The position numbers and the translations under genes are program-made. This document shows positions 1-39,139 of a DNA stretch of 39,139 nt, in pieces. Under the pieces are notes generated by a model that was given only the letters and a program-made list of their open reading frames with translations, was not told where the DNA came from and did no database searches. Where the stretch lies: NCBI GenBank assembly GCA_039714935.1, contig JBDLIJ010000002.1:1-39139 (forward strand). The letters are read 5' to 3'. Each line of letters starts with the position of its first letter. Within the stretch, counting starts at the first letter, position 1. The DNA is from Bacteroidota bacterium. GTDB taxonomy: Bacteria > Bacteroidota > Bacteroidia > Bacteroidales > B18-G4.

Positions 1-168
1 TGCTTCACTAAGCTCGGCTGGCACTTTTCTCATAAATAGACCCACAATTAAGCTTGATGAAGCAGGATTAACTTCGTTGATCCGTGCTTCACTAAGCTCG
101 GCTGGCACTTTTCTCATAAATAGACCCACAATTAAGCTTGATGAAGCAGGATTAACTTCGTTGATCCG
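1..168. repeat. Perfect 84-bp tandem duplication (units 1-84 and 85-168), cut by the window edge
   Basis: The same 84-nt string (tgcttcactaagctcgg...gattaacttcgttgatccg) is read twice without a mismatch. Each unit has an internal imperfect inverted repeat (tgcttcaCTaagct / aagcttGAtgaagca) and a ggattaac-ttc-gttgatcc hairpin. Confidence 0.9.
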
Positions 169-181
169 TTAGGGGGGGATA

Positions 182-307
182 CAAAAGAAAATTCCCTGCC
201 TCGCTAAGCTCGATTGTGACTTTTCTCATACACATACGCTCAAGCGAGCTTGGCGCATGTGTATGAGAAAAGCCCCACTGACTTCGTCAGCAGGGCTTTT
301 TCTTTTG
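182..307 (-). repeat. Composite mirrored palindrome in the 3' flank of tRNA-Arg; includes the tRNA terminator hairpin
   Basis: Outer arms are caaaagaaaattccc (182-196) and gggctttttcttttg (293-307). Inner arms are cttttctcatacacat (220-235) and atgtgtatgagaaaag (257-272). A G7 tract (172-178, C7 on the minus strand) sits just distal. Confidence 0.8.
266..296 (-). terminator. Intrinsic terminator of tRNA-Arg
   Basis: The minus strand reads gccctgctgac-gaa-gtcagtggggc followed by ttttctc, immediately 3' of the tRNA. Confidence 0.6.
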
Positions 308-381
308 TGATCGCGGCAGGATTCGAACCTGCGACCGACAGCTTAGAAGGCTGTTGCTCTATCCAGCTGAGCTACGCGACC
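308..381 (-). tRNA. tRNA-Arg: tRNA-Arg, anticodon TCT
   Basis: The reverse complement GGTCGCGTAGCTCAGCTGGATAGAGCAACAGCCTTCTAAGCTGTCGGTCGCAGGTTCGAATCCTGCCGCGATCA folds as a cloverleaf. Acceptor is GGTCGCG/CGCGATC, anticodon arm is ACAGC-CTTCTAA-GCTGT, and T arm is GCAGG-TTCGAAT-CCTGC. Confidence 0.92.
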
Positions 382-391
382 TTTGCGGGTG

Positions 392-399
392 CAAAATTA
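392..399 (-). promoter_or_regulatory. Bacteroidota -7 box (TAatTTTG) for tRNA-Arg
   Basis: The minus strand reads taattttgcacc about 10 nt upstream of the tRNA 5' end. The same ttttgcacc string precedes tRNA-Ser and tRNA-Pro. Confidence 0.5.
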
Positions 400-470
400 C
401 GAATAATATCATGAAATATGCAAGTTAATTGCTAAATATGGGCGACAGGCATCGCAAAAGCAAAATATCC

Positions 471-478
471 TATATTTG
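471..478 (+). promoter_or_regulatory. Candidate -7 box (TAtaTTTG) for the liv-like operon
   Basis: Exact TAnnTTTG match about 45 nt upstream of the ATG at 524. Confidence 0.4.
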
Positions 479-523
479 CTTTTCACGCAAAAAAGAATTG
501 TTAACGATTAGAATCTGTTCTGG

Positions 524-1393
524 ATGATCCTGCAATTTCTAGGTAACGGAATCGTAAACGGAAGTCTGATAGCCTTGACAGCATTAGGATTTTCATTGAT
601 ATATAATACCATGCGGGTTTTTCATATTGCCTATGCCGGTATTTATATATGGGCCGGATATACGCTTTACTTTTTTATGGAACAGATGCACTGGCCGGTA
701 CTTCCTGCTATCGTGATGGCCATGGCCATGGCTGCCATCCTGAGCATAGCGTGTGAAATATTTCTTTATCATCCACTGCAGAAGCGGGGCAGGTCGTCTG
801 ATTCATTGATGATAAGCTCCGTGGGAATGCTGATATTGCTTGTTAGTACAGCGGAATTGTTTTTTGGGAATGCAGCACAGTATATTGATTTTAGCCTGCC
901 GGGCGAGCAGGTCAACGGCTTCATGCTTTTATCATCATACCGGATGCTGAGCCTTTTTATCAGCTTACTGATGATAGGTATATTCTTTATATACCTGAAG
1001 TATTCACGCACAGGAATCAGGATCAGGGCTTTGCGCGACAACGAAACCCTGAGCAGGATCCTTGGCATTCGTGTTACCCGCTTAAAGCTGCTCCTTTATA
1101 CACTGTCAGGCGTTTTTGTTGCCCTGGCAGCCGGCATGAGTACGCTGGACGTAGGCATCAACCCACACCTGGGAATATCCATATTTATCAATGCCTTTGT
1201 TGCCCTCGTCATAGGTGGTATCGGGAGGTTCGACGGTCCTGTCATAGGAGGCTTGCTGCTTGGAATATTGCAGGCAATGACAGAATATTTCTTCGACAGC
1301 CGCTGGGTGATGATGCTGACATTTAGCATGCTGATACTTTTTCTGTTCATAAAACCCCGGGGCTTGATCCCTGAAAAATCGAGGGCCTTCTAA
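524..1393 (+). CDS. livH: Branched-chain amino acid (HAAT family) ABC transporter permease, LivH-like
   Basis: 289 aa and polytopic. The N-terminus MILQFLGNGIVNGSLIALTALGFSLIYN is typical of LivH/BPD_transp_2. It is followed by LivM-, LivG- and LivF-like genes with 2-4 nt spacing or overlap. Confidence 0.9.
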   Translation: MILQFLGNGIVNGSLIALTALGFSLIYNTMRVFHIAYAGIYIWAGYTLYFFMEQMHWPVLPAIVMAMAMAAILSIACEIFLYHPLQKRGRSSDSLMISSVGMLILLVSTAELFFGNAAQYIDFSLPGEQVNGFMLLSSYRMLSLFISLLMIGIFFIYLKYSRTGIRIRALRDNETLSRILGIRVTRLKLLLYTLSGVFVALAAGMSTLDVGINPHLGISIFINAFVALVIGGIGRFDGPVIGGLLLGILQAMTEYFFDSRWVMMLTFSMLILFLFIKPRGLIPEKSRAF

Positions 1394-1395
1394 CG

Positions 1396-2265
1396 ATGGG
1401 ATATCTCAGCCATATACTCATATTGATAAATATCTATGTCATCCTCACGGTGTCAACAGGGCTGATCGTAGGGCTCACCCGAATGATCTCCCTCGGACAG
1501 GCAGCATTCTACGGCATTGGAGCGTATATCACGGCAATGTGTATCATCATGCTTGAGCTGTCGCTGATCCCCTCCCTGATCATGGTGATGCTTGTGAATG
1601 GATTGATAAGCCTGCTGTTGGCCCTGCCAGCCATCCGCCTGAAAGGCGACTACTTTATCCTGGCCACCCTGGCGTTCCAGTTTATCATCTTCTCACTACT
1701 CAACAACCTCAGCGATCTTACGAACGGAAGCCTGGGGATCAGTGGCATAGGACCTGTGTCCTTGCTTGGACTGGTGGAAATTGCCGGGCAGAATGCCTTC
1801 CTGTTGCTGAGTGCCGTCCTGGCCCTGGTAGTGGTCATGGTGTTTTATAAACTGTATTATTCACCCTTCGGGCTTGCCTTAAAAGCCTTGAGGGAAGATG
1901 AGATTGCCCTGCAGACCATGGGCCGGAACACCAGGCTTCTTCAACTATCTGCATTTGTCATTTCCAGTGCTTTTATCGGCTGGGCTTCTTATGTGTTTGC
2001 TACCTACATGACTTATATTTATCCGGGTGGTTTTCACCTTGAGGAGTCTGTTTTTATATTGATTGCCGTGCTGGTAGGTGGCAGCGGTACCATCCGTGGC
2101 GGAATTGCCGGGGCGGTATTTGTGATTGTGATACCGGAATTGTTGCGGCATACAGGCATGCCCGATGAGGTGGCTGCGCCGCTGAAGCAGGTGCTGTTCG
2201 GACTGATATTGATACTGGTGATGCGCTATAGGTCAAATGGATTATTGGGAGCATTGAAATTATAA
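1396..2265 (+). CDS. livM: HAAT family ABC transporter permease, LivM-like
   Basis: 289 aa membrane protein with the LGQAAFYGIGAY motif characteristic of LivM. Operon position supports the call. Confidence 0.9.
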   Translation: MGYLSHILILINIYVILTVSTGLIVGLTRMISLGQAAFYGIGAYITAMCIIMLELSLIPSLIMVMLVNGLISLLLALPAIRLKGDYFILATLAFQFIIFSLLNNLSDLTNGSLGISGIGPVSLLGLVEIAGQNAFLLLSAVLALVVVMVFYKLYYSPFGLALKALREDEIALQTMGRNTRLLQLSAFVISSAFIGWASYVFATYMTYIYPGGFHLEESVFILIAVLVGGSGTIRGGIAGAVFVIVIPELLRHTGMPDEVAAPLKQVLFGLILILVMRYRSNGLLGALKL

Positions 2266-2267
2266 TA

Positions 2268-3089
2268 ATGGGAAACATTATTCTCGACATACAGAATGTG
2301 CAAAAAAGCTTTGCCCTGGGTTATTCCGGGAGGAGGGGCGTTTTTGATAAGGAGTACAGGAATGTTATAGGTGGCCTAAGCGTTCGGCTGGAGCAAGGAA
2401 AGGTGACGGCGCTGGTTGGGGGGAACGGAGCAGGAAAGACAAGCCTCTTCAACCTTATATCGGGATTGCTGCGCCCTGATGGCGGGCTGATCACATACCA
2501 TGGTGACAAGAAATCCATTGAATGTACTAAAAGTGCCCCCTGGACAATCGCCGCGGCAGGGGTAGGAAGGATGTTTCAGGGGACAAGGGTTTTTGGTGAT
2601 TTGCGTATCATTGACCACCTATTTATACAGATGAGGCCCAAAGCAACAGAACGACCCTTTGATACTTTCTTTCAACACATGAAAAGCAAAGCTGCATATC
2701 GTGCGATTAGAAGTAATATCTATGATCGCCTCAGACCGTATGATGAGCTGATGGAATTATTACAGCACGCCGAGAAACCTGCTTCCTCCCTTTCTTTTGC
2801 ACAGCAACGGCTGTTATCACTGGCAGGCTTGCTGCTTGGCGATTACAAGCTGATCTTGCTTGATGAGCCTTCAAGCAGCCTTCACCCTGAGTCTTTTAAC
2901 ACCCTGTATCGTATTATGGATGAAGTAAAAAAGAGTGGAAAAAGTATTTTTCTGATCGAGCATAACATGGATTTTATTATAAAGGCTGCCTGTACATGTC
3001 ATTATATGGCGGAAGGCAGGATCAAATATTCAGGACAAGCTGAGGAAGTATTAAACAATGATGAGGTTAAACAAAGCTACCTGTTATAA
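2268..3089 (+). CDS. livG: ABC transporter ATP-binding protein, LivG-like
   Basis: Walker A is GGNGAGKTS, signature-like motif is LSFAQQR, and Walker B is LILLDEPSS. The stop overlaps the next start (TAATG). Confidence 0.85.
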   Translation: MGNIILDIQNVQKSFALGYSGRRGVFDKEYRNVIGGLSVRLEQGKVTALVGGNGAGKTSLFNLISGLLRPDGGLITYHGDKKSIECTKSAPWTIAAAGVGRMFQGTRVFGDLRIIDHLFIQMRPKATERPFDTFFQHMKSKAAYRAIRSNIYDRLRPYDELMELLQHAEKPASSLSFAQQRLLSLAGLLLGDYKLILLDEPSSSLHPESFNTLYRIMDEVKKSGKSIFLIEHNMDFIIKAACTCHYMAEGRIKYSGQAEEVLNNDEVKQSYLL

Positions 3090-3745
3090 TGTTGGAATTT
3101 AAAAATATCACCGCTGCGTATCATCAGGGATTTCCAATTCTTGATCATGTCAATCTGAAGGTTGGGGATGGTGAGAACATTGCTTTGCTTGGCAGGAATG
3201 GTGCAGGCAAGACAACTTTTGCCAATACCATTTTTATTAATGTGCCCATCATTCAAGGCGAGATTGAGTTTAATGGTATCCGGCTTTCGTCGCTTCCTGT
3301 CGAAAAGCGTGCTTCTCTGGGCATAGGCTATTTTATGCAGGGGGCGGTGGTCTTCCCGCAAATGACAGTGAAAGAAAATCTGCTGGTTGCGTCCGGCGAC
3401 AAGGGTAAGCATTATTTTGTCGATGCCATGAAGGAAATGAAAATTACTTTCCCATTCCTTAAAGAACCTGCTTTCGAGCAGATGCCTGCCGGCTCACTGA
3501 GTGGGGGCGAACGCACCCAGCTATGCCTGGCCATGGCCATGATCAACAAACCCTCATTGCTTATCCTGGATGAGCCATTTGCCGGCCTCTCACCAGCCAA
3601 CTCAAATATAATTCTACAAGCACTTACAAATTATCATCAGGAAATCGGAGCGTCAATAGTCCTGATTGCCCAGGACCGCCATATGGCTTCAGGCTTCTGT
3701 GATAAAAACTATGTGATCCGCAACGGAAAAATCATAAAAGAGTAA
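3089..3745 (+). CDS. livF: ABC transporter ATP-binding protein, LivF-like
   Basis: Walker A is GRNGAGKTT, signature is LSGGERTQ, and Walker B is LLILDEPFAGLSP. Confidence 0.9.
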   Translation: MLEFKNITAAYHQGFPILDHVNLKVGDGENIALLGRNGAGKTTFANTIFINVPIIQGEIEFNGIRLSSLPVEKRASLGIGYFMQGAVVFPQMTVKENLLVASGDKGKHYFVDAMKEMKITFPFLKEPAFEQMPAGSLSGGERTQLCLAMAMINKPSLLILDEPFAGLSPANSNIILQALTNYHQEIGASIVLIAQDRHMASGFCDKNYVIRNGKIIKE

Positions 3746-3781
3746 TTATTTTTATTATCTTGCAAACTAAATATAGCTGTT

Positions 3782-4225
3782 ATGCAGGATAGGGATCATG
3801 TTTGCCCTAAGTGTCGGAGTACCAAATACGGCAAAGCTGGCTTTGTGAATAATCGTCAGCGCTATAGGTGCGGTGATTGTAATTACCATTATAGTGTGAG
3901 CAGGAGGGGGGTGTCGGATGAGCTGAAACGTCTCGCCTTTCATTTATACCTGGAAGGAATGGGCTACCGGGCCATTGGTAGGATCATAGGTGTGAGCGAT
4001 GTAGCCATTGCCAAATGGATCAATCCTGTCAGAGAAAGCCTGGAGTCCATCCGCAAAAGAAAAACTAAGCTCAGTGAATTGCATAAACTTGAGCACTTTT
4101 TTATCACAAAGGAGTTGTTTAACAAATATGGCTGGTTGCTCATCGGGATAGAAGAGAATAAAGATGTTTGCCTGCTGGGATCATACACCAGTGGTAATTG
4201 CAGGCTGGAAGACGGCTTGGAATAA
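3782..4225 (+). CDS. IS1-family InsA-like zinc-ribbon plus HTH protein; truncated or degenerate transposase remnant
   Basis: The string CPKC-x16-QRYRCGDC followed by LYLEGMGYRAIGRIIGVSDVAIAKWI parallels E. coli IS1 InsA (CPSC...QRYLCSHC...[24 protein letters not shown]). The tail SELHKLEHFF..KYGWLLIGIEE resembles the start of the InsB DDE region, but the first Asp position reads His. The ORF stops before the rest of the catalytic domain. Confidence 0.7.
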   Translation: MQDRDHVCPKCRSTKYGKAGFVNNRQRYRCGDCNYHYSVSRRGVSDELKRLAFHLYLEGMGYRAIGRIIGVSDVAIAKWINPVRESLESIRKRKTKLSELHKLEHFFITKELFNKYGWLLIGIEENKDVCLLGSYTSGNCRLEDGLE

Positions 4226-4346
4226 TAAACATGGAATGATCGCAAGCTTAGGGTTTATGTTTCGCTTCTATGGGCTATAATAAGTTAGCAAATAATATAA
4301 TATTTCTTCCTATTATTGCTCTTAACTTAATTAATTGCTTCCTATT

Positions 4347-5501
4347 ATGCATAAAACTGCTTTATTGATCCTCCTGTTATCAATATTTATAAGCGCCTGT
4401 AATCACACACCTGAGAAAAAGAAGAAGGTTAAGCAGGAAAAGGAAATTCCCACCTATACGATCGGAGTAAACATGACCCTGAGCGGTAATGGCAGCTATT
4501 TTTCCGAAGAGATAAAGAAAGGCCTCGACCTGTCATTTGATTATACCAATGAACGGTCGGATAAGGTGATCCTGAACATCATCTATGAGGATAATAAGCT
4601 CAATCCTAAGGATGCCGTGAGCATTAGCAGAAAATTTATTGATATTGACAATGTGGATATCATCATCAGTGGTTTTACACCGATCATACAGGCTACCATC
4701 GGAATGATTGACCGTGCCGGGATACCAATGCTGGTAACCCTGTCGAGTGTAGAAAATATTGCTTCTGATCATGATTGGGCTTTTCGCGATTTTGAACTTG
4801 AGATGGAGACCATGCCGCTGCTGGCATCTTATGCTTATTCCGGCATGGACCTGAAAAAGGGCTCATGGCTGGTGGTTAATGATGACATGGGAACGGATGT
4901 TGTTAAGTTCTTCTCAGATAAATTTATTGAGCAGGGAGGGGAGATGACAGAAGGAGAGGTTTTTGATCCTACCGAAATGGATCTGCGGAATAAGATCAAT
5001 AAAATAATGGAGCACGGTCCGGAGTTCATCATTGTAGCCGGACGGGGCGCCACTATGATCAATGCGATCCGGCAACTCAGGGAAAGGGATATGGATATTC
5101 CTGTTATATGCAATAATACTGTCGATAATGACAAGGTATGGCAGGCACTGGGCGAAAAAGGAAACCATATCTTATTCCCCCGGCCTTACACTGATTTTAT
5201 GAGTGATCGCTATATGAAAGTCAATGAGCGCTTCCGCTTAAAATACGGATCTGACCTGAACTGGCTTAATACATACGGAATTTCTATAGCCAATTACGTA
5301 ACACGTGGTCTGATAGCGTCAGGAGACAGCAAAGAGGCGATGCGTGATTTCCTTAAAACATTAAATGCTCAGTCGATACGAGGTATGCTTGTCATGGATG
5401 CGAACAGCGATGTGAAGACACCTCATACGATATTCAGACGTATGAACAACGTATCAACAGCCGTTGAAATCAACGAACAACTAATGGAAACAACTAATTA
5501 A
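4347..5501 (+). CDS. Lipoprotein periplasmic solute-binding protein (Peripla_BP_6 / LivJ-LivK-like)
   Basis: The lipobox-like signal is LLLLSIFISAC. YTIGVNMTLSGNGSYF..G..L and the later VIISGFTP..IPMLV pattern are typical of type I PBPs of HAAT systems. The ATG at 4347 is preferred to the TTG at 4335. Confidence 0.8.
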   Translation: MHKTALLILLLSIFISACNHTPEKKKKVKQEKEIPTYTIGVNMTLSGNGSYFSEEIKKGLDLSFDYTNERSDKVILNIIYEDNKLNPKDAVSISRKFIDIDNVDIIISGFTPIIQATIGMIDRAGIPMLVTLSSVENIASDHDWAFRDFELEMETMPLLASYAYSGMDLKKGSWLVVNDDMGTDVVKFFSDKFIEQGGEMTEGEVFDPTEMDLRNKINKIMEHGPEFIIVAGRGATMINAIRQLRERDMDIPVICNNTVDNDKVWQALGEKGNHILFPRPYTDFMSDRYMKVNERFRLKYGSDLNWLNTYGISIANYVTRGLIASGDSKEAMRDFLKTLNAQSIRGMLVMDANSDVKTPHTIFRRMNNVSTAVEINEQLMETTN

Positions 5502-5523
5502 TCCTAAACCAATTTCTTACAAC

Positions 5524-8214
5524 ATGAAAAAAATAGTACGATTGTTTTTCTTAAGCATGACCGCTATCCTGCTGTCTTCGGCATTATTTGCCCAGACCTC
5601 CCAGGTGAGTGGTTTTGTTTACGACCAGGAGAGCGGTGAGCCCTTGGAAATGGCCAATATTACCCTGAAGGGAACAGCACAGGGAACAAGCAGTGATCAA
5701 AACGGTTACTTCTCACTGGAAGTTGATGGTGACGTCACATTGCAGGTTTCTTTTGTGGGGTATAAAACCCTTGAGCTTAGCGCCAGTCAGGGCGACAAGG
5801 ATTTACGGATCAAATTGCAACCCGACATGATCATGGGATCAGAGGTTGTGATCAGTGCTTCACGTGTTGATGAAAAAATCAGGGAGGCGCCGCTTACCAT
5901 TCAGAAGCTCAGCCTCAAGCAGATCGAGAATGCACCTTCCGGAGATTATTTCAGCGACCTTGGCAGCATGCGCGATGTCGAAGTGATCAACAATAGCATG
6001 GGTTTTAAGGTTTTCAATGCCAGGGGGTTTAATACTACTGCACCTCTGAGGGTGGTACAGTTTATTGATGGCGTCGATAATCAGCTTCCAACTATTAATA
6101 TTGTTCCCGGTAATATGTTTGGGGTAAACGACCTGGACATCGAAAGTGTGGAGGTTATTTCAGGGCCTGCATCTGCCATGTACGGTCCCAATGCTATGCA
6201 GGGAGTGCTAAGCTATAAAACAAAGAGCCCCTTTAAATACCGTGGGGTAACACTTATGGTAAAGGGCGGTAACCGCGAATATGGTGAAGCCCAGTTCCGC
6301 TATGCTGATGTCTTTGCTAAAGGTAAACTTGGTGTGAAGATCACGGGTTCGTACATGACAGCCAATGACTGGCTTGCTGATGATCCTGTTTTCAACAGGT
6401 ATGGCAACAAGAACACTCCCCCAACGAATTTTGATCAGATCATACAGGGTAATGCCAATGCCGGCATACCGGCTTTTCAGCAGTTCAATGATTATGCCAC
6501 CCAGTATCCGGATGCATTCCCGGGCATGGTACAATTTATGATGCCGGGATATATGGAAGGGGAATTATACAACGGTTCTACTAATAACTTTAAGGTCGGC
6601 GGTGGCCTCTATTATAAGTTATCCAAAGACATGGAGGTTAATTATGAGGGACGTTATTCAACAGGTACAAGTATCTATATGGGTAACAACCGCGCTCCGC
6701 TGGAAGGCTTTTACCAGATGCAGCATAAGCTTGGATTTGATTATAAAGGATTCAGCTTTAAAGGATATATGAGCCAGGATGATACCAAAAGCACTTATAG
6801 CCTTCCTGCAACAGGCGTCCTTATGGGTGTTCATGCAGCGAAAAACTTTGTAGGCCCAACATATCTGGGTGCGTATATGAGCACCATTGCCGAGTTAAGT
6901 GGTGGCTTTATCGATCCATTTGATCCTGATTGGGCTATAACGGCCAGCGAAATGGCTATGCAGGCTGCAAACGGACAGTGGCTGCAACCCGGCACTGAAG
7001 AGTGGGATGCTGCTTTTGATGAGATCTCAAAGACAGCACCACCCCTTGGCTCAAACTTCCAGAGCAAAACCACTTTATACCATCTTGAAGCTCTTTACAA
7101 TCATAGCTTCGAAACTGTGGATCTCAACTTCGGGGCATCCTATAGAAATACAAATCCTGTTTCCAATGGGACTGTGTTTGCTGATACTGCCGGTACTACC
7201 ATCAATGTTGCCGAGTACGGTGGCTTTGCACAGGCTATATGGCATGCCGTTGAGGATAAGCTTAAGGTTTTTGGATCTGTACGTGCTGATAAAAGCACAA
7301 ACTATGATATGCAGTTCTCACCCAGGCTTGCACTGGTATACAACTTAAAGGAGAACCATGTGCTGAGACTTACCGGACAATCAGCCTTCCGCAGCCCTGC
7401 AGTAACCGACCAGTATCAGTATCTGAATAAGGGTTATGGCTTTACAGTTGGAAACATAGCCGGATATAGTAACGGATATACTGTTGCTTCAATCCAGGCG
7501 TTTATGCAGAGCGGAGATCCGCAGGCGCTGGAAACTACATATCTTGACCCCGTAACACCTGAGCAATTGAAAAGTATTGAGCTGGGCTATAATGGCCTGA
7601 TCACAGACAAGCTGTTTGTTGATTTCAGCCTTTACTATAACATGTATTCCGACTTTATTACATATGCTACAGTGATGACACCCGGAAGTGGTGTTGCCGG
7701 TGAGCAGAGCGGTGTAGATGCTGTCATGGCAGGAAATGTAAAACCTTACCTTGTGGCAACAAACTCAGGTAAAGACATGAACACTTACGGCGCGAGCGTG
7801 GGATTGAGCTATTACCTGAATCCAACATTGAAGATATATGGTAATTATACTTTCACAGACCTGGATACTGCAGGATATGACAAAAGCGATGATGAGATCC
7901 TTGGATTTAATACACCCAAGCATAAAATCAACATTGGTGCATCCGGAAAGATCTATAAAGGACTGGGCTTTGCCCTGAACTTCAAATGGGTTGATGACTA
8001 TACCTGGGAGTCGGCTTTTGCCCCACAGGCTAATCTGATAGAATCATATAATTATACCGATCTGCAATTCAGCTATGATCTGCCGCGCCTGATGTCGGTT
8101 GTCAGGGTTGGAGGATCAAACATTTTTAATCAGGAATACATACAGGCTACAGGAATGCCAAGAATAGGAGCATTCTATTATGCCTCATGGACTTTTAATC
8201 TGGATTTTAAATAG
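5524..8214 (+). CDS. TonB-dependent receptor with N-terminal CarboxypepD_reg-like domain
   Basis: There is a signal peptide, then SGFVYDQESGEPLEMANITLKGT..GTSSDQNGYFSL (CarbopepD_reg), a plug region (VVISASRVDEKIREAPLTIQ) and a long beta-barrel. It starts 22 nt after the binding-protein gene. Confidence 0.9.
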   Translation: MKKIVRLFFLSMTAILLSSALFAQTSQVSGFVYDQESGEPLEMANITLKGTAQGTSSDQNGYFSLEVDGDVTLQVSFVGYKTLELSASQGDKDLRIKLQPDMIMGSEVVISASRVDEKIREAPLTIQKLSLKQIENAPSGDYFSDLGSMRDVEVINNSMGFKVFNARGFNTTAPLRVVQFIDGVDNQLPTINIVPGNMFGVNDLDIESVEVISGPASAMYGPNAMQGVLSYKTKSPFKYRGVTLMVKGGNREYGEAQFRYADVFAKGKLGVKITGSYMTANDWLADDPVFNRYGNKNTPPTNFDQIIQGNANAGIPAFQQFNDYATQYPDAFPGMVQFMMPGYMEGELYNGSTNNFKVGGGLYYKLSKDMEVNYEGRYSTGTSIYMGNNRAPLEGFYQMQHKLGFDYKGFSFKGYMSQDDTKSTYSLPATGVLMGVHAAKNFVGPTYLGAYMSTIAELSGGFIDPFDPDWAITASEMAMQAANGQWLQPGTEEWDAAFDEISKTAPPLGSNFQSKTTLYHLEALYNHSFETVDLNFGASYRNTNPVSNGTVFADTAGTTINVAEYGGFAQAIWHAVEDKLKVFGSVRADKSTNYDMQFSPRLALVYNLKENHVLRLTGQSAFRSPAVTDQYQYLNKGYGFTVGNIAGYSNGYTVASIQAFMQSGDPQALETTYLDPVTPEQLKSIELGYNGLITDKLFVDFSLYYNMYSDFITYATVMTPGSGVAGEQSGVDAVMAGNVKPYLVATNSGKDMNTYGASVGLSYYLNPTLKIYGNYTFTDLDTAGYDKSDDEILGFNTPKHKINIGASGKIYKGLGFALNFKWVDDYTWESAFAPQANLIESYNYTDLQFSYDLPRLMSVVRVGGSNIFNQEYIQATGMPRIGAFYYASWTFNLDFK

Positions 8215-8245
8215 TGCTCTTGATAAGACACTGATTTAGTTGTAG

Positions 8246-8274
8246 AGCCTCCTGATTATTCAGGGGGCTTTTTT
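8246..8274 (+). terminator. Intrinsic terminator after the TonB-dependent receptor gene
   Basis: agcctcctg-attatt-cagggggct (9 bp including one G.U pair) followed by a T6 run. Confidence 0.7.
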
Positions 8275-8962
8275 AATATTGATATCCCATCAGCTTAATT
8301 TCCCTTTCAAATCTTTTCGCAATGAAGTCTGCTTCTTCTTTACTCAGTATCTCCCGATAATTGCGTTTATCCTGTCTGTACTGTGATTTTGCCCGATGGT
8401 CTGGCATGAAAAGAGGATCATTTAACCCTAGAGTGTTTGCCAATTCTGGAAGAGCCTGATCCATCTCTTCATATCGATAGATCTTGTCAACAAGCACATC
8501 GTCATCATCAGTGTACATGTCATACCCCCTGATGGCATCGCCCTTGTCGTGAAGCAAATAATCCATGATGGTATTGAAGTTTCCTTTTCTGTTCCTGTGG
8601 TGATAATGCGAAATGACCTTGTCCCAGGGATTGCGCTCAAAACAAAACTTATAATAACTATTCCATATTTTTTGTGGGATGAGATCTTTTATCTCCTGCG
8701 CTGAAATATGGTTGTAAAACAATGCTTGTTGTCCATTTATGATCAATCGCTTCCACTCTTTTGTCTTATAATATTTTTTAGGAACAAAGAAGTTTTGCGG
8801 TCCCATGTGCCCAAGCCTGGTCCTGACCTCCTCATCTTCTTTGGAGATTGGTGTTATAATATCGTTTTTGCCACATATACCGGAAAGGGCTATCTCCAAC
8901 GATGTCCCTGCAGCTTTGCGCAGTTTGATGAAGATGAATTTATGTCTATGGGAAATGATCAT
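8273..8962 (-). CDS. Sulfotransferase family 2-like protein
   Basis: The N-terminal HKFIFIKLRKAAGTS corresponds to the 5'-PSB loop (hIPKTgGTS). ERNPWDKVISHYHH corresponds to the 3'-PB motif (R.P..R..S.Y). Both motifs are shared with the three tandem paralogs at 14191-16254. Confidence 0.75.
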   Translation of the reverse strand: MIISHRHKFIFIKLRKAAGTSLEIALSGICGKNDIITPISKEDEEVRTRLGHMGPQNFFVPKKYYKTKEWKRLIINGQQALFYNHISAQEIKDLIPQKIWNSYYKFCFERNPWDKVISHYHHRNRKGNFNTIMDYLLHDKGDAIRGYDMYTDDDDVLVDKIYRYEEMDQALPELANTLGLNDPLFMPDHRAKSQYRQDKRNYREILSKEEADFIAKRFEREIKLMGYQY

Positions 8963-8991
8963 ATATGTTGAAAACAGATAAAGTCAGCTAT

Positions 8992-8999
8992 CAAAAATA
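8992..8999 (-). promoter_or_regulatory. Candidate -7 box (TAttTTTG) for the sulfotransferase gene at 8962
   Basis: Exact TAnnTTTG on the minus strand about 30 nt upstream of the start codon. Confidence 0.4.
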
Positions 9000-9011
9000 C
9001 TTAAAATAAAT

Positions 9012-9293
9012 ATGCATAAGTCATTATCATTTTCATATTTTCAAGCGATAATTAATGTTAAACAATTATGTTCAAGTCTATATTCAATAAGCAACACCGG
9101 CAAACAAGTTACAAAACGGCTCACTGAGATAACAAAAGATGATCCTGCAATCCTTTTAAAAGAGCATATTCTTGAGCTCTTTGGGGATGACTTTGAGATG
9201 GAGCAATATCATGAGATCATGATGGAAGGTAATACGGAGGATGATACCCCCGGATTCATGATTGTACTTGGACGTACAACAACAACGGACTGA
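9012..9293 (+). CDS. Hypothetical small acidic protein; doubtful ORF
   Basis: It is the only ORF in a 354-nt gap between two minus-strand genes. The first third is AT-rich and looks non-coding, and no family was recognised. Confidence 0.25.
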   Translation: MHKSLSFSYFQAIINVKQLCSSLYSISNTGKQVTKRLTEITKDDPAILLKEHILELFGDDFEMEQYHEIMMEGNTEDDTPGFMIVLGRTTTTD

Positions 9294-9316
9294 TATAAAA
9301 ATGGCCAGGGAAACCT

Positions 9317-10240
9317 TCATTGTTGGTCAACATGGTGAAGGTATTTTTCCATATGCCCCCAGTTGATATACTCCGGTTTATTTTTCCATTCTTCAGCCAA
9401 CTGGTTAACATACTGATTGATAATATGTTCGGTTCTGTCTTTCCGGCTCTGGTCTTCTTTTCCTTTATCCAGTGGTCTTCTGATATCGACAGTTATCTGA
9501 CCATGCTTACCGGGCATAATAAATAAGGGCATGATCTCAGCCCCTGTGCTTAAAGCCAGCTCGGCATAGCTTCCCCTGAAGCCTCTGAGTTTACCGATAA
9601 AAGGAAAAGTTATGCTGGATTTACCGTGATAACCATCACCAAGCACGTGAATAATGCCTCCTTCTTCGAGGACATGTTTTGCTTTAATCATTAACTTAAA
9701 AAGATCCGCATCTGAGAAACTGTCAAAGACAAGTGGGTTTGATTTTCTATGCTGGTTTATTCCCGTAAACTTCAATGAATTGGCGGCTCCTACGCCGACA
9801 ATGGTGTGGAATTCTTTATATCCCATCCTTGGAAACATTGAAATGGCAATCTCTGCCAATCCAACATGGCTGCCCAGCATAATGACACCTCTCCCTTTTT
9901 CGTAATGCTCCTGAAAAATATCAAGATTATTTATATGAATATATTTCTTGAATTTGCGATCGCTCAAATTAGACATTGCCATGACACGCCATTTTTTAAG
10001 AAAAAAGGCGTTAAGCATTTTGCTGATCAATTCGGGATTGCTTTCCTTTATGCCTGTTTCCTGCAAAAATGTATTGATCAGGTGTACTTTCTTTCTAAAG
10101 TACTCATTCCTGGCATATGAGGTGTTGCAAAACCACCCGATCATAGCTAAACCTGTTCTGTATGGTATTCTTTTTCCACCGCGGGCTGATGTAAAATAAT
10201 TTTTAAATCTGTTGACAATTTGCTTTTTATTGATCTTCAT
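9317..10240 (-). CDS. LpxL/HtrB-family (lipid A biosynthesis-type) acyl-carrier-dependent acyltransferase
   Basis: By-eye alignment to E. coli LpxL shows three parallels. GSHVGLAE matches the H-x4-E catalytic motif (GIHFLTLE). MIKAKHVLEEGGIIHVLGDGY matches MIKALKKGEVVWYAPDHDY. KPEYINWGHMEKY matches APEQYMWLHRRFK. Length is similar (307 vs 306 aa). Confidence 0.7.
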   Translation of the reverse strand: MKINKKQIVNRFKNYFTSARGGKRIPYRTGLAMIGWFCNTSYARNEYFRKKVHLINTFLQETGIKESNPELISKMLNAFFLKKWRVMAMSNLSDRKFKKYIHINNLDIFQEHYEKGRGVIMLGSHVGLAEIAISMFPRMGYKEFHTIVGVGAANSLKFTGINQHRKSNPLVFDSFSDADLFKLMIKAKHVLEEGGIIHVLGDGYHGKSSITFPFIGKLRGFRGSYAELALSTGAEIMPLFIMPGKHGQITVDIRRPLDKGKEDQSRKDRTEHIINQYVNQLAEEWKNKPEYINWGHMEKYLHHVDQQ

Positions 10241-10244
10241 GTTT

Positions 10245-12035
10245 TTACTCTTGCAATTGTATGATTGTTAGTGCTAATTCTTCAATTGTTGGTGTTTCAA
10301 TGAAACTATCAATTTCAATTTTGATGTTAAACTGCTTTTCGATGGTATCGAAAGCTACAAATAGCTTAAGCGAATCGTGCGCAGCCTCAAGGATGTTTTC
10401 GGTCACACCTATTGGATATACTTCAAGTTGTCTTTCGAAGATGGAAACCAATTGTTCTTCTACCGGGTTCTTTGCATGTTTAATGTCACGATTGTCAGCT
10501 AAGCTCTCCCAATGGGGATCCGGGAGGGAGCGATAATCAGTTTTTCCGGATTCAGTCTTTGGAAGGGTATCAAGCTGCATGATATAGGGAGGTACCATAT
10601 ATTCGGGCAGCCTTCTGACCAGGGAGTTCTTTATATCAGCCATCTCAACAGACTTGTCAGGACTGCTTACATAGTAGCCGACAAGCATCTTGTTTGCCTG
10701 AGGATCTTCTTTAAGGGCGACGGCAACCTCCTGTATGTCTTCATTCGAGAGAAGTGTGTTTTCAATTTCCCCAAGATCAGCACGTTGCCCGCGTATCTTT
10801 ACCATAGCATCCTTTCGCCCGACATGAACGATGAGCCCATCTGCATCTTTATAGGCGAGATCACGGCTTCGAAATGTCCTGTGCCCGTCATGATTATGAA
10901 AATCCCTTTTGGTAAGTGAAGGATTATTCCAGTACCCTAAAGCAGTGTAATTGCTGTGGATGACCATTTCTCCGACGATGTTGGGATCGCATTCCTCTCC
11001 GCCTTCATTAACAATATCAATATCCATCCCTTCAATAGCATTCCCTATAGGGATAATATTATGTTTTAAAATTGTATCGTGTTGGATGCGAAATGCCCTT
11101 GCCAGGTATAATTCAGTGCTGGCATAAATATTTATGATCTCAGTGTGTCGTTTAAGGAAAGGCCATATCTGTTTGATATCATTATGGTACAATGATTCAC
11201 CTCCCAGGAGGAGAATCCTGAGTTTGGAAAACTTGAAGCCTTTATTTAACGTAACCCTGAAATGCCTGAGTACTGAAGGAATCATAAGGCTGATTGTTAT
11301 CCCATGAGAAATAAAAAAGTCAGCCAGGCTGGGAAACCCCTTTTTCTTAAGGTCATACATATGCATAGTCCCGCCGTTAAGCATTGCTCCCAGGAAAGGC
11401 ATGGCATGGGCCGAGAATCCAATGGAAAAGTAATATGAAAAAATATCTTCAGGTGTGATATCGATAAATTCGGAAAAGCGTTTAGTAAAGTGAAGCTGGT
11501 TTTTATGGCTGGTAAATACTCCCTTCGGTTCACCGGTAGATCCTGATGTGTAGAGGATGTGCGCAATATCATCAGGCCTGGGTTTTATATTGGGCTCACT
11601 TGTATTTGTTATGAAATTTATTTCATCAATATTTATTACAACTGCAGCACTGGCAATGGCTTTCACCTGCCCGTAGTTTTCATTATCAGTAATAATGGCA
11701 GATGCCATAGAATCTTTCACTGCAAATTCAAAACGATGTGCCGGCCAGGCTGTGTCAAGAGGAACATATGCATTCGCTGCTTTTAGTATTCCAAGGATGG
11801 AAATGAACTGTTGTATGCTGTCAGACAGAAAAAAAGCTACTTGCTTCTGCTTTGTCGTTAAGCCAAGAATTTCATTTGCAATGACATTGGCCTTATTGTT
11901 TAAAGCATCATAAGTGATGCTCTCATTAGCATCACTTATGGCAATTTTGTCGGGAAACATGCTTGCCATGAGCTCAAAGCGTTCAGTAAGACTCTGGTCT
12001 ATGGTGTCAAAAGGAATATGCTTTGCTTTTTTCAT
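10245..12035 (-). CDS. Stand-alone NRPS-like adenylation domain fused to a carrier protein (A-PCP didomain)
   Basis: A3 is LYTSGSTGEPKG, A5 is NIYASTE, A7/A8 is RSRDL..GRKDAMVKIRGQRADLGEIE, A9 is LPEYMVPP and A10 is SGKTDY. A C-terminal carrier helix follows with AHDSL (phosphopantetheine Ser). No C or TE domain is present. Confidence 0.9.
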   Translation of the reverse strand: MKKAKHIPFDTIDQSLTERFELMASMFPDKIAISDANESITYDALNNKANVIANEILGLTTKQKQVAFFLSDSIQQFISILGILKAANAYVPLDTAWPAHRFEFAVKDSMASAIITDNENYGQVKAIASAAVVINIDEINFITNTSEPNIKPRPDDIAHILYTSGSTGEPKGVFTSHKNQLHFTKRFSEFIDITPEDIFSYYFSIGFSAHAMPFLGAMLNGGTMHMYDLKKKGFPSLADFFISHGITISLMIPSVLRHFRVTLNKGFKFSKLRILLLGGESLYHNDIKQIWPFLKRHTEIINIYASTELYLARAFRIQHDTILKHNIIPIGNAIEGMDIDIVNEGGEECDPNIVGEMVIHSNYTALGYWNNPSLTKRDFHNHDGHRTFRSRDLAYKDADGLIVHVGRKDAMVKIRGQRADLGEIENTLLSNEDIQEVAVALKEDPQANKMLVGYYVSSPDKSVEMADIKNSLVRRLPEYMVPPYIMQLDTLPKTESGKTDYRSLPDPHWESLADNRDIKHAKNPVEEQLVSIFERQLEVYPIGVTENILEAAHDSLKLFVAFDTIEKQFNIKIEIDSFIETPTIEELALTIIQLQE

Positions 12036-12055
12036 TTTAGTATTTATTACAGGCG

Positions 12056-14194
12056 CTATGTTGATTTGATAATACTTTCATATACATTCAACATCTCCAG
12101 GGTACTTTTTCTTGTTGAGAACCTGAGAGATTGTTTCATGGCTTTTTTTCCCAGATCATTTCTCAATTCATTATTAAATACCATCTGTTCATATTTATCG
12201 CAAATATCTTCTACACTGTATGGGTCTGCGCCCAGGCCGCCATCACTCGCAACTTCAGGCATGGAGCTGTTGTTTCCATAGATTACCGGTGTGCCACAAC
12301 GCATGGCTTCCAGCAATGGCAGGCCAAAGCCTTCATAGTAGGAAACATAACTTAGCGCCAGGGCTTCAGAATATAGGGCCGACAGGTCGCTGTCATCAAT
12401 AAATCCTGTAAAAGTAATGAGATCGCTGTATCTCACATGCTGTTTCATTTTCCATCCTTGCTTACCAGCCACTACGAGGGAGAGGTTTAGCCCTTTATGC
12501 TTTTTATGAAGCATCAGAAAGGCGCTAATCGAATGATGTAGATTTTTTCTTGGTTCGATAGTGGAGAGAAGCAAGATGAATGGCATGTCTTTTCGGATCC
12601 CATACTTATCTCTATGTTTACCACTATCCTCTTTGTTAACCTGGTATAGGAATTTGTCTTCTTCAACCGATTCATAAACAAGGTGAAGGCTTTCTTCCGG
12701 CAGGGAGAGAAATTTTTTAGAATCCTGCAATGTCGAATTTGAAACTGCAATTACATGGGCTTGCTTCTTCTGAATGAGCTTTAACCCTTTTGCAGCATTC
12801 CTGATATTTATCCCGGTATGAAATTTCGGAAACAGTTTATGTGTGAAGTCGTGAATGGTAAACACCAATGGTACCCTGGTATACTTAAAAGGCCAGTAAT
12901 GTTGTTGTAAGGGGATGTGTATCAGGTCATAGTGTGAGATCTTTTCTGATATCGCCCTAAGTTCCTGTTCTTGTCTGTATCTTAGATATACTGTGTACAA
13001 CATTCTGACAGGGAACATTAAAAGACCTCTGATCCAGTTTAGGAAGCTGAGCATGTACTTTTTTGTCAGATCATAGCTTTTATGAAAGATCATGATATCA
13101 CGCTCTGTCAGCCAGTTGATCCAGTTTTCGGGTACCAGCTCTTGAATGAATTGCTCTATCTTTTCAAAAAAGCCTTTTTTGTTTACCGGTCTGGACTTGC
13201 TGCTATCATCTTTGATTGTATCACTGCCGGTATCAAAATCCGCTTCCATTTTTCTGGCATATTCCTGAAGCGGTATAATATCTTTATTGATCAGCAGGTC
13301 AATTTCCCATTTACTTTTATCATTAACTGTAATAGGGATCAATCCTTTGATCAGTCCTGCTAAATAACGTTTAACGCCATCATTGTCGCTCGTATCCATC
13401 TTGTTGGCTTCGAGCAGGATATGGTATTTTCTGTTAGGGGCAGGGGAGGGGGTGCCCATTTTTTTCAGTATGAGGTGGTCAAGGTCAGGATCGGGAAGTG
13501 ATAAGCTTCCATCCCTGCTATAACCAAGCGCTTCCATCGTATTGCCATGGAAAGACCAGAATAGATCGTGCAGCTCATCGGGCATTTCATCTTGCCAGCC
13601 TCCCGAAATCCCTTTGCGAAATGCTTTCTCCGAAAGGTTTTTAGATGCTGTGTCGCTATATCCCCAGCTTTTTCTACCTCCATAGGCTGCATCGCCTTTT
13701 TTAAGGTTGTCAAAAGTAGGGAGCTTGCTAATATCCGGGCTGGGGAGATCATACACTGTCCTGATCCTTTCGACTACGCCAATGGGATCTGTCAGCAGGT
13801 CTTCATAGCGGATGATCAGATCGGCCCTTTCAACCCAGCTTTTAACATTATGTGACCAACCACCGAAAAAGGTATCTTTTTCCGCAAAGATGGCGGCTTT
13901 TAGGTTCTCATAGTAGTCAGAACCCGGAGCAACAATATCTGACCGTTGATGTGCGATGGAAACAAGTGCATCACGTCCGTCCCTGACAAGGTAAATCGAT
14001 TTGATATTGGTGTCGTTGGGTTCGAGTTGGTGAGGGAGGAGGTGTGTTTTTACAAAAGGGTGATCGAAGTAACTCTCCTCCAGTGGATGATCTTTCTCAC
14101 GGTGAAATTCGCCCGAGCTTAATCCATATACTTCAAAAAGTATATTTCTGACATATGTGTTGCCCGAACGGGGAAAAGATGCTATCCAGATCAT
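12056..14194 (-). CDS. Bifunctional sulfotransferase (N-terminal) and GT4 glycosyltransferase (C-terminal) fusion
   Basis: The N-terminus has [11 protein letters not shown] (5'-PSB) and [12 protein letters not shown] (3'-PB). The C-terminus has YYEGFGLPLLEAMRCGTPVIYGNNSSMPEV (GT-B Glycos_transf_1). It is a single 712-aa ORF. Confidence 0.85.
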   Translation of the reverse strand: MIWIASFPRSGNTYVRNILFEVYGLSSGEFHREKDHPLEESYFDHPFVKTHLLPHQLEPNDTNIKSIYLVRDGRDALVSIAHQRSDIVAPGSDYYENLKAAIFAEKDTFFGGWSHNVKSWVERADLIIRYEDLLTDPIGVVERIRTVYDLPSPDISKLPTFDNLKKGDAAYGGRKSWGYSDTASKNLSEKAFRKGISGGWQDEMPDELHDLFWSFHGNTMEALGYSRDGSLSLPDPDLDHLILKKMGTPSPAPNRKYHILLEANKMDTSDNDGVKRYLAGLIKGLIPITVNDKSKWEIDLLINKDIIPLQEYARKMEADFDTGSDTIKDDSSKSRPVNKKGFFEKIEQFIQELVPENWINWLTERDIMIFHKSYDLTKKYMLSFLNWIRGLLMFPVRMLYTVYLRYRQEQELRAISEKISHYDLIHIPLQQHYWPFKYTRVPLVFTIHDFTHKLFPKFHTGINIRNAAKGLKLIQKKQAHVIAVSNSTLQDSKKFLSLPEESLHLVYESVEEDKFLYQVNKEDSGKHRDKYGIRKDMPFILLLSTIEPRKNLHHSISAFLMLHKKHKGLNLSLVVAGKQGWKMKQHVRYSDLITFTGFIDDSDLSALYSEALALSYVSYYEGFGLPLLEAMRCGTPVIYGNNSSMPEVASDGGLGADPYSVEDICDKYEQMVFNNELRNDLGKKAMKQSLRFSTRKSTLEMLNVYESIIKST

Positions 14195-14889
14195 GCTTTC
14201 AGTTTCATTCGTTCTTCCCTTAGTTCTATTGCCTGTTCATATATCTCATAGTCGACTTCGTTTAAACGTCTGATCTTATCCAGGGTTTCTTCATCAATTT
14301 CCGGTTTGTCGCCTGTAATATTATGTTCAAAGATCTTAAAATCTTTCCATCCCAGCATATCGGATAATTGTTCAAGATCTTCTTTATAATGCTCTGTAAG
14401 GCCTATGAAATAAAATTCCTCAGGGGCCATTCCATGGAGAAACTTTGATATACGATTTCTGTTAGCTTCGGCACTGGCATACTCGATAAGGCTCTTCTGC
14501 ATCTTGGAAAGGATGTTTAAGCCTTTTGCTTCTTCGTTCACTTCATTTATTAATACCTTTTCCAGGTAATAATAATTTGAAATAACACGTTCGGCCGGTT
14601 CCCGAATCCATGTAATAAAGGGTGCTTTCCTTGAGATGTCAAAGTTGTTTGTTAAATGTTTACAGGAGAAATGGCCATGCAGAACATGTATTCCTCTTTT
14701 TAGCTTTGATCCTGTGAAAACCTCCTCGTTAAGCTCCACCTGGCTCCGGATATCTATTCTGGCTACATGCTCTTCCCCATAAACTTCCTTTAGAATATTA
14801 CGGAAGCTGGTGCCTGCTGTTTTAGGAATGTGCAAAGAGACAAGTTTTACATTTGTCTTTATTTTTTCGCTGGTATTAAATAAGCCCAT
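14191..14889 (-). CDS. Sulfotransferase family 2-like protein (tandem paralog A)
   Basis: Motifs are LVSLHIPKTAGTSF and TWIREPAERVISNYYY. There is a 4-nt overlap with the downstream gene. Confidence 0.8.
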   Translation of the reverse strand: MGLFNTSEKIKTNVKLVSLHIPKTAGTSFRNILKEVYGEEHVARIDIRSQVELNEEVFTGSKLKRGIHVLHGHFSCKHLTNNFDISRKAPFITWIREPAERVISNYYYLEKVLINEVNEEAKGLNILSKMQKSLIEYASAEANRNRISKFLHGMAPEEFYFIGLTEHYKEDLEQLSDMLGWKDFKIFEHNITGDKPEIDEETLDKIRRLNEVDYEIYEQAIELREERMKLKA

Positions 14890-15589
14890 TTACCCCCCTT
14901 AAGGATTTAATTTTTTTATAGAGTTTTATGTCATTTTCATTTAAAGCTGCTACCTCATTGCGCATATCATTGTTAATATCCCCATATTGGGTTTTGCAAT
15001 CGTTGTTAAATTTAAAGTCAGAGCTATTATTGATATGTGGGATTTCTGTAATATCAGTCCATCCCATCAATGATGCCAGTTCAGAGATATCTTTCTCGAA
15101 TTGTTCCATAATGCCAATAAAGAAGAAGTCATCAAGTTCAATACCGCTTAAAATTGCTGACATCCTGTTCCGGCGTTTGGCTTGTGCAGCATATTCCAGT
15201 AAGCTAAAATTTTCCTTTTCCTTTTGCCTGTCGGGCGTGTCACCCTCACGTATCCTCTTCATGAAGTAGTAATAATTTGATATGACACGGTCAACAGGGT
15301 TTCTTACCCAGCTTATCACCTTTGGATTGTCCTTTTCAATAATATGCAGTACCTGTGAAATATACAGGTGTCCGTGAATTCCCCTGATGCCTTTGGGCAG
15401 GTCGAGCTTAATATCGCCTTTATTTCCTGATTTTGGAAAATAATGATGCTTTTCAAACCTTTGGTCAAGAGACCGCCCGTAAATTTGCTTAAGGACTTTA
15501 TGAAATGACCTGCCTCCGGTTTTCGGAATGTGGATGGATACTATTTCCACTCTATTTTTATTTGCTTTATCCCCCTTGATCAGTCTCAT
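14876..15589 (-). CDS. Sulfotransferase family 2-like protein (tandem paralog B)
   Basis: Motifs are IVSIHIPKTGGRSF and SWVRNPVDRVISNYYY. There is a 14-nt overlap with paralog A. Confidence 0.8.
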   Translation of the reverse strand: MRLIKGDKANKNRVEIVSIHIPKTGGRSFHKVLKQIYGRSLDQRFEKHHYFPKSGNKGDIKLDLPKGIRGIHGHLYISQVLHIIEKDNPKVISWVRNPVDRVISNYYYFMKRIREGDTPDRQKEKENFSLLEYAAQAKRRNRMSAILSGIELDDFFFIGIMEQFEKDISELASLMGWTDITEIPHINNSSDFKFNNDCKTQYGDINNDMRNEVAALNENDIKLYKKIKSLRGVNGLI

Positions 15590-16254
15590 CTTATTTTTCT
15601 TAGTGCCTTCACCTCATTATATTGTGCAATATCCTGAACATTCAATGATGCGATATGCTCCCTCATTTCCAGACTTATATCTTCCTCTTTCGTTTTACAG
15701 TCATTCTTACTTTTAAAATCTGAGCCGTCTTTGGCATGTGGCATTATTAAATGGTCTGGCCAGAGAAGACGATCTTTCAGCATCTCAAAATCTTCATCCA
15801 ACTGTTCATAAAGGCCTATAAAATAGATCTCATCTAATTTACATCCTTGCAATTGAAAAGAGGCTTTATTACGGTTTTCATTTAATTCTGCATATTCTAT
15901 AAGGCTATAGTCGCCGGTGCTCGTCTTTCGTTCATCTGCTTTTCCAAGCCTGATGCGCAGCATTGAATGGTAGTAATTTGAGATCACCCTGTCAACAGGA
16001 TCTCTGAGCCAGCAGATAATCCGGGTTTCATTCTTGCTGATGACAGCATCAAGCTGCGCAACTTTCAGGTGGCCATGTATGGCCATTGTATGGGCCGGGA
16101 TATCTTCAGGCTTAACCATTTCTGACTGTGCCTCGCCAAAGAGGTTTATTGTATTCAGGCGAAAAACGAAATCACGTGAATAAACCTGCTTCAGAACACG
16201 GAATAGTGAACTGCCTCCGGTTTTTGGAATATGAACAGATACAAGGTCGATCAT
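15586..16254 (-). CDS. Sulfotransferase family 2-like protein (tandem paralog C)
   Basis: Motifs are LVSVHIPKTGGSSL and CWLRDPVDRVISNYYH. There is a 4-nt overlap with paralog B. Confidence 0.8.
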   Translation of the reverse strand: MIDLVSVHIPKTGGSSLFRVLKQVYSRDFVFRLNTINLFGEAQSEMVKPEDIPAHTMAIHGHLKVAQLDAVISKNETRIICWLRDPVDRVISNYYHSMLRIRLGKADERKTSTGDYSLIEYAELNENRNKASFQLQGCKLDEIYFIGLYEQLDEDFEMLKDRLLWPDHLIMPHAKDGSDFKSKNDCKTKEEDISLEMREHIASLNVQDIAQYNEVKALRKIR

Positions 16255-17127
16255 TTATTTTGAATTATTATTTTCATCCTTCTTATAGCCTGCAGATAGC
16301 ATCACATCGCCATACTTCTTCCAGAATTTTTCTTTTAGCTCATCGGGCATCTCATCTTTCCATGCTTCTGTTTTTCCGCTCCTAAAAAATTTTGAGTTAA
16401 AATCATCCTTCTCTTCCTTCGACAGATTTTTACGTTTTTTACCACCAAAATGTGACCCTCCTGACCTTTGTGTTTCAAATGTGGGGACCTTATCCAGCCT
16501 GGGCTCCGGCAGGTCAAGGAATTCCTTGATCCTCATGATCTCACTTACGGGGTCACTGATAAGCTTTTCAAAATGTATTACTAAGTGGGCAATTTTCGTC
16601 CAGGAAGATACATTCTTTCCCCATCCTCCGAAATAGGTTCCCATCGGAGCCCGGATAGATTCTTTCAGGTTCCTGGTAAAATCCGTCCCTTGCTCAATGA
16701 TGTCTTTTCTGTGGTGGGCCATTGATACCAGGGCGTCTCTTCCATCGCGGATAAGGTATATGATACGGACATCATCTTCACATGCAGGCAGGATGCGTGA
16801 TGGTACTTCATGGGTTTTAATGATCCGGAAACTCAATTGATGCTTCTTTATCTCCATTCTCTTCTCCTTTGCCGGAGAGATGGCCCGCAGCTTTTTAAGG
16901 CGCTCATAATTTCTCAGGTTCTTCTGAGCTTTTTTATAAACATCAATATTGTTCCATGAGTATACCTCAAATACATCCATAAGTATGTTCCTCAGAAAAG
17001 TATTCCCTGAACGTGGAAAAGAGGCAAGGATGATGTTTGGCTTTTGAAACGCAGGGCCTGTATTATTCGTCCCTGAGGTTAAGCTTTTTAACCTTAATGG
17101 TTTGCTTATATAGCGCAAAAATTTCAT
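16255..17127 (-). CDS. PAPS-type sulfotransferase (Sulfotransfer_1/3-like), paralog of the N-terminal domain of the fusion protein
   Basis: [12 protein letters not shown] and [12 protein letters not shown] are present, and the protein aligns by eye along its length with aa 1-235 of the 12056-14194 product. The start is uncertain (ATG at 17127 or 17184). Both candidates lie inside the upstream wzt-like gene. Confidence 0.8.
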
Positions 17128-17830
17128 CCGCTGTCCCAATACCGAGACACTCGCCCTGATGAAGTAGAACAACCCTGTCTGCATAGTGTTTTATTGTACT
17201 CAGATTATGACTAACGTGCACGATAGTGCGTCCTTTCACAAATGATTCTGCAAAGATCTCATCGGAGCGGGCCCTGAACCTCTCATCACCAACTCCTCCA
17301 AAAAACTCATCCATAAGAAAGATGTCGGCCTCGGCATGCACGGCAACAGCAAATGCCAGCCGGGCACGCATCCCTCTTGAGAAGTATTTAATCTTGGTAT
17401 TCACAAACTTTTTTAATTCTGCAAATTCAATGATCTTGTCAAATTTTTCCCTCAGATCCATGAGTTTAACACCCATCACTGCCCCATTAAGAAAAATATT
17501 CTCGCGGGCGGTAAGTTCACTGTTAAATCCAAGGCCAAGGCTTAAACGAATATAATTTCCATTTATCTCAGCTATCCCACCCCTGTCGGACTGATAAACG
17601 CCTGTCATAAGATGGATGAGCGTAGATTTCCCACTTCCATTTGCCCCCACAATACCAAGAAATTCACCTTTTTTTACTTCAAGGTTAATATTTTTTACTG
17701 CTGATATCTTTCGCTTGTTCTTACCAGTGATAAAAGCAGCTGACTTTTGCATGAAGTTTCCCGGGTATTTATCCCTGATGGAAAAAGTTTTACTCACATT
17801 GGTTAAACGTATGGCTATATCATCATTCAT
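17063..17830 (-). CDS. Polysaccharide/teichoic-acid-type ABC exporter ATP-binding protein (Wzt/TagH/KpsT-like)
   Basis: Walker A is GANGSGKST, signature is FSRGMRARL, and Walker B is [13 protein letters not shown]. It lies directly downstream of an ABC-2 permease. At 255 aa it has no C-terminal glycan-binding extension. Confidence 0.9.
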
Positions 17831-17836
17831 TGCTCT

Positions 17837-18634
17837 TTATACTTTTTCTATTGCTTTGTGGAAATATTTTTTAAACACCACAAGCCCAATAATGAGTACA
17901 ATACCTGCATACGCAAAGTCGTATGCTGTAATAAACCAGTCAGGCTCTTTCCCATACATGATCACATCCCTTGAATTGATAATAATACCTGCAATGGGAT
18001 TAAGGTACAAGAGTTGTGGTATCATTTCAAAAACCTTCTGCTTTGCAAAAAATATCGGATTGATCCAAAACATCAGCAACAAAAACAAATCCCATATTTG
18101 AGTGATGTCCTTGAGGTAAACGTGGATAGTAGATAAGATCAGGCTTAGACCAAGGGCGAGAATAACCAGATTTAAAATATATAATGGATAATACAGTAGC
18201 TTCCATGTTAATGGTATCTGCATAAGCTGCAAGATGATAATGAAAACGAACAGGTTGACAATAAGTCCGATAAGGCTTGTTAAGACAGAGGAGTAATAAA
18301 CATCTAATTTGTTGAACCGTATATTTTCAAAAAGATAGCGTTTGCTCCTGATTACTGCGATCCCTTTTTTCGTTGCTTCCTGAAAATACATCCAGATAAT
18401 AATTCCTGAAAAGATGTATAAGCCGTAATGCGGAATGTCTTTGGCAAAAACATATGAAAATACAATGTAATATATCAGAATACGTATTAATGGGAAAACA
18501 AATGCCCAAAAAATACCAAGAATATTGGTGCTGTACCTTAGTTTAAAATCAGTTTTTGCTAAAATCCATATTCTTTCCAGCCGATTATTTTCTGGTAATA
18601 AAGAAATAGTGCTGCCACTGAACATTCCCGCCAT
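17837..18634 (-). CDS. ABC-2 type polysaccharide exporter permease (Wzm/TagG-like)
   Basis: 265 aa and about 6 TM segments. The N-terminal region FKLRYSTNILGIFWAFVFPL is typical of ABC2_membrane. It is paired with the Wzt-like ATPase. Confidence 0.85.
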   Translation of the reverse strand: MAGMFSGSTISLLPENNRLERIWILAKTDFKLRYSTNILGIFWAFVFPLIRILIYYIVFSYVFAKDIPHYGLYIFSGIIIWMYFQEATKKGIAVIRSKRYLFENIRFNKLDVYYSSVLTSLIGLIVNLFVFIIILQLMQIPLTWKLLYYPLYILNLVILALGLSLILSTIHVYLKDITQIWDLFLLLMFWINPIFFAKQKVFEMIPQLLYLNPIAGIIINSRDVIMYGKEPDWFITAYDFAYAGIVLIIGLVVFKKYFHKAIEKV

Positions 18635-18650
18635 TTGATTCTGCTTTTGA

Positions 18651-18658
18651 CAAAGATA
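18651..18658 (-). promoter_or_regulatory. Candidate -7 box (TAtcTTTG) for the wzm-led minus-strand operon
   Basis: Exact TAnnTTTG on the minus strand about 17 nt upstream of the ATG at 18634. Confidence 0.45.
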
Positions 18659-18689
18659 AATAATTTAGCATAGTATAAGCGTTTTTTGA

Positions 18690-18697
18690 TATATTTG
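18690..18697 (+). promoter_or_regulatory. Candidate -7 box (TAtaTTTG) for the divergent plus-strand operon
   Basis: Exact TAnnTTTG 13 nt upstream of the ATG at 18710. It lies inside the TTG-extended ORF, which argues for the shorter start. Confidence 0.45.
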
Positions 18698-18709
18698 GGC
18701 TGGTGCAGG

Positions 18710-20593
18710 ATGCTTATGAAGAAAGATAAAAATAAACCGCTTAAGAAGAGAATAACCTGGCTGCAAAAAATTATTCCGGCAGCGGGCATCATATTGATCG
18801 TAAGTGGTTTTATTGCGTATTCGAATACTTTTGATGCATCCTTCCAATGGGACGACTTGCCACAAATATTGGATAAGGATGTTGTGCATGACCCCGCTAA
18901 CTTTCTGAGTTTTGATGCCTGGAGAAATGTGAATCTTAGGCCGTTCTCACAGTGGACGTTCTCACTTAATTATGTTGCCGGGGGCGATCATGTTGCAGGC
19001 TATCACCTTGTTAACCTCTTGCTTCATATCCTGACTGCTTTCCTGATATTTCTGTTTTCCCGTTTTACGATAGGCCTGCTCACAGGTGAAGAAAGCCTTG
19101 ATCAAAGGCTTAAAGATGTGAGCGCATTGTTTATTGCACTGCTTTTTCTGCTTCATCCTTTACAGACCATGGCCGTGACATATATTGTGCAACGGATGAC
19201 CATCCTGGCTGCCCTGTTTTATGTGCTGGCTGTATTTTTCTACGCGAAAGGACGCATACTGTATCTGGGAAATAAGGAAAAAAAGGGCATTGGCCTGTTG
19301 GTGCTGGCCATATTTGCTGGTATTCTTGGTGTGTTGTCAAAGCAGAATGCCGTTACTTTTCCTGTAGCTTTCCTTTTGTACGAATTATTTTTTGTCAGGA
19401 AGGCCAACGGACAGATGTGCAGAAAATATATTATCACCGGTGGATCTGCTATTGTGCTTACCTTTCTGATCATTCTTGTTTCAGGGGTATTGCCGGTGGA
19501 GACTTCCAACATTACACGCATTGAATATCTCAGTGCCCAGTTTGGCATATTCCATAAATATATACTTCTTATCTTATTTCCTGTCAGCCAGAATGTCGAT
19601 TATTTCATACGCGTAGAGCCACCCTTGTTTGGGGCAGCGCAATATCTGGGTATATTCATAATACTTGCTATGGCGGGAGGGGCAAGCTATCTCTTTAAAA
19701 GAAATAGACTGATCGCCTTTGGAATTTTCTGGTTCCTGATGACCATGTCTGTTGAATCAAGCCTCATCCCAATCAGGGATATCATGATGGAACATCGTAT
19801 GTATCTTCCCCTGCTGGGGATAGGAATGGTGGCGGCCGGGCTGATCATGCAATTTGTGGCTTTCAATTCCAGGCTTGGCTTGTATATTGCCGGGATCGTC
19901 ATCTTTATCATCCTGGGCACCGCAAGCTTTAACCGTAATAAGATTTGGAAAACGAAACTTACCCTATGGGAAGATTGCCTGGAGAGAAACCCTGAAAATC
20001 CGCGGGCCATGAATAATCTCGGGCTCGTCATCAAGATCAATGCTGATGCCGCCCCAACCTTGCAAGCACGACAGCGAGACCTTCGTACGGCCATTACATA
20101 TTTCAGTAATGCTATGAAGTGCGATACGATATTTGTTCAGGCTTACCTCAATCGTGGACTGACATGGTTTGAGTTAAAAGAATATAACAAAGCCCTCAGC
20201 GATATTAACACGGTAGTGGAGCATCAGCCTAAGGAAGAGTACCTGAGTTATTATGTACAGGGAGTGGCATTAGCCAAGCAGGGGGAGATCGAAGCCGCCG
20301 CTACTATGCTTAATAAGGCTGCACTAATGAAGAATGACTTTGCTCTGATACACACCTGGCGTGGTCTTGTTTATGCTGAATTGAAGAATTATCAGATGGC
20401 CCTGGATAGCTATCTTATGTCACTTAAGCTTAATCCTGACCAGGCGATACTGTATGTTAACGTTTCCAATATGTATTACTACCTTCGCGAGTACCAGGAT
20501 GCCCTCATGTGGATAACAAAAGCACAGGATGCGGGTGAGCAGGTCGACTATGAATATATTCACATACTTGAAGAACAGGTCACAGGGAGATAA
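18710..20593 (+). CDS. Polytopic membrane protein with C-terminal TPR repeats (TMTC/PMT-like, probable GT-C fold glycosyltransferase)
   Basis: The N-terminus reads YSNTFDASFQWDDLPQI..N..V, then RPFSQWTFSLNY...GYHLVNLLLHIL, as in the DUF1736/PMT_2-type family. About 10 TM segments follow. After roughly aa 430 there are TPR-like repeats (AYLNRGLTWFELKEYNKAL etc.). Confidence 0.75.
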   Translation: MLMKKDKNKPLKKRITWLQKIIPAAGIILIVSGFIAYSNTFDASFQWDDLPQILDKDVVHDPANFLSFDAWRNVNLRPFSQWTFSLNYVAGGDHVAGYHLVNLLLHILTAFLIFLFSRFTIGLLTGEESLDQRLKDVSALFIALLFLLHPLQTMAVTYIVQRMTILAALFYVLAVFFYAKGRILYLGNKEKKGIGLLVLAIFAGILGVLSKQNAVTFPVAFLLYELFFVRKANGQMCRKYIITGGSAIVLTFLIILVSGVLPVETSNITRIEYLSAQFGIFHKYILLILFPVSQNVDYFIRVEPPLFGAAQYLGIFIILAMAGGASYLFKRNRLIAFGIFWFLMTMSVESSLIPIRDIMMEHRMYLPLLGIGMVAAGLIMQFVAFNSRLGLYIAGIVIFIILGTASFNRNKIWKTKLTLWEDCLERNPENPRAMNNLGLVIKINADAAPTLQARQRDLRTAITYFSNAMKCDTIFVQAYLNRGLTWFELKEYNKALSDINTVVEHQPKEEYLSYYVQGVALAKQGEIEAAATMLNKAALMKNDFALIHTWRGLVYAELKNYQMALDSYLMSLKLNPDQAILYVNVSNMYYYLREYQDALMWITKAQDAGEQVDYEYIHILEEQVTGR

Positions 20594-20599
20594 ATCAGG

Positions 20600-21316
20600 A
20601 TGAAAGTATTAATTATCATACCCGTTTACAATGAAGCTGCAAGCATAGAGCAGGTGATCACAGACGTACACAAAGCATACCCTGACTTTGATATCCTGGT
20701 TGTGAACGACTCCAGCAAGGATGATTCAGCGCTTATCGCTGCCCGTACAGGTCTGGCTGAAGTGGTGAATCTGCCGTACAATCTCGGAATCGGAGGTGCG
20801 GTGCAAACTGGTTTCAAGTATGCACGGGGAAAAGATTACGATATTGCCTTACAATTTGATGGCGATGGCCAGCATAAGGTTGTTGAAATTGAAAAACTGG
20901 TGAAAGTTGTAGAGAGCGGGCAGGCCGATGTGGTGATCGGCTCGAGATTTAATAAAAAGTCAAACGGCTTTACAACAAATGCCCTGAGGAGGATTGGGAT
21001 ACGTATTTTTCAGTTTGCCAGCTACCTCATGATAAGTCAGCGGATCACTGACCATACCTCCGGCTTCAGAGCCTATAACAGGAAGTCGTTTTGCTTTCTT
21101 GCGGATAATTACCCGACTGACTTTCCTGAACCGGAAGTGGTAATCCTGCTCGGCCGTAACCGCTTTATCATGAAAGAAATATTTACACAGATGCTTCGCC
21201 GTCAGGGAGGCATCTCATCCATCCCGGTGGCAAAAGGTCCTTATTATATGGTAAAGGTCCTGCTGGCCATGTTTATGGCTGCCATCAGGTCGAGGATCAT
21301 TTTACAACATAAATAA
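20600..21316 (+). CDS. GT2 polyprenyl-phosphate glycosyltransferase-like (DPM1/ArnC/GtrB-type)
   Basis: Motifs are IIIPVYNEAASI, LVVNDSSKDDS and FDGDGQH, with a C-terminal hydrophobic segment. Confidence 0.9.
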   Translation: MKVLIIIPVYNEAASIEQVITDVHKAYPDFDILVVNDSSKDDSALIAARTGLAEVVNLPYNLGIGGAVQTGFKYARGKDYDIALQFDGDGQHKVVEIEKLVKVVESGQADVVIGSRFNKKSNGFTTNALRRIGIRIFQFASYLMISQRITDHTSGFRAYNRKSFCFLADNYPTDFPEPEVVILLGRNRFIMKEIFTQMLRRQGGISSIPVAKGPYYMVKVLLAMFMAAIRSRIILQHK

Positions 21317-21324
21317 TATTGATC

Positions 21325-21693
21325 ATGGAAGAAATCAGCCAGATACAAATTGTTGCCATCGCAGTAAGCTTATTTCTGTTTCTTTTTATCATGTACCTGA
21401 TCAGGAGCCAACGCCTGAAAGAAGAATACTCCCTGCTATGGATATTTTTCAGCCTGGTATTCATACTATTCTCATTCTGGCGCAGTGGCCTTGACTACGT
21501 TTCTGAATTCCTGGGCGTCGCATACCCGCCTGCCGCCCTGTTTATGATATTGCTGATGGCCATATTTCTTATCCTGATTGAATTTTCTATCATCATCAGC
21601 AAGCTGGCCGAAAGAAATAAAATCCTGGCCCAGGAGATAGGCTTGCTTAAACAAAAACTGGAGAATATTGAACATGGAAGTAATGAAGAATGA
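21325..21693 (+). CDS. DUF2304-like small membrane protein
   Basis: LIRSQRLKEEYSLLWIFFSL, two further TM segments and a C-terminal coiled region are present. This gene type classically follows GT2 genes. Confidence 0.7.
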   Translation: MEEISQIQIVAIAVSLFLFLFIMYLIRSQRLKEEYSLLWIFFSLVFILFSFWRSGLDYVSEFLGVAYPPAALFMILLMAIFLILIEFSIIISKLAERNKILAQEIGLLKQKLENIEHGSNEE

Positions 21694-21709
21694 TGAATGA
21701 AGAATGGGC
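21682..21709. repeat. Degenerate heptamer tandem repeat (AATGAAG-like, x4)
   Basis: The tract reads aatgaag aatgatg aatgaag aatgggc. It spans the stop codon of the DUF2304 gene and the convergent intergenic gap. Confidence 0.7.
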
Positions 21710-21719
21710 AAGTAGCTGG

Positions 21720-22817
21720 TTACTGATGATCAGAACCAAGTTTTTTATACAGCTTTAAATATTGCTCCATTGTGTGTGTAAAGTGGAATTGTTTCACAGG
21801 GCTGGTGAACCATTCGCCTCTGTGAGCTTTTTGCAGGGCTTCCATCAATCCCTTATCATCAAAGCTATCCATAATAATATGCTTGCCGCAGACTACTTCT
21901 GTAAGTGCACCTTTCCCCGAGGAGATGATTGGGATGCCCAGGGCAATGCTTTCTGCTGCAGCATAACAAAAGCCTTCGCTATAAGAAGGAATAAGCACGC
22001 AGCTTGAGTGTTGAAGCTCTTTTTGGAGTTGGTCTGTGTCCAGGTGATGCAGGAGTGTATATCTTTCTTCCGGGAGCTTGCCAAGGGCATTAGTAACACG
22101 ATTAAGGAAAGATGACGGATTTTTGGGAATGATCATCTTCAGGTGTGCTGCCTGATATTGCTTTAAAATCCCGGGCGCGGCCTCAAGGATATGGTCGATG
22201 CCCTTGGATATACCAAGCCTGCCGAAATAGGTAAACACAAAATTGTCAGGTGGGATGTAAGCAGAAGCATCATATTCCGAATATTCCAGGCCGTTGTATA
22301 TCCGGAGTACTTTGTTTTTTCTTACACCCAGCTTAATAAGTGATTCGGCGGTATAGTCCGAGACAGCGATATATTTGTGAAATCCAAAGTGTAAAATTAA
22401 TTTCTCGTAGAGGAAGTAGAGTATTTTACTGATCAGGCTTGCATAAGGTAACTTAAACCATAGTTTACCCCATGCTTCATGGAAGGTGATGATCACTTTC
22501 TTTCGCGTGAGCCATCCCGCAATCCTGGCTGGAAAGGCAGCATTGAATGAGGTCGTATGAATGATGTCAGCCTTACGTGCCTCCTTTAGCATACCCCATA
22601 CGCCGAAGAATGTGAAAAGAAAACGTGATGATAGCTTGAGGCGTTTGATGTTGACTCCCTTAAGCTCTTCCCTGGCAGGAAGGTCATTGCGGAAGCGTGT
22701 TGTGATCACTCTTACATCATGGCCCTGCACCACAAGTTCCTCTGCAAGCGATTTAAACAGCTTTTCAATGCCCCCGATATTGGGATAATACAACTCGAGT
22801 ATGAATAGTATTTTCAT
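21720..22817 (-). CDS. GT4 family glycosyltransferase (GT-B)
   Basis: MKILFILELYYPNIGGIEK is at the N-terminus and PSYSEGFCYAAAESIALGIPIISS is in the C-terminal domain. Confidence 0.9.
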   Translation of the reverse strand: MKILFILELYYPNIGGIEKLFKSLAEELVVQGHDVRVITTRFRNDLPAREELKGVNIKRLKLSSRFLFTFFGVWGMLKEARKADIIHTTSFNAAFPARIAGWLTRKKVIITFHEAWGKLWFKLPYASLISKILYFLYEKLILHFGFHKYIAVSDYTAESLIKLGVRKNKVLRIYNGLEYSEYDASAYIPPDNFVFTYFGRLGISKGIDHILEAAPGILKQYQAAHLKMIIPKNPSSFLNRVTNALGKLPEERYTLLHHLDTDQLQKELQHSSCVLIPSYSEGFCYAAAESIALGIPIISSGKGALTEVVCGKHIIMDSFDDKGLMEALQKAHRGEWFTSPVKQFHFTHTMEQYLKLYKKLGSDHQ

Positions 22818-23920
22818 GATATCAGGAGGTTTTTTATTTCTTTATCAAACTTCAGGGCATGTTCTTCCCAGCTGAACTTTTCAGCTTGCTTTATGGCTTT
22901 ATCCGATAATTCTGTTCGCAGCTTCTCATCTGATGAGATCTCTGCCATGGCATCTGCCAGTTCTTTTGGCGATTCGGGATTGAAGTACAGGGCAGCGTCC
23001 CCGCCAACTTCTGGCAGGCTGGAAGTACTTGACAAGAGGCAGGGGGTGCCGCACGACATGGCCTCCACAACTGGCAGGCCGAAGCCCTCGTATTTTGATG
23101 GAAACACAAAAGCTGAGGCATGACTGTATAAGGCTGGCATCTGCGCTCTGTCTATGAAACCTGTCAATATGATGTCTTGCCTGTATGGGTGTTTTGCCAG
23201 ATGCCTGTAAAAAGATTTGCTCTTCCAACCTTTCTGTCCGGCAATTACCAGCTGCTGCTTCAAGCCCGTACGTTCTTTATAAAGTGCAAATGCTTCAAGA
23301 AGACAGCTCAGGTTCTTCCTGGGTTCAATGGTTCCCGTGAAAAGAAAATAGTTGCTTTCCTTGAGATCGAATGCCGGGTCTGGCAATTGCTCAGTTTTTC
23401 GGATGGCCTGGTCTTTTCCCAGGTAGATGTTAAGCGTTTTGTTTACAGCCGAATCAAGATAGTCAATAACATCCTTCCTTGTATTCTTTGAATTTGTGAT
23501 GATGAGGGAGGCCCTTTTTAGAATGCTTTTAAGGAATATTCTTTGTAAAAGCTGGCTGTGAAAAGGATGAAACTCAGGGAAGAGTACAGGGGTGAGGTCA
23601 TGTATCACTGTAAGCCTTTTTATCTTTTTGGGAAGGTTAAACGGTCCAAAATGTGCCGGCTCCACCACCATATCAGCTTTCAGCCTCCTGATCTTCCAGG
23701 GAATGATGCAGAACATCCGCAAGGCAGCATAGCCCGGGAAATGGAAATTTCTGATAATAATCTGCCGTTCAGGAGGAAAGAGATCATCTTTTTTCCTGCG
23801 GATGATATAATATGCTCCCTGCTTATCGATCTTTCCCAACTCTTTCACCAAACTTCGGGTATAGTAGTGAATACCTGCACGCTGATTATCAAGAGGGTCT
23901 GCCAGGATTATAATTCGCAT
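22814..23920 (-). CDS. GT4 family glycosyltransferase (GT-B)
   Basis: PSKYEGFGLPVVEAMSCGTPCLLSSTSSLPEVGG is present. There is a 4-nt overlap with the downstream GT4 gene. Confidence 0.9.
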   Translation of the reverse strand: MRIIILADPLDNQRAGIHYYTRSLVKELGKIDKQGAYYIIRRKKDDLFPPERQIIIRNFHFPGYAALRMFCIIPWKIRRLKADMVVEPAHFGPFNLPKKIKRLTVIHDLTPVLFPEFHPFHSQLLQRIFLKSILKRASLIITNSKNTRKDVIDYLDSAVNKTLNIYLGKDQAIRKTEQLPDPAFDLKESNYFLFTGTIEPRKNLSCLLEAFALYKERTGLKQQLVIAGQKGWKSKSFYRHLAKHPYRQDIILTGFIDRAQMPALYSHASAFVFPSKYEGFGLPVVEAMSCGTPCLLSSTSSLPEVGGDAALYFNPESPKELADAMAEISSDEKLRTELSDKAIKQAEKFSWEEHALKFDKEIKNLLIS

Positions 23921-24145
23921 CAGAGTAAATAAAGTGAGCTAGCATTTTAAGTAAGCTAAAGTAATTAAAGTTCTTGAAATCCGAAATTCGAAAGCACCTA
24001 CTGCCAATTGCCTCACACCCCCCACACATGCATAATATCTGCATAATTGTTGATTTTCAATGAGAAATGTTGTATTTTTACAGTCAGCCACATTCTTATC
24101 TTTAATCTGAAGGGTTTTTTACTGTTAAATTTAACGCCTTCAGTC

Positions 24146-25897
24146 ATGAAAACTTATTTTCTTACAATTGCTGTACTCATTAGTATCCCTTTATTGAATA
24201 CAGCTTACTCACAGCCATTGGAATATGGTGATGCTCCTGAGGCAGTGATCGCGTATCCGTCTAGCGGCATTATTGGTACGTTCCCCACTTGTATCCAGGT
24301 AGGAACGAGTTTTGTTCAGCACAATAATTTTGGTGCACAACTGGGCCCTGCCTTCGATTTTGAGATAGATGGAAACGGGGGGCTGTGCCCCACTTTTGCA
24401 CCCTACGATAATGATGAATGTTATGCTGACGGGGATGCAGGATTGCTCATCCCCGAGCCGTATACCATAGTAAATAATCAGGTTGTTACCTGTCCTAACA
24501 GCACGGGTACTTCATTGGGGCAAACATGTGCTATTGCAACCTGGGGTGGGAATGTAGACATAGATGTAAGTAATTTTATGCCTAACCAGACACCCGGAAT
24601 AATGAATGTGGTGATTGATTTTAATCAGAATGGCGTCTGGGGCGACATGGTGACTTGTCCGACGGGGCAGGTGCCTGAGCACATATTGCAAAACTTTGTA
24701 GTACCATGGGGGTATGCAGGCCCGCTATCAGGGCTGATGCCGCCTGCATTTACCATCGGCCCCAATACCGGTTATGTATGGGCACGATTTACGATATCAG
24801 AAGCTCCGGTTGCAATAAATTGGGACGGACAGGGCGTGTTTGAAGATGGCGAGTCAGAAGATTACCTGATCCATATCCATGCACCTACATCCGATGCGGA
24901 ATATGGTGATGCTCCTGAGGGCGCAATTGCTTACCCCTCAACTTCATTGAATGGGGCATTCCCGACATGCATCAGTGTTGGGCCACCAAACCATTACGTA
25001 AGCCACATGCTTGAAGAGACGCTCTACTGGGGGCCAACGAAAGATTTTGAAACCGATGGCAATGCCGGCCTGTGTAGTCCTTTTATCGCACCCTATGATA
25101 ATGACGAATGCTATCAGGATAATGATGCAGGCCTTATTATCCCTGCTCCATACACCATCCAGGTGAGTGGTGGCAGTCACAACGTCGTGCCCTGTGTGGC
25201 AGGAACTGCCGGCATCCTTGATTCTATCTGTAATATGGTACACTGGGGTTCCGAACTCGATATTCATGTTACCAACCTCAGCGCCATGGATGCGCTTGCC
25301 AATGTGTTGATGGATTTCAACCGTAATGGCAGGTGGGACCTGGATACCACCATGCAATGCAGTGGCAATACAGTATATGAGCATGTGCTGGTGAACTTTG
25401 TTGTTCCCGCAGGATACACCGGACAACTTTCTGCCCTGAACCCACCTGCTTTCCAGGCAGGACCTAATGTGGGGTATATATGGACAAGGTTTACAGTGAG
25501 CGACATCAATGTTACACCGGACTGGGACGGTGTGGGAAGCTTTGAGATGGGAGAGTCAGAAGATTACCTGCTGTACCTTGATCTTACTCCCGGCCTGATT
25601 GATTATGAAGGTTATGGAGAGTTGCTGAAACTGAAGATCTATCCTAATCCAACCAATCATTCATGTATGATAGCATATGCATTGCCCTATGCTGCTGATG
25701 TAAGTATCGATATTTATGATATTCGGGGCAGGCAGGTCGCCAATGTGTTGCAGGCATCACAGATGGCCGGTGAGCATGAGATTAATTGGAACGGGTCTGG
25801 TTCAGATGGCCATACTGTTGGTTCAGGGATATATATCGTGAAAGTAAGCATTGATAATATCCCCGTTGAACATGCCAAAGTGTTGATCAGCAATTAG
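24146..25897 (+). CDS. Secreted protein with two tandem GEVED-like Cys-rich domains and a T9SS type A C-terminal sorting domain
   Basis: The signal peptide is MKTYFLTIAVLISIPLLNTAYS. Two repeats each read EYGDAPE..IAYPS...FPTCI...DGN.GLC..(F)APYDNDECY.D.DAGL.IP.PYT...W.RFT.S...W.G.G.FE.GESEDYL. The C-terminus LKIYPNPTNHSCMIAY...GIYIVKV is Por_Secre_tail-like. Confidence 0.7.
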   Translation: MKTYFLTIAVLISIPLLNTAYSQPLEYGDAPEAVIAYPSSGIIGTFPTCIQVGTSFVQHNNFGAQLGPAFDFEIDGNGGLCPTFAPYDNDECYADGDAGLLIPEPYTIVNNQVVTCPNSTGTSLGQTCAIATWGGNVDIDVSNFMPNQTPGIMNVVIDFNQNGVWGDMVTCPTGQVPEHILQNFVVPWGYAGPLSGLMPPAFTIGPNTGYVWARFTISEAPVAINWDGQGVFEDGESEDYLIHIHAPTSDAEYGDAPEGAIAYPSTSLNGAFPTCISVGPPNHYVSHMLEETLYWGPTKDFETDGNAGLCSPFIAPYDNDECYQDNDAGLIIPAPYTIQVSGGSHNVVPCVAGTAGILDSICNMVHWGSELDIHVTNLSAMDALANVLMDFNRNGRWDLDTTMQCSGNTVYEHVLVNFVVPAGYTGQLSALNPPAFQAGPNVGYIWTRFTVSDINVTPDWDGVGSFEMGESEDYLLYLDLTPGLIDYEGYGELLKLKIYPNPTNHSCMIAYALPYAADVSIDIYDIRGRQVANVLQASQMAGEHEINWNGSGSDGHTVGSGIYIVKVSIDNIPVEHAKVLISN

Positions 25898-26072
25898 AAT
25901 TGCTGATAGAAATACATAGGTAAAGTGTTTCTTCAAGAGAAGACCAGCTTCAAGAATTTGGATATTCTGGATATATTTCGTACTTTGCTCGCTTATCTGT
26001 CTGTTTTTACAGACGATGCGATTATTTTTCGGTTGAATGCAGATTGTGTTGGTTAAATAACAAAAACCCCAA

Positions 26073-27152
26073 ATGACCATGAATTATTTAAACTTTACAC
26101 AAAGATTTGTTTTAATTGTACTATTGTCTTTTTTTACCATTTCATGTGAAAAGGATGAAATGGAAAAGACTGATGAGGTCAACGCAACTGCCTCTCTGAA
26201 AGGGGAAGCACAGGGATGTGAGGTCATCACCGACCTGATGGCAGGGCAAAATCTTGATGTTGGCGATGTCTCGGTAATTGATGATGGAACCAATATTTAC
26301 GTCACCTATGAGATTTTTGAGCCGGGATGGGGCATGACGCAGTCTCACCTGCATATTGCCGATGAGTTGAGCGGGATCCCGCAAACGCCAAAAGGAAATC
26401 CGAAGATAGGGAAGTTTGATTACCAGCAGGAACATAATATGGTTCAGAAATATACCTATATCGTGCCCAACAGCTGGCCGGCAGGAACAGAAGTGGTGAT
26501 CGCTGCACATGCTGTTGTCGAATATGATTACATGAGTGCTGCTGCCGGTGCACTCCCTGGTGCTGCAGGCCTTTTTCTGGAATATCCGTCTCATGTCAGC
26601 TATTTCACAAGCATAGTCACCCAGGGTGGGATATTGAATTTTGACAATTATGAAGGATGGTGCATCGATGCCGGACACGGGATATACCCCTATAAAGATT
26701 ATGATGTAATAGTGTATTCAAGCTATGGCGATCTAAGCAACCTTGGAAATGTAGACCACCCCGAACACCTCGACAAAGTGAACTGGGTGCTTAACCAGAA
26801 CTTTGTCGGTCAGCAAAGCTCGGCTTACGGAGCATATACAGCTTCTGATGTGCAAAGGGTCATATGGGAGCTGGTTGATGATAATCCTCCGACATATGTT
26901 GGAAACTGGGACAGGGTGCGCGAGATCCTTGAGCTCGCATATATTTATGGTGAAGGTTACGTTCCCGGCTGTGATGAGTTTATGGCAGTGGTGCTTGAAC
27001 CTACCGACAATGCGCAGGTGACTATTATTGAAGTAGCAGTGAGTGAGCTGACTAACGGATGTGACTACGGAGAAGAAACGGCCTGGGCCAGTGGCCTTCC
27101 GTTTCCAGGCAACAGCTGGGCGATGTACTTTATGTATACGATCTGCCCTTAA
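26073..27152 (+). CDS. Lipoprotein, paralog 1, with an inserted thioester-domain-like module
   Basis: The lipobox is LLSFFTISC. It shares an N-terminal domain and the closing motif YGEETAWASGLPFPGNSWAMYFMYTIC with the 27511 gene. About 180 extra aa lie between them. Confidence 0.7.
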   Translation: MTMNYLNFTQRFVLIVLLSFFTISCEKDEMEKTDEVNATASLKGEAQGCEVITDLMAGQNLDVGDVSVIDDGTNIYVTYEIFEPGWGMTQSHLHIADELSGIPQTPKGNPKIGKFDYQQEHNMVQKYTYIVPNSWPAGTEVVIAAHAVVEYDYMSAAAGALPGAAGLFLEYPSHVSYFTSIVTQGGILNFDNYEGWCIDAGHGIYPYKDYDVIVYSSYGDLSNLGNVDHPEHLDKVNWVLNQNFVGQQSSAYGAYTASDVQRVIWELVDDNPPTYVGNWDRVREILELAYIYGEGYVPGCDEFMAVVLEPTDNAQVTIIEVAVSELTNGCDYGEETAWASGLPFPGNSWAMYFMYTICP

Positions 27153-27229
27153 GACATAACGAGACTTAATGATGACCCGGGTGCGAATTGCAAATGTTTA
27201 AACCCGGTATTAACCCAACTTAAAAATCG

Positions 27230-27260
27230 GCTGCCCCGTACTCCTCGGGGTAGCTTTTTT
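27230..27260 (+). terminator. Intrinsic terminator
   Basis: gctgccccg-tactcct-cggggtagc followed by a T6 run. Confidence 0.7.
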
Positions 27261-27510
27261 CTTTCTGTTCATAAAATATTGTAAAATGTGATTACACCAG
27301 ATTCATTGAGCAAGCGCAAAGATTCTTAGGATAAATACATTAATTGACTGATTATAAGTAATGCCAGCTGTAAGTTAGTCAATGTAAAATTTGTAAACCC
27401 AAAATATTTATAGTATCTTGCCCCAAAGACTTGCCGCATTAGTGTTTTTCATGACCGGAAAAAGCAATAGCAGGCACTTTGCAGAAAGTCTTAACCCAAA
27501 ATCTTAAATT

Positions 27511-28509
27511 ATGATACGTACGATAAACCTGAAATGGGTATTCCTTACCCTTATCCTGGTGATGGTATTGCCTTCATGCCAGAAAGAAGAACAAAATTCC
27601 TCTGAATTAAGTACTCAACAAGCTCAGCTGAAGCAATCAGCAGGTGAATGTGATGTGGTCACAGACTTGCTTGCGGGACAGTTCACTGATGTTGGTGCCG
27701 TGAGTGTTACTCATGATGAGATGAACATTTACGTGACCTATCACATACTGGAAGCTGGCTGGTGTCTTAGCGAAACGCATATGCATGTTGCCCCTAACCT
27801 GGCGGGAATACCCCAAACAAAAAGTGGTAATCCAAAGGTTGGACACTTCGAATATCAGATGCAGCATGATTGCATCACTGAATACACTTATGCGGTGCCC
27901 ATCATCTGGGAGGAAGGTGCTACCGTTGTGATCGCCGCCCATGCGGTTGTTGATGGAGATTTTGGTGAAGAAACTGCCTGGGGCGATGGTGCTCCCTTTC
28001 CCGGGAACCAGTGGGCCACCTATTTTAGTTATCATATATGTGGTGAAGGGGGAGGAGGCCTGGGCTCTGAAAGCGAAGTGGCATATGCCTACGCCCCTGA
28101 AGGATCGCAGATCGCCAGCCAGTGTTTCCTGACGATGAACATTGCAAATGAATGGGGATGGCATCTGGGAGCATTCAGTGAGGACTACAGCTTTGAATTA
28201 TGGGCGCTGCCCAATACATGTGATTTTACCAATGGTTTTCATGTTGGATATGTTAATGTCGAATTTGTTGGTGGGAATAAAGTTGATGTAAGCTACCATA
28301 CATTTCCAGGCTACTCATTACATGAGGCACACCTCTGGGTCAGCACTGAACCATGGGTGGCTCCGCCTATGGTCAACCACGAAGACTTTCCCTATCATGC
28401 CTATGACCTTGGTGGCGTGATGGTATACTCATTCAAAAACATTATGCACAGAGGCCCGATGTTCATGATCGCACATGCACGGGTGTATGGGGTGATACAC
28501 GTTGGGTAG
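27511..28509 (+). CDS. Lipoprotein, paralog 2 (duplicated beta-rich domain, no insert)
   Basis: The lipobox is LVMVLPSC. The N-terminal domain is contiguous with FGEETAWGDGAPFPGNQWATYFSYHIC. A GGGG linker and a second, diverged copy of the N-terminal domain follow (GYVNVEFVGGNKVDVSYH..EAHLWVS..FMIAHARVYG). Confidence 0.7.
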   Translation: MIRTINLKWVFLTLILVMVLPSCQKEEQNSSELSTQQAQLKQSAGECDVVTDLLAGQFTDVGAVSVTHDEMNIYVTYHILEAGWCLSETHMHVAPNLAGIPQTKSGNPKVGHFEYQMQHDCITEYTYAVPIIWEEGATVVIAAHAVVDGDFGEETAWGDGAPFPGNQWATYFSYHICGEGGGGLGSESEVAYAYAPEGSQIASQCFLTMNIANEWGWHLGAFSEDYSFELWALPNTCDFTNGFHVGYVNVEFVGGNKVDVSYHTFPGYSLHEAHLWVSTEPWVAPPMVNHEDFPYHAYDLGGVMVYSFKNIMHRGPMFMIAHARVYGVIHVG

Positions 28510-28554
28510 GTGATGGGTGATGGGTGTTGGGTGTTGGGTGTTGGGTGTTGGGTG
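28510..28554 (+). repeat. Heptamer tandem repeat, GGTGATG x2 plus GGTGTTG x4; canonical G-quadruplex motif
   Basis: Six GGG runs (28515, 28522, 28529, 28536, 28543, 28550) are each separated by 4 nt. The tract starts right after the stop codon, in an 80-nt convergent intergenic gap. Confidence 0.85.
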
Positions 28555-28588
28555 AACTCCTCATTCAGACCTTGTATTGCATCACTCA

Positions 28589-29314
28589 CTAGGGGCATCT
28601 GTCATACAGGAAGCAGGGAAAGGTTTTCATCAGGAATGCTACGATCATATATCTTTTGGTGATGTAAACTACCTTGCGTTGTTTTCTGATGGCAGCGTAT
28701 ATTTGTTTAACCGCTTTTTCAAGTGAAGCTACAAGATAGGAAGGCCTGTCTGCAATGAACTCAGTTTTTACAAAGCCCGGCCTGATGTCTGTCACCTTGA
28801 CATTTAAATGCCTTTTATAACTCTTTTTCCTTAGTCCTTCCATGTATATGCACTGGTATGACTTTGATGCATGATAGGCAGCATGCATATGATTGCCGCG
28901 CAAGCCTGCCACAGACGAAATATTCACAACATGTCCGTGTCCCTGATTTTGCATATACTTAAACATAAAGGTCATGACATTGGTAAACCCGGTGATATTA
29001 ACCCTGATCACCTTATAATCCAGTAAAAAGCTGAGATCTTCATTTTTCACCCCCTGGCCTGAACAGTAAACGAACAGATCAACACCCCCCATTTCCTGAA
29101 TGAGCTTTTGCAGACAATTGATTGAATGCGTATGCTCAGTAACATCAAAGGCACTTATCACCACTTTTTCGGGGTATTTTTCCTGAATACTGAGAAGCTT
29201 TTCTTCACGACGGCCGGTAATGCCGACTACATACCCATCCTGAACCAATTGTTCTGCAAGACCTTTTCCAATTCCGGAGCTTGCTCCTACAATGATTGCT
29301 TTTTTATTTTCCAT
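28589..29314 (-). CDS. Short-chain dehydrogenase/reductase (SDR) family oxidoreductase
   Basis: KKAIIVGASSGIGKG is the TGxxxGxG-type motif. NISS..G and YHASK (YxxxK) form the catalytic motif. Confidence 0.9.
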   Translation of the reverse strand: MENKKAIIVGASSGIGKGLAEQLVQDGYVVGITGRREEKLLSIQEKYPEKVVISAFDVTEHTHSINCLQKLIQEMGGVDLFVYCSGQGVKNEDLSFLLDYKVIRVNITGFTNVMTFMFKYMQNQGHGHVVNISSVAGLRGNHMHAAYHASKSYQCIYMEGLRKKSYKRHLNVKVTDIRPGFVKTEFIADRPSYLVASLEKAVKQIYAAIRKQRKVVYITKRYMIVAFLMKTFPCFLYDRCP

Positions 29315-29714
29315 GGCTTTTTGTTTTGAGGTTTACTGATCTTTTCTCATTACAAAGTTGCATCAGTAATGGCCGGAAAAGGAATTGACGAAAGGCAGTA
29401 GAATGCCGAAACCGAGTGAAAATAATTATGATAAACTCCATCATCCATATAATGGTGTTACTTGCGAATCATCAGGCTTCTTTCCTGGTGCAATCTTAAT
29501 TTCTGCAAAAACATTTTCCCTTACTATGAAATATTGCCATGAAAAATCCAAGCCTTTAAACATTTAGCCATTTAACCCTAAAACCTATAGAACAGAGATA
29601 ACACGGATCAAACTGGTTTTCACGGAGTAGCCAATTAATCACATTTATTATTCCTGATTTTAGCTTATTTTTTTCCTGGCTGAATTCTACTATGGTAAAT
29701 ACATGATCTGATAC

Positions 29715-29722
29715 TAAGTTTG
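29715..29722 (+). promoter_or_regulatory. Candidate -7 box (TAagTTTG)
   Basis: Exact TAnnTTTG 40 nt upstream of the ATG at 29762. Confidence 0.4.
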
Positions 29723-29761
29723 ATCGTGGTAATTCCATTTTAACCAATAAAACACAGGATT

Positions 29762-31042
29762 ATGAAAAAGGCCGGCATTTTTATTTTGCTTTTTATAGGG
29801 ATGTATTATGTGTTACGATCACAGGATCAGCCTGACAGCTTGATATTCCAACGTGATAAGGCATTAAAAATATATCTTGATTGTGCCTATTGCGACCAGG
29901 ATTATTTCAATACGAATTTCTCCTCGGTTAACTATGTTGTGGAGCGTACTGTGGCGGATGTGTATATTCAGATTACCGCTATGAGGACAGCTACAGGAGG
30001 TACCCAGTATACGATGGTGTTGAAAGGCTATGGAAGATTCAGTTCGCATCAGGATACCCTGGTATTTAGTGTTCCGGCCCATGCAACAGAGGATCAAACA
30101 CGTACTGCTATCCTGGAGTATACACGGCTTGGCCTCGTGCCTTACCTGATGAAAACACCCATCAGAGAGCGTATTACACTGTTTATAGATGAAGATGAAG
30201 AGGGGTTTAATTATGTCGATCAATCTGATAAATGGAGAAACTGGTATTTTCAGGTCAATGGAGGAGGAGGGATCAATAATCAGAAATCATTGGAGAGCTA
30301 TAGCCTGAATGCCGGCCTGTATGTGAGCAAGGTAACGCCTGAAATAAAATTTGAATCCAGTAATAACTTCTCTTTTAGCGAGCAGAAATTTATGCTGTAT
30401 GACGGTGATTCCCTGATATATTCCAACTTTTCATCACAAAAAGAACTGAGTAGTGTAAACTTATTCGTAAAAAGCCTTGGAAATCATTTTGGCCTGGGCG
30501 TGGCCATGGGATATGTAAAAAGTGATTACCATAACCTGGATATGCAATTGAGTGTGGGACCTGCTGTAGAGTACAATCTGTATGATTATGCGCTGGCATC
30601 AACAAAGCAATTGAGATTTATATATGGTGTTGATTATGAGTATTCTGACTATATGGACACCACCATTTATAATGTGATGTATGAAACCCGTTTTACACAT
30701 GCATTATTTATTATCTATAGCTTTATTGAGGATAAATGGTCTGTGAATGCTTCTGCATTCGGCTCAAACTATCTGAATGATTTCACGAAATTTTCTGCAG
30801 GTGGGATGCTTAGTGCAAATTACTCATTCGACACGCCTGAGGGGCTTACCGTTTTTGGCTCCTGTGGCTTTAGCTATGTCAGGGATCAGGTAGGCCTGAA
30901 GAAGTCAGGTTTAAGCTCTGATGAGCTCTTGCTCGGCACCCAGGCAATGGAAACAGATTATAACTATAACTTCAATATAGGATTCAGGTTCAGCTTCGGA
31001 TCAATGTTTAATAATGTTGTAAATCCAAGATTTGACTTCTAG
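29762..31042 (+). CDS. Hypothetical outer-membrane protein (signal peptide, probable beta-barrel)
   Basis: There is a signal peptide. The C-terminal two thirds have alternating aromatic/polar strands and end in ..FRFSFGSMFNNVVNPRFDF. No family was recognised. Confidence 0.6.
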   Translation: MKKAGIFILLFIGMYYVLRSQDQPDSLIFQRDKALKIYLDCAYCDQDYFNTNFSSVNYVVERTVADVYIQITAMRTATGGTQYTMVLKGYGRFSSHQDTLVFSVPAHATEDQTRTAILEYTRLGLVPYLMKTPIRERITLFIDEDEEGFNYVDQSDKWRNWYFQVNGGGGINNQKSLESYSLNAGLYVSKVTPEIKFESSNNFSFSEQKFMLYDGDSLIYSNFSSQKELSSVNLFVKSLGNHFGLGVAMGYVKSDYHNLDMQLSVGPAVEYNLYDYALASTKQLRFIYGVDYEYSDYMDTTIYNVMYETRFTHALFIIYSFIEDKWSVNASAFGSNYLNDFTKFSAGGMLSANYSFDTPEGLTVFGSCGFSYVRDQVGLKKSGLSSDELLLGTQAMETDYNYNFNIGFRFSFGSMFNNVVNPRFDF

Positions 31043-31125
31043 TCATCCCCCCATCCCCCAGTCCCCCTTTTCCACCAATTCCATTTCTCATGGTTTTCTG
31101 CCATGCTTAAGGATAGATCTGATAG

Positions 31126-31133
31126 TAATTTTG
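31126..31133 (+). promoter_or_regulatory. Candidate -7 box (TAatTTTG)
   Basis: Exact TAnnTTTG inside the long ORF version. It supports the ATG at 31178 (MKYISVFLATIFIAIC signal peptide) as the true start. Confidence 0.45.
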
Positions 31134-31177
31134 GTAATGTTAAACAAATGCTATTGTCTAATCATAAACACAATGTC

Positions 31178-31681
31178 ATGAAATATATATCAGTTTTCCT
31201 CGCCACAATTTTCATTGCCATCTGCATGGAAGCCCAAAATAGTTCTTTGCTATATGCGGAACTTAAAACAATCGATGGCCTACCTACCAGCTCAGAAGAG
31301 ATCATTGAAGCTGGTGTGGTCACCATCCTGGTTTTCTGGAAGACGTGCAATAAAGATTGTCGCGCAAACCTTGATGCGCTGCATGAGGCTTGGCAGGAAG
31401 AACTGGAGCCCAGAGGCGTTAAGATGGTAGCCATATGTGTGGATGGCACGGGATCACTGGATCATGTCAAGCCACTTGTATATGGAAACAGGTGGGAATT
31501 TGATACTTACGTCGATGTGAATTGTGAGCTGAAGCGAGCGATGAATGTGAACACTGTTCCTTGTACACTATTGTTTGATGATGCACGACAAATCATTTGC
31601 CGCCATGATGGCTTTTGTACAGGCAGTGAAGCTATTCTCTGTGAAAAGATCCAGGGCCGGGCCATTGCTGCTTTGGATTAA
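31178..31681 (+). CDS. Secreted thioredoxin-fold (TlpA/redoxin-like) protein with an atypical CX3C site
   Basis: VTILVFWKTCNKDCRANL aligns to the FWATWCGPC region of TlpA-like proteins. GVKMVAICVD and VNTVPCTLLFD match the following strands, including the cis-Pro position. Confidence 0.6.
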   Translation: MKYISVFLATIFIAICMEAQNSSLLYAELKTIDGLPTSSEEIIEAGVVTILVFWKTCNKDCRANLDALHEAWQEELEPRGVKMVAICVDGTGSLDHVKPLVYGNRWEFDTYVDVNCELKRAMNVNTVPCTLLFDDARQIICRHDGFCTGSEAILCEKIQGRAIAALD

Positions 31682-31712
31682 GCTGTAATTGTCAGCTTCC
31701 CTTTGCCCTTAT

Positions 31713-32498
31713 TCAGGAAACAGATTTTATAAACTTATGAACTTCAGCATTGAAGACGTCAGCTTTTTCAACCGGAAGCGCATGGCGTGCATCCTTGATG
31801 ACCAGCAGGCTGCAATCAGGCATTTTTTCGGCAAAATATTTTTTAATTTCTACAGAGGTGTAGTCCAGCTCGGAAGCCAGCATAAAAGTGGGAACCCTGA
31901 TATTTTCTAACTGATCTGCAACTGACCAGCTTCGTATGGCCTGGATGGTATTCAGATAGGCTTTTTTATCATTTTTTGCCCATTCTTCTATGAACTCACT
32001 TCTGATCTCTTCGTAGTCCTGCCCTATAAAAAGCTGTTTGCTTAAGAGCCTGGCCATTGTTCGCAGCCCTAACAGCCTGGTGATCAAAATGCGAAGCCGT
32101 ACCCTGATCCAGACTTTAGGACCACCCTTAACAAATCCCGGGATACTATTTACGATGCACATCGACCTGACTAATTCAGGGTGGTCGAGTGCCAGTTGAA
32201 ATGCCACAAAACCGCCCAGCGACATGCCTATCACGTGGACAGGCTTATCGGTAATGCTTCTTATCAGCACTTCACAGTCCTGGCTGAATTGTTTTATGGA
32301 GTATGCAGATGCCGGCTTGTCAGACTGCCCATGTCCTCTTATATCATAGCATATCACCTGGTAATCTTTAGAGAAATAGTTTAGCTGATATTTCCATCCT
32401 ATGGTACTTGAGCCAAGTCCGTGAATAAACAGCAGGGGAGGGCCTGAGCCAAGAACCTCATAATAAGTGCTGATATCATTTTCTTTTAGAAAAGGCAT
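31713..32498 (-). CDS. Alpha/beta hydrolase
   Basis: LLFIHGLGSS, the nucleophile elbow GMSLGG, and C-terminal D/H positions (IKDARHAL) are present. Confidence 0.85.
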   Translation of the reverse strand: MPFLKENDISTYYEVLGSGPPLLFIHGLGSSTIGWKYQLNYFSKDYQVICYDIRGHGQSDKPASAYSIKQFSQDCEVLIRSITDKPVHVIGMSLGGFVAFQLALDHPELVRSMCIVNSIPGFVKGGPKVWIRVRLRILITRLLGLRTMARLLSKQLFIGQDYEEIRSEFIEEWAKNDKKAYLNTIQAIRSWSVADQLENIRVPTFMLASELDYTSVEIKKYFAEKMPDCSLLVIKDARHALPVEKADVFNAEVHKFIKSVS

Positions 32499-32509
32499 AG
32501 CTGGTCATA

Positions 32510-32986
32510 TTATAGAGCCGGACAATCCATGAATAAACACCATGCGTCATGTTTAATGAAGAGCAGCACAGCAATGATAAACGAAATAGTTGATATAGCA
32601 ACATAAAACCATTTTAATAAAAATGTGTAGCTTTTTTTACTGTATATCTGTTTCATGCCCTCAAAGATCCCAGATACTTCTGTGTATTTGGTTTCAATAT
32701 CATATCCGGTTTTAATGATTAAGTTTTGCAGTGTGGCGTTTCTTGTTTCAAGAATGATAAAAGCAATGGTGATGATGGTGATAAGCAGGTAGGGGACAAA
32801 ATGCAGCTGATCCCAGAATGCTGCTTCATGCTCACCCATGATCAGCCAGCCGCTCATAGCCAGCAGGGCTGAAAGAGTAAGGATATAACGTTGAATAGAC
32901 TTAAACCGCCATTCAGACAGAAACCGCATATCCTGTGCGACCTCCCTGTACATTGTACTTATAAACTCAGCGCTATTTTTTTCCAT
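32510..32986 (-). CDS. Hypothetical membrane protein
   Basis: 158 aa with about 3-4 TM segments. It lies 11 nt upstream of the hydrolase gene. No family was recognised. Confidence 0.55.
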   Translation of the reverse strand: MEKNSAEFISTMYREVAQDMRFLSEWRFKSIQRYILTLSALLAMSGWLIMGEHEAAFWDQLHFVPYLLITIITIAFIILETRNATLQNLIIKTGYDIETKYTEVSGIFEGMKQIYSKKSYTFLLKWFYVAISTISFIIAVLLFIKHDAWCLFMDCPAL

Positions 32987-33147
32987 AACAGATATTTTAA
33001 TGATAAATATACAAAAACATCATAAAAAATACTATCCTCAGCAGCTTGATAGCTTAAACTATCAACAGCAATTTAATATTTTACACACTTAAGCGTAACA
33101 ATTATTAATGTATTTTGCAAAAAGAAATTATCACAAATCAAATTAAT

Positions 33148-34137
33148 ATGAAAAGACTTAACAAATTGATGCTACTACTAGCATTAATGCCTTTAAGTAC
33201 TGGCGTGCTTGCACAAAGTGGTGAGGATTTTAAACCATCAGGAAAACCAATTGTAAAGATTTTTGCAAATTATCATTCAATATTTTCGGATGGAGATGCT
33301 GCAAATGCATTCCAGATCACCAGGGCTTATCTGGGTTACGAATATTCATTCAGCAAAAACTTCTCAGGCAAGATCGTGCTTGATGTTGGAGATCCCGGCT
33401 TAGGGAGATTTAAATTGACTGCTTTTCTAAAAAATGCTTACTTAAAGTATAATTATAAAAAGTTTACGGTCAGCTTCGGGATGATAAGCACAACTGCTTT
33501 CAAGACGCAGGAAAAGTTTTGGGGATACCGTTATCTCTACAAATCATTCCAGGATGCATATAGATTTAATTCAAGCGCAGACCTCGGCATAAGCTTGAAT
33601 TACAGATTTACAGATTTTCTGAGTGCAGATTTCTCAATTTTCAATGGTGAAGGATATAAGCTTGTTCAACTTGATTCAACGTTTCAGGCGGCCCTGGGAG
33701 TAACAGTAAAACCTGTTGATGACCTCATATTAAGGATCTATTACGATTATATGGAAAAAGATGCGGCCCAGCAAACCATAGCTTTGTTTGCAGGCTATAC
33801 CATTGGAAAGTTTAGCCTTGGAGCCGAATATGACCGGCAATTAAATCATGGCATCATTTATCATAAAGATTTTGATGGATATTCGGTTTTTGCAACTTTT
33901 AAAGTAAATAATAAATGGAAGGTTTTCGGAAGATATGATAAGCTTTCTTCAGTAAAAACAGATCATGAAGAGCAAGTATGGAATTTGAATCGTGACGGAC
34001 AAATTATCATAGCAGGGCTTGAATTCAATCCGGTAAAAGGTATAAAGCTAACACCAAACTACCAGGGATGGATACCTGCCGATGCTGATGCGCATGTGTT
34101 GCATGGCGCATTTTTAAATTGTGAAATCAAACTTTAA
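33148..34137 (+). CDS. Outer-membrane porin-like beta-barrel protein
   Basis: The signal peptide is MKRLNKLMLLLALMPLSTGVLAQ. The PIVKIFANYHS start, alternating strands and C-terminal ..FLNCEIKL are reminiscent of Bacteroidota porins (porin O/P-like). Confidence 0.65.
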   Translation: MKRLNKLMLLLALMPLSTGVLAQSGEDFKPSGKPIVKIFANYHSIFSDGDAANAFQITRAYLGYEYSFSKNFSGKIVLDVGDPGLGRFKLTAFLKNAYLKYNYKKFTVSFGMISTTAFKTQEKFWGYRYLYKSFQDAYRFNSSADLGISLNYRFTDFLSADFSIFNGEGYKLVQLDSTFQAALGVTVKPVDDLILRIYYDYMEKDAAQQTIALFAGYTIGKFSLGAEYDRQLNHGIIYHKDFDGYSVFATFKVNNKWKVFGRYDKLSSVKTDHEEQVWNLNRDGQIIIAGLEFNPVKGIKLTPNYQGWIPADADAHVLHGAFLNCEIKL

Positions 34138-34214
34138 ATCGATAATATAATAAATACCATCCACTTGCAAAGTAAATTTTATCAATCTCACGCTATAAAT
34201 TTTCATATATATTT

Positions 34215-34259
34215 TTCTTGTTCATAATAAATTGTTTATTTAGTTTTGCACCTTCAAAA
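34215..34259 (+). promoter_or_regulatory. tRNA-Ser promoter block containing a -7 box TAgtTTTG (34241-34248)
   Basis: ttcttgttcataataaattgtttatttagttttgcaccttcaaaa is nearly repeated upstream of tRNA-Pro (34668-34714). Confidence 0.6.
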
Positions 34260-34307
34260 GAAATGCCTTGGGGAAGTGTGAAGTTTGAGGTATGAAGTTT
34301 GAAGTTT

Positions 34308-34395
<88 letters not shown>

Positions 34396-34518
34396 AAAGC
34401 TTTTGCTAAATCCCACCAACAGTGGGATTTTTTATTTTAAGATTATGGAAGCAGAGCTTGCTTTGTCTTGCATAATCTTAAAATAAAAAGTATCCTGAAA
34501 GGATTTAGCAAAAGCTTT
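34396..34518 (+). repeat. Composite mirrored palindrome in the 3' flank of tRNA-Ser
   Basis: Outer arms are aaagcttttgctaaatcc (34396-34413) and ggatttagcaaaagcttt (34501-34518). Inner arms are ttattttaagattatg and cataatcttaaaataa. Each half carries its own small hairpin. Confidence 0.85.
34408..34433 (+). terminator. Intrinsic terminator of tRNA-Ser
   Basis: aaatcccac-caaca-gtgggattt running into a T run. Confidence 0.7.
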
Positions 34519-34523
34519 GAACT

Positions 34524-34570
34524 CCCCCCCCCACAGGGATCATCCCGCCGAAGGCGGAGATAATCCCTGG
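34524..34570 (+). repeat. C9 tract plus a GGGATCA..TAATCCC hairpin
   Basis: A C9 run is followed by cagggatcatcccgcc-gaa-ggcggagataatccctg. It is related to the elements at 34968-35010, 35066-35109 and, on the minus strand, 147-178. Confidence 0.8.
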
Positions 34571-34667
34571 CTTGCTTTAATCAGGTTACAGTTGACCATT
34601 GGGCCACCTTATTTTCAGAAGCCCATATCCGGCAAGCCAGGATCACTTACTCCGCATTTTTTTATTA

Positions 34668-34714
34668 TTCTCTTGCCAATAATAAATTGTTTGTTTACTT
34701 TTGCACCTCCAAAA
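34668..34714 (+). promoter_or_regulatory. tRNA-Pro promoter block containing a -7 box TActTTTG (34696-34703)
   Basis: ttctcttgccaataataaattgtttgtttacttttgcacctccaaaa is a near copy of the tRNA-Ser promoter block. Confidence 0.6.
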
Positions 34715-34764
34715 TAAACGTTCTTTTAAATTAACAATACAGAATACAGAATTATAAATCATAT

Positions 34765-34839
34765 CGGGGTATAGCGCAGTCCGGTTAGCGCACCTGCTTT
34801 GGGAGCAGGGGGTCGTAGGTTCGAATCCTACTACCCCGA
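34765..34839 (+). tRNA. tRNA-Pro: tRNA-Pro, anticodon TGG
   Basis: Acceptor is CGGGGTA/TACCCCG, anticodon arm is CCTGC-TTTGGGA-GCAGG, and T arm is GTAGG-TTCGAAT-CCTAC. Confidence 0.92.
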
Positions 34840-34965
34840 CAACAAACAAAAGCCCTTCACGAAAGTGGAGGGCTTTTTTCATGTGCGCAAACTGGAAGCT
34901 TGCTTACATGTTTATGCACATGAAAAAAGACCAAACGAACGCAGTGAGTGGGGCTTTTGTTGTTG
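34840..34965 (+). repeat. Composite mirrored palindrome in the 3' flank of tRNA-Pro
   Basis: Outer arms are caacaaacaaaagccc (34840-34855) and gggcttttgttgttg (34951-34965). Inner arms are cttttttcatgtgc and gcacatgaaaaaag. Confidence 0.85.
34851..34879 (+). terminator. Intrinsic terminator of tRNA-Pro
   Basis: agcccttcac-gaaa-gtggagggct (10 bp, GAAA loop) followed by a T6 run. Confidence 0.7.
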
Positions 34966-35114
34966 ATCCCCCCCCCAACGGATCAGCGAAGCGAAGCTGA
35001 GCTAATCCTGTGTTTTAGACGGTGAGACTTTGAGAGCGCAGCGATAAAGGGTTTTATTGATTGATCCCCCCCCGCAACGGATCAGCGAAGCGAAGCTGAG
35101 CTAATCCTGTGTTT
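34963..35114 (+). repeat. Two copies (34963-35016 and 35061-35114) of a poly-C plus GGATCA..TAATCC hairpin element
   Basis: Both copies read ttgatCCCCCCCC(C/g)(c)aacggatcagcgaagcgaagctgagctaatcctgtgttt. The sequence preceding each copy is also related (gcagtgagtggggcttttgttgttgat vs gcagcgataaagggttttattgattgat). Confidence 0.85.
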
Positions 35115-35163
35115 CATTAATAGTGTTGCTCCTTCTTTAAAATAAAAAATTTACAAGAATCCT

Positions 35164-35171
35164 TATCTTTG
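35164..35171 (+). promoter_or_regulatory. Candidate -7 box (TAtcTTTG)
   Basis: Exact TAnnTTTG 33 nt upstream of the ATG at 35204. Confidence 0.4.
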
Positions 35172-35203
35172 TATAAAGAGGATTAATTAAATAATTATAT
35201 AAG

Positions 35204-35416
35204 ATGCAATTACTTGGAGTACCCGGAATGTGGCAAATACTTGTGATCCTTATCATTCTGTTTGCCCTGTTATTACCTGTCATTGCCCTGATCGATATAT
35301 TGAGGAGCGAATTTACCGGATCAAATAAGATCGTATGGGTTGTGGTGGTGATCTGTCTGCCAATGCTTGGAACCTTGCTTTATTTTATGATAGGGGTCCA
35401 CCAGAAGATCAAGTAA
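35204..35416 (+). CDS. PLDc_N-type small membrane protein (two TM)
   Basis: ALIDILRSEFTGSNKIVWVVVVICLPMLGTLLYFMIG matches the PLD nuclease N-terminal / cardiolipin synthase N-terminal domain pattern. Confidence 0.65.
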   Translation: MQLLGVPGMWQILVILIILFALLLPVIALIDILRSEFTGSNKIVWVVVVICLPMLGTLLYFMIGVHQKIK

Positions 35417-35468
35417 ATATCTAATAGAGCCTGGCGCTTATAAAGTGAAGTTTTTAAAACAATAAATA

Positions 35469-36137
35469 GTGAAAAACAGAGGACTTCTGGCCATTATTAT
35501 TTTCTTCCTGTATCAATCTGGATTTTCCCAGACGATAGGGTTTAGCAGTGGCTACCTTTTGAACCATATGTATGATTGTGAGAAGGAAAATCCCCATTGG
35601 AACTCCGAATATACAAATGGAAAAGGATATGATATAGTCATTGCCGTAGAGGATGTCAGCGTCGATTGGGCTAAGATGCGCTTCTCGCTGGCATATGAAC
35701 ATTATGATGGTGAATTATATGTCAGAAGCGGTGGTCTGGGTGGTGGTGGAAGTAAATCTGCAGAATTTCGTAAGTCTCTGTTATCTGCCTGTATTTTCCC
35801 CCATGGGTTTACTATTAAGAAAAAGCTTGATCTCCAGATAGGCTTGCAATTATCATGGCTGCTACATGAAGAGTTCTCTGGTAAATCAGCTTCGTGGTCT
35901 AGCATACCCTACACTGGTGGAAGCAGCACATTAGAAGATTCATATGATCACTACAATTCAGCCTTCTATATTGGCCTGGTCGGGAGAGTGGCCTATAATA
36001 TCAAAATTGCTGAATCAATTTACATCTTCCCACAATATTCATTTTACTTCGGATTAAGCCCGGAGTTTCGCGAACCCCCTACAGAGACCAGGTCGATGCG
36101 ACACTTTTTTGGGATTGGAATAGAAAAAAGACTGTGA
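35469..36137 (+). CDS. Hypothetical outer-membrane beta-barrel protein (GTG start)
   Basis: The signal peptide is MKNRGLLAIIIFFLYQSGFSQ. Alternating beta-strand pattern, a GGLGGGG loop, and a C-terminal ..FFGIGIEKRL are present. Confidence 0.55.
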   Translation: MKNRGLLAIIIFFLYQSGFSQTIGFSSGYLLNHMYDCEKENPHWNSEYTNGKGYDIVIAVEDVSVDWAKMRFSLAYEHYDGELYVRSGGLGGGGSKSAEFRKSLLSACIFPHGFTIKKKLDLQIGLQLSWLLHEEFSGKSASWSSIPYTGGSSTLEDSYDHYNSAFYIGLVGRVAYNIKIAESIYIFPQYSFYFGLSPEFREPPTETRSMRHFFGIGIEKRL

Positions 36138-36277
36138 AGTCTCAGGATATTGCGATTAGGAGACCAGGTGAATGCCCAATAGCATATTCCTGAGCACCAG
36201 AAAATATAGGAGATGTAGACGAATTAGGAGAATAAGAAGATTTTATCCTATTTAACTGCTGATTATCTTATTTAATT

Positions 36278-36285
36278 TAGTTTTG
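36278..36285 (+). promoter_or_regulatory. Candidate -7 box (TAgtTTTG)
   Basis: atttagttttgcag lies 18 nt upstream of the ATG at 36303. It has the same tttagttttgca string as the tRNA-Ser promoter. Confidence 0.5.
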
Positions 36286-36302
36286 CAGATCAGCTTAATG
36301 TA

Positions 36303-39098
36303 ATGAGGAAGCTTATCTTCATATTCTTATTGCTCACTTCGGCACTGGTCATGGCACAAATAGATGCAGGGCCCGACCAGGTGATCTGTAATGGCAATAG
36401 CACAATCTTGCAGGGCTCAGGACCACCGGTGTTCGATTTCGTATGGAGATCTAATCCTTATGATCCTACATTAAGCGATTCTACATCGCTGACACCAGCA
36501 GTACAGCCCTCTGTAACAACAGTGTATACCCTTGTGGGACGGTCAGTTGATTTTGTTAACCTCGTTGTGAATGGTAATTTTGAACAGGGAAACACCGGAA
36601 TTACAAGCTCATACACCTATGCTCCGGGCCCCAACGGCATTTGGACCAACGGCACCTATGCTATCACCGATGATGCAAGCTATAATCATAATAATTTTAC
36701 GTGCGACAACGACCACACAACAGGTACCGGTCATTTTATGGTTGTAAACGGTTCATGGACACCCAATACAGTGGTATGGTCCCAGCTGATCAACGGCATC
36801 ACCCCTGATACCGAATATGAATTTTCAACCTGGGTGTCAAGTTTATCGCCGGTGAGCCCTGCAATATTGCAGTTCAGCATTAATGGTGAACTTTTGGGCA
36901 CCCCATTCCAGGCATCAAGCGATACTTGTGTGTGGCACCAGTTTTTTGAAGAATGGAATTCAGGGACGGCAACAAGCGCTGAAATAAGTATCGTAAACCA
37001 GAATACCGCAGCCAATGGTAATGACTTCTCACTTGACGACATTCAATTTTCGATAGTCACCTATTATTACGACAGTTGTACAGTCAATGTAATCCCCGTA
37101 CCTACATCGGATTTTGTATTGCAACCGGCTGCCTGCATGTCTGATACCGTTGAGATCCTATATTCCGGAACAGCTGCAGATACCTCTGTTTTTTACTGGG
37201 ATTTTGGATCTGCAACTGTCTATAGCGGGTCAGGTCCCGGTCCGTATAAGGTCAGGTGGCCGACAGCAGGGGCAAAAACAGTATCATTGCATGTTGATTA
37301 CTCGTGTTTATCGGATACCACAGTGAAAAGCATACAAATAAACCAGAATCCCGATGTGTCAATTACTGCCGATCAAACTTCAGTCCCATACGGGTCAAGC
37401 ACCTTCCTGAACGGGGATATTAATGCTGTCCCCGGGCCGTATGATTTTCAATGGGATCCTGCCAGTGAATTACAGGATCCTTTTATTTTAGATCCGGAGA
37501 CAAAACAACTTTTTCAAAATACGGTTTTCACCTTAACAAGCCAGGACCAAAGCTCTTTGTGCAGCGCTTTTGATACTATATTGATCGAAGTTACGGGCGG
37601 ACCATTGTTGATTATTTCTTTTTCGGCCAGCCCTGATACCATTTGTTATGGCGATAGTACAATCCTTAGTGTAAGTGTTACGGGGGGCTCGGGAGATTAT
37701 TATATCTCTTGGACCTCTAATCCACCGGGATTCAATCATTATGGCCAGGAAACACAGGTGAAAGTTTCACCTCAGCTTAATACAACATTTATTATTGAAG
37801 TGTCTGACGGGTATACAACTATACCTCCGGATTCATTAACGGTGATCGTAATCCCGCAAATTGAAATGATTGCACAACCCGCTGATATAACCATCTCCCA
37901 GGGGCAGGATGCTTCCTTCAGTGTTAGTGCCAATTATGCGGAAAGCTACCAGTGGCAGCTGAGTACCGACAATGGAGCTAACTGGACAGATGTGACAGAT
38001 AATGCTGTTTACAGCGGATCAACAACAGCCGTACTGTCAATAACGAATGCATCATACTCGATGGACAATTATTTATACCGCTGCTTGCTTGAAGGAGATT
38101 GCATGCCCGTGTGCAGTGATAATTGTATGCTAAGCGTTATTGACTCTCCACAGCTGCTAGGAACCCTATCAGGTACACGGGAATGCGAGGGGGATACCAT
38201 ATTTGTTCCCTGCAGCATCAGCAATTTTATTGAGATAGACACCTTCAGTATGGCAGTCGCTTACAATACTGCTTTAATGCATTATGCAGGATTGTGGGAT
38301 ATCAACAGCGAATTAACATCCATTGAGGTATATAACAACGGCGATTCGATAAGTATGTACTGGTCGTCACAGACGGGCGCTACAATAAGTGATGGGAAAA
38401 TTTTCGATATTGCATTTATTGCAAGCTCATCAGGAGCTGATTCAGTGATGTGGAAACCGGAACCGTTCATCAGGAATATCTCAGGATTTTATCCTGCACT
38501 GCTGCAGGCTTCAGCATATGTTGAAATTGATCCCTTGCCTGTTAACCCCGATACAGTTGTTGCTGATCCTGCCGTTGTTATTCATGATGAGGTTACTGAT
38601 ATTATCCTTGAAGCTTATGGCGGTTCAGGGAATTACATTGAATGGACATCGGGAAGTTGTGACGGTGATTCGATCGGGGCAGGGAATTCTGTTACTTTAT
38701 ACAGACCTGACCAATCAACAACTTATTATGCCAGGTGGATAAACCAGTGTGGTAAGAGTGAATGCAGGCAGGTAGAGGTGATCGTTGAAGATGTTATCAT
38801 AGATGATTTTATTGTCTCTGTACCTAATGCCTTTTCCCCTGATGGTGATGGCCTGAATGACAAGTTTGGTATAATAACTTCGGGTGATCTGCCATTTTTT
38901 GAGATGACTGTATTCAACAGGTGGGGACAGATGGTATTTCACTCAAGTGATCAGTTTCAACTATGGGATGGTACATACAATGGCGCAAAATCCCCGGTGG
39001 GCATGTATGCCTGGATTGTCAAATATCAATATGTATTAAGAGGCACAGGATCCGAAATTAATGTACAATCAGGCACAGTAATTATAGTCAAAAACTGA
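36303..39098 (+). CDS. Large multidomain surface protein with a T9SS type B (gliding-motility-associated, CHU_C) C-terminal domain
   Basis: The C-terminus is VPNAFSPDGDGLNDKFGI...FNRWGQMVF...WDGTYNG..SPVGMYAW. Upstream are a jelly-roll/CBM-like module (NLVVNGNFEQGN...GHFMVVNGS), PKD/Ig-like repeats (..YQWQLSTDNGANWTDV..YRC) and a cohesin-like segment. Confidence 0.85.
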   Translation: MRKLIFIFLLLTSALVMAQIDAGPDQVICNGNSTILQGSGPPVFDFVWRSNPYDPTLSDSTSLTPAVQPSVTTVYTLVGRSVDFVNLVVNGNFEQGNTGITSSYTYAPGPNGIWTNGTYAITDDASYNHNNFTCDNDHTTGTGHFMVVNGSWTPNTVVWSQLINGITPDTEYEFSTWVSSLSPVSPAILQFSINGELLGTPFQASSDTCVWHQFFEEWNSGTATSAEISIVNQNTAANGNDFSLDDIQFSIVTYYYDSCTVNVIPVPTSDFVLQPAACMSDTVEILYSGTAADTSVFYWDFGSATVYSGSGPGPYKVRWPTAGAKTVSLHVDYSCLSDTTVKSIQINQNPDVSITADQTSVPYGSSTFLNGDINAVPGPYDFQWDPASELQDPFILDPETKQLFQNTVFTLTSQDQSSLCSAFDTILIEVTGGPLLIISFSASPDTICYGDSTILSVSVTGGSGDYYISWTSNPPGFNHYGQETQVKVSPQLNTTFIIEVSDGYTTIPPDSLTVIVIPQIEMIAQPADITISQGQDASFSVSANYAESYQWQLSTDNGANWTDVTDNAVYSGSTTAVLSITNASYSMDNYLYRCLLEGDCMPVCSDNCMLSVIDSPQLLGTLSGTRECEGDTIFVPCSISNFIEIDTFSMAVAYNTALMHYAGLWDINSELTSIEVYNNGDSISMYWSSQTGATISDGKIFDIAFIASSSGADSVMWKPEPFIRNISGFYPALLQASAYVEIDPLPVNPDTVVADPAVVIHDEVTDIILEAYGGSGNYIEWTSGSCDGDSIGAGNSVTLYRPDQSTTYYARWINQCGKSECRQVEVIVEDVIIDDFIVSVPNAFSPDGDGLNDKFGIITSGDLPFFEMTVFNRWGQMVFHSSDQFQLWDGTYNGAKSPVGMYAWIVKYQYVLRGTGSEINVQSGTVIIVKN

Positions 39099-39139
39099 TT
39101 CCACTTATAATTAAGTAGTACTGACACCCAGCTGTAAAT

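Follow-up and report, generated by a model that had tools for sequence, protein, structure and literature searches.

The 39,139-nucleotide stretch of marine Bacteroidales DNA analysed here (the window) carries a gene cluster that is real, widely conserved and uncharacterised. Its most likely product is a sugar chain, heavily sulfated and decorated with acyl groups, that is assembled on a lipid carrier in the membrane and then pumped across the inner membrane. From homology and gene context, we put the probability that the locus produces a sulfated glycan through an ABC-transporter-dependent route at about one half. Sulfated capsules made by this route have a chemical precedent in Cobetia marina (PMC11766843).

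Gene content and organization

Pfam domains were called on the window ORFs at or above the gathering score. An earlier note, made from the sequence alone, had listed sulfotransferases, Wzm, Wzt, GT4 glycosyltransferases, an A-PCP didomain, an LpxL-type acyltransferase and a GT-C/TPR, GT2 and DUF2304 set; all were in place and confirmed by profile, with the sulfotransferase, GT4, ABC, acyltransferase, AMP-binding and PP-binding models each matched. It had also considered the gene order unlike that of any characterised locus, and our literature search gave no description of the block. As it had stated, no initiating phosphoglycosyl transferase, Wzx/Wzy, nucleotide-sugar or PAPS-synthesis genes occur among the window ORFs scanned, and profile searches of these ORFs found neither a ligase nor an outer-membrane exporter in the window. 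These absences count against the ABC-transporter-dependent route. A few window ORFs match no family, e.g. 27511-28509, 29762-31042 and 32510-32986. The weight formerly placed on the absent initiating transferase is not supported: WecA is commonly encoded elsewhere in ABC-transporter-dependent pathways, or the GT2 may itself start the glycan on undecaprenyl phosphate.

The minus-strand operon begins with Wzm (17837-18634) and ends with the acyltransferase (9317-10240). Its junctions, proposed to be 20 nt or less, are indeed gaps or overlaps of 0-20 nt with one exception, the SULT-like gene, which overlaps Wzt. In start-codon analysis, this gene has no start codon 3' of the Wzt stop and must therefore overlap it, by about 65 nt from ATG 17127, the likely start, or by 122 nt with the longest ORF (to 17184). 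The divergent promoter region (18635-18712) holds matches to TAnnTTTG, the Bacteroidota -7 promoter consensus, in both directions, at 18651-18658 (-) before Wzm and at 18690-18697 (+) before ATG 18713; these are consensus matches only. The sulfotransferase gene at 8273-8962 (minus strand) is a stand-alone, separate transcription unit. The promoter box ascribed to it, TATTTTTG, does lie at 8992-8999 (-), 30 nt upstream of ATG 8962, and is suggestive only, because the window as a whole holds no excess of TAnnTTTG (25 matches vs 36 expected).

Conservation of the locus

A synteny search, as the earlier note had advised, found the same gene order in five other contigs, with proteins 40-75% identical; the arrangement is thus not chance. 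The whole block is syntenic in the related loci L001, L004, L005 and L091, from uncultured Bacteroidales, at 40-75% protein identity. Variant loci keep the fusion described below, Wzm/Wzt and sulfotransferases, and swap accessories. L087 is a minimal Wzm-Wzt-sulfotransferase-fusion-sulfotransferase locus, and L088 adds a Wzy_C ligase-like-GT4 fusion and MBOAT with AlgX-type O-acylation, both polymer-type functions. In some loci the fusion and a GT4 occur without an exporter nearby; Wzm/Wzt are thus not strictly required by the core enzymes, which counts against the ABC-transporter-dependent route. In its favor, two unrelated loci encode SulP sulfate permeases no more than ~8 kb from the fusion. 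No initiating phosphoglycosyl transferase was found in any of the ~12 loci examined.

Sulfotransferases and glycosyltransferases

Six sulfotransferase domains, two SULT-like and four Sulfotransfer_2, are encoded in the locus, and all six keep both PAPS-binding motifs, in line with their earlier assignment as PAPS-type. No membrane segment is predicted in any sulfotransferase or GT4, which fits the cytoplasmic assembly proposed before. The SULT-like protein (Sulfotransfer_1, 16255-17127, minus strand; PF00685, 100 bits) has PRSGNT/RDGRD motifs and aligns full-length with cytosolic sulfotransferases, including the catalytic KTH histidine and an RKG-like motif.

Three small tandem Sulfotransfer_2 paralogues (PF03567, minus strand) comprise paralogues a (15586-16254, 41 bits) and b (14876-15589, 46.2 bits), both HIPKTGG-type, and c (14191-14889), which is HIPKTAG-type. 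Their profile matches heparan sulfate 2-O-sulfotransferase (E=1.6e-10) and 6-O-sulfotransferase (E=2.9e-7), with the PKT..TS, HGH and RDP..R..S motifs aligned. Both are polysaccharide sulfotransferases, and we count the resemblance in favor of the ABC-transporter-dependent route. Paralogue c has the clearest one-to-one orthologues of the three, always directly upstream of the fusion (42-63% identity in L001, L004, L005, L006 and L007). The stand-alone gene (8273-8962; PF03567, 27.3 bits vs a cut-off of 22) had been classed as HIPKTGG-type. Its motifs are instead KLRKAAGTS, YNH and ERNPWDKVIS, with 16-20% identity to the other three, and on sequence it is a separate, divergent Sulfotransfer_2 subfamily. 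Its orthologue in L001 is 57% identical, and the gene is absent from L004, L005 and L091.

The signature enzyme of the locus is the sulfotransferase-GT4 fusion (12056-14194, minus strand), with Sulfotransfer_1 at residues 45-221 and Glycos_transf_1 at residues 526-687. Of its 422 homologues, 120 were listed, nearly all of them full-length fusions, and the more than 100 full-length relatives include cultured Halieaceae. The PRSGNT, KTH, RDGRD..S and FRKG..G..W motifs and the GT4 E-x7-E are invariant in 18 fusion sequences down to 43% identity. That one sulfotransferase and one GT4 are joined in a single protein suggests a coupling of sulfation to chain growth.

GT4-A (22814-23920) and GT4-B (21720-22817; Glyco_transf_4 and Glycos_transf_1), both on the minus strand, bring the GT4 domains to three. 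GT4-A and the GT4 domain of the fusion are paralogues: by tblastn, GT4-A is 31-39% identical to the orthologous fusion domains of related loci. A GT4-A-profile gene lies beside the fusion in most loci examined, across phyla (L003, L085, L086, L089 and L090), and direct sequence matches to GT4-A are limited to L001, L003, L004 and L007. GT4-B is syntenic in L001 and L004.

Putative acyl activation and transfer

The A-PCP didomain (AMP-binding, AMP-binding_C and PP-binding; 10245-12035, minus strand) has the LgrA, TycA and GrsA adenylation domains as its closest solved structures, and its A domain is closer to NRPS domains than to fatty-acid ligases. In the A4 motif (F-S-A-H), Ser stands in place of Asp235 in four of four orthologues; the Asp that binds alpha-amino groups is missing from the A domain. 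The PCP serine (DSL) is conserved in orthologues. The acyltransferase matches Lip_A_acyltrans (45.6 bits vs 22.3) and, weakly, the NCBIfam models of LpxL and the PIM acyltransferase PatA. Its HX4E motif (SHVGLAE) is kept in three orthologues, and no membrane helix is predicted in it. Only 30 clusters of homologues were found, all in Bacteroidota, several of them on contigs that also carry the fusion.

The exporter and the size of the product

The nearest solved relatives of Wzm (ABC2_membrane, minus strand) are Aquifex Wzm (6m96/6oih, E=4e-19), TarG and the galactan exporter permease. Those of Wzt (ABC_tran, 17063-17830, minus strand) are Aquifex Wzt (6oih, E=6e-49), TagH/TarH and the mycobacterial RfbE galactan exporter. 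The pair is closest to exporters of (undeca)polyprenyl-diphosphate-linked polymers, namely Aquifex O-antigen Wzm-Wzt, TarGH/TagGH and the mycobacterial galactan exporter, and these structural relatives support the ABC-2 export predicted earlier. Wzt, at 255 aa, is a nucleotide-binding domain without a carbohydrate-binding extension and is hence predicted to lack end-cap recognition.

The earlier note had favored a short oligosaccharide or glycolipid. Refined, this view holds that a short polysulfated, acylated product, not polyprenyl-linked, is assembled in the cytoplasm and leaves through the ABC-2 system; its core, a sulfated di- or trisaccharide, would come from the fusion and GT4-A, and the A-PCP/LpxL pair would add lipid to it. 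A small glycan would suit the presence of three GT4 domains beside six sulfotransferases, as well as the minimal loci, in which one or two GT4 domains accompany three or four sulfotransferases and an exporter is sometimes missing; the ratio and the single-GT4 loci weigh against our preferred reading. LpxL-family enzymes acylate glycolipids, consistent with the weak matches noted above, and the lack of an initiating phosphoglycosyl transferase in the loci examined also fits. The exporter argues the other way, as O-antigen, teichoic-acid and galactan exporters score 170 bits against 76 for NodI, which reaches under half. So do the Wzy_C and MBOAT-AlgX accessories of L088, and the periplasmic GT-C module points to an intermediate that is anchored to the membrane on the periplasmic side. 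The proposed analogy with mycobacterial sulfolipid-1 is not supported: profile searches of the window gave no PKS, PapA-type acyltransferase or MmpL, and the adenylation domain is NRPS-like, not a fatty-acyl ligase. For a short product, lipochitooligosaccharide Nod factors (NodH sulfotransferase, NodA/NodF acylation, NodIJ ABC-2 export) or sulfolipid-1 on trehalose-2-sulfate would be the better analogy, but the same searches gave no NodA/B/C homologues. We therefore consider a short product unlikely.

A putative periplasmic glycosylation module

On the plus strand lie a TMTC-like protein (ORF 18686-20593, ATG 18713), a GT2 (Glycos_transf_2, 20600-21316) and a small DUF2304 membrane protein (21319-21693; PF10066, 89 bits). 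In the TMTC-like protein, a GT-C-fold domain of ~10-11 membrane helices precedes C-terminal TPR repeats (Pfam matches) that are probably periplasmic. Its AF2 models reach pLDDT 89 (full length) and 81 (N-domain), and the best fold matches of the N-domain are Pmt4, Stt3, ArnT and AglB. Residues D47-D48, R76-P77, K210, D296 and E360/R362/Y364 are invariant and correspond to TMTC motifs M1, M2, M4, M5 and M7 (PMC7801869).

The GT2 best matches the NCBIfam model of PpgS (E=8e-34), then AglJ, dolichyl-phosphate hexose transferase and ArnC, all under the equivalog cut-offs, and is predicted to be a GacI/PpgS/AglJ-like polyprenyl-phosphate glycosyltransferase. The DUF2304 protein belongs to the GacJ/Rv3632 family; GacJ binds and activates GacI, and the GacL logic is documented (bioRxiv 10.1101/180810). 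The three genes match this GacI/GacJ/GacL logic, with a parallel in PpgS/Rv3632/Rv3779. Together with the GT-C fold, these matches fit the outside glycosylation that had been suggested as possible. Two points tell against our preferred reading: no flippase for the polyprenyl-phosphate-sugar was identified, and the known role of TPR-bearing GT-C enzymes (TMTC) is protein O-mannosylation, not polysaccharide modification (PMC7801869).

A second alternative is sulfated protein glycosylation, which we regard as rather improbable. Here the GT2/DUF2304 pair would initiate on undecaprenyl phosphate, the GT4s extend, the sulfotransferases sulfate, Wzm/Wzt flip, and the TMTC-like GT-C enzyme transfer the glycan to periplasmic or surface proteins picked via its TPR domain, in parallel with AglJ-started haloarchaeal dolichyl-phosphate-linked sulfated glycans and eukaryotic TMTC O-mannosylation. 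Such a scheme would account for the absence of a phosphoglycosyl transferase from every related locus, and it agrees with the AglJ and dolichyl-phosphate hexose transferase matches and with a TPR domain, TMTC motifs and GT-C fold typical of protein-directed enzymes; several TMTC-like homologues are named 'protein O-mannosyl-transferase' by JGI. In gammaproteobacteria, moreover, a GT2, a DUF2304 protein and a polytopic membrane protein share an operon with the fusion, sulfotransferases and GT4s, and in three loci this set is co-operonic with the fusion; the association also counts for our preferred route. Against the scheme, that membrane protein has no detectable homology to the TMTC-like protein. 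GT-C enzymes with polyprenyl-monophosphate donors normally transfer single sugars, and the solved Wzm/Wzt relatives carry diphosphate-linked polymers. L087 and L088, furthermore, lack the module yet keep the fusion, sulfotransferases and Wzm/Wzt.

That two unrelated systems merely adjoin, the module serving independent protein or LPS glycosylation and the minus-strand operon alone making the sulfated product, would suit the module's absence from some fusion-bearing loci and the 2324 bacterial matches to TMTC-like proteins, most presumably without sulfotransferase neighbours, but is very improbable given that the module adjoins the operon in every one of the five Bacteroidales versions, even at 40% identity, and that the analogous gammaproteobacterial set is co-operonic with the fusion.

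Proposed pathway

In the ABC-transporter-dependent route that we prefer, the three GT4 domains would extend a polyprenyl-linked glycan at the cytoplasmic face of the inner membrane, with the fusion and its paralogue GT4-A as the conserved core of chain extension. Up to six PAPS-dependent sulfotransferases may place sulfate on different positions of the chain while it is lipid-linked and still in the cytoplasm. The A-PCP protein would activate a carboxylic acid other than an alpha-amino acid and load it as a thioester, and the soluble LpxL-family enzyme would move this acyl group onto the lipid-linked glycan. Wzm/Wzt would then carry the product across the inner membrane without end-cap recognition. 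In the periplasm, the TMTC-like GT-C enzyme may add a further sugar from a polyprenyl-phosphate-sugar made by the GT2 and its DUF2304 activator, by analogy with GacI/GacJ/GacL or PpgS/Rv3632/Rv3779. The enzyme that initiates the glycan, the source of PAPS, export through the outer membrane and the final acceptor, be it lipid A-core, another lipid or a protein, would lie outside the parts described here. Bacterial production of sulfated glycans of animal or algal type is rarely known, and this widely conserved cluster most likely builds a heavily sulfated chain.

Organization of the locus

Every gene named in the earlier note is present in our ORF list and Pfam scans. The minus-strand operon runs from 18634 to 9317 and encodes, in order, Wzm (ABC2_membrane), Wzt (ABC_tran, 255 aa), a SULT-like sulfotransferase (Sulfotransfer_1, 100 bits), three tandem Sulfotransfer_2 proteins (the small sulfotransferases, 14191-16254), a 712-aa Sulfotransfer_1-GT4 fusion (12056-14194; hereafter the fusion), an AMP-binding/AMP-binding_C/PP-binding didomain (A-PCP) and a Lip_A_acyltrans protein (LpxL-like). 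After a 355-nt gap beyond the operon lies a lone Sulfotransfer_2 gene (8273-8962). A divergent operon (18713-21693) encodes a protein with membrane and TPR regions (18713-20593), a GT2 and a DUF2304 protein, and a convergent pair of GT4 genes, GT4-B and GT4-A, occupies 21720-23920.

The close spacing reported for the operon, with junctions of 20 nt or less, holds for most genes (gaps or overlaps of 0-20 nt) and fails for the first sulfotransferase, which overlaps the 3' end of wzt (17063-17184) by at least ~65 nt, from an ATG at 17127. This overlap is required because no start codon follows the wzt stop; the tblastn similarity of this sulfotransferase to its orthologue in the related Bacteroidales locus L001 also runs back into the overlap. 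The promoter boxes are consensus matches, and the consensus is not enriched across the window. As previously noted, phosphoglycosyl-transferase, Wzx/Wzy, nucleotide-sugar and PAPS-synthesis families are absent among the window ORFs scanned with Pfam, a few of which match no family. No cysDN/cysC genes occur in the whole 39-kb contig, and the Pfam scans found neither ligase nor sugar-precursor genes in the locus.

The stretch separating the LpxL-like gene from the lone sulfotransferase gene (8963-9316) contains a single ORF, on the plus strand (9012-9293), whose 93-aa product matches no family. At the equivalent position in L001 (14935-15636), a TPMT-like methyltransferase is encoded on the other strand, and methyltransferase genes are also present in the more distant loci L088 and L090. 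A GC-rich hairpin followed by a T-run (8244-8271), between the lone sulfotransferase gene and a convergent TonB-receptor gene, is likely a terminator.

Adjoining and convergent with the locus, the plus strand at 524-8214 encodes the TonB-dependent receptor, which bears a CarboxypepD_reg N-domain, together with a LivJ-type periplasmic binding protein (Peripla_BP_6), a 147-aa protein and a LivHMGF-type ABC importer. Such pairing of an outer-membrane receptor with a LIV-type importer is unusual. The receptor gene is adjacent in all five Bacteroidales versions of the locus, down to ~40% identity, and the other genes of this set are seen wherever the flank is long enough. Downstream of the locus (24047-27152) are two secreted-protein genes; the first product has 616 aa and carries GEVED, FlgD_ig and T9SS sorting domains, and the second has 359 aa and a weak, sub-threshold match to the thioester domain (TED). 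T9SS C-terminal sorting domains are found at 24047-25897 and 36303-39098; together with the CarboxypepD_reg-bearing receptor and with relatives found in Bacteroidales metagenome-assembled genomes, they mark the contig as Bacteroidota DNA. Three tRNA genes lie at 308-381 (-), 34308-34394 (+) and 34765-34839 (+), and the region from 34.1 to 35.4 kb contains, tRNA genes aside, no long ORF.

Six sulfotransferase domains

By sequence, the six domains belong to the PAPS-dependent sulfotransferase superfamily, as first proposed. The 5'-phosphosulfate-binding loop (PKxGTT-like) is kept in all six: it reads PRSGNT in both SULT-like domains, invariant in 18 fusion homologues, HIPKT(G/A)G(S/T)S in the three small sulfotransferases and KLRKAAGTS in the lone one, with K23 and G26 invariant. 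The 3'-phosphate-binding motif (R-x-x-x-x-R/D-x-x-S) is likewise kept throughout, as RDGRDALVS in both SULT-like domains, R(N/D/E)P(V/A)(D/E)RVISNY in the small sulfotransferases (shared form R-x-P-x-x-R-V-I-S-N-Y) and ERNPWDKVIS in the lone one, with R96, P98 and S104 invariant. The catalytic histidine is also retained, in a KTH that aligns with the histidine of cytosolic SULTs, in an HGH shared by the three small sulfotransferases that aligns with the HGH of heparan sulfate 2-O-sulfotransferase, and, in a differing context, in the YNH of the lone sulfotransferase. Its earlier description as a fourth HIPKTGG-type enzyme was imprecise: with these motifs and 16-20% identity to the small sulfotransferases, it represents a separate Sulfotransfer_2 subfamily.

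Mammalian cytosolic sulfotransferases align with the whole of the SULT-like protein (E=5e-17), in an alignment that spans PRSGNT (for PKSGTT), the catalytic KTH histidine, RDGRDALVS and an RKG-like C-terminal motif. In the fusion, the PAPS-binding and catalytic sulfotransferase residues and the GT4 E-x7-E are invariant over the 18 homologues, down to 43% identity, and both halves are therefore under selection. The sulfotransferase proteins have no predicted membrane segment or signal peptide-like start and so should be cytoplasmic, as the use of PAPS requires.

The small sulfotransferases resemble animal heparan sulfate sulfotransferases. A PDB search with a single sequence gave an insignificant match; a profile of 13 sequences was needed, and it matched heparan sulfate 2-O-sulfotransferase (E=1.6e-10) and 6-O-sulfotransferase (E=2.9e-7) with all three motifs aligned, covering the PAPS-binding motifs and the HGH catalytic region. 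The significant alignment spans only the N-terminal ~100 residues. Unlike the animal enzymes, the small sulfotransferases are soluble bacterial proteins of ~230 aa without a Golgi membrane anchor.

A putative acylation pair

The A-PCP is closest to the adenylation domains of the NRPS proteins LgrA, TycA and GrsA and keeps TSGSTGxPKG, GRxDxxxKxxG, PxxxxGK, the A10 lysine and the PCP serine. At the position of Asp235, which binds the α-amino group of amino-acid substrates, it has a serine (F-S-A-H versus F-D-x-S in both LgrA domains), and this serine is kept in four orthologues with identity as low as 40-59%. Because of this replacement, the predicted substrate is a carboxylic acid other than an α-amino acid. 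The approximate specificity code, which we take to be S-A-M-S-L-G-I-L-A-K from motif-based mapping onto GrsA, matches no code known to us. As speculation, the neighboring receptor and LIV-type importer might take up the acid that A-PCP activates.

The LpxL-like protein scores 45.6 bits against Lip_A_acyltrans (cut-off 22.3) and conserves the HX4(D/E) dyad as S-H-x4-E, with no predicted membrane helix. It falls far below the equivalog cut-offs for LpxL itself and is thus not a lipid A enzyme. Its clade is narrow, comprising only 30 clusters, all from Bacteroidota, several of which share contigs with the fusion. A PDB sequence search with this protein returned chance matches only.

Exporter and proposed lipid-linked assembly

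The permease and ATPase form a paired ABC-2 system related to known glycan exporters. The closest solved relatives of Wzt and Wzm are the subunits of the Aquifex aeolicus Wzm-Wzt O-antigen exporter (E=6e-49 and 4e-19, respectively), followed by the teichoic acid exporters TagGH/TarGH and then the mycobacterial galactan exporter; NodI reaches less than half the score. All of these Wzm/Wzt relatives carry polyprenyl-diphosphate-linked polymers. With only an ABC_tran domain in its 255 residues, Wzt lacks the carbohydrate-binding domain for a chain-terminating cap, a feature of one Wzt subtype only, and end-cap recognition is therefore not expected. For the same reason, we did not adopt sulfate as a chain terminator by analogy with the WbdD cap.

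An initiating WecA/WbaP-type polyprenyl-phosphate transferase was found neither in the window nor in ~12 related loci with 10-kb flanks. WecA is commonly encoded outside such loci, and the initiating enzyme may be encoded elsewhere in the genome.

The arrangement is like that of ABC-dependent O-antigen and wall-polymer assembly (Aquifex, E. coli O9a/Klebsiella O2a, TarGH and mycobacterial galactan) in its adjacent permease and ATPase, for which these are the closest solved relatives, and in the cytoplasmic GT4 enzymes encoded alongside. The O2a-type Wzt is likewise short and without a carbohydrate-binding domain. The locus differs from these systems in its six sulfotransferase domains, one of them joined to a GT4, in the pairing of A-PCP with an LpxL-type acyltransferase, and in carrying no initiating enzyme, ligase or sugar-precursor genes.

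A putative TMTC-like enzyme with a candidate GacI/GacJ-type module

In NCBIfam, the GT2 scores best against polyprenyl-phosphate glycosyltransferases, namely PpgS, AglJ, dolichyl-phosphate hexose transferase and ArnC, in each case below the equivalog cut-off. The DUF2304 gene (PF10066, 89 bits) starts 3 nt past the GT2 stop. GacJ and Rv3632, members of the DUF2304 family, are small proteins that bind and strongly activate GacI and PpgS, respectively (bioRxiv 10.1101/180810).

The N-terminal 425 residues of the membrane and TPR protein have no Pfam match even at E=10, including the GT-C/TMTC (DUF1736/PMT-type) models, and searching the PDB with a TM-domain profile gave no sequence-level match to a solved GT-C; TPR matches occupy the C-terminus. 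The predicted structure has a pLDDT of 89 over the full length and 81 for the N-domain. A fold search with the N-domain placed Pmt4 first (E=2e-3, probability 1.0), followed by Stt3, ArnT and AglB, with modest E-values and TM-scores of 0.3-0.5; a search with the full-length model returned TPR proteins only. Across 25 homologues, D47-D48, R76-P77, K210, D296 and E360/R362/Y364 are invariant or nearly so, and they fall at the TMTC motifs M1, M2, M4, M5 and M7 (as defined in PMC7801869), including the DD in loop 1. From the predicted fold, with its modest scores, and this motif correspondence, we identify the protein as a putative TMTC-like GT-C enzyme, whose TPR domain is probably periplasmic.

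With eukaryotic TMTC1-4 O-mannosyltransferases the protein shares the layout of an N-terminal multi-span GT-C and C-terminal TPR, the DD, RP, K, D and E-R-Y motifs in corresponding loops, and Pmt4 as best structural match. It is, however, a bacterial protein without a Pfam GT-C/TMTC model match, and it sits inside a putative sulfated-glycan locus.

The module also parallels GacI/GacJ/GacL and PpgS/Rv3632/Rv3779: a GT2, here a candidate polyprenyl-phosphate-sugar synthase, directly precedes a DUF2304 protein, a GT-C membrane enzyme is encoded alongside, and an ABC-2 exporter would serve the main chain. Unlike the Gac enzyme, the GT-C here carries a C-terminal TPR and TMTC-type motifs, and no GacK/Wzx or GtrA-type flippase family for a polyprenyl-phosphate-sugar was found in the window. 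As to the sugar, PpgS is only the best sub-threshold match of the GT2.

Conservation and variant loci

The fusion has 422 homologues, and nearly all of the 120 listed are fusions over their full length, annotated at most as 'glycosyltransferase'. A genome-collection scan with the fusion alignment was dominated by the generic GT4 pattern FGLPxLEAM: 4 of 80 loci matched the sulfotransferase part (two of them full-length), and the others were ordinary GT4 genes.

The complete block recurs, at 40-75% protein identity and together with the flanking TonB receptor and LIV-type importer, in four further Bacteroidales loci (L001, L004, L005 and L091), which carry 3-6 sulfotransferase domains. More distant loci keep the fusion and swap accessories. 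L087 has Wzm, Wzt, a sulfotransferase, the fusion and a sulfotransferase only. L088 encodes a sulfotransferase, a GT4, a Wzy_C (ligase-like)-GT4 fusion, Wzm, Wzt, a sulfotransferase, the fusion, an MBOAT, an AlgX-like protein, a second MBOAT and a methyltransferase, and L090 a sulfotransferase-GT4-sulfotransferase triple fusion with a GT4, a sulfotransferase and a methyltransferase. The Wzy_C (O-antigen-ligase-like)-GT4 protein of L088 (5501-7696) has 731 aa and the triple fusion of L090 (10001-13183) has 1060 aa.

In Halieaceae-type gammaproteobacteria (L003, L085 and L089), the fusion is accompanied by two sulfotransferases, two GT4s, a GT2, a DUF2304 protein and a polytopic membrane protein of 857-872 aa, with no ABC exporter. 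Its position suggests that the polytopic protein could serve as a GT-C equivalent; hhalign of the 872-aa protein against the TM-domain profile detected no homology. A conserved protein of ~355-365 aa is encoded after the fusion in L003 (12234-13295) and L089 (12204-13298); the L003 copy has ~5 predicted membrane helices and no family match. A role as flippase or as some other membrane partner is conceivable. In two unrelated loci (L086, 15448-16938; L089, 2004-4226), a SulP-family sulfate permease is encoded no more than ~8 kb from the fusion, and one of the two permeases has a cNMP-binding domain.

The invariant core is the fusion plus further sulfotransferases, with a second GT4 in most loci and none in L087. 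Around this core, the export, acylation and periplasmic steps are modular.

Proposed pathway and alternatives

Homology points to a sulfated glycan made by an ABC-transporter-dependent, lipid-linked route, to which we give a probability of about 0.5. In this pathway, the fusion, GT4-A (22814-23920) and GT4-B (21720-22817) would extend a polyprenyl-linked glycan at the cytoplasmic face of the membrane, and the six sulfotransferase domains would sulfate several positions, one of them while physically joined to a glycosyltransferase. The LpxL-like enzyme would acylate the glycan with an acid activated on A-PCP, and Wzm/Wzt would export it without recognizing an end cap. The TMTC-like GT-C would then add a periplasmic sugar from a polyprenyl-phosphate-sugar made by GT2/DUF2304.

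From transporter similarity and the L088 accessories, the product would be polymeric and lipid-linked. The earlier note had favored a short glycan or glycolipid. We now consider a short polysulfated acyl-oligosaccharide unlikely, since the transporter relatives, the heparan-sulfotransferase-like enzymes, the polymer-type accessories of L088 and the periplasmic glycosylation step favor a lipid-linked polymer. Sulfolipid-1, which had been put forward as the closest logic, shares with the Nod-factor pathway a sugar, a PAPS sulfotransferase, carrier-protein-dependent acylation and a dedicated exporter. Membership in the sulfolipid-1 pathway was rejected, as the window holds no Pks2/FadD23, PapA1/PapA2 or MmpL8 and no PKS, condensation-like or MMPL families. 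NodIJ is also an ABC-2 system, and Nod-factor logic would be the better analogy for a short product; membership was rejected here too, with no NodA/B/C and an exporter that resembles polymer exporters rather than NodI.

The consistent lack of a phosphoglycosyl transferase in the locus would be accounted for if the GT2 initiated glycosylation and the TMTC-like enzyme moved the sulfated glycan onto proteins, which we regard as quite improbable. A fuller version, to which we attach still less weight, has GT2/DUF2304 starting the glycan on undecaprenyl monophosphate, and for that reason no phosphoglycosyl transferase would ever be present; the GT4s and up to six sulfotransferases would elaborate it, Wzm/Wzt would flip it, and the TMTC-like GT-C would transfer it en bloc to proteins chosen by the TPR domain. 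If true, such a system would correspond in bacteria both to the sulfated dolichyl-phosphate glycans of haloarchaea and to TMTC O-mannosylation in animals. Least probable is that two unrelated systems are simply neighbors, as their cross-phylum co-occurrence speaks against it.

Relation to known sulfated glycans

The preferred reading, a lipid-linked sulfated polymer, belongs to an already known kind in two respects, as ABC-transporter-dependent glycan assembly and as a bacterial sulfated polysaccharide. Heavily sulfated glycans are regarded as animal and algal products; to our knowledge, bacterial examples are few and their enzymology is almost untouched. The capsule of Vibrio sp. KMM 8419 and cyanobacterial synechan, the latter made via Wzx/Wzy, are reportedly further bacterial sulfated glycans with PAPS-type sulfotransferases, and we know of no sulfotransferase-GT4 fusion, set of six sulfotransferase domains or A-PCP/LpxL pair in either. 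The sulfated capsule of Cobetia marina KMM 1449 is likewise a bacterial glycan with PAPS-type sulfotransferases and an ABC-transporter route, here of the Kps type (KpsMT/KpsCS/KpsED), with the PAPS genes inside a cluster of ~70 genes (PMC11766843); it is not known to have a sulfotransferase-GT4 fusion, six sulfotransferase domains or an A-PCP/LpxL pair. None of these three systems comes from Bacteroidota. Pfam scans found no KpsMT, KpsC/S or KpsE/D in the window, and membership among Kps (group 2/3) capsules was rejected on this gene content.

Our literature search found no published description of the block, which agrees with the earlier impression that its gene order matches no characterized locus. 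What is new is a Wzm/Wzt-type system of this kind in Bacteroidota, the sulfotransferase-GT4 fusion as a conserved core, up to six sulfotransferase domains, heparan-sulfotransferase-like enzymes, an acylation pair of A-PCP and an LpxL-family protein, and a TMTC-like GT-C with GacI/GacJ-type genes.

The locus represents a compact, conserved set of bacterial carbohydrate sulfotransferases, some of them similar to heparan sulfate 2-O/6-O enzymes, and it could supply soluble bacterial enzymes for the synthesis of sulfated polysaccharides. The sulfotransferase-glycosyltransferase fusion may tie sulfation to chain growth, and its presence in cultured Halieaceae makes the question open to experiment. 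Were the product a polysulfated polymer on the surface of abundant uncultured Bacteroidales, it would bear on organic-sulfur and carbon cycling in their habitats and on the source of the 'glycosaminoglycan-like' material reported in microbial aggregates.
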